A DNA stretch of 62,928 bases, filler included, from Neolecta irregularis DAH-3 (Eukaryota): the NCBI GenBank assembly GCA_001929475.1. It is 18 parts of 18 records of this genome, joined end to end, with 100 filler letters (N's around TTAATTAATTAA, not from the genome) between each part and the next. Parts side by side here need not be neighbours in the genome. Positions count along the whole stretch, not along the records: positions 1 to 4,978 come from LXFE01001171.1; positions 5,079 to 9,350 come from LXFE01001172.1; positions 9,451 to 11,335 come from LXFE01001176.1; positions 11,436 to 14,306 come from LXFE01001178.1; positions 14,407 to 15,455 come from LXFE01001180.1; positions 15,556 to 18,607 come from LXFE01001181.1; positions 18,708 to 22,148 come from LXFE01001182.1; positions 22,249 to 24,284 come from LXFE01001184.1; 10 more parts are not named here. One strand, given 5' to 3'. Below are positions 1-62,928 of the stretch, one piece after another (the first letter of the stretch is position 1; every line of letters begins with the position of its first letter). The notes under the pieces were generated by a model. That model did no database searches. It saw only the letters and a program-made list of their open reading frames with translations, and was not told the DNA's origin. A program made the translations under genes and the position numbers.

Positions 1-93
1 GAGGGTGGGCGGGTGGGCGGCTGAATTTTTATGCATCCCGCCCTCACCCAGAGATCCAAACAACCGGCGGGGTCGGGCGGGCGGGTGGACCCA
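1..93 (-). mobile_element. End of GGGCG-repeat MITE (CAGTGTGTCC family)
   Basis: CCGGCGGGGTCGGGCGGGCGGGTGGAC is the reverse complement of the sequence following CAGTGT at 22043. Confidence 0.65.
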
Positions 94-95
94 AT

Positions 96-483
96 TTGTC
101 TCATTATTCAAATCATAAGCCTTTCAGATGGCTGGGGCTGCTAATAATCATTTGGTCAATAATGTACTTGTTCGGCTTGATCGGCTTGGACGCATATGGA
201 TACATCTTCTGAATTAGGATTCTTACTACCTTTTCTGGATTCGAGCGGCAATGCTTCCTCATTGTCTCATTATTCAAATCATAAGCCTTCCGGATGGCTG
301 GGATTGCTAATAATCATTTGGTCAATAATGTACTGGTTCGGCTTGATCGGCTTGGACGCATATACATACATTTTCTGAATTAGGATTCTTACTACCTTTT
401 CTGGATTCGAGCGGCAATGCTTCCTAGAGACGCACCTCAATGGACAGAATACATTGTCGCATTATTCAAATCATAATCCTTCC
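96..483 (+). repeat. Tandem duplication of a 166-bp unit (96-259, 262-425) plus a partial third copy (about 453-483)
   Basis: Near-identical units TTGTCTCATTATTCAAATCATAAGCC...GGCAATGCTTCCT. Confidence 0.9.
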
Positions 484-805
484 ATCCAGATGAAAAGAGC
501 CCAATTCTTCCATCTTCGGGCGCCTAATTGGTTATATAAAGGACTAACTATCGCCGTTGTAAAAGAACATTCAAAACATACTCGCTAAACTTGCTATCAT
601 CACGATCTTACTTGCTCTCGCGAGTGCCGACCCTACGCCTAGGAAAGCCGGCAGATCCAAGTAGAGCGCTAGTGCGGATTAACCGGGGTCGTCTTGGTTC
701 TCGTTATTTGTCAGACCGCCAAATTTGTTCATTCTAATCTGTTTTTTGTCTTTTATGTCTCCTTTTATGAATAAATGTCAGTAATTGTATTCAAACTTAT
801 GATTC

Positions 806-1727
806 CATTAGGCCCGTGGGCTTTTTAAAAAGCCCGGCCCATGGGCTTTTTTGAGGGTCCGGCCTTGCCAATGGACTATTTCATGATGTGACAACCAATT
901 TGGGAGGTGACTTTGATTGTGGAAGAATAAGATTTAATATTATTGATCATACTATCTAAGATCAGGCGATCTGGCCTGTGTGGGCCCATTTAGTCGGGCC
1001 TATGGGGCCAGGCTTTTAATGGGCCGGCTAAGCCCACAGCACATTGCCAACACTGGAGGCGAGCGAGATGGGAGTGCGAGGCTGGAGAGACTCGTACCTG
1101 TGCACGAGACGGGCGGGCGAGGCGGGAGAGAGAGATGGGAGAGAGGGGCACGAGGCGGGAGACGGGCGCGAGGCGTGAGGCGGGAGACGGGCGAGACGGG
1201 CGGGACATGGTGCGCGCCCTGCTCGCCGTTAGGGCACTTTGTGTATGCGCTTCCCGGGCTTGCATGGCCGCACCTGCTGCACGCGGCGGCGGGGTGTGCG
1301 GCGGCAGCGATTGCGGGCGCGGAGCTGGGTGTGTGCTGCTGTGGACGGTGGCTGCTCACCGCCCGCTGCCCGCGAACCCGAGGCTGTACTTTTCGGTGGA
1401 AGCCTGGCGCAGCGTCGCCTTTGCGGTTGCCGATGCGCTACTCGCCCTGGCCATGCACTGCTGCTCGAACGGGCGGGAGAGGCAGGAGAGATAGACGGGA
1501 GAGGCGGGCGAGAAGAGCGTGAGGAGGGTGAGATGGAAGAGGCTGGCGAGATGGACTGGCAAGGCGGGCAGGCAAGGCCGGTAGGAAGGCGGTTAGGGAG
1601 GAGACATGGGAGGAGAAGGGCTGCATAGTATTATTTAATATCACGTGAAAAAGCCCGTTTCGGCCCATTAGGCCCATGGGTCGATGGGCCGGGCGTTTTC
1701 TTGGCCCGGCCCATGGGCTTACACACT
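806..1727. mobile_element. Composite of GGCCCATGG-repeat hAT-like MITE ends, purine-rich arrays and a dispersed 127-bp segment
   Basis: Terminus CATTGCCAACACTG at 1042-1055; related ends at 13875, 37378, 44378, 58911, 60309; 1334-1460 matches the reverse complement of 44969-45095. Confidence 0.7.
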
Positions 1728-1730
1728 CCT

Positions 1731-1870
1731 GACTTCCCAAGTAAGAGATCTACGATAGTAATTGAAATAAGCTGAGACTGAGAGGAGAGACGGAGGGAGC
1801 TTGTGGGTGTGGAGGCGTCCTAGAGCTGTCTCGAAAGTAGGAATCTATGGGGTTGAAAAGTGAGACACGC
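1731..1870 (+). repeat. Dispersed repeat of about 140 bp (second copy about 28221-28366)
   Basis: Shared GTAAGAGATCTA..ATAGTAATTGAAATAAGCTGAGACTGAGAGGAGAG...GGAGGCGTCCTAGAGCTGTCTC...GTGAGACACG. Confidence 0.85.
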
Positions 1871-2061
1871 ATATAAAGTGTTCAGAACGAGTGTAAATTT
1901 CACTAGCTCCGCAGCAGACCCTTAAATATCCAACACAATTAATGAATCATTTCAGTGCCAGATACCAGAAAGATCCTGTGGGATCCAAGACAGTCTGCAC
2001 ATAAAGGAGGGCCATTTTTTCATTATTCTTGAAATTCAGTCGTCGTCTACATCCTCTGAAC

Positions 2062-3111
2062 ATGTTGTCAACGCCGTTTATTGCTTTATTTGGAATCGTT
2101 GCTGCTTCGCCAGTATTAAATCCTCCGCGTGCAACAAAAGAGAACATACCTGCACAAAGCGAGATTCCGAATGCACCCCAGCTTATGCAATCATCGGCCC
2201 ACCATTCTTCATTGGTACAGAGCCGGAGCTCCCACACTGCTGAACCGCTCTTTAATCCCAACTACTTCCATCCCCCACGTTTTGAAGAACTCATTGATCT
2301 TGATGAAACTCCATATGTCGACGACCTACTCGTAATCATGAAGCACCCCGATGAAATAGACATCGTAAAATTGTGGGATACGAATTTCAACGATTACCCA
2401 AGGTTTCTTAAGGCCAGTTCCTCAATCAGCTCTATATGGGAGAAACTTCAAATTTTAAGTTGGTATGAAATACAACATTCTACTGATGGAGACTCTCCTG
2501 AATACGAAATACTGATAGCCTCTCTCATCAGTTGTTTGAAGGAGCTTGATATCACCATCACCTACCACGACGCAGATGAATTTTTGAAAGGATATAAAAA
2601 TGCAGTACAGACTGTATTTGCCGCGGACTACAGTTGGGAGTTTTTCCAGCAATATTTTACCTATATTTATGGTAAAATTCGAGATGAGGAAAGCGATCAA
2701 CGTCAACTCGATTCAATTTTTACTCCTAAAAATGGCGATGCATTCGCGGAAGATGAGCCTGATTGGGAAGACATGGCAAATTATTTTAATGAGGAGTTTT
2801 CTCAGTCCAACAAAATAAACAGAATATGGGAGATGATGGCTATTGTGAATTTCCCTGACGAATTCAACTGTCCTGCTGGACCCTCTGGCGAATACTTTCA
2901 ACTCCTGGATCTTCTCATCAAATGTTTGGAGGGGCGTGATATCACTTTTACGCACGAGGAAGCCGATGAGTTTTTCAAGATGTACGTCATTACAACAGAG
3001 CAAATGGATTCCAAAAAGGTCAATCGAGCGTATTTTGAGACTTTTATCGATGAATATGTGAAAACATCGTCAGTCGAGAGTAATTTGAGAGATTTATCAT
3101 TGGATATGTGA
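2062..3111 (+). CDS. Orphan secreted protein (349 aa) with two internal helical repeats
   Basis: Signal peptide MLSTPFIALFGIVAA/SP; repeat motif IWE...EY..L...LI.CL...DIT.T...ADEF...Y occurs twice; intronless ORF. Confidence 0.75.
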   Translation: MLSTPFIALFGIVAASPVLNPPRATKENIPAQSEIPNAPQLMQSSAHHSSLVQSRSSHTAEPLFNPNYFHPPRFEELIDLDETPYVDDLLVIMKHPDEIDIVKLWDTNFNDYPRFLKASSSISSIWEKLQILSWYEIQHSTDGDSPEYEILIASLISCLKELDITITYHDADEFLKGYKNAVQTVFAADYSWEFFQQYFTYIYGKIRDEESDQRQLDSIFTPKNGDAFAEDEPDWEDMANYFNEEFSQSNKINRIWEMMAIVNFPDEFNCPAGPSGEYFQLLDLLIKCLEGRDITFTHEEADEFFKMYVITTEQMDSKKVNRAYFETFIDEYVKTSSVESNLRDLSLDM

Positions 3112-4005
3112 AAGTGTCAGAGTAGATTCCTGATCGAATAGATTAATAAAATATTTGAAATTGTGTGTTTATACAATTTGATTAGTATCATACAGAAAAA
3201 GGACTATTTTTCAACTGTATCAGACGCATTTGGACAACTATCAACATACTGGAGGGATAAATACCATGGCTGACTATTATTTTGAAAATGTGAAACACAT
3301 CTAGTTCTTAATGGATAGCAATACATATGCTGTGGTTAATTCATAGCATAGCATAGCTTGGATAATAAAATAATTCATAGATTCTTGGTTTAGCCGGATA
3401 GAGCGTACCCGCCTTCGGTGCAAGAAGCAGCCGCAGTACTACTTAAGCAAAACGACCAATACAGCCACATGATTATAGCGGTCAGAAAAAGCAAACAAGA
3501 ACCCTTGAATGTCCTTTGCAAAATAATTTGTATCATTTCAGTGCGACTCTAACAAGCAGAATTCTATTGAGCAAGCGAGGACCCTAATTCCAGTGTGGCC
3601 AACTCCCAGACCGACCCTAACCGAGCCTCTTCGGTGGGCAGTAGGGGAGAGGTAGCTGCTGGGGCAAGGTGCGCTCCCAGGGGATTTCCCAGGTGGAGGC
3701 CTTGGTGCGGGTGTTGAGTAGTAGATGCTGCCTTAGGCAGGGCCTGGGGAGCCAGTCTGCGACGTCCTCGTTGGGCTCATCCTCAGCGGCAGCGGCGAGC
3801 TCGGCGACATAGTTGCTGGGAACTGGTGCTGCCGAGCATGCTGTCCCATCAGCCAGACTCGAGCTGCGTCAGCACCTAGATCTCGTCGCCTGCGCAGAAT
3901 GCCAGGCTGTTGTGGTCCTACGCTGCCGCCGACCACTTCTCGCGGTGTTTGCCGCCGCCCAGCAGAGCAAAGCCCGCGAGCACCGCCATCCCAAGATGAA
4001 ACATA

Positions 4006-4330
4006 GGATCTAGCCATCTTTCCGGTATGAATACGTCCAGTTGTGTGAAATATCTTGCATCGTGGAATATAGACCAATTCGGTACAATTACAGGTGTGCT
4101 TCGGGATGATACAACTGCCAATTTCAACATCTTCCATTGCCCATCGTGGAGTCAATAAAAGTGCAGGTGGAGAAAATCGAAGAGTGTCATTGATCACTGC
4201 ATTCAAATACCGGAGTTCAGCAAGTCTATAAGCCTGTGATTTGATCTGGCATCGATTCTTCCAACTCAAGACGGAGTTTCTATAAAACTTTAGGATGTTG
4301 TGCGATGTGGAAAGAAGTAGCTGTGAGCAT
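4006..4330 (-). pseudogene. Cytochrome P450 fragment
   Basis: LTATSFHIAQHPKVL*KLRLEL (I/J helix), YLNAVINDTLRFSPP (K helix, ExxR degenerate), FIPERWLDP; contains a stop and frameshifts; no heme-Cys motif. Confidence 0.85.
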
Positions 4331-4500
4331 TGCTGAACGTTATCATGTGTGATAGATCATGGAACATACATGCCGTGGTATCGCTTCCACCAATTCTGCA
4401 AGTTATTCAAAAAATAAAAGACAATCATACTTGGACGAATATTTCCAAGTTCGCTGAGATGCCTATTCACAATCTCTGGTTCGTCGCTTAGACTTCTATT

Positions 4501-4884
4501 TCTGTAACAAATTATATCGATAACAACGTCACTTTTAATCTTGGCTCGCCGTTCGCTGGCTAGTTCAGAGATAAATGTCAATGCCTCGACATCGCCTCCA
4601 TTGACGCGAAATATATGTGAATCAATGGATTTAGCACTGTCTAAACAGTAACGCGTTGTAAGGGTATATCCCGGATATACCCATACCAATACAGCAAGTG
4701 GCGGAGAAAGATAAAAATGTATATAAAACTATGGGCGCATATCCTAGTCTAAGCTCATACGCCTACAAGCTTAGATTAAGGAAATATAACCTGATCTTAT
4801 TGTACTCGAGCTCCAACACTTACACGCGTTGACTGAGCAAACCGAGGATCAATGGTGAAAACAATCTAGTTATTGACAATGTGG
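4501..4884 (-). pseudogene. KGD1: 2-oxoglutarate dehydrogenase E1 (KGD1) fragment interrupted by a solo LTR
   Basis: HIVNN*IVFTIDPRFAQST / RYCLDSAKSIDSHIFRVNGGDVEALTFISELA...DVVIDIICYR matches the E1 consensus [21 protein letters not shown]...HVNADDVEAV...DVVIDLVCYR. Confidence 0.85.
4657..4824 (+). mobile_element. Solo LTR (168 bp) with 5-bp target-site duplication CGCGT
   Basis: TGTAAG...CTTACA termini; CGCGT at 4652-4656 and 4825-4829; internal TATA-like sequence. Confidence 0.92.
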
Positions 4885-4978
4885 TGATTTGTCAGACATT
4901 GATGCAACCAACAAAAGTGGAACACCAGATTCCATATGCAGCTGCAGCTGCTTTTTTTGCATTAAATCTTCTATTTTC

Positions 4979-5078
4979 NNNNNNNNNNNNNNNNNNNNNN
5001 NNNNNNNNNNNNNNNNNNNNNNTTAATTAATTAANNNNNNNNNNNNNNNNNNNNNNNNNNNNNNNNNNNNNNNNNNNN
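4979..5078. other. Artificial contig linker N44-TTAATTAATTAA-N44 (also at 9351, 11336, 14307, 15456, 18608, 22149, 24285, 29244, 34991, 43100, 44748, 46926, 50688, 54314, 59163, 60479; each 100 nt)
   Basis: Identical 100-nt spacer with six-frame stop codons, repeated 17 times. Confidence 0.98.
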
Positions 5079-5167
5079 TATAAGTTGACAACAGGATACA
5101 TCATTGTTAATACAAAAATTCCCATTGTAACCAAGCAACATATAAATGCTAGAAATATTTTTCTCAG

Positions 5168-5281
5168 ACGGACTGGACCGGTCCATGGTCTGTTTAGGCG
5201 GACCAGACCAAGGCATTCAGGGGTCCAGACGGACCAGATCAGGGGTCTTGGTCGGTCTGGTCTAGTCGGTTAGGAACCCTG
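5168..5281 (-). mobile_element. hAT-like MITE end (CAGGGTTCCTAACCGAC family, GGACC/GGTCT repeats)
   Basis: Reverse complement matches 34925-34990. Confidence 0.75.
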
Positions 5282-5319
5282 CTAACAACTCTAGTTGAAT
5301 TAGAAAAATACAGAAAAAA

Positions 5320-6163
5320 TCAGTTATACCTCCACATATACCAACTGGCAAGGCTTCTCCATGGTTTCCATGGGTCTGAAATTTCTAGCATTTCCTTCTC
5401 GGAGAGATATTTCCACTTACCTTTGCCCTTGTTCTTTAATTTCGCAATGTCATGTCCTACCCATGCAGCCATGCCACGTTGGATGCCCAGATCACCAACT
5501 GGAAAGATATCAGGGCGTTGGAGAGTGAAAATAAGATACATATGCGCGCCTATATTTATCAGATGAATCCATTGCTACGGAAGAAATACTCCATTCTCCA
5601 ATTCCTCGAACAGCGACTAGCCGCTCGGTAATTTCCAGGTCGGTGCCATTTGACAAAAGCTCAGCAGATAACGTTCCATCGACAAAATGGTTTGCTAGTC
5701 CAGAAACATACTCTGCTTTTCGAAGAGACAGACCGGCTGATCTTAGGGTTGAAGTATCTTTCTCAAGTACCATTTCCGGTGTCGGGAAGACGTTTTTTCG
5801 TGCTTCGGCAGTAGAGGTTTCGCGAGTTCCTTGATCGTCCACCAGTATTGCGCCAGTATTCATCGAAGAGTCAGAACCAGATGAAAATAAGTTAACAAAT
5901 CTATTCAATATCGATCGAGCAGCTGCCCCGCTTACTTGTTGGGCAAGAATACCGCGCACAATATCGGGAAATGGTGTGATATTACGATCATACTCGGCGA
6001 ACAGTGGGCATGTATGTTTTTCGGCCAGTACCTTGAAGCGTGGGTCGACTGAGATTAAATGGGCGATTCCTTCAGAAAGAGCTGGTCCATGCACTATTGT
6101 TTCCAATGAACTAGGTATAGTAAGAAGTGGAAATTTAATTAAAGGCGCGGATGATTTTTCCAT
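5320..6163 (-). CDS. MAG1: DNA-3-methyladenine glycosylase (HhH-GPD family), one intron; the start may lie further upstream
   Basis: ILAQQVSGAAARSI, LRSAGLSLRKAEY, LVAVRGIGEWS, RPDIFPVGDLGIQRG, WKPWRSLASWYMW. Confidence 0.92.
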
Positions 6164-7843
6164 ATCTGCGATTTTCTAGACCGTCAGACTCGTAGTATAT
6201 GTGGAACATGCAGCATTCTTCGAGAAGGAAGTGGCCGCCTTGGAAGCGGATTTAAATTCATCGTGTTTTGAAATTCGACTCGAACTGAAATGTCAGAGTT
6301 TGAGGCGCTTGTATGGAATATTACGCAGATCTCGACTGTGTAAGATGTTTGGCGAACGTGTTATGTTTTGCTGTAAGTTTTTTCATGGTGGTTTGAAGTA
6401 CCGACCGTAATGGGAAGTCGGTGAATCTCTTCTCTGCACGAGTCGGTTAGACTGAAGCGAGCGACGGTATCGCACACAGGCTAGGAACTTGAATAATTCC
6501 ACCTGTCAAAAAAGCGGATCTAAATAGATATCCCATCATATTGACTCGGGTTGGACAAAGAGGTCAATTATTTGGTAACCTCTTTGTGGCGCATTCAGAA
6601 TGGAGTTTTTATAATTACAGAAATATGGCGCCGCCTTCGAATCATCGAAAATTGCCAACTGGTAAAAATAACGTCAGATAGTGGAGACCAAGCCAACGTG
6701 ACCCCGCGATGATATGTCACCCACAACTTCAACTATTTCCTAACGAATCACCATTTCACTCTACTTTGACGTTAGATTTTCCAAACGAAAATATATTTAA
6801 CTGCCAGTCCGTGCAGCTCTCAAAAACGGTCCTTATTAAAGCTTCAGATTTCTCCTACACTAAATCACATCCTCATTTCTTCATCGGAATGCCCAAGTAT
6901 CTTTGGATTACAGTCTCCCAAGATTCTGGAGACTTCAAAGCAAGAATATCCAAGTTAGGTAAAGGATATTTGTTTTATTGGATGAGGGTATGAACTGTAA
7001 CCTCTGTCGAGATTTTACCCCTCATAGATTCCATCCAATGTCACATACATGTCTACCTTTTTTCGCCTATCGAATCCCTTTGAGATCCTCAAGGCGGCAT
7101 ACGCCTTTGGGAGCGATGGAGAGTTGTCCATAGCACCTGGAGACGCCTTTGGACCCAATGAGGATACATTGAGTTCTTCTGGGGAGTCTAGTGATGATGG
7201 CAGTATCACTGGGTTCCTGCCAAAGATGGAGGAGAAGGATTATGTTGAGATCATTGAGAAGTACTGGAAGGATGGCATTACGTTGGGATAAAGCTCTATC
7301 TAGCTTAAAACATGCATCTTTTGGGCGGGTATCGTGACATAAATAGAGACTTTTATCTCTAGGGTCTCTAGGATGACTCGCAATGGGATTGTGGGAACCT
7401 CCATAGGGTAAATAAAGCTCAACTTTTCAAACATGGGTTACGGTTCACTATCGCATTGCATTGGTGACGAGACCAATCAAAAGCCTCCTTGTTACAACTG
7501 CTCAAAACGGACTCGGATTCGTTGACACACACGCCTAGAATAGACAACTACATAATGTAATAGTCAACCCAAGAGCTAGACCGGGTGAATTTGATGAGTA
7601 TTACATCTCGATACAGGTAAGGGCTTCATAATGACAATTCTCCGCTACGAATCCGAGGAGCATATTTTCATGCAAGCAGTTCTCTATCACTTTATCGGAA
7701 TATTTTTGAAAAAGAAAATCCATGTTCAAGAGTTTCGACAGAGGTCTATGTAAACCCTTGCAACATTGATTATCATGACGTGGAGAAAGCAGCGAGCGTA
7801 AACGGCCACGACACCGCCTCTGTTCCCCACCAGAAGAGTGATA

Positions 7844-8957
7844 ATGTCTCTATTAAAATTCCTGTCTCGCGCCCTCTCTCTTCTGCTGACTTTATTCACG
7901 AGTCCCCTTGCTTTCAATATTGCGGGCCATAATTGTGGACTAGCATTCACTTTCTTCCTCTCGATTTACCATTCCCTCGCGGCCCTCCCGCGGTATAGAA
8001 AATTGCTATCGTTTGCGGAAGTGATATCTGTGCCTGGGTTGTTAGTTTTTTGTCTGTCTCGGTTTGATGGCCACTCGACTAGATGGTGGTTAGCTCCCTG
8101 GGGTTATCTGCTTGAACATTCGACACCCGTGTTCACGCTTCTCGAGGGCCTGTGTACGCTTCTCGTCATACAGGGCATCAGTCAATTTGGACGGTATCTC
8201 GTTAAATATCGCTCGGAGAACTTTTTGGTATTCCCTTTTTTTTCGCCATGTTTGCCAGAGGTAATTGTTTCAGATTGGAATTTTAATATTTTCGGCCAGT
8301 GGATTTACCTTCAGTCTCTATACTGTTCTACAAATATATCGATATACACAGCTTTCTGCCACCACTGCGTCATTGATTGGCGTTTCAATTACCCTTGCTG
8401 TTGTTCTCTCTGTGTATGGAATTATGACGAATAAAGGTTCTATTGTGGAGAGTTCCCTGATGGTACGTCTTTTCTTTTCTGTCTTTGGCTGATTGGACTT
8501 TTGTTCTCGTATATTGTGTATTCGATTAGTATGATTTGTCGTCCGAACTTGCCAGTTTTCCTGTATGTGTTCTCTCTCGTCTTGTTCTTTAGGGGGTTGA
8601 CAAGGCAGACCATCGACTACGAGTGCGATTTTATCGAGCATAGTGCCACCGTCGCTACTGATATCGGCGGTATATAGGGTGAGTATTGTGGGGATTGCAT
8701 TGCGGATTGTGCCGATGATTACACGGCTGCGGGACCATCTTGATCCGGCTGCAGCAGAGGAGTCCCCTTTCTTCCAGCTGGCGACTGTGATTTCGCCTGT
8801 CGTGCAGGTTGTGTCATACGGAAACCAGCTTGTGTCGTCGCCGGTGCTGAACGTCAACAGCAGGGCAGCGCAGTGGTTTGAGGTGTGGCGATGGATTACG
8901 GTATTCTGCACAATGGGGCTGTGGTGGTTGGAGATGGGTCACGACGACTTTGAGTGA
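7844..8957 (+). CDS. ICE2: ER membrane protein ICE2 (spliced)
   Basis: PLAFNIAGHNCGLAFT, STPVFTLLEGLCTLLVIQ, KGSIVESSL, YRVSI, WRWITVFCT motifs. Confidence 0.85.
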
Positions 8958-9049
8958 TGGCTCTGTATACTGTGGGGATCGAGCGAGTCCAGCGAGGCTG
9001 GAGGAGTAATCACGCTGGTGGCTGCGGCGAATTGCCCCGCGCATGTAAT

Positions 9050-9350
9050 TTTTTTCGCCGCCCTGTCCGCTTCTCCGCTCTACACTCTCTCTCTACTCTG
9101 ATCCGCCAAATCACTCCACTTTACTCCCCTACCCCGCTTCCACTACTCTCCCTTCTCTAATCCACTACTCCATCTACCTACTCCACTACCCTCCCCTGTA
9201 CTCCGCTGCCTCCCTACTCTAATCCACCGCTCCCTCTACACTTCTCCGCTGCTCCCTCTACTCTACTCCACCCGCTCTACCATGCGACTCGCCTCCCGCC
9301 GCGGCCAGTCCGATCTGCCGTCGCTGCCGCTGCCGCTGCCGCCGTCGCCC
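9050..9350. repeat. C/T-rich low-complexity array at contig end
   Basis: CTACTC/CTCCAC iterations. Confidence 0.8.
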
Positions 9351-9734
9351 NNNNNNNNNNNNNNNNNNNNNNNNNNNNNNNNNNNNNNNNNNNNTTAATT
9401 AATTAANNNNNNNNNNNNNNNNNNNNNNNNNNNNNNNNNNNNNNNNNNNNTTAGTCAAACTGCTGGAACTTTCAGTGAAAGTCCCAGAACTTACAGTGAA
9501 AATCCTACATATACACACTCTCTGCATCTCTCCGGTTTGCCAACTCGCTACCTCTTACTGCGTTTCTCGCTCGCGAGTTGCGCACCCTCTCACCTCCTTA
9601 CTCACTCACACTCCATCTTGCCTGATCGCGTTCCATCTCGCCGCTTGCCCGATCGCTCTCCCTCTGGCTGTGTGTCTTATCGAGCTCCATCTGGCCACTT
9701 GCCTAATCGCACTCACTACCTCTGGCCGCCGCTG

Positions 9735-10040
9735 CAGCTCCACTGCCAGCTCCAGTTCCATCGCCTGCGCCAGCTCCATCGCCAGCTCCATTGCCATCAC
9801 CCACTCCAGCGCCCTCACCCTTGGCTGTTCCAGCCGCATCTCCTGCTCCAGCTCCATTGCCTGCTCCAGCTACGTCGCCCGCTCCAGCTACGTCACCCAC
9901 TCTAGCTACGTCGCCCGCTCCAGCTACGTCGCCCGCTCCAGCTACGTAGCCCGCTCCAGCTATGTCGCCAGCTCCAGCTACGTCACCCGCTCCAGCTCCA
10001 TCGCCCGCTCCAGCTCCATTGCCTGCTCCAGTTCCATCGC
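9735..10040. repeat. 18-bp minisatellite (CTCCAGCTACGTCGCCCG)n, degenerate
   Basis: Tandem units visible directly. Confidence 0.85.
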
Positions 10041-11210
10041 CCCTCCTACCTCTCCCATTCCGCCCACCCCTCACGCTGCTCCCATCACTCCCGTTCCCGT
10101 TCCGCCTGTCGCTCCCCTCCCGCCTCTCCCGTTCCACCATACCAGTTGCTCCCGTTCCACCTGTCCCTCCCGCCTCTCTCGTTCTGCCTGTCCTCCCGCC
10201 GCACCCATTCCACCTGCCGCTCCCACCGCTCCTGCTGCTCCCGTCCCTCCCGTCACTCCCATTCTGCCTGTCACTCCTGTCGCTCCTGCTGCTACCGTCA
10301 CAATTCCGCCCGCCCTCCCATCACTCCCATTCTGCCTGTCCCTCCCGTTGCGCCCGTCCCTGCCGCCTCTCCCATTCCGCCCGTCCCTGCTGCCTCCCCT
10401 GTTCCACCCGTCGCTCCAGTTGCGCCTGTCCCTGCCTCCTCTCCCGCCGCTCTCTATTCTCCCTCCGCCCTTTTTCCCTCCCACCTCTCCCGTTCCGCCT
10501 TACCCTCTTGTCACTCCCGCCACTCCCGTTCTGACTGTCCTCCCATTCCACCCTTTCCTCCCGCCACTCCCATTCCGCCTGTCCCTACCGTCACTCCCAC
10601 CACTCTCGTTCCGCCTATCCTCCCGCCGCTCCCTTCTCTCATGCCCGCCGCTCCCTTCCCTCCTGTTGCTCCCATTCCGCCTATCCCTCCTGTCGCTCCC
10701 GCCTCTCCCGTTACCATTCCGCCCGCCCTCCTGCCACTCCCGTTCTGCCCCGTTCTGCCGTTCCCCTCTCTCCCTTTCCGCCCGTCGCTCCTGTTGCACC
10801 CGTCCCTGCCGCCGCTCCTGCCGCTCTCATTCCGCCTATCCTCCCGCCACTCCCTTCCCTCATGCCCGCTGCTCCCTTCCCTCCTGTCGCTCCCATTCTG
10901 CCTGTCCCTCCCGTCGCTCCCGCCACTCCTGTTACCATTCCGCCCGCCCTCCCGCCACTCCCGTTCTGCCCCGTTCTGCCGTTCCCCTCTCTTCAGTTTC
11001 ACCCGTTGCTCCAGTTGCGCCCGTCCCTGCCGCCGCTGCCACCGCTCTCATTCCGCCTATCCTCCCGCCTCTCCCTTCCCTCCCGTCGCTACCATTCCGC
11101 CTGTCCCTCCCGTCGCTCCCGTTACCATTCCGCCCGCCGCTCCAGTTCCGCCCGCCGCTCCCATTCCCCCCGTCCTACCGCCACTCCCGTTCCGCCTATC
11201 CTCCCACTGT
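10040..11210. repeat. Pyrimidine-rich array (CTCCCG/TTCCGCC) with higher-order units of about 220 bp
   Basis: TTCCGCCTATCCTCCCGCC recurs near 10609, 10831 and 11051; similar arrays at 14100-14306, 44848-44970, 46430-46925. Confidence 0.85.
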
Positions 11211-11435
11211 CGACGAATTAACTCTTGGGTACTTCGCCGAACCAGGTTATGTAAAGTTAACCAAACTTTCTGAACCTGGTATACTTTGCAGAACTCCTCA
11301 ATCCCTCAAGATAACTGATTGGCAGTCTCAGACAANNNNNNNNNNNNNNNNNNNNNNNNNNNNNNNNNNNNNNNNNNNNTTAATTAATTAANNNNNNNNN
11401 NNNNNNNNNNNNNNNNNNNNNNNNNNNNNNNNNNN

Positions 11436-13022
11436 CCTGGTCGTGAGGATCGTGATCCAGTATTCTTCTTGAAGTCAAATCGAGGGGAAATAACTTGACT
11501 GCTGGGATTAACAGGGGTTGTGATTGGTGTGAGGCCCAGAGTCTCAATGCTAGGCGGGGATTCGGACAGTGGTCTGGTTTGAATATCATTGGTATCTATC
11601 TTCGTGCCCTGTGGCATGTATACGTTTCGGTCAAGAGATAAATGGACAAATGACTGTGAGTTTTGAGGATCTATTTCATGGTGAAGGTTCGACTTATCAG
11701 CAAGGCGGGATGCGCTGCTTTGACTAATCGTAGATTCTGTGATAGATGTTACAAAACTTGCTTCACTTGACTTTTCCGACAGACGCTCTGCTTGTTCGTT
11801 GGAATGAAATATGCTGGGCGGTGTTTGTGATTCCTGCAAAATTCTAATCGTGTTTGGAAGTACTTCAGATAATAAGGATCCATTAATTACTGTTAAGTCT
11901 GAATTTGCATTACTGTCATTTTGTAGACGTTCAAGGTGTTCATGGTCTCTATTTGAATCGAGAATATTGGATGTTTCCGATTCATTCTCCCTTGAAGGAC
12001 TAGCCAATTGGGTCGTAGACCCGCTGGGCTCTTGGGTTTCCGTTACTTGTCGCATATCCCAAACCAAGGTTGATTCTGGGGTAGAAGAAAAATCCGGCAA
12101 AGCTGCTTTGGGAAGAAATACGTCTGGAGACATATTTTCAGGAGCTCTATTCTGCAAGGTAGGAATCGAAAGAGCAGGATCAATGTTGTCAATTGGCAAT
12201 GAACTCCCAACGTAATCATCGCTATTGTTAATATCTGAATGGTTTGGGTTTCCTGCATGAGTGTCAAAGGTAGGCTTCGATGAACTATACTGGCGAGTAG
12301 GTTGAGAATCACGACTGAACCTAATGGCTGAATCATCGTCTGGAAGATCTATGGTCGTGAAGTCCTGTTCTGCTTCCTCTCTCATGCTTTCTGTTTCACT
12401 TTCTTGTCTGTTGATAAAGACTGGTGCTTCGAAAGGTGTTTGATCTGTTTCCGTACTGTCAATGTTCGTTGAATAACGTGGCACTTCTAGTAACGTGTCC
12501 TCGAACTCAAAGTTGAAAATATCCTCAACAAACTGCCGCGGGTTTCGAAGTATCGATACAACTCCGGAAATTGCCGCTCGTCCATTATTCCAACCTTCGC
12601 GTACTTTTTCCTTTGCTTCGTTGGTTTTCACAGCAAATTCATCGTAAGATGAAATTACACTCTTCTGGAGATCGGTGATTAGACTGCCCCGGTTCGAAGG
12701 GTTGGAAGATGATATTCTAGATGTTAAGGATGGTTGAATAATTGTAGAAGTAGTAGAAGCATCATCTTGTTGGCGGTATAATACTAGATGGGAGTGAGGA
12801 AAATTCACATGAAGCTATAAAATAAATACCTGCGGAACTGCGTTTCCCATCATCCGCAAGTAAGTCCAAACTTTTGTAATCTATCTTCGTTCACATAACA
12901 TACTCAAACATCGTGGCTATACCAGAATATACCGAGGAAGTGGCAGAAGCTTTCGGTTCCTCTTGAAGGACGGGTGTTCCAAGGGTTCCAGTAAGAATCA
13001 GCACAATTGTGACTATCCTCAT
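11436..13022 (-). CDS. Orphan secreted Ser/Thr/acidic-rich protein, spliced, 3' end cut by the gap
   Basis: Signal peptide MRIVTIVLILTGTLG/TP at 13022; long open exon 11436-12808. Confidence 0.65.
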
Positions 13023-13874
13023 CGTAACTGCCTCCTTGAAGAAGAAAGTGGGTTTAAAAGTATTTTTGCTCCGCAATATAACGATCTTCTGGGACAAATT
13101 GACATGAGACAAAAATCTAATCTTATTTCATCTAATGCTCTGGCATTCGATAACCTAGAAGCAACTCAAGTCGCTCAAATTTAGACACCCGTGGCTCAGT
13201 TATTTGGAGGTAATTTTCTCCCATCAAGATTCTCTCAGAAAGGGAAATGGTCGTTAGGAAATGGAATTGTGGTAGTCTTGATGTCTGTGTATGCTTCAAT
13301 TTTAAGATCGTAGTCAGAGAGACGAGATTGGATTTCCAAAATTATGATCTTGATGTAGGATAAGCAATTTTCTGGTCTCGGAAAAGTTTTAATCCCAAAT
13401 AGACCTAAACGCCTTTAGAGAGAGGACGCTCATCCCTATTCGATGAGGGGTTATAAGAGAATCCAGTTTCTGGGTGTTTTGCAACATGTACGTACTTCTT
13501 CTCTGGTGATCATGAATTAATCCTTAACTTTTGGTTTAGAAGTCAGTATTGAATCAGATATATTAAGATATTAATACCTCGGTATATAAAATATGACAGG
13601 ATATAACGAATGTGGCTTGGCAGGGTGTTCATAAGGCGGATTCGCTATATCTTAATAACTCGATTCAGCCATTTCTATCTTGATGATGTATATGATATAT
13701 ATGATGTTTTTGAACGCGCCTACCACGACTACGAGAGAAAGTCCCAACATCATGTATTTTATTACAACATGACCGGAAGTTATCCAATGAATTCGCTTTG
13801 GAATCTCTTGTTGCGATTCAAAAAGTGGTAGCTGCGCCGAATCCTACTGCTTGGATATTGAGGTTGCATCGACT

Positions 13875-13980
13875 CAGTGTTGTGGACGGGTCATGGGCTT
13901 AGTCCGGCCCATGAAAAGCCCATGGGCAGGGCCCAAAAAATAGCCCGACCCATTGGCTCACGGGCCAAGATGGGCTTGTT
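13875..13980 (+). mobile_element. hAT-like MITE left end (CAGTGTTG, GGCCCA repeats)
   Basis: CAGTGTTGTGGACGGGTCATGGGC..., related to 60309 and the reverse complement of 58911. Confidence 0.7.
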
Positions 13981-14974
13981 CTCTAACCCTAATAATCACT
14001 TTGAGTTGGAGATGAAATTGAATTGCCTGCTGAGCAAGTTCATTAGTTGATTTCAGATTACATGTATATATAATTGAATTTATTCATCTTGATAAGTTAT
14101 TCACGCGCCTCGCCCGCCCATCTCGCCTCGCCCACCCGTCTGGCCTACCTCTCCCGTCCCGCCTGTCCCTCCCGCCTCTCCCGCCTCGCGCCCGTCTCCT
14201 CGCTCTCCCGCCCGTTCCGCCCGCCTCGCCCGCCCGCCTCTCCCATCTCCCGCCTCGCCCGCCCGTCTCGCGCGCCTGGCGCGTCTCTCCCACCTCGCGC
14301 CCCATCNNNNNNNNNNNNNNNNNNNNNNNNNNNNNNNNNNNNNNNNNNNNTTAATTAATTAANNNNNNNNNNNNNNNNNNNNNNNNNNNNNNNNNNNNNN
14401 NNNNNNCAACTACCAACATCACATTTCAAAACGTTACAGCGGCTCCCGTAAACTCTCCGGAACAATGGCAGATGTCTGGATGCCAGGACATGATGATCTT
14501 TAATTCCAAGTATGAACCTTTCCTTCGCAAGGACATTGTTGTCAACAAGCGACTCAGGCTCTAATACTGCGACCTCCTGAGATGGTTGTGCTAAAAGGTC
14601 TTAGATATATGTGTATTTTTCCATCTGATTGCATACATTAAGTAGTCGTTTTTGAAATTCATAAACATTTGATATTGTCCTCAGTTATACTGCGATGATT
14701 TGCACCACCATTGCTTAACAACAAGGACCCGGAAGCGGTGTTTCCCTCGAAAGGCCCACGCAGCACTCTGTGGCGTGCAGCGAAAGCGCGCGCCGCCTTG
14801 GACCAAGGCTGGCGATTTGCAGCACGGATGCTCGCGGCGCAACCTCGCGTGGCGTTTACATTCCTGCCAGGCGTTAAAGCCGCCCAGCGAGACGGCGAGG
14901 CAGGCCCAACACTCACGCTCGTTGGCTGTTTCCCGCCCTCGTTCCTTACCCAAGTCCGTCTTTCGCCCTGTGCA

Positions 14975-15455
14975 ATGCGTTGTGCTGCTGCCATCGCGGC
15001 ATTCGCCTTTTTTGTCTCTGTCTCTGCGCAGACTAGCACCTACAGTGTGCTGCTCCCACACCTGCACACAACCTGACAGCCACAGTGATCGAGGCCCGCC
15101 CTGTTATACCTGGCCCTAGTACTTGGGTTCTCGACTACTTCCTTCATGATCCTGCGCTGCTCCAACCTGTTGATGGACCGTTTACAATTGGCAACTTCGT
15201 TCTCGGCGATGGCGCTCTTTACGACCTGAATTACGCAGCGCTCGGCATCGGGTTAACATCCGGTCTCATGTTCTATGAATATCCCAACACAGCATCTGCT
15301 ACCAAATACCAGAATTTCACCATTGACAACAGCGGACTCTTGACCTTCATCAACAACGGCTATACCTTCTATCAATGTGGACCTGGCCTGATATTCTCCC
15401 TACAAGTTTTAGTCCCAGGAGGTGGTGTTCCTCCTGCCTGTCCCCAGGTGAATCT
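14975..15455 (+). CDS. Secreted cell-wall-protein-like (PhiA/Cwp1-like fold), one intron, truncated
   Basis: Signal peptide MRCAAAIAAFAFFVSVSA; FTIDNSGLLTF...FYQC motif. Confidence 0.6.
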
Positions 15456-15555
15456 NNNNNNNNNNNNNNNNNNNNNNNNNNNNNNNNNNNNNNNNNNNNT
15501 TAATTAATTAANNNNNNNNNNNNNNNNNNNNNNNNNNNNNNNNNNNNNNNNNNNN

Positions 15556-15840
15556 GTACGGGGTACACTCACCGCGATAGAGACTCATCTTTCAGAGTCA
15601 TTTGGGGTACAAACTAGTTCTGAGGGACACGAGGATCTCGTTGATTTAGATCCGTCGTATATATATCCTGTATTACTACGCGCGACGGACGGGAAGAAAT
15701 TCAAGGTATCGACGCTTGTCGAGGATGGTGAGTTGGAAGGCTTTTTCCAAAAGTACGCCGAGGTGTGTAAATTGGGGATGAAGAGCCTGAAGAAGAAGGA
15801 AAGGAAGAAGACAAAAGCAAAAGGGAAAAAGAAGAGTTGA
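15556..15840 (+). CDS. SRP14: Signal recognition particle 14 kDa subunit, 3' part
   Basis: YPVLLRATDGKKFKVSTLV...FFQKYAEVCKLGMKSLKKKERKK. Confidence 0.88.
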   Translation, partial: VRGTLTAIETHLSESFGVQTSSEGHEDLVDLDPSYIYPVLLRATDGKKFKVSTLVEDGELEGFFQKYAEVCKLGMKSLKKKERKKTKAKGKKKS

Positions 15841-15937
15841 TGGCTAGAATCTAGTATTGATATATATAAGGGAGTTGTCTGTTGATTTTCCCTTCCCCAA
15901 CTCCAGCTCCATCTCCACCGCCAAACCACAACACAAG

Positions 15938-18268
15938 ATGCCCGCTCCATCCGACCGGCGTGTCCAAAAAGCCATGCAATCAATTCTAGATGCAATGTAC
16001 GACGCGCGAGATAAAAAGTATGGGCATCTTGACAACTTTTGGCTTACACCCAGAGATCAAGCGATTTCAGGCATCTTTGAAGATCTTCCCGATCGAAAAC
16101 ATTTTCCTGATTATTACGACCTGGTAAAACGGCCCATGTCATTAAATATTATTCAAGAGAACATCAAGAAGAATCTCTACTCAGGATTTACCGAATTCGT
16201 TCAAGATTGTTCGCAAATCGCATATAATGCGAAACTGTATAATCGGCGGAATAGTCTGATTTACCAACATGCTTGTATACTTGAAGATACTTTTCGCAAG
16301 GATATAGATGATTTGATGAAGGCGGGGACTATTGGAGATATCGAAGTTCCAATGAAGACAGAGTCTAATCCTGGATCGCCTGGTGGTGGAAGTGATAACG
16401 GCGACGATAAATCGGAAGATGATGATGTTTCTGATGGGGCTAAAAGTGAGTATGACCCTGAAGATGTACCTGTTAGTGGCGTGGGTACCGGGGGCAAAGT
16501 AAAAACCGGCGGTGTTGGTGCGAGTCAAAAGGCTCTCGAGACAGAAGACGACAAGAAGAAGCGGTATCGTCCGGACTTGATGGATTTGAAAAGGCGGAGG
16601 GGACGACCGCCTAAAGTGGATACCCCGAACGAGGCAAAGATTAAAGTTGTTTTGAGGGGATTGAGAAAGGAAAAGTCTAAAGAGTATGAGTGATTTTTGC
16701 AGCCATATTTAATTATAGTGGGAGAATACTTTTCCAGCCGTTTGAACGGTTGCCGGATGTTAAGCAGTATCCAGATTATTATCGGGATATCAAGGACCCT
16801 ATTAGTCTTGATCAAGTCAAGGTGGGCTGAGATATTATGCCTGTGCTGATTTTGTAGAAAAGGCTCAAGCGGAGAGAATACAAGAACCTTGATTCGTTTC
16901 AAGCTGATATGGATCTTATGTTTACGAATGCGCAAAAGTTTAATACCGAGGGTAGTGAGATTTACAAGGACTCCGTTGTGTTGCAGGTATTTTGCACGAC
17001 AGTGTGGATCTGATCTGTAGAAACTGTGCCATCGGAATATTGAGATTGAGCGGCAAAAGGATGACTCGGAGTATATTACTGGACCGTCGTCTGTGGATAT
17101 GCAAGATTCGCAGACGCCTGGCCGGATGCTCAAGATGAGCCGGCTGCCGTTGGAGTCTATAGAGCATAAAGGAGAGGTGTACCGAGTTGGTGACTGGGTG
17201 CACATTGTGAATCCAAACGACAACACCAAGCCGATTATTGCGCAGGTTTTTCGAACGTGGAAGACGACTGAGGGGCAAAAGTGGATCAATGTGTGCTGGT
17301 ACTATCGGCCTGAACAGACTGTGCACCGCGCAGACAAGTCGTTTTTTGAAAATGAGGTGTTCAAGACGGGACAGTACCGGGACCATCAGATTGAAGAGGT
17401 GGTTGAAAAGTGTTTTGTGATGTTTCTTTCACGGTATACGCGGGGACGACCCAAAAACGTGGGCAACATCACAAGCATCTACGTGTGCGAGAACCGGTAC
17501 AATGAAGAAAACAAGTACTTTAACAAGATCAAGAGCTGGAAGTCGTGTGTGCCGGATGAAGTGCGGGGCACAGATTATGAAATGTTTCTGTTTGAGCGGC
17601 AACAGTTTCCACTGCGGGTTCCGAGTCCGCTGATCCCGCTGCTTCCTGCTGGTGCAAAAGAAGGAGATCCTCCAACGGAGATGCAGCGAGGAAAAGAAAA
17701 TGCACCTCCAACAGTCGGGTCGATTATTCCATGTCCTATTCCTGATCCGTCCACTCTCAACCAGGCACAAGCCGAACCTTCACCGCCGCCATGCACGCCG
17801 GCTCCAGCACCAGTCCAGCCAGCGATGAAGTTTCCACCTGCGCATTTGCAGATGCAGCATGGCGGAGGAATGCAGTTTGGGCAGCAGGCGGCGGTCGCGA
17901 GAGCTGCTTCTAATCCGCAGACATACCAGCCTGCAATTCCGCCGTGTGCGTTTATCCTGCCGCAGAATCTGGGAATGTCTGAGGAGGAATCAAAATGGTT
18001 TTTGCGGGACGAGCAGGGGCGGGTGCTGTGGTTTTCGACGCCACCTGTCGATCCCGTGGGTCCGGCCTCGCGGATTCTGGGACATTCGCTCGAGTATCTG
18101 GCAGCGAAGAAGGAGATTGAAGAGAAGAAGAAGCGCAAGGCGCGGGAGGAGGCTGATCTGGGTGAGCGCAAGGTGAAGAGGGAGATTGGCAGAGATGAGG
18201 CGATGTTGTTTCTGGTCAAGGCTTTGGGTGTGATGAGTGGGAATCAAGGAGGATATCGACAGGAGTAG
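15938..18268 (+). CDS. RSC1: RSC chromatin-remodelling subunit Rsc1/Rsc2 (bromo, AT-hook, bromo, BAH), 3 introns
   Basis: LPDRKHFPDYYDLVKRPMSL, KRRRGRPPK, YPDYYRDIKDPISL, BAH WYYRPEQTVH, VLWFSTPP. Confidence 0.93.
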
Positions 18269-18707
18269 AAGGTGAGATAATAATATTGAGGTGAGATAAT
18301 AATAAAGATCATCCCGCGGATGCCCCTGATACAGGTTTATCATTCCATCTGTCCATGGCATCAAGCGATGCTCCAGATGCTGCAGATGCTTTAAATGCTT
18401 CAGACCCTCTAGATGCTTCAAATTTTGGACATGCCTTTCTGTTCCCCCAGAGTCCATACCCTGAGGTAGGCACGGTTTTATCCTGCTAAACGCAGGTCAC
18501 AGCAGCTGTCTCCAACATTGACGACCCATCGATTCCTGCAGGCACAGTCCAGATGTAGACGCATGGTCTGTTTATCACGGTCGCTGGATCGGCGATGAAC
18601 ATTCTGCNNNNNNNNNNNNNNNNNNNNNNNNNNNNNNNNNNNNNNNNNNNNTTAATTAATTAANNNNNNNNNNNNNNNNNNNNNNNNNNNNNNNNNNNNN
18701 NNNNNNN

Positions 18708-19643
<936 letters not shown>

Positions 19644-20492
19644 ATGTTGATCTGAAGGCTGTTGGTAAAGGAAAGTTTCGGTATAAAAAGAAGAATACAT
19701 GTTGTTGAATAAAGTTAGGAAAGATATAAGATGATCATACAAAGTGATTTTACTGTTAATTGCGTTTCTTGGTTTGTCTTCGCCGTCGGCCAGCAGCTCT
19801 TTCAGCCTCTCTGACAACTCGACCACCGTCCCAAATTGTCGCACTAGAATCCTTTTCACTTGAAGTTTGCTCCTGTTCAACCCGCCGCCTGCCAGGACGA
19901 CATCCAGTCTGATCCGCGGGTCCTCCTTGACAGACACCCACCAGCCGTATTTCCATCCGCCCGCGTCGTACTATACCCCGCCCAGCAGCAGTACATCCCC
20001 TACCAGAGCCATCGCCGCACTGCACCCCAAGACCTAGGGATACTCTTGGGCTCCGCAGGGCTAAGTTGAGGTAGGCACTGATACGATTTCGCCTATAGGG
20101 CATGAAGTGTAACAAAAGACACAAGAGTCTCATAGTAAAAGACGGTTTTATAGATGGTTTATAGAAAGATTCACCCCCAGCGGTAAGCAGCACAGAAGCT
20201 CAACAAATCGCTGGTAATCGGCAAATCCAACAGGAGCCGGTTGTAGTGGTACCTCGGCAGAATCTTTGTCTTTTCTTAAAAGCCAGAGTTTGTCATCCGA
20301 ATTACCAGAACTAAGACCAATATTTTGCATGGGATTCTGGAGAGTGGACAGCCGGAAGATCTGGGGTTGAGGGCGCTTCAGACAGATAGCTGGTTGAGGA
20401 CGAATCGGACAGATCCTGGGTTGGATACAATCCAGGCATATCCTTTGTTCGATGTGCATCAGATGCAACCCTTTTATGTGAGTTTTCAAGTA

Positions 20493-21295
20493 TTATAGAT
20501 ACATATACGCAAATTGTCCAAAGTACGAAATGAGCCGGGAGTTTTCATTGTGAAATTGTCGATCTTCAGTTGTGAAATAGCTGGGTATTTCGGAAAGTAT
20601 CAAGCAGTGCGAGAGAGCGAACCACGGATCTAACTGTGCCTGAATATTGTCCCTTGACAACTGAAAAGCACCACAACCATCTACGTGTTAGTAAATCTTG
20701 CGGGGTTGCGTGCTTCTTACATCTATCAAGACAAGCTTGAGCACAAGAATCATGATCATAAGAATCCTGAATTTCGAACAATCCAGACTTTAAAGCTTCC
20801 TGTTCGTCTTTGGACACCACCACAAGCTGCTCAGTGGGAATAATTTCGAAAAGGTCTTTAAGTATCAATTGACCAATGATAGAATCTGTCATAATATCCT
20901 GGGAAAGCTTATATTGCGCAACATATTGCAGTTCTTTAGCCAACAGATAGCCATCAGGGCTCTGATGACAATCAGGAACGTTTGATAATAACTGACAATA
21001 AAAGGTTTGGAACCATGGAGTTGGCTGATTGAAGGTTTTGAATATTTGGAAAGCTTTGCAAGATTCTGGACGATATCAGTGAAGTGTCTCGAATGGAAAT
21101 GGTACTAGTTTTCAGACACAATTGAGCACAGCAATCATGATCTTCTGCTCCCTGCCTAAGCCTAAAATTTTCAAGAACCGCAAGGTTACTGGAGGAAAGA
21201 AGAGTAAGAGATTCTTCATGAACAAAGTGGTCTTGTAGAAAGTGGGCTCCAGCTATCGAAATAACGGCATAAAAGAACAAGAAGACGTGACCCAT
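20493..21295 (-). CDS. Secreted protein with two PAN/Apple-like Cys modules (spliced; may extend to about 20310)
   Basis: Signal peptide MGHVFLFFYAVISIAGA; after removing two GT-AG introns: DHDCCAQLCLKTKSCKAFQ...PWF...CQLLS and DHDSCAQACLDRYGCGAFQ...PWF...CLILS. Confidence 0.72.
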
Positions 21296-21924
21296 TGTGA
21301 GTTAGATATGTTGATCTTTTTCGTCACTCGGGTAGGCTTAGATAGGCTAGTTGTCGTATAGCTTTAGACAATTACTTTTATGGACCCGTTTATCGGGACA
21401 AGCTGTCTTTATATAGTACTTACTGTGGCGTTATTTTTTCCTGTTCATTGGCCCCATGACGGATACCAAGTTTCATTCTTCTGTCTTATTGCATCGAGTC
21501 CTCTATACCCATTCGCAGCATCCAATACGGATCGCTCGTTAATGACATAGAGCTGTCTATCACCATCCGTATTTGTTGGCGGTTGGGGGTGTCCCGAGAC
21601 TACCTACAGCATTGTTTAGTGTCTGCGGAGAGAATTCATGACAAGGGCATGCCCATTTAATGCGTACTGGGTCAAACATGTTCCACCTATGGCTGTCAGT
21701 TTGACTACGGAATAGGGCTTGATAGTTGAGACTGCTTTTTCCAGAGATTAATCTGAGACATAATTTTGGAATTGCAAGATACGTACCTGGCATCTCCAGG
21801 TCCAAAACACGTCGATCTGGGATAACTTCGGAGCTGAAAGACAATTAAAAGGGAATCAGAACGGTGCAGTTTCTCCTTTCTCTTGCTTTCTAGTCTCAAC
21901 TTTTAGACTCGGAGACATCTCTTA

Positions 21925-22030
21925 GGACCAGACTTGCTTGCTTGCATATTTCAGGCCTTTGAACTGGCTAGCTTGGACTTACTTGCTATTTTACTTGCAA
22001 TTCTGGACTTGCTTGTCTGGACTTGCTAGA
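21925..22030. mobile_element. GCAAGT/ACTTGC-repeat element (other copies 24385-24527, 35091-35221, 58147-58255, 60735-60835)
   Basis: Shared GACTTGCTTGC..CATATTTCAGGCCTTTG..CTTGGACTTACTTGCTATTTTACTTGCAA; the 35221 copy ends in reverse-complement CAGGTGGGAAC. Confidence 0.8.
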
Positions 22031-22042
22031 TAAATATTTTTA

Positions 22043-22075
22043 CAGTGTGTCCACCCGCCCGCCCGACCCCGCCGG
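22043..22075 (+). mobile_element. CAGTGTGTCC MITE end (opposite-orientation ends finish at 22284 and 27590; another start at 62865)
   Basis: CAGTGTGTCCACCCGCCCGCCCGA versus GGGCGGGCGG..GGACACACTG. Confidence 0.75.
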
Positions 22076-22083
22076 AGACCCTC

Positions 22084-22148
22084 TGTAAGGATATACCCAG
22101 TCGGTATACCTTACCAATACAGTAATCAGGCGTTGGTGGAATAAGTAG
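22084..22148 (+). mobile_element. Partial LTR, same family as 35353-35544
   Basis: TGTAAGGATATACCC..TCGGTATACCTTACCAATACAGTAATCAGGCGTTGGTGGAATAAG. Confidence 0.88.
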
Positions 22149-22899
22149 NNNNNNNNNNNNNNNNNNNNNNNNNNNNNNNNNNNNNNNNNNNNTTAATTAA
22201 TTAANNNNNNNNNNNNNNNNNNNNNNNNNNNNNNNNNNNNNNNNNNNNGTTATAAAAAAATCGGGCGGGCGGTTGGACACACTGACCAGTCACCCTCAAT
22301 AAAGCTTGCTTCACAATTGCCTATCGTCACACAAGATCTCGTGTCTGTAAATCCATGCTCTCAAGAGAGAGATCACAACCCTTCGACTGCATGAAAATCA
22401 AAATTTCTACTGTGGCATTTGTCAAGAGGCAGCAGGTCACTCAGGTAATTGACTTAACCCCACCATATTCGGCAGAAGACCAAGCAGTAATCAGCGGTTC
22501 GTACCAATGAATGACAAATTAAAAAGAATTGAATATGAAATAACGAAGATGATAATATGGATCGGAAAGTATCGGGAGAATGTTCCACTTGATTAATTTG
22601 TGCTTTTGGCTTAATATAAAACCGCTAGAACACCTATAGGAATAATCTGTTCATGAACACGAATTTAACATAACCTGAACCATCCATTTTTTATCGCTAT
22701 TCTATACAGCTATTCAGATATATTTGTCAAATTTTCAGCGCTCTCGTCGATTCAAGAAGATAATTGATCGTAGGGAGTTCTTGGACTGTACGTCACACCA
22801 TCAAACTAAATTTCTTGCTGACATGGCCTCATATTCATGCAAATATCTGCCTCTCTTCGGTTCCTGCTTATCTTGGAGAAAAGAAGATTGGTAGGCTGT

Positions 22900-23600
22900 T
22901 TTCAGACTTGCAAGAGAAATTGATGGAGTCAGGACAAATTCTGATGATACCGTGCGAGGAGGGACCTCCTATGTAAATTCTCTTCACTATCAACCAAGGT
23001 AACAAATAGTCCAAACTTTTGGTTTCATCCGAATATAACTCGGTTACGTTTGCGGGAAAGCTAGACTGTAAACTACTTGGAGCAGCCTTCGCATCTCAAA
23101 GAACGACTTCGACAACTCAGAAATGGGATCTATGTGAATATGACGGGATAAAAATAACGCTACGGGCAGGGGATGGTAGCTTTCTAGTTACTCAAGCCTT
23201 AAACTAAAAGAAACAGGGAAAATGTATACGCTTAATATCAAGACAGATATTCCTCCGCATACCCCAGATGGCCGAGATCAATCCTCCCTGCAGTATTCCT
23301 TTGACTTTATTGCGGATGATTCGAAGGAAGAACAAGTTATTTATGCCCTGTTTGAAAGATTTATTCCTTCATATCGTGGACGTAAGCAGGAAGGTGCTCC
23401 ACCATTGAATCGCGCAAACATCCGACGCTGGAGTATCATGATTCGAAGGTATTCATTAAAAAATTGAATGGATATTGATGGCCCGTAGTTTTTTCGGCAA
23501 GCAAGAAGGAGACTTTTGCCTGGTTCTGGACAACCTTAGTGCATTTGAAAAAAGGAAATCAAACCAGGATAGGCCGTGTGGTCTTTGCCTACTCCAGTAA
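22900..23600 (+). CDS. CIA30-domain (complex I intermediate-associated protein 30-like) protein, spliced; ends approximate
   Basis: SDDTVRGGTS, AFASQRT, WDLCEYDGI, GDG.MYTL, FIPSYRG, SIMIRSFFGKQEGDF. Confidence 0.8.
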
Positions 23601-24885
23601 TTCTATATTCAATTCTATGAAGTAGATATAATTGAAGTATTTCACCCCTAGATTTTTTTCAGAATCCACCAGTTATTTAGCTGCCCGACTATATGGCCCA
23701 TTGGCTTCTTGCGCTCATTCGAAGCACAATGTGTCCTTGAGACCCACCTCCTAATGCAGGCTCCCAATCAGTGACTGAATGATAAAGTCTGAATTTGTCT
23801 GTAGGATATTTTATGTAGATAGTTCATTGGATTCGAACTTTTCACGTAGTAGCGGACAATTGTGGTCTATGAGAAATATTTCCAAGTGTTCTGGCATTCA
23901 TTCATAGTTGTGGGGATTCCCGGAACCCCCACAGCCACCAGAGACGGATGACCACCGCCACCGGCAAACGAACCAAGGACATCCTCAAAGCGCGATCGAC
24001 CCCTCCATCCACAAGTAGAGCTAGGAAGCTCAATAAGGATGTTAGCCGATTCCCTATCAATGGGGGGGCATACCATTGACCCGCGATCGGGCGCGATGTC
24101 CGCAAGAGGCGCGCGGCTGCTCAAAGAGCAAGTCAATCTCGTCATTGACAAACAGAGCAGCGATATCCTCACGGCGCGATCGATCGAATACCCCGCAAGA
24201 AGAGCTAGGGAGCTCAATGGGAGATGTGCGGAACGGATGAGGCTCTGTAGAGAAGGAGCGAATAGGCACAGCGAAGCGCGCCTCNNNNNNNNNNNNNNNN
24301 NNNNNNNNNNNNNNNNNNNNNNNNNNNNTTAATTAATTAANNNNNNNNNNNNNNNNNNNNNNNNNNNNNNNNNNNNNNNNNNNNAACAGTCAAGTCTATT
24401 CAAGTCCAAACAAGCAAGTCTAAATTTTGGACTTGCTTACTTGCTTATTTATGCCCGCCGGACTTGCTTGCTTATAAGCAAGTAAGCAAGCAAGTCTGAC
24501 TTGAACGACTTACTTGTTAGCAAGTCTGACGGCGGTGGGGTGGACGATTATATTTTGAGAATTTGCGGATATACCGATATATTCTCACTTGTGACAATCC
24601 TTTGTTGATAGTTGTAATACACTTTCCAAAAGGACGATGCAGAATTTGTTTTTGGCATAGGACTTTGGACATGTCTCTTCGTCTCTGGAAATACATTTGG
24701 TTGTGGAGCACATCTAGAACTGATTGGGTTTAGGTTTCTTCCCAAAACAAATTCCGGAGTATCATCAAATGTTACTAAAGGAAGAAATGTCGCCGCTTGA
24801 AATTGTTTCGATATATGGGTAAACCGTGGGAACTGTATGTATTTGATTCGAGGATATTGCTCGATGGTCCTTACGAAACCTGGTT

Positions 24886-24906
24886 CCTAACCCTAACCCT
24901 AACCCT
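24886..24906 (-). repeat. Interstitial (TTAGGG)n telomere-type repeat; shorter runs at 61382-61396 and 62496-62510
   Basis: CCTAACCCTAACCCTAACCCT. Confidence 0.7.
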
Positions 24907-25019
24907 GTGTTTTTTCTATTTTGCTATCACGACATAACGAATCCGCCTTATAACAAACTGAACATCCTGCCACATTCGCTATAACCGGGATCGATTTCTC
25001 GCGGAGGGCGACGAATGGC

Positions 25020-25683
25020 TTGTTGGAGGGGCGATTGGTATTTCCGTTCGTAATTGTCTGAACGTTGTCGATGAAATACTCTGTCGTCTCGATATCTCGG
25101 ATGAATCAGCGGGTGAACCCATAAATGCCAAGACTACAGGCGATCGCTGGCCTACGTTAAGGGCAAATCAACCCCGATAACTTTTGACATCTCGGAAGGA
25201 ATTGCTTGCATGGACAATCGATGTCCAGTCATTTCCACCCAAAAAGGCCTTGCTACGGTCGATGGCGGAATACACTTATGACTCTGTCCAAAAGAAGGTC
25301 CTTTTCTTGGGTCCTACATAAAATGTTTGTATTTCTCGTGTCATATATCAAGAATCAGGCCAACCGTCATTCTGACATCTTTGCACTACCGCTCAGATTA
25401 CTCTCATCCATCTTCTTCATGCATTTTCATCTTCTCTAACCTCTTCTCTATTCTTCCCCCACTTAATGCTCGATTTTATTCACTTTCAAATGACCCATCA
25501 ATATTATCTCATACGGGAAAACACATCCTTGTTCGTCGACAGGGAAAAACTATCTGGAGCGTTCTGAATAAAGAAAATGGCGCAATTGGAATGGCGCAGG
25601 ATATCATGGATGCAATAATTGATGTTGGCATAGAACATGGCCGATTGACTCCTGATGAAAAGGTTTGGACAGAATGGCATTGA
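25020..25683 (+). pseudogene. Degenerate diflavin oxidoreductase (CPR/MTRR-like) fragments
   Basis: AIGISVRN...VDEIL, PKKALLRSMAEYT, LPPLNARFYSLSNDP, VRRQGKTIWSVLNKENGA..MAQDI; frameshifts and a large internal deletion. Confidence 0.6.
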
Positions 25684-25774
25684 GGCCGGCTGCATAAGGA
25701 GACTTGGGGATGAAGGCTTTTCGTTATACCCCAATTTAATACGCTTTTTCCTTTGATAGATCTCGGTTTACTTA

Positions 25775-26828
25775 TTATTTTAACCCTTTTCCATCCCATT
25801 TATCCCAGAAAGCAATTTTATTTCTCAGATTTAACCCAACTTTACGTACTCTTCCAAGACGAGCAATAGCAGCCATTACTGGTACTGTCATATCATCTTC
25901 ATCAGCAAGCAGAGGCATTGCTAATCTTCGAATCTTCAGCTCTCGAGAGGGCAAGGAACAGATATTCCAGAGATTGATCAGAAACGTTGGTGGAATAGGA
26001 ATCGATGTATCTGTCGGAGAGTATCGCAGATAACAAACGTAAATATTAGCTTTGGATCTGGACAAAGACCTGAGACAACTGGTGGAGCAAAGTAGAGCTC
26101 TACCGTTTGTAGTGGTTCCCTAAGATCAATTCAAATCTCATTGGACCATACGTGCCTCTGGGAATACGGCCACAATTCTACTGGAATTGCGGTGGAGAAC
26201 TTCGTTCAACGGATATGTTTGTGAGGTTGGGGTGAGTAAAGGTCTGCGAGTACATCGCCACAGCGCTTTTATAAATCCGATTGGCTCCACATTCTCGGTA
26301 TCTGGGAAGCAGGTAACGAAGACTGGATCGTATCTATAATATGAGATTTGTTTTCCGTTATAATCGTGCTTCATTGCCAGATACACTATATCGAGAATGC
26401 TTTGATGATTCGAAGTTATCAAGCTTCCAGATCTCACGTAGATGTCTCCATCTCTACACGTGGTTAAATTCTACTTTTGTTTAGCACGAAGCACTTCTTT
26501 GGTCTGTCGACTTGTTCAGAAATCCACCAGAACCCCCCAATCAGCAGTCCGAACCTTAGAATTGCCCATTGCAGCCACCTTAGAAGAAAGGGTGCAGCGA
26601 ATCTTAGGACCGGGTTTAGTACCAGGGGAAATGAAATGAGGAAGAGAAGGATAAGTATAAGAAGAACAGGGAATCGAATAGTCGCAAAGATTGCACCAAA
26701 TAAGGCCGATGAATGTGTAGAAGCCCGTTTATTAGGCAAAAAAGGTGCAATTCCCGTCCCTGAAATGGTTGAGACGATAAATCGACCTTAATATTACCTG
26801 GGTCTCGCCACTGTGTATACCTTTCCAT
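25775..26828 (-). CDS. LOA1: Lysophosphatidic acid acyltransferase Loa1/Vps66 (spliced)
   Basis: MERYTQWRDPG-TGIAPFLP N-terminus, NHQSILD (HX4D), VAVFPEA, TTTNGRALL. Confidence 0.88.
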
Positions 26829-28463
26829 GCTGATACGACCGTGATACAAAACTGGAGGCGGAGGTTTTCAAAGGCTCTAGCAACTTCCCCAGAACTGCAC
26901 CACCGACAGTAGCAACAGTACTACAGTTGTATGAACAGAATAAAATCGAGAGCAGGAGCCTGCAAAATGGGATTGCAATCGCTGAATTTTACATTAATTT
27001 TATCTGCATATGGACATGGACATGAGTTTGTAATGGCAAATTTATCGAACATCAATCGTGACTTGAAGGGTGACCAGAGAGTACCATGGCTCTTAAGCTG
27101 CCTGATATGTAAAGGACTATTATCTCTATGGGTAAATGAATGTATTTAATCAACAACTGCCCTTATTACCAATATATCTAGTGAGAAATTGAAGAATAGA
27201 TACTTCGGCACTCCTCCAAATTGATTATCTGAGATATCTTTCTGCAAGCGAGTAGAATCTTTCTGATTGCAGTCTGCTAAAAATGACCAGCATCAGGTTA
27301 CCAAGATATTACTAGAGTTCATTAGAAAAAAATATCTAAATAACAGCTCAAAAAGCAGGAATGGTCATCCCCTAGACAATTCATCTCAATTGCAATTAAT
27401 TCGTCGTCCCTAGATTCTGATGGGGTTGTCACAAGCTTGACAATCGCATTGCAGGCAACATCATCTCATACTCTAGCAGTGAATGAATCTAAAGAATTCA
27501 AATGTTTTTCGGCGCCGGGTGGCAGGTTTGAGCCACTCGCCCGCCCGTGGGAGAGGATTCAGTGGGGCGGGCGGGCGGCTGGACACACTGACATGCTCTT
27601 GAGGGAATTGCAGCGTGGTAGCTGGCAGGGGAGCAAGAGGAAGGGTGAGACCCACATTCCTGGAAAAAGATTTTACCAGCAATGTTGGTCTTGAGACGCC
27701 TGCGACTTACTTGCTTCGCTAGAAGATTCACCTCCTCCACAAATCCTGACTCAGAATTGATATACTTTGACCCACAATCGTCTACTTTATCCTCTTCAAT
27801 ATCCAACTCCTCCGAAATTCTTGACGGGTGACGAAATTGAAAGCAGAAATCTAAGGGGTAGAACGTGAGACACAGGATAGGAAACAAGTGGAAATTTCAC
27901 TGACTCTGCAACATGTGTATAATGTAGTAAACGCGTGTCACACGCAGGTTGTAGCGAAGGTTTGAAGGGATTTCATAGTTGTAATAGATTGGTGGGTTAT
28001 TGGTGAGCGCGGCAATATTGGTCTTCCCGGATCTTTGGAGATCGGTATCAGAAGAATTGTAATATGATTGGCTATCTAACAAGAGTGGAAGTGGGCCTCC
28101 TTTTATAGCCATTGCTGGCAAGGCGGTCCTACAGGTCTATGTGGGGGAGAAACAAGGAAAGACAATACTGGGACAGGGTGGCGGGTCGAGGAGTGCAACC
28201 GCTGAGAGCTGCGGCACTCCTGATTTCCTAGGTAAGAGATCTATAATAGTAATTGAAATAAGCTGAGACTGAGAGGAGAGGAGAGAAGGAGGCAGGTTGA
28301 GGGCGTGGAGGCGTCCTAGAGCTGTCTCAAAAGGTAGAAATCTATGATGTCGAGGGTGAGACACGGAGTAAGAAAGAGTTCATTGCAAATTTCACCGGCT
28401 CTGCAACATGCGGTTAGGTAGGACACGTGAGATAGACAACCACCAACAATTATTGTTTCTAAC

Positions 28464-29243
28464 ATGGCTGCGCTCTCCACCCACACCGGCGAGCACGCGC
28501 TGCAGGTCCTTTACCGCGCGATGTCTGCACCGTCTGTGTCTGGGTGTGACAGCGATTCTGCAGCGATTACGGCGACGATGGGGCGGCGAAGCAAGCGTGC
28601 GTTTGTAGCCCACCGCCCGCTGCTGCACTCGCGGGTGCCATCCTATGGCCGGAATCTCAATAAACTAGCGCCTGCTGGCGGAGGAGCACTCTTGCCCCGT
28701 CCTGGGAGCGGCCTGCGACTGGAATCGCGCCTGCAAAACCTGCCGGGTGCAAGTACCGGAGATGGTGATGGTGATGCGGAATGGGGCGAGATGTCTACCG
28801 AAACTTCGCGCGAGCACAGCAGCGACGGCACAAACGCGCCTGCAAGTGCTGCAGTTATTGCTACTGGCACTACCAACGGCAGACCAACCACCACCGACAG
28901 ACCAACCACCACCAACGGCAGACCAACCACCACGCCAACCCCCAAAGTACGCTTCAACACTGGCGATTCTGGAAGCGACAACGACAACGACAACGACGAC
29001 TGCCGCACTCCGCCGACGCCTCCGCCCGCGCGATCTACGCCGCGACTGCTTCAGCGCCAGCCCTCGTCAATTCTCGCGCCCACGCTCACGCCGCACACCG
29101 CCGTCTCTATTTCGCAGGCGCCCGCAACGAGCCCCGCCCGCTCGTCTGCGTTTGTGCCAGACAGCCCGCACCGCCGTGCCAGTCCGTCGCCGCCGCCGCT
29201 GTCGTCGCACGGCCCAAATCGCACCCAGCAGAAAATATGGCTG
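28464..29243 (+). CDS. TCO89: TORC1 subunit Tco89-like, truncated by the gap (start may be ATG near 28578)
   Basis: HSRVPSYGRNLNKL and NRTQQKIWL motifs in a disordered S/T/P-rich protein. Confidence 0.6.
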
Positions 29244-29924
29244 NNNNNNNNNNNNNNNNNNNNNNNNNNNNNNNNNNNNNNNNNNNNTTAATTAATTAAN
29301 NNNNNNNNNNNNNNNNNNNNNNNNNNNNNNNNNNNNNNNNNNNCAGATCCTCATGCAAAGAAAAAAGTAGACAATTGTAATCGAATGGATGATAAAGCAA
29401 CTAGACTTTCTTTTCTAGGAATGACGACTCGTAAGAAATCATAGAATATTCCTTGCAAAAGCGAAGAAGAAAAATTAAATTACGTCTCGCAACTCTAGAT
29501 TTTCCGACCGGGGGTGTCATACACCGAAAAAGGAACAAGTTAATCAAGATGTATATTCATTGAAAACAAGTTGGACAAAAGTACCGCTACCGGGAGGCTG
29601 AGAACTACATGCCAAAGAAGAAGAAAATAATGTCGTGCATATGACGAACCGCCAAAGTCCTATCCAAAGATCAAAAGGCAGTAGATTAACGAAAAAACAT
29701 TTCTCTCAGACATTTCAATATCGCTTATTCAACATGAATAAATAAAAAGCGAAATTTGAATAGTGTCATCAAAGTCGAAGAAAAGAATTAGCGTGAGGGA
29801 GAGAAAATTTATAGGGACGACGGGGACATGTGACCTTTGTCGACTTTTAAGCCAGCGACTGGTCCTGTAAATTACTACTGTAGTATATCCTTACAAGCCC
29901 ACTATCTGAAGAAGAAAACAAGAA

Positions 29925-30732
29925 ATGCAGGACGTTATTCTTGAGACTACGATGGTTACTCGATGATTATATGTGGTTTCTAAGTTGTAGGGTGATTTAA
30001 CGATTGAGCTGTATGATAAGCATGCTCCACAAGTATGTTTTTCTTTTCGTTAGAGATAGATTAATAGTAATAGACTTGTAAGAATTTTTACGATCTCGTA
30101 TGTGTCTAGGTGATATGGGTGCTAAAGACAGGCGAAGAAAGGGTATTATAACGGAGTGATGGTTTGTCTGTTGTTGTAACTTTTGCTGAGGGCAGTTTCA
30201 TCGAATTATTCCGGTACGTCAATGCATTGATTTATCGCTGATATGACCAAGGACTTTATGATTCAAGGTGGCGATCCGTATGTTGTGTGTGGGTATTATT
30301 CTTACTGGACAGGACAGAGACTGGACGCGGGGGAACGAGTATATACGGGTAGAGTACTAAGGATGGAGGGACACTGACGATGGACAGGGATAAGTTCGAT
30401 GACGAGATCCATCCAGAATTGAAGCATGCTGGAGCAGGAATCTTGTCGATGGCTAATTCAGGTATTATCTCGGTTTATGAAAGCTGGCTGATTGTGATAG
30501 GGCCCAATACGAATGGATCCCAAGTGTCATTTTACCATAGTTTGGATTTCTAACGAGCTAGTTTTTCATCACGCTTGCGCCTACACCATGGCTAGATGAA
30601 AAGCATACGATATTTGGTCGAATTAAAAGTGGAATGAGGATTGTTAAGCGAATAGGATTGGTCAAGACGGATGCCAATGATAAGCCAGTCGACCGGGTAG
30701 AAATTCGAAAAGCTAGAATAGAGGAAATTTGA
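29925..30732 (+). CDS. Cyclophilin, PPIL1 type, with 9 short introns
   Basis: Spliced product [80 protein letters not shown]. Confidence 0.92.
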
Positions 30733-31860
30733 AACAGAAATGATGAAATTCCCATGTATTATGTTTTGAGATGTTATTTATAGAGCAAGTAATGGGTAGC
30801 GCGGTCAGGTATTATCCCACAACTATATTTGATCAAATAACGATATCAAGCGGTCCCCGGCGAATTCCTCGATTTGTAATGATTGCAAGATTTTCGGCGC
30901 TTGTGTGGGACGGTTACACAGGTTAATCAAAGTATGAAATAATTTAGCCGTTTGAGCCAACGAGTTCAGCCGCCCCAGGTTCATTTGCTTTGGCGCCAGT
31001 GTGAGACTAGGGCGAGACACGTAGTGATGAGCAAGAGATACGGTGGGACTAGGTGTGTAGAGATGGCTAGATACCAGATGTCGAGATACGTAGAACAAGA
31101 TAGATGGCTAGATACGCAGAACGGGACTAGACAACGGCAGAGGGGAGGGGGCGATCAGCGGGGCGGGAACCCTGCAGGCTGCCAACCCCGGAAGACGAGG
31201 GAGATGAAGGGTCTAGACTCTGGCGCGGCTAGCGCGTCATCATCGTCACAGGCAATAGTTTCAATCTAATATGGCGAGGTTAGATTATCTCGAGTGCTTA
31301 GCGCGCGGCGGGCTGTGGGTTATCAGGCTCCGGATCTGTGAGAGCACCGCCGCTCTACTGCTGTGTGCTACTAATGTTGCTGCTAATGGCGGGGATAGGC
31401 AGGTGTTTGGAGGGGAGAGAGGGGACGAGAGGGCGGGGGCAGAAGAGAGACAGACCGGCAAAAAGGCAGTGTTCATTTCCGGGATCTGGACAAACAACGG
31501 TCAATATCCTCGGGGGGGCGCTCAGCCATGGCGCCTGGGTCGAATTTCTCAAACCAGGCGGGACTTGCACCCCGCCCACCACAGTGACTGTCAGCACTGC
31601 CGGCCCCAGCTCTCGCTTGCGTCTGCCGCCCGCTATTGCTGCTGCTGTTGCTGCTGCTTCTTCTCCCGCTCGCTGCCCGTCGCCGCCTGTGCTAGCGGCT
31701 GACAAACGCTGCTAGTCCCCAGGCGTGGCCTTTTTCCGGGTGCTGTTCTGGTTTTATCCATATCGGTTGCGCGGCTGCTGCTGTTATCTGCTGCTGCCAT
31801 CTGCTGCTGCTGCTGCTCGATACCCGGCCCTCGACTGCAGCCCGCTACCCGGCCACCGCC

Positions 31861-32577
31861 ATGCCCGCCGAATCGCGACCCCGTCGAGGATCCCGCTCCA
31901 GCTCCGCCTCTGCGTCCTCTGCCCGCCTCATGTCGGTCGATTTCCTGACTGGCCACCTGCCCGAATCCAGTGCTGCGGCGCCCAAGCCCAGTGCTGCTGC
32001 TGCTACGGCTACTGCGGCATCCAGACCGCTCTCGTCCCAAGAAGGCCACGGCGCTGACAGAGCCCGCGTCCGCCTCCAGTTCGAAGACAGAGCCCGTGCC
32101 CAGAGCATCCCGCCCGCCAGACTGCCCGGCCACTACGAGAAACAGCGCCCAGTCCTCCCCGGCGTCCGCGAACTCACCTCGGGCATGGCCCCATACATCA
32201 TCCACCCTACACCGCCCTACTCCCCCATCATCGGCATCCACTCCTACCAAAACAACTCCCACCCACACCACTACCCCTACCCGCCCCTCCCCTACCCAGA
32301 CTACCCCCTCCCACAGCCCCACGCCCTCAAACCAAAACGCAAACGCGCAACCACCGCCCAGCTCACTACCCTCAACAAAATATTCGAAAAGACCTTCTTC
32401 CCCAGCACCGAACTCCGCGCCCGCCTTGGCACCCATCTAGGCATGCACCCCCGCACTGTCCAGATCTGGTTTCAGAATCGCCGGCAGCAGTGGCGGGCTC
32501 AAAACGGAGAGTGCGGCGGCACCACGGACGACGAACGCGGCGCATGGCAAGTATTACAAATGGAATTCGGCCGCTAA
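31861..32577 (+). CDS. Homeodomain transcription factor
   Basis: KPKRKRATTAQLTTLNKIFEKTFFPSTELRARLGTHLGMHPRTVQIWFQNRRQ. Confidence 0.9.
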   Translation: MPAESRPRRGSRSSSASASSARLMSVDFLTGHLPESSAAAPKPSAAAATATAASRPLSSQEGHGADRARVRLQFEDRARAQSIPPARLPGHYEKQRPVLPGVRELTSGMAPYIIHPTPPYSPIIGIHSYQNNSHPHHYPYPPLPYPDYPLPQPHALKPKRKRATTAQLTTLNKIFEKTFFPSTELRARLGTHLGMHPRTVQIWFQNRRQQWRAQNGECGGTTDDERGAWQVLQMEFGR

Positions 32578-33080
32578 CTTTCGTTCTTGTGTCACATCTC
32601 TCTCTCTCTCTCCTTCTCTTTCTCTCCATTTCCCTCTCTCATTCATGGAACAGTTGGCATCAATTCCTTCTTGCTTGTAAATATCATCTCATCATCCCTT
32701 TTTCATGTCTTGTAAATTAACTAATCTCATTCTCAATCACATTCACATCTTGTCAATCAATTCATTAATTTCGTATCTCTCATACATATTTCATTTACTC
32801 GAATGTTTCGCCAACTGTGGCGTTTTGAATCTCATTTCCGTGAATATCGTGGACCATTGTGGCGTCTTATTACATAGCGACATATATTTGTAGAATAATA
32901 GCATCGTCTAGCACCTAGCATACATACATCATGTATTACAGAATGTTAATATCAATTGTCGATCTTATTAATACATTATTAATTTAATGACGAATTATAA
33001 TTAATATTGTTATTAATACCATAAAATGATATTTGGGTCAGATGGTGGCTGGCGAACGCACCCTTAATCTGAATGGAACT

Positions 33081-33430
33081 CTAAACCTTGGCAAATCTCT
33101 TCAATAAATTGGTCCTTTTCAACTCGCATATAGCCTAAATTACGTTGGTCTTTTATATATTATTACTTGTAAGTTTCCTGGCGGCATTCATTCTTACTTT
33201 ATTACTAAACCTTGACAATTCTCTTCAATAAATTGGTCCTTTTCAACTCGCATATAGCCTAAATTACGTTGGTCTTTTATATATTATTATGTAAAAGTTT
33301 ACTCCCGGCGTTCATTTTTCTTTATTACACCAATCTATACAAATCTAAACCTCGACAATTCTCTTCAATAAGTTGGTCCTTTTAAACTCGCATATAGCTT
33401 AAATTACGTTGGTCTTGATATATTATTATT
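33081..33430 (+). repeat. Three tandem copies of an AT-rich unit (starts 33081, 33205, 33345)
   Basis: CTAAACCT...TCTCTTCAATAA.TTGGTCCTTT..AACTCGCATATAGC.TAAATTACGTTGGTCTT.. x3. Confidence 0.9.
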
Positions 33431-33525
33431 CCCAGAGAAACCTCATGGGAATCGCTCCACAGCGTCATTCTATTCCAACCTTAACACAGCGCTATATGAA
33501 TTCTTCTTGGCCATCCAACTCGAGA

Positions 33526-34720
33526 TCACGCAACTTTCCTTCCCAATGCAGCAATATCACCACCACTCCACCATCTTGCCGCCTTTACTATACCCGCAGG
33601 TAAGACCCTCATTAAACCCATATAGCGGACATATAGTGGCATCGAGAATTCCCCCCCGCGACCATCCTTGATGACTTGAACCACCTCCTTCGCGGCAGTA
33701 ATCCCTTCAATAACAGGCGCAACCAATTTATTCGGTGTTTCAACCTCGGAAAACATAGGCGTCGAAAGCTGGCCGAATATAAAGAGGGACTTTTGTATTG
33801 ATTCAGGGAGCTCGACGAGTAGTGACTCATGGAGAGTGAATAATGCAGCCTTTGAGGCGGCGTAAGAAGCTGCCAAGATTAGCGCCACCTTTCAATGTAC
33901 ATGCTTAGGTTTTGAAGACCAAGTGTACCGATAGCGGAAGATATTGAGACGATATGACCGTACGGGAGTTTCTGCATATCAGGCAAGAAGGCCTTGAGGG
34001 TATTAAAATGACCGAAAAGATTCACATCAATGACCCTATAGTGAGTCACTAAAGACAACAGAGTACATACCTTTGAATCTCTTCGTGAGTCTGCTCTAAA
34101 AGTGGTTTTCTCACCAAAATACCCGCATTGTTGATTAAAATTGAGACTATTCCTAGCTTGACTCATTAATATTTTGTGAATTGTAAACATACTCGTTCTT
34201 TGATTTTCAGCGCGACTTGTTCAACTTGTTCACGACTTGCAACATCACATTCGTAATATACGATATTATCTACCATCAGACACAAACCAGAATCACAGGT
34301 ACAATGTGAAAACTCTGGTTTGATGATATCGAGAACAACAACAGTAATGCCTTGAACTGCCAACAAATTCGATATTAATCCTCCAAGGCCACTCGAGCCT
34401 ATACAATTGACATCTGGCTGATAATTGTTTCATACCACCTGTGACGCAGACAATTTGATCCTGCCACACAATATTCTGTTTTAATCCAGCTCTTGCTAGT
34501 CGATTTATAACTTTGAGTGCAGAAAATAAGAGGTAGGTGCTGGTATCTTAATATACTTATATGGACCGCGCGTTACATCGTGATATACAAAACATAATTT
34601 GCAGCAGTAAAATCGAACAGCCCAATATTCACTTAAAATACTATCAATTCGAATCGAAACGATAAAGTATTCTTACTGCGAGAAGAGGGATAAAAGTTAT
34701 TAGGCAAGGTGGATTCAATG
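33526..34720 (-). CDS. Short-chain dehydrogenase/reductase (retinol dehydrogenase/TDA5-like), multi-intron; 5' end approximate
   Basis: IVCVTG-GSSGLG, CDVASREQV, INNAG, VNLFGHF, YAASKAA. Confidence 0.88.
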
Positions 34721-34924
34721 TGTCTTTAGTGGTGACTAAAATTTCGCGCTTGAGTTATCAGAATATAGCCTGTCAGAAAAAAATAAAAAGAGGATCCGCA
34801 CGTCTTCTTGTTAGACTACATTTCAAACCTCGCTTACAATAAATATAAAACATGCTCGCGCTGCTGTTTTCGCTTTGTATTTCTTACAAGCCGCGATTGA
34901 TACTGCAGATACATGTGTTGAGCA

Positions 34925-34990
34925 CAGGGTTCCTAACCGACTGGACCAGACCGACCAAGACCCCTGGTCTGGTCGGTCTGGACCGCTGGA
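34925..34990 (+). mobile_element. hAT-like MITE left end (CAGGGTTCC family)
   Basis: Matches the reverse complement of the element ending at 5281. Confidence 0.75.
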
Positions 34991-35352
34991 NNNNNNNNNN
35001 NNNNNNNNNNNNNNNNNNNNNNNNNNNNNNNNNNTTAATTAATTAANNNNNNNNNNNNNNNNNNNNNNNNNNNNNNNNNNNNNNNNNNNNAAGTCCAGAA
35101 TTGCAAGTAAAATAGCAAGTAAGTCCAAGCAAGCAAGTCCAAAGGCCTGAAATATGGAAGCAAGCAAGTCCAAAGTCCAGAATTGGACTTGCTTACTTGT
35201 TAGCAAGTCTGTTCCCACCTGCAATGGACCACCTGCGACCAGCCTCCCAGGACGCCAACCTGCCCCGGGCCAAACTGCGGTCAGCCTCCCACGATGCCAA
35301 CCTGTGATCCCGCCTGGTCACTCACAACCCGTGTTTCCGCCACAACAGTCGC

Positions 35353-35544
35353 TGTTAAGGATATACCCAATCGGTATACCTTACCAATACAGTAATCAGG
35401 CGTTGGTGGAATAAGAAGCGGAGTATATAGTTATACCTAGCCTGAGTTACTACACTTAGGCTTGGTATGTCCTGTACGGAGCTACAACACTTAGGCTAGA
35501 AATAACTCCTGGTCTTATTTGTAACTTCTGGCGTTAAGCTTACA
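35353..35544 (+). mobile_element. Solo LTR (192 bp) with near-perfect TSD GTCGC/GTCAC
   Basis: TGTTAAG...CTTACA; flanks at 35348-35352 and 35545-35549. Confidence 0.85.
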
Positions 35545-36702
35545 GTCACCGCCGCCTGTCTATCCTAATAATCAACCCCAGTCAGGTCAACCCCCTGTCC
35601 CACAAACAACGACTCCTAATTGTCCTGATGGACAAAATTGTCTCAATATTCCTCCCGTAAAACCTGTAACGCCTCCGACATCCGGCTGTACTAGCTCGGA
35701 TTGTCCAAAACCTCCGGTGCCTGTAACGACGACGACGTCCGACTGTCCTGGTGGAACGAATTGCCCTGTAGGCTCACAATCTACCCAGCCTCAAGTGCCC
35801 TGTACACACAGGGCTCTTCCTCCGCGAAGAATGTCGTTGGTGCTATTGCCGCAGTCGCTTTGTTTGTCATGTTGCTCTAAGCCTGCCTCTAGGATAGTTT
35901 TCATTAGATTTATGTCGGTGCGGAATTGAATATATTAATGAATTCGTTTCCTAAGTTACTTTCACCTTCAAGTTTGCCTCTTAATATAATTTATCCCTCA
36001 GTTGGAGTTTTTGGAAGTTGGACTGTATGATGATATGGGGTTTCTAACATTATTTTGTAAAGGTGGGTTACACTTTCATTTTAATGGGTTCAAATAATTT
36101 TCAAGGCGTGCTCGCCTTGTTCCCATGAGTCTCCTTCATTTCTGTTAAATTTAATCTTTACAAAAGTCTCCATTCGACGAGGGTACAATTCGTCTTGCAG
36201 TATACTCCCTCAAATCGTTTCAATACTCGAAATATACATTTCATAGTCAACATATATGTCTTACATATTTAATATTATACCACGAACTTAAACTCGCTCC
36301 ATGGTCGTCTGTATTTCCACCAAATAGGAGGCGCGGTCCAACTGCACTTGTTCCCCTTGACTTTGAAAAAGGGACATATAGGCCTCAAAGGTTGCGACAA
36401 CATCATTGTTATATCTGATTGGACAATTAAACAAATTCCGCCACTTTTTGAAGAATAATGCGTGTGGTTCACCTTATGTTGCCGGTGGTCCACTTAAAAT
36501 GTCTCTGACACTCACAATTTTCATCTCTACATACACACAGTTACTGTGAATAACCTCAATTGGTGAATCAACAATGATCTCAGTGTGCGTGACTGCATGC
36601 GCAGCTTTACCCCACAATTTGAGTATAAATGCCTCATGGTCCTGCGCTTTTTCTCATCAATTCGCTTCACTTCTGGCAATTAGCTTCAATAATTGAATCA
36701 CG

Positions 36703-37197
36703 ATGAACTACAAACTTCTCACTGTTATCCTCGCCACACAAGTTGCTGCTCACTGTATGCATTGATGCTAATTGGCATTGTCGTTGATGTTTCCTATAGG
36801 GCCCTCGAAACATCATGACGATCACGATCACGATCACGATCACGATGTCGCTAAAGCTAGTGCTTCTGCCAGAGCCATAGCCGAAGCGTTTGACGACTGC
36901 TCAAAAGCTTGTGCCAAAGCCTCCAGCCATGCCAAAGCTCGATCTTGCCGAGACGTATACTATTGTGCCTATTCAATCGTATTGATGTTTTAGGAATGTG
37001 GAGGTGCCAAAGCAAAGGCTCACGCAAATGCACATGCCAAAGCTAAGTGTCACGATGAAGACGAAGATAAGTGTCATGATGAAGACGAAGATAAGGCTCA
37101 TGCTGAAGCTAAGGCTCATGCCGAAGCTAAGGGTCATGCCGAAGCTAAGGCTCACGCCGAAGCTAAGGCTCATGAAGACGAAGATGAGGATTCCTAA
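36703..37197 (+). CDS. Small secreted His/Asp/Ala/Lys-repeat protein (3 exons, about 137 aa)
   Basis: TATAAA near 36624; MNYKLLTVILATQVAA signal; GTATGC..TAG and GTATAC..TAG introns keep frame; HDHDHDHD, (CHDEDEDK)x2, (AHAEAK-type)x4. Confidence 0.8.
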
Positions 37198-37554
37198 GGA
37201 TCTCCCACAGCCACCATTGGTGATTGAGTAAAATATAAAGTGCAATTACTTAGATTAGAATATACATGGTTTTATTTGTACTTCGATCACTTGCACTAAT
37301 CAACCGTGCTCAGCGCTCTATTAACCGCCTCCCCTACGCCCGTCACCTTACAAAAAAATACCCGACACATATTAGTCTAGTGTTTACAATGGGCCGCATT
37401 AAAAGCCCATGGACCAGGCCACGGGAAAAGCTCCGGGCATATCGCCTGATATTAGATAGTATGTTGAATGCTTATTTGCCCCAAGTGCTTGGCGTTTGGT
37501 AAACCACGTGTTTCCCCACATAAAGCCTCGGTTCGCCGAATCGTTTCTTGCAAA

Positions 37555-39295
37555 ATGTCTCGTGCTGTCTCTTCCTCGGACAGCGGGTTCTTCCAGAAGC
37601 CGCCTGTTCTGACTAACCAGTTCACGTCAGATCCTCATCTTGGCCGTATTTTGAATCTCTATGTCTCACATTCTGTTCAACAAAAAGCTATTCCCGAATT
37701 CAAGTCTCTCGGCGATATTGTTGTCTCTGAAAAAATCAGCCGGCTCATTGAGAATGCGGAACGGGAGCTTCCATATGTCGTTCAATACGACGAATGGGGT
37801 CGACGAATAGATAAACTGGTTACGAGCGAAGGGTGGCGAGGGATGAAAGTCATTGCTTGTGAAAATGGTCTAGTTGCCGATGGATATGATAATGAGAAAT
37901 GGCAAGGGCAAGGCCGACTTGTCCAATTTATCAAGTATCTTCCCTTTGGTCTCGCAAGTTAATACAAGTGAGGGTTTACTTGTTTAATCCGTCATCTGCG
38001 ACATTCACATGTCCGCTAAGCATGACTGACGGCGCCGCACAGATCTTGTCCCGGGATCCAGCTTTTAAAGAAATATTTGCACGACTCGTCTCGTATGCTT
38101 CCTTCCTTTGTAAAGACCGTTGATTCGCGCAAGTCGAGACGTCTCGGAAATGTGGACCAGCGGACAGTGGATGACTGAACGTACCGGCGGCTCAGATGTT
38201 TCTCGTACGGAGACACAGGCGACAAAGACATCATCCGGTTATTCCATCACTGGTTTCAAGTTTTTTTCAAGCGCAACAGACAGTGACATGGCACTTCTCC
38301 TCGCCCAAACTCCTCCCTCCGGTCTGAGTCTTTTCTACGCGCCATTGAGAACTGCGTCCGGCCAGGGATTCAACGGCGTTCGCATCCACCGACTGAAAAA
38401 CAAACTTGGTACGAGACCCTTGCCTACAGCCGAACTAGAACTGCGTGATATGAAGGGTGAATTGGTGGGGAAAGAAGGCTGTGGTGTGAAGAATATTAGT
38501 TCAGTGTTGAATATTACGAGGTGCTGGAACGCTATCAGTTCAATTAGTGGAGCTCAACGAGCATGGAACATTGCATCGGCGTACGCTGCTGAGCGCACTG
38601 TATTTGGAACACAGTTGAACCTGTTACCGACTCACTTGTCTCTTTTATCTTCGATGAATCTGATGCTCCGCGGTTTGACGCACTTGGCATTCCATACTAT
38701 CTTATTTCTCGGGAGCGGGGATGTGCTTTTGCGATTATTTGCGGCTGTAGCCAAGGCGTATTGTGCCAAGAAGACGATTGAGATTGTATCAGAGTGTTTA
38801 GAAGCATGCGGTGGACAAGGGTATATGGAAGAAACCAGTCTACCACGATTGTATCGAGATTCCCAGGTATTGAGCATTTGGGAGGGAACGACAAATGTCT
38901 TGAGTTCCGATGTCGTCAAGACTATTCCGAAACTCGTTACGGAACTTTTCGCCTGGGCCGAGAAAAAGGGTGTTCGCCGGGAAATGGAGGAATATCTGTC
39001 AAGATTTGATGGGATGGATCAGGTTGTTAGGTTTACGAGGGCGAGAGAAATTTCGTTTGAATTGGCAGAGTTGTTGGTATGGGCATTAGTCAAGGAAGAT
39101 GCCGAGAGAGAAGATGCGGGCGTCTTTGAACGGGAATGTCTACTTTACTGGAAATCGGCAAGACCCCAAGTCGAAACTGGGTCTCAAGCGCAAGATCGTG
39201 CAAAGATTGGTATAACCGTCTTGCTGCTTTTGCTAACCGCAGACTATGAAATTGTATATGGAAGGAATCCTGAATACCGGCACAGCAGGTTGTAG
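37555..39295 (+). CDS. Acyl-CoA dehydrogenase, AidB-like (spliced)
   Basis: CPLSMTDGAA, SGQWMTERTGGSDV, LKNKLGT, GGQGYMEE, IWEGTTNVL. Confidence 0.92.
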
Positions 39296-39497
39296 TATTC
39301 AAACTAAAATACTTTACAGTTTCGGTCTATAAGACTTCATCTCCAGTAGGCTAAAATGATTCCTGTCCAATATGATATTCCTATATACAAACATGTCGTG
39401 ATAATTGTAATCCGTCCTTCCATCAAATGCAAACTCCAATAAACAAATAAATAAAAACAAAGATATAAGAGTGTTTGTACCACTCAGTCTTTTTGTA

Positions 39498-41225
39498 TCA
39501 TTCACTTGATCTCTTGACGCTTAGATCGGCAAGAGATTGGAGAAGGGGTGCCTCGAGTCTCTCAGAGATCCATTCTTTAAGAGGAAAAGAGGAAGTATGC
39601 GGAATACTGCTATGTAATTCGCGAATAGCAGATTCGAGAGATAACAAGCGGATGATTACGATGACGAGCAATACGCAGGTGAATCCCTGTATACTACACA
39701 TTTCATTTGCGAAATCCAAAAGAGAGTCAGAGAAATAAGACGGTACCCAGCCCAACCACGACGGATAATTGCTCAACAATCTACGATCTGAGCGGCGTTT
39801 GGCGAGGGCAGAAGTATTTGTTTCGCTAACTATGATTTCTGGTGCGAGAGAAGTGAGTTGGTGTTGAATTTCGTGGTTTCTTGATTTTCCATTTTCATCG
39901 AGGAATTCTATTAATTTGTCGACGAGGTTTTTAGAGTAGCCTGTTACTCCATCTAATGCTGATTTTTCTATTGGGCCTTGAAATTAGGAAGGTAGGGAAA
40001 GGGCGAACCTTTTAGCCAAGATGTTTTTGACCATTCGACTGCGACGGTGATGACTATTCTGGTCGCTGAACGAGCATGCGTGAGACAGGTGCGTGTTTTT
40101 GTGGAAAACGAGGTTCCAGAGGGGACATCGGGTGTTGTTGTAGTTGCGAGCATGGTGATATAATTTGCCGTGTCAAGGTGATGGAGGGTTTCGGTTGTGA
40201 TCACCCTTGTTTGCTTCGGACCGATAGGACCGACATTCAGGGGCTTCATATACGTTATTTCCCTAATCTGAGGGGTCGAGTTTGACCACTGGGCTATGCA
40301 GATGTCTCGATAATAAGAAACGATCAACAGGAGAGTATACCCGAGTTCCTTTCAGAGGAGATAAAACCGGTCATAAACCGGGAATTGAGAATGAGGTGGT
40401 CGCAGACATGAGTGAGAGGATGGTTTACGATCTCGTCGACTGCGATTTTGGTATAATGCGAATCAGCGCATTCGCATGTGGTGTCGATAAACTGTGTAGT
40501 GTCGCTGGTGTTTGACGATTTGCGCGACTGCGAATGGTCGGGCTCGTCTTCTGAGAAGGAAAGCGAAGCAGAATCGATGGAACCTGCGTCGCTGCTCGAA
40601 TATTCTTGGCGGGGCACACGCTGCCACAGATCGAGGATCAGATTAAAGGCATTGTCGCGCGAGACAAGCGAGGCAAAAGTGTACTGTTATGATGAGAGGA
40701 GAAGCGGAAAATAGAGATACTCTGCGATGGCGGGTCGTAATGACAATTCCATTGTGAAAGATCATGGCGGTTGTCTTTTTTTCTATCGAGCGGATGTCGG
40801 CGATATCGATAACAAGCTGACTTTAGCAGGTTAACAAAGCAGCGGATACGCTTGTATGGAACCCGAGAATCCTGCTGTTGAAGCAGACTTGCGAGGCCGC
40901 GATATACATTCGTCCCTGGACGAGTATTTCTTTCTGCAGGGCGCAGCTGTAGTCTGCGGTAAAAATACAGCAATAAGACAAAGAACCCACCCTCAATGAG
41001 CCGGTCTTCTCCGGCGATGCTCTTGAATATGCGGTGAAACTCCTTGTTTCTCTTTTCTGAAGCAAACGGTAGCGGCGACCTGTCCAGCGAAAACGAAAGA
41101 GGCGAACGGGAGCTGCTCTGCGAAAATATGCCGCTGGGAATCGCGAGTTCCGACATTGAATGGCGCTTTATTTTCTCGCAGGCCGTCCGCAGCAGCGGCG
41201 ACGACGACCCGGGTGTTTTCGTCAT
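39498..41225 (-). CDS. GRAM-VASt (StARkin) ER sterol-transfer protein, LAM/Ltc family (spliced)
   Basis: KRNKEFHRIF, DYSCALQKEILVQGRMY, YMKPLN..IGPKQT, TTTPDVPSGTSF, C-terminal TM helix. Confidence 0.9.
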
Positions 41226-41415
41226 TGCGTGAATGAAAAGAAAAAACGATGATTGAAAATACAGAGGAGGTGTCTAAGAATTTATACCGAGTGCGACCCC
41301 TGTGTCTCATCCTCCTTCCGCTACCCCAAGCAACAAATGTCTCGGTCCCACACTAAATAAAAAACCACAACAGGCTAATTGCTTCCTTGTACGCCGATAC
41401 TTCCAACGGTGTATT

Positions 41416-42206
41416 CTATTCTACTCCGGTATTAATAGTACTGTTATTCGCGCGCCGGCTGCGGGCGCCGGCCTTGAGCCTCTCCCAGCGCTCGCGGTGC
41501 CGCTGGATCTGGGTGCGCAGCCGCTTGTTTTCTGCACGCAGCCCGTCTTTGGCCATGCTGTGTTTGAGCTGCTGCATCGACATGTGGAGCAGCGAACTGG
41601 TTCGGTCGAATTCCGCCAGCCGCGCACTCTGCAATTCGACCAGCGCCCGCAACCGCCCGTTCTCGCTCAGACACTCGTCGGCCGACAGCGGCACCACGTA
41701 GAAACTCTCCTGCTGCACATCTGCCGCCGCGGCGATCGCAGGCGGCCGCGAAATCCGCGTTACCATCGCTTCAACCGCCTGCCAGAACCGCTCAAACTGC
41801 GCGTTTTCCTCGCCGCCCTCCTCTTTGGCCTCCTCCACCGGCACCCGCCCGCGCCGCCCGGGCACCGCCAGCGCATTCGCGGCGCCGGCAAGATATGCTT
41901 CCGCCTGGTGCGCCCGCCGCAAATGGCTCGCAGACAGCAGGCGCAGTGTTCGCAGCGCCTGGAATCAGTCGCGCCGCCAGGTGGAAACACCTCAGCATCC
42001 CCCGTCAGCTCCTGCGCCTCGAGAAACTTGGCTACCCAGTTAACCAGCAACAGAAACAGATATACCAGCCGCCTTGCGGTGCAGATCGACAGATCTTCTC
42101 GGATCACCCGCAGCCAAACTCTCCGCCTGCCGCGAGAAATCATGCGCCTTTAATCACCCGCTGTTTTCATATAAAAACTCACCTGCACTAGAGCGCTGTC
42201 CTCCAT
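41416..42206 (-). CDS. ATG38: Atg38/NRBF2-like MIT plus coiled-coil autophagy factor (3 introns)
   Basis: Spliced N-terminus MEDSALVQAHDFSRQAESLAAG...LHRKAAAKFLEAQELTGDAEALRTLRLLSASHLRR resembles the NRBF2 MIT domain; ESFYVV candidate AIM; C-terminal coiled coil. Confidence 0.72.
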
Positions 42207-45167
42207 TAAACACCACTGCAGTAGCAATCCAAGGTGTCTGGCGCTGTGTGGTTGGCCATGCAATCGCTATCGATAAGCCGGCCGCTCCTATCACCTGATT
42301 AACCCTGCACTCCTAATCCCTTTAAATACCCCACGCTTCCAAGAACATTTGTAACCTCTAAACCACATTATTCCTGTAGCTGCCTTCCTAGACTATACTC
42401 GTGGTTTCAAATGATATATCCCACAACTTGGCGTGGCTAAATAGGCGTGGCATCCAGTCGTCCAATAGAACGCCTCATGATACTCCGCCTCACTTCCAAA
42501 TAGCCATCGCTATCCCAGTTTATTTATATACAAACAGATCAGTACTATCAGGTAACCGTTGCTTGTTCAGCAATTCCTTTGCCACGCTCTGCAGTATTTG
42601 CACGTTTATTCCGAGCATAGGCGCCTTATTCGGGATATCTTGTTACCTTTATGGGGTTCCTTCAAGAGTATATTCTCGAGCTAAAGAGATCGCCTGGCTT
42701 GATTTGCAACATTGTCAAGTGCAACGTTTATTGAAAAAAGGGGTGACAAGTTAATTTCCCATGAGTTTGAAACCCTTGTTTTCAATGATTACCCCGGGAT
42801 TCTACATAAATATACTAGACTAATTGAGTCACGTAAACGTTGCAACGTGAAGATTTCAGTGATTATTACAATTTCTATGATTTCTTTGTGATACCTCTTT
42901 ATGAAGCATGCAAGAAAAGATTCAGGAACTCGAGGAATACTCAAAACTTCAAATGGATTCAAAACAACCTTCTAGAACTTGAGTCATCAATAGTTTTAGC
43001 CTCACACTTCGGGTGATTGGCAAGTCTCTGGTCATGCTGTGGTATGGATTCTTTGTTTTCAACACTTCAATACTTTTAATCAACAATCAATTAACTCTAN
43101 NNNNNNNNNNNNNNNNNNNNNNNNNNNNNNNNNNNNNNNNNNNTTAATTAATTAANNNNNNNNNNNNNNNNNNNNNNNNNNNNNNNNNNNNNNNNNNNNA
43201 TTACAACAACTACAACAACTACCAAACCGCTATCGACCTTAAGCTACAACCTGCGTGTGACAAGCTGCATATGGAATCCTGTCAAAAGTCCATGGGCAGC
43301 ATGGACAGAATCACGTGATATTAGATTGTAGATTTATCGCGTCATAAAAATAGTTCTCAAACAACACAAACTTCACAAGTTTGATCAATTGATGTATCAA
43401 TTGACTCAACATAATCGTACCATCCACAGACCCACCTGGGGCACTTGTGCCAGCATGATCCTTCTCCCAAAAGAGGTACTCCTTTCCTCAACACCCGCTC
43501 AAGATATCCGTACTCTCCACCTCTACTGGCCCGCCAGGACCCACTTCTGTCTTGCCAACAATGTCCAGTACCTGCTCCTGGCCCTTGTCTTCTTCGGTGC
43601 CACCTCATCTACCTACACAGCACTCCTTGCCCTCGGCAGCCCCACACCGACTATTCTGCCTGCCCTCACCCACAAATCGCTCCAGCCTGCCTCGCCCACC
43701 CCGCTGATTCCCCCTCGCCCCGCTCCTCCACATCTACCCCGTCACATCCGCCATACTCGTCCTCTCCATTGCCACGCACCTGCACATGGGCGCTACAACA
43801 TGCTTCCTGGTTGCGGATGGCGAGCGGCGCTCGAGCTGATGTGCCTGGACTGCGCGCGCACCTGCTGCTCGCGGCTGCTGAGGTAGCACGCTATGCGGTA
43901 GGGTATCTGTCCCTGCACTCACCTGCCTGCCGCTGACTGCAGGCGCAGCACTGTGCCTAGCGGCACCGCTCATTGACCAGTTGACTCGCGGCAGCCGAGA
44001 GGCGCCATGATATTTAACGTTACATCTCCCATCATAGAAAACGCAAACGCACAGACAATATTATCATTACCGTATGTCCTTGTTCTATCAATCTTCTAAA
44101 ATCCTAGATGTGATTGATAACAAGATTAATATCACAGTCGCTGCGTTTCAAGAAATGTGTCATATGTGCTACAATTCACAACTGCAGTCTCCATCGGTAT
44201 CTTTCATCCATTCATGCTGCCTATCTTACCATCATCTCCATGATGTTTCATCTCCCGTCATCGAAAACACAAGCTCACAGACAAATATCACGACTATTCT
44301 ACACAATATCGGCAATTCTTCAAGGCAACGATTAGGCAAAAAGGTCCGGGCTAAGCCCATCACCCATTGCCAACACTGTTTATCGGCTAGGTATGTAATA
44401 CTCAGGCTAGAAACAATACAACCGAGTCTTATTCGTATCTGGGCTTCAATATTTGCACCCCACCCCACCTATCTCCTTCACAGGTGGCTCCGGCTGGCTG
44501 TGGGCCTTGCGTCACTCCCGGGTGCCATCGCGGTAAGTGGAGATGCAGTGCGTGGCGGCGTTCTGCAGGTTGTGGGCAAGCAAGGCAGACAATTGCAATA
44601 TGGAGCACGATGGGCGGTGTCAATCCAGAACACAGAGATGTTGGTGGATTACTTCTGCGTGCTGGCGCGTTTGTAACAGTCTCTCGCATTCCGTATTTCA
44701 ACCAGGAGATTCTATCGCTTTCATATCAAGGGTAGAATCCATTGCTANNNNNNNNNNNNNNNNNNNNNNNNNNNNNNNNNNNNNNNNNNNNTTAATTAAT
44801 TAANNNNNNNNNNNNNNNNNNNNNNNNNNNNNNNNNNNNNNNNNNNNCTCCCGCCTCTCCTGTTCCGTCCGCCTCTCCCATCCCGCCCGTCGCTCCCGCC
44901 TCTCCCGTTCCTCTCGTTCCTCTCGTTCCTCCCGTTCCGCCCGCCTCTCCCATCCCGCCCGTCCCTCCCAGTGCATGGCCAGGGCGAGTAGTGCATTGGC
45001 AACCACAAAGGTGACGCTGCACCAGGCTGCCACTGAAGAGTACAGCCATGGGTTTGTGGGCAGCGGGTGGTGGGCAGCCAGCGTCCACAGCAGCAGCACG
45101 CCCATTAGTATCAATTACATCAACTTCCACATCCCGTTTATAAACAAATTCATGTTACAAATAATCA

Positions 45168-46343
45168 TCAAAAAGATTCTTGCAGAATTCTTTGATAACT
45201 GCCCCACATTTGTAATGCGATTTCCTCCCGAAGTCTAACCATTTCCCTATCCTCAGTGTTATTTACGGGACCAAATCTATTTCTCATTTGATCAGGTTGT
45301 GCCTCATTCTCCCAGTCTTCAAGGTCATCCTCGTCTGAATGAATATTGATATAATTGTGGAGTGCTGTTATAGCTCGAACAATTTGTGCCTGAATATGAA
45401 ATGGATACTCCATTTGGATCTTGAGAATCGGAAACCTTTTTTTCAGCACACCAAAAATTCTTTCAACTGCATTTCGGAGTTGTGAGTGTCTTAGATTGAA
45501 TAATTCTTCCTTTGTCTCTGGCTTTTGAGAAGCCAGAGCTTGTTCCCGTAGGTGGTATCGTACACCCCGATATGGTGGTAGGAAGCCTTTTCTTGTAGGA
45601 TAACCTGCATCAACCAGATAATATTTCCCATCTGGAACAGTCAACTCTCCACCTGGGGATAATGCATGCTGCAAAACTCTGGAATCATGAGCAGAACCCT
45701 CCCAGCCTGATAAGATATAACAGAACTGCAAATTGAATGTGCATATACCAAGTACATTTTGAGAAATATCACCTTTTCTATTGCGGAAACGGCCCATCTT
45801 GTCTGTAGGTACCTTTGCTAAAATATGAGTTCCATCTGCAGCGCCAATGCAGTTTTGAAAAAAAGGATAGAATTTCGTATTGCTACTAATCTGCCATGGT
45901 ATGATATGGGGATTAGGCAGAGTAATAACTTCTGGATATAGTTGGAGAAGACCTTTGACAACTTGTGAGAAATATTTCGAAATAGTAGATCCACTGCGCT
46001 GGAATCTCTCCTGTATATCTCGATTGGAATTTGCATGGCCCACAATCATTAAGAAGATCCCGAGTTGTTCATCAACACCAATACTCTTCTGCTGCTTTAG
46101 CACTCTATTCTCTACCATCCAGTTTCTTAGCTCAATAAAGACATGTCTTTCCATCTGCAATACCTCCTTTACTCTTCTTGGATTTTGTCCTGGCTGTAGG
46201 AGCTCTGCCATGTACTTTGTTCCTGTGAATGAAGAGGTCCGACAAGGTTGATTCTTAGTAGTACTGTTGTAGTAGTAGTTGATAATATTGCTGAATTGCT
46301 CATGTTCTTGAATAAGAGATGCACAAATCTCTTCAGCATTCAT
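45168..46343 (-). mobile_element. PIF/Harbinger DDE transposase (intact 391-aa ORF)
   Basis: CIGAADGTHI, GWEGSAHDSRVL, YYLVDAGY, PYRGVRYHL, FNLRHSQLRNAVERIFGVLKKRF; HTH region ERFQRSGSTISKYF. Confidence 0.93.
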
Positions 46344-47025
46344 ATGGGCAAGGATGATAAATGTAATTGCTGGAGGAGCGGCAGGAGCCTACTGGCTGCA
46401 TACCCTCCCCCATTCACTTCAGCCTTGCGCGCCTCTCTTGCCCCTTGCCAGTCTCTCGCACCTTGGGCTCCTGCCTCGCCCATGTTTCGCACCTCGTCTT
46501 TCCTGTCCTGGCCGCCTTTCCAGTCCTGCCCGACTTTCCAGTTCCACCCAACTTTCCAGTCCTGCCTGCCTTTCCCGTCCCACCAGTCCCTCCTTCCTCT
46601 CCTTTCTCTCCCGTCCCGCCCGTATCTACTCTCCTATCCGCCCGTGTCTCCTCTGCCGTCCCCCTTCACCCGTCCCGCTCATCCCTCGCCTCGCCCCTCC
46701 CACGCATCCCTCCCGCCTCTCCCGTCCCGCTCATCCCTCCCTCCTCGCCCGTCTCGCATGTCCTGTCCCGCCTCGCCCGTCCCGCTCATCCCTCCTCCTC
46801 ACTCCTCCCACGCATCCCTTCCGCCTCGCCCGTCCCGCTCATCCCTCCCTCCTCGCCCGTCCCGCTCATTCCTCCCGCCTCACTCCTCCCACGCATCCCT
46901 TCCGCCTCGCCCGTCCCGCTCATCCNNNNNNNNNNNNNNNNNNNNNNNNNNNNNNNNNNNNNNNNNNNNTTAATTAATTAANNNNNNNNNNNNNNNNNNN
47001 NNNNNNNNNNNNNNNNNNNNNNNNN

Positions 47026-50000
47026 GAGAACCGTGACGATCAGCGAGCACAGAAGCTCCACATATCGTCACTAATCAGCTTCTATAGCGAGAAGCCGGTT
47101 ACAGCGGGGTAACAGTAGAGTTGTTAATCGACTCCGGATCATAGTCCAATTTTGTAGCAACAAGTTTTTGCGAAAAACATGCTAAAACGTTCACTAAAGT
47201 CCCATTAGCTAAGCCGACTCTACTTAAACAAGCATTGCTAGGCTCCTCAACATGGGTTACAGAAGGCATCGTCACTTCGGTGACAATTACCACTCCGCAA
47301 AAGCTAATCGGCTCTGCAATATTCAAATTGGCGCCATTAGGGACATACGATGTTATTCTCGGAACTCCTTTCCTTCACGAACACAAAGCTTGCTTAGACC
47401 AGTTCAATCGTACAGTTACTTTCGGAGACCAAGTGTCCCAAGTAACTTGTGACAATGAGAAGGAAAAAGAAAAGTTAACCACTGAGTCTAAGTATGTAAA
47501 TCTCAATAAACAAGTTTTTCTCGAGTACCCAGATGTATTTATGGCCGCCCTCCCGGATAGAAGGCCATTTATAAACATACCGAAACATCGCATTAAGCTG
47601 ATGGAGGAAAATTCGAAAATCGATGGTCGATTATTAAGGATCCCAACCAGGTATTGGCTACACATGCAGCAGTTTTTGGTGGAACACCGCAGGGCCGGAC
47701 GATTACGACCATCCTCAAGTGATAAGTCATCCGGGGTCTTTATGATTAGCAAAAAAGACCCATTAGCAATACCTAGAGTAGTTGCAGATTATCGTGCACT
47801 CAATACGATTATGATCAAAGACAGAACACCACTTCCACATCAAGAAGAAATCGTGGAGATCGCCGCTTGAGCACGAATACAGGGAAAACTAGACCTCAAC
47901 AATGCTTATTATCAGATACCTATGGAAGAAGGAGATATACCGAAAACAGCAATAAAAACTCCATTTGGCCTATATGAGTGGACTGTCATGCCTCAAGGGA
48001 TATGCAACGCTCCTGCAACATTTCAACGTTTCATGAATCATATATTAAGGGAATACCTGGGCAAATTCTGTGCTGTATATCTCGACGATATCATCATATG
48101 GTCAGATAGCGTAGATGATCACCTCCGAAATATTCGAACAATCCTTGACATATTAAAAGTAAACGGTATTGTTGCATCGAAAACGAAATCGACCCAGTTT
48201 GCCGAGGAATTACCTTTTCTTGGACGAATAATTTCGAACGATGGCATCAAAGTAGATCCATTGAAAGTCGACAAAATTGTGAAATTGGCACGTCCTCGAT
48301 CAGCGAAAGAAATTCAACGATTTGTAGGATTCGTTAACTGGATTAGTCAGTTTCTACCAGCACTGGCATCATACACAGCTCCATTAACAAAGTTAACGTG
48401 TAAAGAAATGCCCTTCCTTTGGACAGACACCCAAGAACTCGCTTTTCGAAAGATTAAGGACCTAGCTTGCAATACCCCATGGCTAACACCAATTGATTCA
48501 GAATGAGAAGAACGAATATGGGTAATATGTGATGCCAGCGAACAAGGAGTAGGATGTATTCTAGCTCAGGGGGCGGACTGGAGAACTGCTAAACCAGCAT
48601 CCTTTGAAAGCAGGCAATACACCTCAGCGGAAACGAACTACCCGATCCATGAAAAGGAAATGTTAGCGGTAATCTTCGCACTTAAAAAGTGGTGGCATCA
48701 CCTAATAGGAGTCAAGTTCACAGTCCTTACGGATCATGAACCACTTAAACATTGGCGAACTCAACCTCGCTTATCCCGTCGACAATTACGATGGCTCGAT
48801 TTGGTAAGCAAATACGATTTTACAATTTGCTATATTGAAGGAAAGGTAAATGTCGCAGCCTATGCACTTTCCCGATATTCATCAAGTCCTCTTGATGAAT
48901 GCGACTGCGATAATGATACAAGCACCTATACTTATAGTCGGGGAGATGAAGTAATAAGTACGAAGATCAGCCGATCGTCATTGAACGCTACAGTCGCCAC
49001 GAAGGATGAAACGAGTCCGGAAATAACTCACAATCTCGTCTCTATTCAGATATCGCCAGACGAAACAAAGTTGATCGTCGAGGCATATCACGATGATCCC
49101 GTCTTTGGAGCAGTAAATGCTAACCCCGAACGATATCAATGTTATACAAAGGTTAACTCTCTCCTTTATCTCGATTGTCGCCTTTGTATACCTGAAGTCG
49201 CAATGATTCGCGAGCGAATCATTCACACTTACCACAATTGTCACGGCCATTTTGGACATGATAAAACGTTTCGCTCTATCCGGAACGAGTTTTACTAGGC
49301 CGGTCTCAGCAAAGATATTCAAAGATATGTATCATCCTATATCGATTGTCAACGTCACAAATCCACCACCCAACTCCCAGCAGGCTATCTTCACTCTCTC
49401 CCGGTACCAACTGCTCGTTTTGATTCCATCGCAATGGATTTTGTGGGACCGTTGCCTCCATCTAACGGGTATAACGCTATATTAGTAATCACTGATCGCT
49501 TTACCAATGTGGTGCAGATACATCCAACCCACACGTCGGCATCAGCTTCAGCAATAGCGGATATCGTTTACCGTCAGTGGTATAGTTTATACGGTCTCCC
49601 GACGTCCATTATTTCAGATCGTGACACTCAATTTACTGGAAAATTTTGGCAAGAGATTCACACCAAAATTGGCACCAAATTGAAGATGTCAACCAGCTTC
49701 CATCCCGAAACAGATGGATCGTCCGAACGATCAAATAAGACCATGATTCAATTGCTCCGATATCACGTTAACGCTCATCACTCGATCTGGATGGGAGCGC
49801 TGCCAGAGGTAGAATTAGCAATGAATAATTCTATTTCTAGTTCAACGGGGTTTTCTCCATTTGAACTGCTTTACGGCGCTCGTCCTCGCCTGATGCCCCC
49901 ATTCATACCTATTGAGTCTCCCATCCCAGCAGCAGAAGAATGGCTAAAGAAAATTGAATTTTATTCCGAAATTGCCCGAGATAATTTAATTCACGCTCGT

Positions 50001-50687
50001 ACTCAACAGACTACTCAAGCTAACAAACATCGCCGTACTGAACCGCATTATAAAATAGGAGACCAAGTAATGTTAGACTCTTGAAATATTTGACGACAAT
50101 TAAAACAGAAGAACCGTGCTACCAAATTCTATCCCCATTACCTTGGGCCATTTCACATAAAAGAAATACATCCAAATACTTCAACTTATATCCTTGAATT
50201 ACCCGAACAACTCAAAGGAGTCCATCCAACATTCCATGCAAAATTACTTAAACGCTATACACCTAACGACAACATACAATTTCCATCAAGAAAATTACCA
50301 CGTCCAGGACCAGTCATTCCAGCAACAGACCGATATGAAGTGGAAAAGATTATTGACCATAGAACGAAATGGAATAAAGATGAGTATTTGATAAAATGGT
50401 TAGGATGGCCAGATTCTGACAATGAATGGCTAAAAGAAGATGACATTGACAGATTACTAATTACCGACTTCCATAACTCTCTTCAAAAAGAAGAGGAGGG
50501 AGGAGTGTAAGCATATAAGCTTATATATGCTTACTACATTTCTTTACCTTTGTCCTACATGGTGTTACGTTGTACAACGTTGTGTGACGTTGGTGTCACA
50601 TGTCGCGACGTTTGTGTGACATTGCACAGCACATGTTCATGAGGGACCTTCCTTTATTATATATAGCTGATGTGGCACCATACCTAA
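47026..50687 (+). mobile_element. Ty3/gypsy chromovirus, decayed pol (PR-RT-RH-IN-chromo), PPT and partial 3' LTR from 50506
   Basis: LIDSGS protease, MPQGICNAP..YLDD RT, CDAS..HEKEMLA RNase H, H..H..C zinc finger, DFVGPLP..SDRD..ERSN integrase, YEVEKIIDH..YLIKWLGW chromodomain; several in-frame stops; PPT AAAAGAAGAGGAGGGAGGAG. Confidence 0.96.
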
Positions 50688-50925
50688 NNNNNNNNNNNNN
50701 NNNNNNNNNNNNNNNNNNNNNNNNNNNNNNNTTAATTAATTAANNNNNNNNNNNNNNNNNNNNNNNNNNNNNNNNNNNNNNNNNNNNGGACCGATGGGCG
50801 GCGAAGGCGAAGCTTGACCTGCTGGAACAATTAATCGGACGCTTAAATCTGCTAGTTGTCGAGCTTTTGACATGTGGTTGAGATTTAGTTGTGGGTCAAC
50901 TCTCATTTCAGAATCATTCACTTGC

Positions 50926-52262
50926 ATGTTTACAAATGACGCTGGAAAATCCCTAGAATTACTTGCGTCCACTGGTACCAAATTCCACGGACCTATAAAG
51001 CGACACCATGAATCAGTACCGGCAAATATCCAACCCGATCAATCTAATTTATTTAAATCGGCACACTGGTAAGAATAGTTAAAAAATAGCAATAAATGCA
51101 AGGTCTGCCGATGGATCTTCGATAATGACTTTATCCGAAGACAATGCCCTCCGGACTTTTATTGTGTATGTCTCCTCAACGAAACGATCCAGTTGATACC
51201 CAGACAGACCGCAGGATTTATTGAATAGTCCAACAGGTACATGGGCATATTTAGCCTATTGACCGTTAGAAAAATTGCTTGTTCCGTATGTCACGATACG
51301 ATGTCCAGAGACAGTCTACTCCACTGCTTGGTACCCATATTCAACCTTATCGGGTATGCGTGTGGTTAAGGACTTTCTTATCACTTAGACTGTATTACTT
51401 TCTGCTACCTTTCTGCGGCTAGAGACCATCCTATACATTTATATGATGGATTGACCGGCATGGTGGTCTTGTGGATATGTCTAGACTGATATTCTAGCTC
51501 AGAGCCAGTTACCCTCTCATCAATCATGTCGAGAAATTCACTGCTCCATATGCTATGCAGTTCTCAATGGACGGCGAATCATTCTTCGCCGGAACAGATT
51601 CTTTGATTTCTCAATTCTCGTTAAACCAACCGGGTCCACCGGTCGTTTCCTTTAAAACTAGCTTGAGAGATTATTTTGCTCAAAAGGGCCCGATATCGGC
51701 TTTGGCGCTTAGTGCAGATATTCTTGCAGCTGGATCAGTTAGCGGCCAAGTCGGTCTATATGATCCATTTTCAAATTCGCCTGTTTCTGTCTTTGACACA
51801 ATTGAGAAAACGGGCGTTACTCAGGTCTTGTGGAGCGCCGATGAAAAACTCTTGTTTGTAGCTAGTCGACGGAGTGATTGTGTCGAGATTTGGGATGTCA
51901 GATCAACTGGATGCATACTCGGAAAACTCACCGGTCGAAAAGCCAATACAAATCAACGAATGAGCATAAATTTAAAAGGTGACACACTTGTCGCAGGAGG
52001 TACAGATGGACAAGTACGTTGTTGGAATATCAAGAGTTTCAATATGCAGTGGCAATATCAATTGCATAATGGTATCATATCTCGATGCTGAATTAACCAC
52101 ATAGACCCGGTAACTGGTGCTACAATGCATCCTACATGTGCCATACTCGCCTCTTGTTCTGGGAAACGATATTTCGGTGAAACTGTTGACTTTTCGATGG
52201 AAATGGAGAATACGCTGAAAATATTTGATTGTCGAAAAGATAGCGAGAATGCATTATTTTAA
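50926..52262 (+). CDS. WD40 protein of the TCAB1/WRAP53/Swt21 family (spliced)
   Basis: FKSAHWSADGS, AWYP, SAARDHPIHLYD, LRASY, KGPISAL, GVTQVLWS, ASRRSD..WDVR, TNQRM, ASCSGKR. Confidence 0.88.
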
Positions 52263-52477
52263 CTTGGGTCATTTACAGGAAAGCTCTTGCTCAAAGTACA
52301 TCATAGTTATCATTCTCTCCCAAGTATTTGCCAATAATACATTATATTCAATGTTTTGGGATCTCGTATCCAAACAGCTCCGTTTGATTGGTCATGCTTC
52401 CTGGTGTCGTAGTTACGTTTTCTCCTACTAGTAACTTGGAGTGAATTCTGCCTGTGGTTATTCTTTGATATCAGAGA

Positions 52478-53494
52478 ATGTCTCCTGACCAAAATGCTGA
52501 ATCGACCTTTATCAACCTTTTTCATTCCCGGGCTGTTCCACCTCCACCTGTTCCACCTCCTTCAGCCATGACTTCGTCTACTGACTCCGTTTCTACACCC
52601 GGATTTGTCGCTGAAAATCCAGACATCGAGGAGACCCTAAAACAAAATACTGTCGGGCTGGTCCATCTCGATCATTTTCGAAAAGTCAAACGATCATTAG
52701 CCGAGCAGCGAGACCGGTCGTTTATCGCTGGGAAAGAGTAACGTGATCCCTTTTCAAGGTGTAGTTCTGATAAACAAGCATGGAGTAGATCCAAAAGCTT
52801 TCCAAAGAAGGTATCAAAGAAATCAAAAAAGCGCACAAAACTGTCTTTTGACGATGGAGATGATGTCGGTTCGGATGATACAGCTTTGCCCTCGAAGAAA
52901 AGAATCATTGGCAAAGATCCGGGGGTTGACACTTCATTTCTACCCGATAACGAACGGGAAGAATTGAATAACCTCAGAAGAGAACAACTCCGAAAAGAAT
53001 ACCTCGAGAACATGGTAAAAGCCAAGGAAGAAGAGGTCGAATTACATTTTTCCTACTTTGAAGGAACGGAAACACCATATAAATTACAAGTCAGGAAAGG
53101 AGATACGATCAGAAAGTTTCTCGAAATTATCAAAGATCAAGTACCTCAACTTAATCATGTCAGAACAGACGATGTAATGCTCGTACAAGGACAATTGATA
53201 ATTCCTCATGTATTGCCCTCTCATCTCAATGCCATTGACTATTACAGCATTACGAGTTTCATTGGTTCATTATGCACAAAAAACGAGGAATATTTGGCCA
53301 ACTCCTCTTCGATTTCAATAGCGAACAAAGCTTGGATAATAGAGAACTGAGTGTATTTTTCTTCAATTGCAATTTTAATTAAACAGTTTCAAATTCCAAA
53401 GGTCACCACAAAGACTTGGTACCAAAAGAACAAACATATCTACCCGGCCAGTCGTTGGCAATCGTTTGATCCGTTGAAAAATGTAATATTTTAA
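52478..53494 (+). CDS. XAP5: XAP5/FAM50 family protein (spliced; the C-terminus may extend slightly)
   Basis: [59 protein letters not shown]. Confidence 0.9.
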
Positions 53495-54245
53495 AGTGGA
53501 TCATTGACTGATACTTTAGTATGCCCAAAGATCCAATGACGATCCTGCTATGACGGCTCTCTTTGGATAAGAAAATCTTGTGTGCGTTTAGAATCGTTTT
53601 GAGGATCCAGTATTTCATATCCATTTTATCTCATCACTTGAAAGCATCGCCGCTGTGTCGCACTCTGCGGGCCACACGGGCGCCCTAGTCGTGCATGCCC
53701 TACGTCAGAACCAACAATTTATCCACAAAGCCATTCTGACANNNNNNNNNNACGGGCGCCCTAGTCGTGCATGCCCTACGTCAGAACCAACAATTTATCC
53801 ACAAAGCCATTCTGACACCCAAGTCCCTGTAGAATGCGCAGTCTGCGAAATAGACCACCGAGAAACCCCCCAGGACAGCGAGGCACAGGACCGCTACATC
53901 CCATTCCCTGTCTATTTTGAATCGGCATTACCCCTGCTTCTGCCCTTTATGGTCACGGAAAAGAGCAATTGTACAATTGATGAAAGATGAATTGTATCAC
54001 CTCTTCCAGCTGTATCTCCATCGCGACATCCCATTCAGCTGTCGCATTCCAATCCAGAAGACTACAAGTGCGCCCACAGAGTACATCCCACTGACGGCCA
54101 TACCAATTACCAAATTTCAACACTAATTCCGTCAACCCACACACCTGTCCCTTTTCCTCCTTGACCGGATCCAGGATGATGATGGCGGGTATTTCCTTTT
54201 TTTTCTCTTTTATCTATTTTATCTCTACTTCCGGGGAAGGCTGGT

Positions 54246-54313
54246 TGTAAGATTGTACCCTTCAGGTACACCTTACCAATACGGCAAGAGGCGTGGAATC
54301 ATATTGCGGCCTT
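54246..54313 (+). mobile_element. Partial LTR preceded by a purine-rich tract
   Basis: GGGGAAGGCTGGT-TGTAAG..CCTTACCAATAC, as in the other LTRs. Confidence 0.75.
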
Positions 54314-54618
54314 NNNNNNNNNNNNNNNNNNNNNNNNNNNNNNNNNNNNNNNNNNNNTTAATTAATTAANNNNNNNNNNNNNNNNNNNNNNNNNNNNNNN
54401 NNNNNNNNNNNNNATTTTACATTTGAATATTGCAATGAATGAGGTTATTGCATTAATAAAAAAATAAAAAAAGCAATCTTGGACCTAGGAACACAAAATG
54501 TATGCTTCACTCGGAGAAATAAAGAAAATAAAGAGAACCCATGACCCACAACCTTGATCAAGATCCGGGTACTGATATATATAAACTCTTGTTTCTGCGC
54601 TATTGATCTCAAATATCG

Positions 54619-55271
54619 CTAAGATAGTAGGGGCGACTGCACAATCTCACTTTTCCGTAACATGTCTTTGAACATGTCTCTACGCAGGATCTTCATTGCT
54701 TCATCATAAGTGACCTACAAAATAAACTTATAACTTCGAGTAGAGGTACCCATCGACGGTTTCGTTTACCCATTTCGGGATATTCATCCTTGACTTCATG
54801 AACTTCTACTTGAAAATATATAAAATGCGAACTCGAATCCTTGAATTCACCTAGACGCTTGGTAATTTTACCAATAATACCCGCTATCAAAATATCAGTA
54901 ACTCATAAAAAGTAAAGAACAGCACCTTCTTCCCACCCTTCCCTCAGAGCAGCTTCCTCGTCACTTTCATCGGTTTCCCAACCTCCCTAGGATCAATACG
55001 AAACCACGAAGGAGGTATTAAATACTTTGGGTAGAACCCAACGACCCCTATCCCTTGAGCTACTCACAATTAAAACCATTTGTCCTTCTTGTGCACCATC
55101 CGGAATTTTCACGCCAGGTGACCTTGTATTGATGGAGTTTAAGCCAATACACACAGAGACATAACGGTTTCCATCCGGTGTGTAATGCTGCTTATCGCGG
55201 GTTTGTCTGGCTTGCATTGTATGATGGGGTGGTGCCTTAGCAGGCGAGGTCAAATTTGAACTGTTGGACAT
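54619..55271 (-). CDS. DDP1: Diphosphoinositol polyphosphate Nudix hydrolase Ddp1/Aps1 (spliced)
   Basis: MQARQTRDKQHY, WVLPKGGWETDE..AALREGWEEAG Nudix box, YPEMGKRNRRW. Confidence 0.9.
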
Positions 55272-56230
55272 TTTTGAGGCGGGTTGTCACCTGCGTTCTT
55301 CCTTTCCTTTGGTTGGTACTACCGGGACGTGGTTGTCTAGGAATTGATTAGCGATTGAATATGCCGATATTAAAAGCGAAAGGGATTGTTCCTCCGAGAA
55401 TCAAATAAGCTGGATGTTGGAGCACGGACGATTTGGAGGTTAGTCTTGCGGCAGAAAAAACAATCTGTATGAGTGTCAGGACAACCTTTCCACCGTATCA
55501 TTTTAAGTAGCCATTTCTTCGCAGGGATAATGAGATTCGAGTGGCGGGGATACCGGCAAACAATTGGAGGTTGTAGATCTGGTTAGCATTATTATAGTCA
55601 TAGGCACATGATCATGTTATCCTCATTATTACGGGGGCGATGACAGGTCGCAATAAACTATCTTAATCACAGGACTACCAAAAGATATATCTTCTCGCTC
55701 GAAATATCCCTCGGAATTAAAGTTTTTCTGTGCATTCCTTGCAGATATCTCCATTTTGTCCCCTGAGAGTGTTTCTTTGTGAGGCCGAGGTATTAAACGG
55801 AAATATGAAGCGTTACGCTTAGGACTGTTAGGAATGGCGGGCTTATACAGATCGCCAAACAAAAGCGTCCCACGATTTAACAACCTTTCCCAAGAAGAAA
55901 TTCATGTATATCATCATGTCCTATCATATCTTCTAACAGGAAGCTCTTCAGATTATTTGGAGTATCTTTTTCTTCTTTAGGTCCCTGGTTAATTTATATC
56001 CTAGGGCAAATTAGCTTTGTCCTTGAACTCAACTTCATCTCTCTATTCAACCATCCAAATCAAGCTTATCACTGATGGCATACTGGCCCACAGTGAATTA
56101 AAACAACATAAGTCTTAGGCTCTTAGCCTGAGAGAATATTTCATCAAGGAACCAACCAAATAGTTTCATCACCGCGTCTGGTGCAAGTCATCTCTATTCC
56201 TACGGGAATCAGCTCTATATTCAAAGCCAT

Positions 56231-56986
56231 TTGAATTTCCAGAGATCGAAGATGAGAACTGCATTTTCATACATTCGAGATTCAAATTTATCCAAACCTG
56301 AGAAATCTATGAAATCTATTTCCAATGAAATACTTACTTTGAGCAAAGAAGTGAAATATAGAGAATCAAATAGCATTCAACTTGTTACAAGCTCTGGAAA
56401 GAATCTGCCAAGTACACTCAAAGATGAAATGCTGATACCGTGTACCCCGTTCCAACATTTTGTGGTTAATGATCACTCCTTATATCCCAACAAGCAGTAT
56501 GCATCCAGGGACCATGTCAACTCGAAGCCTCTTTTGACTGGAGCTATAGCACCACCAAAGCCTGTTGGTCTACATAAAGACATCATCCCTCATGGTACCT
56601 CAAAACTTGGGCTAAAGGTGGAATTGCCACCTCAACATGACTGCAAACCAAAAAGTTATGATGTTATCAATTCCGCACAGCACATAGTCCTCTCTACTTC
56701 ATCCATGCGATTTCCACCAAACTTTCAATCGGTAAGTACACGAACTCAACGAAGAAAGCAGAAGCACTCAAAACGCAAAAAAGCCAAGAAAACCAAGCTT
56801 TCATCATCATTTGAAAAGATTCGACTACCGTCTATTGATGGTTTGATATACGAAGTACAACACAATATGCGAGCAGGATATTTATATGGCGTTTTTGAAC
56901 GAGCTAGGGAAACAAACGTCAATATAGAACATGTAATTGCGAGATATTCGGAATATCTGCACGACTGGGTCATCAATCGAGCATGA
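56231..56986 (+). CDS. Hypothetical protein with a basic NLS-like tract; true start uncertain
   Basis: 251-codon ORF with RRKQKHSKRKKAKK; no recognisable domain. Confidence 0.45.
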   Translation: MNFQRSKMRTAFSYIRDSNLSKPEKSMKSISNEILTLSKEVKYRESNSIQLVTSSGKNLPSTLKDEMLIPCTPFQHFVVNDHSLYPNKQYASRDHVNSKPLLTGAIAPPKPVGLHKDIIPHGTSKLGLKVELPPQHDCKPKSYDVINSAQHIVLSTSSMRFPPNFQSVSTRTQRRKQKHSKRKKAKKTKLSSSFEKIRLPSIDGLIYEVQHNMRAGYLYGVFERARETNVNIEHVIARYSEYLHDWVINRA

Positions 56987-57118
56987 GGAATGGCTTTTTG
57001 AGTTTCACTGTCTAGTGAACAGCTTTTCAATGATGCGGGAGACAGATTTGCTGAGTAAAATACATAATTTATAAACCAGGTATTCCATTTTAGATAGCGA
57101 CAATAAGACTATATTCAT

Positions 57119-57678
57119 TTATGCTGATTCGCTCAGCTTAAATGACAACGAAACACTATTAACACAATGTCTTTCATCAGTGGCCTTGGCCTCTGGAAAC
57201 CCTTCCCCTTTGAAAACATGTCCAAGATGCCCACCACAATTAGCGCAAGTAATCTCTGTTCTGAAAAAATGTCAATACTCATCTCTGGAATAAATCAATA
57301 CCTTGTCATGCCTAAACTTATATCCTCATGCCTATTAACCTTCCCAGGAATGGCATCAAAAAAGGCTATGCCATCAATATCACGGCTTCAAGAAACAGTA
57401 CCAGGCCACCCACAACCCGAATCAAACTTGGTTGTGCTTTTATAAAGAGGCTCATGACATCCAACACATTGATAAATGCCTTTTTCGTGGAATTTGCTGT
57501 ATATTCCTGAGTCAGCCGGTTCCGTGCCTTTCTCTCTGAGGATACGGAACTGTTCAGGTGAGAGAACAGCTCGCCATTCATCGTTTGTTCTGGTAACCAT
57601 TGCGTATCGAAGACTGGATATAGGCGGCGATGTTCGTGGAAATCTGAAGAGTGGAGACAGGTTGAAATGTCGCTTCAT
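57119..57678 (-). CDS. MXR2: Peptide methionine-R-sulfoxide reductase MsrB (2 introns) with a mitochondrial-type presequence
   Basis: [49 protein letters not shown]. Confidence 0.95.
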
Positions 57679-57908
57679 CCAGCGATAGATTCTTGGATAT
57701 TTGATTTAATTGCGTCACCTCTGCTTAATCATCTGCAATGCCCTCCACAATTGGATAAGTAGATGAGTTTAACCAGCTAAATCGTATCTGCTACATCTAC
57801 AATATGCAGAGTAATCTTGTAGAAATCGACCGGCAAATCAAGGCCTTCAGATTCTGCAATGAAATTCTGGGTTCGCGCAACGAATAAGAGAACTACTGTT
57901 AGTGAGCT

Positions 57909-58146
57909 TGTAAGGTATACGGTTTCGTATACCTCGCACGCATGACATGGAAAAGGGGTATACATATTTGAATACCTTAAACGCAGGACAAAGATCAAGC
58001 AAGGTTATCTCGCAAGAACATTGCAATATTTTAAGGAGTATGTATAGAATATAAGGGAAGCGGATAGGAACTATCTAGCTAAGATTCTCATATCTTAAGC
58101 TAGAAATATATCCTAGTCTTATTCGTACCGAGGTCCCACACTTACA
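57909..58146 (+). mobile_element. Solo LTR-like element (238 bp), no TSD visible
   Basis: TGTAAG...CTTACA termini and a 5' hairpin. Confidence 0.7.
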
Positions 58147-58574
58147 CAGACTTGCTTGCTTACTTGTTTATAAGCAAATAAGCAAGCAAGCCTGGAGGAC
58201 AAAAATTGGCCAGTAAGCAAGTACAATAACATAGACTTGCTTGATTGGACTTGATAGATTTGACAGTTTAATACTTTTAATGAGACATTGAATATTGTCT
58301 TAATACCTCTACCAAAAATTGTCTGCATTATCCCAGGAGATATTATCATATTGAAATGTCAATTACAATTGTCAATATGGATTCCAGCGATCTTATCACA
58401 GCAAATATTTCAATTTTCCAAGATCAGACACCTTCAATATCACTCAGCGAGATTGATATTGATATATCACCCCCTGGTCCTAAACTTAATAATGATGATG
58501 ACAACTATGATGGCATTGATTGGAACGACTACCAGAATAAAGTAACGGGTGAGAGTGCAGGGACTACAACGGAC

Positions 58575-58911
58575 CAGGAGGGGGAGCAGTAACGGGCGCG
58601 GTGGGTGGGGCGATAACAGGTGAGAAGGCAGGCGATAACGGGCGAGAGGGTGTGGGGTGGTAAAGGGCGAGGAGGGCAGGCGATAATGGGCGAAGAGGGC
58701 GGGGCAGTAATGGGCAGGAGAGTGAGAGGAAGCAAGTATGGGAGTAAGAGGAAGCAAGCAGAGCCTTTCCATGTCACTTTGATAAACGCGATAAATCCTA
58801 TCACGTGATACGGCCCATTTGGCCCAAGGACCATGGGCCGGGCTTTTTCCATAGTCCAGTCCATGGACTTTTACTGGACTGGATTAAGTCCATGGTCCAT
58901 CCGCAACACTA
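58575..58911 (-). mobile_element. Purine-rich tract, CACGTG, GGCCCA repeats, ending in a TAGTGTTG terminus
   Basis: Same layout as 1470-1727. Confidence 0.65.
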
Positions 58912-59469
58912 TGGGAGGATTAGTATGCCGGCCGCCTGCCGGAAAAATCCGAACTGTCCGCCTTCCGGAGCCTCTTTGGCGGGTGGAGCCTCTCAGACCG
59001 GATTGTTATGCCTCCCGCCTTCACCAAGAGATCCAACCACCCATCTGGAGAATGCCCTGGCAGGCTGTTAGGTTGTATGGCGGTTTGGTAGTTTCCTCCA
59101 TGTGATGCTTCTTCAAAGGTCCCCCTTTGACTTTCTTGTATTGAATTTGTTGGCAGACCATTNNNNNNNNNNNNNNNNNNNNNNNNNNNNNNNNNNNNNN
59201 NNNNNNTTAATTAATTAANNNNNNNNNNNNNNNNNNNNNNNNNNNNNNNNNNNNNNNNNNNNAAGAGCCACATCATTATAGAAAACCCATCAGATAACCA
59301 CAATGATACTACATGTATCATTTTTTCCACATGACAAGCTTATGTGGATAGGACAACGGGTAAGGTAACGAGCGAGATAACAATATGCGACGAAGGGGGG
59401 AAGCTTTGGCGAGAATTCCGAGTAGTGTCGAATTTGGTGAAATTCCCAATTTCGAGATTCTTTACAACT

Positions 59470-59931
59470 TCACTTAGGGTAAGCATCTCCAATAGCGAGT
59501 GCGAAGTTAGAGGCTGCATTGAAATCTGTATAGTGTTGAACTTTGGTATCATAGGAGTGAAAAAATTCGTCATCCTTAAGACTCTCGCCGATAAACATAC
59601 AATTTAGGGACTTTAGGAATGTACAGGGTGAAATAACGAAATAATCGGTGGACACGTTCTTAGAGGGATAAAATTGGTAATGGTCGCTCTCCCATACTGC
59701 TATATGATCATTCAGATTTGGATCCTCGCTACTGGTGCGCAAGTTGTCATGGAAGTCGACGAAAAAAACTGTACATCCCTCTGAGACATCGTTATATTCC
59801 ATAACAAGCTTGACAACTCGACAACACATCTTCTTGCTGCCGTCGGCCAACAAACGAAAGTACTGATATCTATCTGCGGCAGATAGAACGATATGGATCA
59901 GGAAGTATAAAAGAAGACTGAGAAACGTCAT
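59470..59931 (-). CDS. Small orphan secreted protein (153 aa, 5 Cys)
   Basis: Signal peptide MTFLSLLLYFLIHIVLSA; intronless ORF. Confidence 0.65.
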   Translation of the reverse strand: MTFLSLLLYFLIHIVLSAADRYQYFRLLADGSKKMCCRVVKLVMEYNDVSEGCTVFFVDFHDNLRTSSEDPNLNDHIAVWESDHYQFYPSKNVSTDYFVISPCTFLKSLNCMFIGESLKDDEFFHSYDTKVQHYTDFNAASNFALAIGDAYPK

Positions 59932-60308
59932 TGCGAATGTGAATTGAAATATTTTGTATGGGAGAGATGATATGGATATCGGGGGGCATTTGGTTTGATT
60001 AAATAGAAAACTGCTGACAGCCGGAATACGACAAAACAATAAAATATTGCTGTCCGGAGGTATGTTAGGGCTAAAGAAACAGTGCCCGTGGCGGGGAAAC
60101 CCGAAAACTGCCATTTTGTCAACCGGTCGCTAATTCGAAACTGCCTGAATCGTCAACGGCTATTAACATCTTCGTTATCTCGTATTTGCGTCAAGCATGG
60201 TGACCCGAGCACATTAGAGGACGCTCCCACGTTTATCCGGTCTCTGATTTTCCATACGCTTGAGCCGCTTCGCTTCCTTTTTTGGCGAAGCTAATCCAGT
60301 GAAACAAT

Positions 60309-60405
60309 CAGTGTTGGCAATGGACCAAAGTCCATGGCCTTTTTTTAAAGCCCGGCCCATGGACTTTTCTGAGGGTCGGGCCCCACCCATGGGTCCAAAT
60401 GAAGC
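60309..60405 (+). mobile_element. hAT-like MITE left end CAGTGTTGGCAATGG
   Basis: Reverse complement of the ends at 1055 and 44378; internal match to 816-870. Confidence 0.75.
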
Positions 60406-61664
60406 TATTCTAAGCCCTAATTCCAAAGTTTTACAGATTGAGATACTCTCATGTTGGGTTGGTGAAAATGAGCTTCATNNNNNNNNNNNNNNNNNNNNNN
60501 NNNNNNNNNNNNNNNNNNNNNNTTAATTAATTAANNNNNNNNNNNNNNNNNNNNNNNNNNNNNNNNNNNNNNNNNNNNTTTGTATGTGCAGCATACTTCA
60601 CCAATGAAAGAAATGGCCAGATAGAAATCATTCTATGCTAGCAATTTTGGTTATTTAGTGAATGTTGTATTGCACCTATCCTAATAAAACGGTTTGACCT
60701 GCCCGCCCGCCGGAAGGTTGAAAAGATTTATGAAGCAAGTCCAGACCAGCAAGTCCAAGTTTGCAAGTAAAATAGCAAGTAAGTCCAAGCAAGGAAGTCC
60801 AAAGGCCTGAAATATGCAAGCAAGCAAGTCTGGATTTGACTGCAGCAACCAGAAGGATTGACTTTTGAATGGATTGAGGACTTTATTTAGAAACAGGTTT
60901 ATCGATCTCTTAGACATTATAGAACTCCCCACCGCTTCCTCAATACAGGAATAGTTTGAAGCGATGAAAGCAAATAGAATGCCACGATCGGAATAGCTTA
61001 GGTCGCGGCACACGTATTCTATAAATACATCCAACGGTTCTCAATTGCCTTCCCAACTGGCATAGAACACACAAATTGGTCTAATGACACAATAACTGAG
61101 TTTGATCTGTTCGTTTGATCGCGATCTTTGAAAATCGTCGATTCCCGGCCAGGGAACTTCGCTGTGAGGATATTCCGATGGATCTCATTACAAATCAAAC
61201 TGACAAGCACAATGACCTCTGTTTTCCTCGATTGTGTTTTAGAAAAGAAATGACAAGTATATGGGGGTGTCAGGATGTGAATGATAGCATAGTAAGAGAT
61301 TTTGCACCTGGATATAGGTAGACAACAAATTTAGCCGATCGCGTACTTTAAAAGCATCGAAACAATCTAATTTAGTGCAGTTTAGGGTTAGGGTTAAAAC
61401 AAGATCCATCTATCGCATGAGAAGATGCCAGCCTTGACAAGGACGATGCTAGAATCATAGGATGTAAAGAACTATTTATAACAACAGATCGAGCCAGCGC
61501 TTTCTAGAACAATAACAATTCCAATTTCCCTGGAAAGAATATTCTTCGCGATTGCCCATGTCATTGTGAGACAAAGAATGACGTCGTTCCCGTATCTGTT
61601 TAAGACCCGGTGGAATATAAATATATATAGACCCCTACTGCCTGGAGCCATTCGACACAAAGTC

Positions 61665-62177
61665 ATGCTATCGTCTTACCTCCTCTGCTTCATTGTCGTT
61701 CTTAGATCTTTCGTATTGTCCGCTCCTGTTCTCTCTGTTCGATCGCAAAGCGCGACTAAATGGTTTACCATGACCGTCGAGTCCAAGGATATGACTTTAC
61801 AGGGTCTTCCATTAACCTACAAAGTGTTGGAGACTCAGGCTCTGCAGGTTACTCTAAAGTCGTCCAATTCTCTGGTGCTCCAACTTAGCAACGAAATGGT
61901 CGTTGAAAAAGGTACCGGACAACTGGGGTACATACCCCGAATAGATGGGGAGCCTTCTGCCATATGGATGTTCTGGGAAAATATACCTGAAGGCGCTACC
62001 AAAGACCCATTCATCATCGACGAAAATGGATATCTGACCTTTGGCAAAAAACTCTCCTGGTTCGTATGCCGTCCTGCTGGCGAAGAAGGGTTTTGGGCAG
62101 TCAAATGGGGTCCGGCCGAATATTCGGGAGCCGAGCATTGCCACAAGGTGTTTTTCAAAACCACGATGATCGAATAG
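61665..62177 (+). CDS. Secreted cell-wall-protein-like (PhiA/Cwp1-like fold), 170 aa
   Basis: TATA at about 61616; signal MLSSYLLCFIVVLRSFVLSA; FIIDENGYLTF..WFVC...C.KV motif. Confidence 0.75.
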   Translation: MLSSYLLCFIVVLRSFVLSAPVLSVRSQSATKWFTMTVESKDMTLQGLPLTYKVLETQALQVTLKSSNSLVLQLSNEMVVEKGTGQLGYIPRIDGEPSAIWMFWENIPEGATKDPFIIDENGYLTFGKKLSWFVCRPAGEEGFWAVKWGPAEYSGAEHCHKVFFKTTMIE

Positions 62178-62928
62178 CGGCATCTATGGGGTCGTGCTAT
62201 GGTAGCATTTTCTTCTGGGGTCTATCGCGCGATTATTCTTGTATTATAACTGGCATTTCAGGCGTTTTGGATTTAATGCTTTAATCTTATTGTCTGCACT
62301 GTAAAATCAACTTGCACACATCATTCTATTAGCATGCATATCGGTTGCTCTCTATCTGACCATAATACTAATGTCGCTATCTGTAAACAGTATAATTTTG
62401 GAAACACCAGACTTAGTGTCACCGAAGCTTACGAATAACTAGGACACTAGGATTCTAGGTAATTGGAGTGTCATAAAGAAATACTAAACAGAGGATTAGG
62501 GTTAGGGTTATCACTATCGGGACTCCTCATTCAAGCTCCCTCCTTCCCTCTTCCTCCACGATATTTACTATCACCTATCTAATTCGCGATTCCTTATCCT
62601 ATCTGCTTGGCACGATTCTGCTTCTGACTTCGGTCCTCTGTTTTCTTAAGAGTATCTTCATACCGGGAGTATGGGGCGTGCTGACGAGTCACCGAATATA
62701 AAACGGGGCTTAGCTTAGCTTTTCCTTTTTTAACCACAGTGTGTACTGGAAGGAAGTATGTTGAGTTCTGCAGGTATACAGATTAGTCCTCCACCCCTCT
62801 TTCTCATTAATCAAAATATATCAAAGATCACAAGCACAACTTTAAGAACCCTATCTGTCACCACCAGTGTGTCCATCAATCAATCGGATTATCAATCCAA
62901 AAAATATCTTCAATCAATCAATCCATGT

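Follow-up and report, generated by a model that had tools for sequence, protein, structure and literature searches.

To our knowledge, LTR retrotransposons are primed either by a tRNA or by the 5' end of their own RNA, and what their LTR ends have in common is limited to TG...CA plus a short att repeat. Structures near the two strand starts are already published. The U5-IR, described for Rous sarcoma virus and Tf1 (as cited in PMC5445492 and PMC4600332), is an RNA stem-loop at the LTR end that lies directly before the minus-strand primer and overlaps the att site. An inverted repeat precisely placed at the PPT/3' LTR junction has been reported for Sirevirus and copia elements and proposed as an RNase H guide (Bousios 2010, PMC2829016; Benachenhou 2013, PMC3601003); as these sources describe it, its left arm precedes the PPT, which itself sits in the loop, and its right arm begins ~18-28 nt into the LTR. 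A 2013 survey called for a systematic hairpin search at the PPT. Fungal GalEa copia elements, which have no PBS, carry a sequence-conserved Conserved Hairpin Site at the LTR junction, behind the 5' LTR (PMC5445492).

For minus-strand priming, comparable cases have been described in the Skipper chromoviruses of dictyostelids and in fungal elements of Cryptococcus. In Skipper a polypyrimidine stretch, often C-led, replaces the PBS; no explanation was given for its primer, and the feature was reported as not known from any other organism (Spaller 2016, PMC5006619). Novel priming was proposed for Cryptococcus Tcn2-5 (Goodwin and Poulter 2001, via PMC7175516), and that proposal may already have been poly(A) priming.

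Here we describe a hairpin at the U3 tip of chromovirus LTRs and a putative oligo(T) primer site behind 5' LTRs. Like the U5-IR as outlined in the sources above, the hairpin is a stem-loop at an LTR end, directly before a primer and overlapping the att site, but it lies in U3, at the plus-strand start, and has no G·U bias. It shares with the Sirevirus repeat its exact position at the junction. Unlike that repeat, it has both arms within U3 and is retained in solo LTRs; the layout with a left arm upstream of the PPT and the PPT in the loop was not found. It also differs from the GalEa site in its place, in its variable sequence and in its element type. In the literature searched, we found no description of an LTR-internal stem at the U3 tip.

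LTRs and tip hairpins in the window

The window, the whole 62,928-nucleotide stretch of Neolecta irregularis DNA that was analysed, is made of small contigs joined by N linkers, and for this reason three of the six LTRs in which tip hairpins had been predicted (22084, 50506 and 54246) are cut short. The features are as follows.

4657..4824, + strand: solo LTR, subfamily B, with an exact 5-bp target duplication
4658-4686, + strand: tip hairpin of the subfamily B solo LTR, perfect core 4662-4682 (9 bp)
4796..4803, + strand: putative subfamily B R-end word, whose complement stands behind T8 downstream of subfamily B 5' LTRs
22084..22148, + strand: 5' part of a subfamily A LTR, ended by the contig; tip hairpin 22085-22114
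23909..24001, + strand: LTR of subfamily R, the seventh in the window; its end is the end of the BLAST match
35353..35544, + strand: solo LTR, subfamily A; hairpin to 35384; target duplication with one mismatch
35514..35522, + strand: putative subfamily A R-end word, exceeding that of B by one base
47871..50507, + strand: broken chromovirus pol, subfamily C, with in-frame stops; RT, RNase H, integrase, SH3 and chromodomain
50485..50505, + strand: polypurine tract directly against the 3' LTR, no spacer
50506..50687, + strand: 3' LTR, subfamily C, ended by the contig; perfect 11-bp tip hairpin 50507-50534
54246..54313, + strand: 5' part of a subfamily E LTR, ended by the contig; hairpin 54247-54276, with a compensatory pair relative to subfamily A
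57909..58146, + strand: LTR, subfamily D; perfect 9-bp core 57913-57934; putative R-end word 58118-58126

The pol at 47871-50507 has the chromovirus domain order, RT-RNase H-integrase with a C-terminal chromodomain (Pfam), and the Ty3/gypsy chromovirus marks are present as TG...CA LTRs, a 5-bp target duplication and a PPT ahead of the 3' LTR; no target duplication was found at the subfamily D LTR. Named matches to the window's RT are mostly basidiomycete proteins, 43-49% identical, a likeness to the fungal Tcn2-5 elements as far as these are described in the source cited above.

All six predicted hairpins (6/6) were found in place. The tip 40-mers each fall in the most stable 1.3-6.2% of 6048 window 40-mers on folding, and 3 of the 16 perfect inverted repeats of at least 8 bp in the window are LTR tips. 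The original prediction had every stem begin right after the terminal T; all six tips do fold, but the perfect stem begins at nt 6 at 4657 and at nt 5 at 57909, outside which the outer stem is imperfect, and the stems at 22084, 35353 and 54246 are bulged. The 4657 hairpin is a shortened version of a longer B stem, its inner part gone and its pairing retained, and the 35353 tip has one additional base. The seventh LTR, absent from the original prediction, has a G-rich tip unlike the other six, which pairs with a C-rich arm (hairpin 23909-23933).

The double change at 54246 relative to 22084 is indeed compensatory. The six LTRs had further been counted as differing families, and their tip sequences do vary, but those at 4657, 22084, 35353 and 54246 have a common word after the stem and 57909 has the same LTR 3' end as these four. 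The window by itself therefore over-counts independence.

Tip stems across genome G000 and metagenome chromoviruses

Covariation and position were both upheld outside the window in reverse-complement and offset comparisons. A perfect stem of at least 6 bp beginning in the first six bases is present in 15 of the 24 LTR subfamilies of genome G000 (1.03 expected; these subfamilies are mutually related and their representatives were picked after inspection) and in 10 of 36 metagenome chromoviruses (1.27 expected), with the signal at its maximum at offset 0. The 5' arm starts from nt 1-6 of U3, and the stem is closed within some 20-42 nt. An exact match to the reverse complement of nt 2-6 was found 3' of the tip in 13/24 own subfamilies, against 5% for non-cognate tips, and in 7/36 outside elements against 5%; the 3' arm thus follows the tip sequence, and does so over several distinct tip words. 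Tip stems are kept across deep branches of an RT-IN tree of unnamed loci, and the published SM-Tcn1 has a 9-bp stem starting at nt 2 (supplement, by eye). Subfamilies O and P have nt 6 changed from G to C and its partner from C to G with the U5 end unaltered, so the U5 att end is not the source from which the 3' arm was copied.

Two generalizations of the original prediction fail. The hairpin is not on every LTR: lineage N/N2 amplified without a tip stem, and a stem of at least 5 bp is absent from half of the 36 outside elements. Nor is it confined to one chromovirus clade or one priming type. Among the 36 metagenome elements, a 5-bp stem occurs in 13 of 29 outside the oligo(T) clade described below and in 5 of 7 inside, and a tie to oligo(T) priming is ruled out as a rule by the 5'-self-priming L301 and SM-Tcn1, which have the hairpin. 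Hand counts of 5-bp stems, ~7/12 without a PPT spacer and ~11/24 with one, likewise speak against a link to the spacer. A 12-bp hairpin in L288 arose from a wrong start; the start taken from the LTR pair, which was used, gives 3 bp. The 36 outside tips yielded no significant folding-energy z-scores (mean -0.42, p=0.15), and downstream windows scored no differently; a PPT-plus-tip pattern search gave no excess (45 vs 53 in the control), and no integrase relative was found in viral contigs.

A putative oligo(T) primer site that matches the LTR's own putative R end

At 22 5' LTR ends, from 11 subfamilies, the LTR is followed by T6-8 and then by the complement of its own putative poly(A) site. Metagenome relatives have the same arrangement of T6-8 plus R-end complement, and leader word and R-end word covary: the subfamily A leader word behind T8 is one base longer than that of B, as is its R-end word. 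The putative poly(A) site of subfamily B would lie directly after 4803. Two inserted copies have an inverted R behind the T run. At the 22 oligo(T) junctions no TGG lies within a few bases of the LTR; 5 copies of lineage N, which are putatively tRNA-primed, do have one near the 5' LTR. When a Tf1-type adjacent self-primer was sought (at least 10 nt of LTR complement, 0-5 nt after the 5' LTR), the longest match was at most 4 nt in 7/7 oligo(T) elements, with the whole LTR used for 5 of the 7, and both controls, L274 and L301, gave a 10-nt match. No 5' LTRs were found for subfamilies G, H, R, S, T, U and V.

Several candidates were set aside. The T runs of L228 and L237 are not real junctions; the 'unclear' primer site of SM-Tcn1 shows a Tf1-type match by eye and is not of the oligo(T) type; 18 viral-contig matches to the junction pattern appeared to be chance AT-rich DNA; and Tj1, for which 5' self-priming is described (PMC4600332), is no precedent for poly(A) priming.

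These sequence patterns point to a minus strand primed by the element's own polyadenylated 3' end and not by a tRNA, a reading to which we give a probability of roughly 60%. The R end plus 7-8 A of the RNA 3' end would pair with T6-8 plus leader, the tail presumably being trimmed by RNase H, by analogy with Tf1. A poly(A) 3' end as minus-strand primer would be a third route for starting reverse transcription. The elements resemble Tf1/sushi in gypsy domain order, chromodomain, TG...CA ends, 5-bp target duplication and lack of a tRNA site, and their LTR-leader duplex resembles the 'pretzel'; they differ in having T6-8, not a 10-nt LTR complement, at the LTR end and in placing the matching LTR word near the putative RNA 3' end. 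As in Skipper, a polypyrimidine stretch stands in the place of the PBS, here T6-8 with or without a leading C; the leading C occurs in subfamilies C and P and in L393, L225, L232 and L236, and the likeness is one of description. This suggests poly(A)-end priming as a candidate answer for the pyrimidine-rich primer site of Dictyostelium Skipper.

A Tf1-type 5' self-primer with the T run as a copied spacer, or any cellular poly(A) end, might serve instead, in which case the LTR-leader pairing would be a cis stem. The same duplex is possible with a 5' copy of R, and snap-back can yield inverted-R copies with no need for RNA primer read-through. Subfamily C has C, not A, after the match, and its U5 would exceed 100 nt; the leading C made Spaller et al. 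sceptical of a simple poly(A) primer. Against these alternatives stands the position of the match. By our reading, in most subfamilies its end is 19-23 nt short of the LTR end, with an A-rich word ~15-20 nt above it and a TATA-like word some 60-90 nt above it, a spacing that fits an RNA 3' end over a start site. In addition, a T homopolymer in all subfamilies requires an A primer, and no A run longer than 3 occurs in the whole LTRs tested. We thus consider such alternative primers somewhat unlikely.

Possible roles of the tip hairpin

The hairpin probably acts in DNA, because the RNA strand shows no G·U excess (31 G·T vs 34 A·C), a balance that fits DNA or both strands; folding slightly favours the minus strand in own subfamilies (17 vs 6, p=0.04 uncorrected), the count being blurred by a stem walk that runs past the real stems. 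Tentatively, and at odds somewhat short of even, we read it from its sequence and placement as a selected chromovirus LTR cis-element at the PPT/U3 junction that takes part in plus-strand priming, most likely in DNA. After an RNase H nick at the junction, the strand ahead of the primer, at first an RNA remnant and in later rounds an earlier plus-strand strong-stop DNA, would fold on itself and peel off the template. Peeling would expose the PPT 3' end for initiation, or for re-initiation by strand displacement, would suppress priming just downstream of the PPT, and would keep the LTR end exact. Ty3 is described as starting again from the PPT and displacing its first plus strand (PMC5371799), and in HIV-1 suppression of priming just downstream of the PPT is described as important for integration (PMC2665208). 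The tip hairpin would then be a plus-strand counterpart to the U5-IR, whose stem precedes the minus-strand primer, and PPT reuse could replace a dead-end plus strand that ran into the poly(A) primer. A template hairpin directly before a primer could also slow initiation instead of aiding it, and the tip stems at U5 ends fit end recognition equally well.

The stems might instead act on finished cDNA ends, with fold-back or fraying at both att sites aiding integrase loading or processing. The att word itself lies inside the 5' arm, there is no strand bias, and tip stems are enriched at both ends, those of at least 5 bp occurring at 12/25 U5 ends (4.3 expected). The U3 signal is far above that at U5, where stems of at least 6 bp are found in 4/25 compared with 15/24. 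Moreover, two hairpins are less stable than a duplex end, the form present in solved intasomes; an integrase role seems unlikely. The hairpin could also have no function, if a nascent plus strand folds back and copies its own start, giving recurrent inverted tips. Inverted LTR pieces demonstrate RT fold-back in these elements, the 5' arm starts at or after nt 1 in the inspected folds (made without the PPT), and stems are free to vary in length, some of them perfect in a given subfamily yet broken in the sister one (H vs H2). Yet bulges and mismatches are fixed within subfamilies with flanking pairing kept on both sides, tip stems persist over deep branches, and shared variants favour loops over stems (3 at 132 stem sites vs 5 at 43 loop/bulge sites; p=0.02, weak and noisy), which leaves such a by-product quite unlikely.

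We put at similarly low odds a 3' UTR stem-loop in RNA that pauses RT, shields the region of the PPT or has a part in packaging or dimerization. G·U pairs are kept in all copies of S and in the outside element L268 with two near-duplicates, and the Sirevirus structure near the PPT was proposed, in the account cited above (PMC2829016), as an RNase H guide. Against this stand the lack of a G·U excess overall, fixed A·C oppositions in subfamilies H and R, and the better-folding minus strand. Finally, since U3 serves as the promoter and dimeric factors typically bind dyads, the stem could be a dyad-symmetric site for a transcription factor or insulator protein; the sequence, however, is replaced wholesale with pairing retained, and arm spacing ranges from 3 to >15 nt, making a protein site the least probable of these readings and highly unlikely.

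That a chromovirus clade, spanning the fungal genome, metagenomes and perhaps Skipper, combines a polyadenylated 3'-end primer with a self-peeling U3-tip hairpin, both true and both unpublished, we judge possible, with the odds a little against it. The primer-site result carries more weight than the hairpin result, and the poly(A)-junction model predicts an exact cleavage site for each subfamily. A covarying, tip-anchored stem across chromoviruses would give the plus-strand start a structural rule, and it offers an added feature for detecting solo LTRs. A few copies also have additional C-rich matches upstream of the PPT.

Tip hairpins in the window

The source genome (14.2 Mb in 4,542 contigs) is represented in the window by short contigs with N linkers between them, and its material includes a gene of the ICE2 family (Pfam), whose range is fungal. 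All six LTR-start stems of the original prediction are present, at 4657, 22084, 35353, 50506, 54246 and 57909. LTR tips account for 3 of the 16 perfect inverted repeats of at least 8 bp in the window, and the six tip 40-mers rank in the most stable 1.3–6.2% of 6,048 windows. The copy at 4657-4824 is a genuine LTR, flanked by an exact 5-bp target duplication, and the LTR at 50506 sits 3′ of a polypurine tract (PPT) and a broken RT-RNase H-integrase-chromodomain pol. A further, seventh LTR, at 23909, differs from the six in its tip, and its arm differs to match. The original six are for the most part related subfamilies, so independence has to come from outside them. A second, longer stem-loop lies in the presumed R of subfamilies B, A and D (4740-4790, 35435-35500 and 58070-58105) and is frequently tandemly duplicated in other copies.

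Other repeats in the window are as follows.

45168-46388, minus strand: 406-aa stop-to-stop open frame of a DDE transposase (Pfam DDE_Tnp_4), with C-rich tandem repeats on either side
24461-24496, 35091-35209, 58150-58250 and 60751-60830: dispersed MITE-like repeat, short tandem units with inverted arms
9400-11390, 14100-14300, 44840-44980 and 46540-46930: long, degenerate C-rich tandem arrays with periods of 9, 18 and 27 nt

The LTR at 57909 lies within or adjoins one of the MITE-like repeats, and several C-rich arrays are located at contig ends.

Tip stems across the genome

We gathered LTR starts without reference to the stem by two routes: the first PPT-TG downstream of integrase C-termini (58 hits, all retrieved; many contigs stop before the LTR), and a 3′-end motif with 166 matches against 10 in the control, sampled as 30 loci and 40 further stretches among 100 matches listed. 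Starts were fixed by target duplication where feasible (37 of 120 ends, including a few spurious ones). One real copy then represented each of 24 subfamilies; copies were picked after the sequences had been seen, so the choice was not blind. Perfect stems beginning at nt 1–6 reached at least 5 bp in 18 of the 24 subfamilies (3.97 expected from shuffles), at least 6 bp in 15 (1.03 expected) and at least 7 bp in 11 (0.29 expected). Along the LTR, 5-bp stems are most numerous at offset 0 (18), followed by offset 6 (13) and other offsets (1–8). A hairpin at every LTR, as first proposed, does not hold: lineage N/N2 is without a tip stem. In lineage N (loci L322, L323, L328, L329 and L332), a TGG-type primer site follows a 1–2-nt spacer, and a 2-nt spacer follows the PPT.

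At 2 of 141 LTR 3′ ends (L045 and L055), the sequence beyond is an LTR of another subfamily that lacks nt 1, as though insertion had taken place one base into that tip; in L004, a different tip hairpin carries an insertion in its loop. GT often begins the target site (23 of 141 cases). C-rich words 5′ of the PPT could pair with the PPT itself in L009, L014 and L034.

Covariation of tip and arm

Tip and arm covary, in agreement with the original prediction. The exact reverse complement of nt 2–6 is found downstream in 13 of 24 subfamilies versus 18 of 352 non-cognate pairings (which are non-independent), and four different tip words take part. Subfamilies O and P have C in place of G at nt 6 and G in place of C at its partner, with the U5 end unaltered; the arm therefore follows the U3 tip, not the att site. 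Stem length is variable: subfamily B has an inner extension, which the copy at 4657 has lost yet remains paired. Shared variants are less frequent at stem sites (3 of 132) than at loop and bulge sites (5 of 43; p=0.02), but the alignment has some mis-anchored rows and the difference between stem and downstream sites is not significant (p=0.10).

Tip stems in other chromoviruses

An integrase alignment yielded 80 metagenome loci, with the 3′ LTR start callable in 40 (PPT-TG or LTR pairing); removal of four near-duplicates left 36, the folds of many having been viewed before the list was fixed. Stems of 5 bp are present in 18 of the 36 (4.9 expected; at most 9 at other offsets) and of 6 bp in 10 (1.27 expected; at most 4 at other offsets). 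The cognate complement of nt 2–6 occurs in 7 of 36 elements; among non-cognate pairings the count is 61 of 1,160 (p=0.003). Folding-energy z-scores of these tips, however, are not significant. In SM-Tcn1, a published Selaginella element, a 9-bp stem starting at nt 2 is visible by eye, although its arm belongs to a U3 tandem repeat. In an integrase tree of partial sequences, nine hairpin subfamilies of the genome group with L225, L232, L236 and L255 (support 0.98), and lineage N falls outside this group. The U3-tip hairpin is thus real, covarying and not confined to this genome; the tip stem is wide among chromoviruses, strongest here and not universal.

The hairpin is a new form of primer-adjacent LTR stem of putative function. 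Neither an LTR-internal U3-tip stem nor minus-strand priming by an element’s own polyadenylated 3′ end was found described in full-text searches of largely open-access literature, among it PMC4600332, PMC10085805, PMC6317226, PMC2864245, PMC5445492, PMC7175516, PMC11381356, PMC5911963 and bioRxiv 2021.07.27.453949. PMC3601003 calls for a systematic search for hairpins at the PPT. The Sirevirus repeat differs in that its left arm lies upstream of the PPT (PMC2829016).

A putative role in plus-strand priming

The stem’s position, covariation and absence from one lineage are direct observations. We assign a probability of roughly 0.4 to a function at the PPT/U3 nick in plus-strand priming. The strand ahead of the primer would fold as a stem and lift off the template, which would serve both repeated priming with displacement and suppression of downstream priming. 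The Ty3 PPT primes repeatedly, each new plus strand displacing the previous one (PMC5371799), and HIV-1 requires suppression of priming just downstream of the PPT (PMC2665208).

Among the alternatives, handling of ends by integrase is the least improbable. U5 ends too carry tip stems, although weaker (at least 5 bp in 12 of 25 versus 4.3 expected). An RNA element is more doubtful still. An RNA helix under selection normally shows an excess of G·U; stem oppositions are 11 G·T versus 15 A·C in the 25 tips of this genome, and 31 versus 34 in all 44 tips, where outside tips are the 19 with a stem only and the stem walk overshoots. Lift-off of a stem ahead of the plus-strand primer would operate without strand bias. 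A by-product of fold-back copying is as improbable as an RNA element, and a dyad for a protein is the least probable.

A putative oligo(T) primer site after 5′ LTRs

A T run is seen directly 3′ of several LTR ends. A first junction pattern gave 15 matches against 5 in the control, 9 of the 15 following LTR ends; a wider pattern gave 61 overlapping matches against 35, obtained as 25 loci and 20 further stretches. By hand count, LTR-T6-8 junctions number at least 22, in at least 11 subfamilies. Long frames downstream of the T run in L319, L320 and L225 are read as gag by position, with a CCHC motif in L319 and L320; L103 has a related, shorter frame. TGG is found at none of 22 junctions, a 10-nt LTR complement adjoins the LTR end in none of 7 oligo(T) elements tested (present in controls L274 and L301), and the longest A run in the oligo(T)-element LTRs tested is at most 3.

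The 5–7 bases after the T run (the leader) are complementary to a word within the LTR. For most subfamilies this word stops 19–23 nt short of the LTR end; the distance is 36–44 nt in two and >100 nt in C. A second helix lies beyond a small internal loop. Word and complement vary jointly: both gain one base in A and E relative to B, and both are unrelated to these in C and in the metagenome elements L225 and L232. For LTRs that have a C in this word at the R end (the putative poly(A)-site end of R), the leader was predicted before wider-pattern junctions were seen, and two subfamily Q copies (L376 and L396) match it; the wider-pattern sequences obtained include no junctions of subfamilies G or H. 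One mismatch or wobble occurs in the match of L100, L372 and L392. Mean LTR-leader duplex energy is −15.5 kcal/mol for cognate versus −9.6 kcal/mol for non-cognate pairs (0 of 20,000 permutations), although just 6 of 14 rows have the cognate pair as their best, and the pair matrix is confounded by fragment length. In 8 of 14 cases, no more than 3 of 100 shuffled leaders reach the energy of the real one; this does not hold for A, E, I, X100, X103 or L236.

Two inserted copies carry inverted R directly after the T run. In L392 (G000:C3111, ~2760-3090, minus strand), a subfamily D LTR and T7 precede 64 nt of that LTR’s R end in inverted form (60/64 identical); in L371 (G000:C496, ~1355-1625), R-U5 of subfamily P and C-T6 precede inverted R and U3 to the exact U3 tip, with an additional inverted R piece upstream. 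The arms have diverged, which argues against assembly artefact. The inserted copy in L392 arose in reverse transcription, by fold-back or read-through. Both imply a plus strand that would end in the T run and R-end complement, through primer read-through or snap-back alike.

We predict that the minus strand is probably primed at the poly(A) junction, the R end and its A’s pairing with T6-8 and the leader. Self-priming from the 5′ end across a T spacer, or priming by another poly(A) RNA, is a less probable source of these junctions. PMC5006619 describes for Skipper a C-led polypyrimidine site with unexplained priming, not seen in other organisms; a term search of its supplement returned no such sequences. 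The oligo(T) site and covarying R-end match make an open priming question testable by one experiment. Goodwin and Poulter reportedly proposed novel priming for Tcn2-5 in 2001, which may anticipate part of the primer-site finding. The L225 element is full-length and recent: its two 122-bp LTRs are identical, and it has both a target duplication and a primer site of the form C-T8. In the tandem elements of L232 a C-T-run-type primer site directly follows the LTR.
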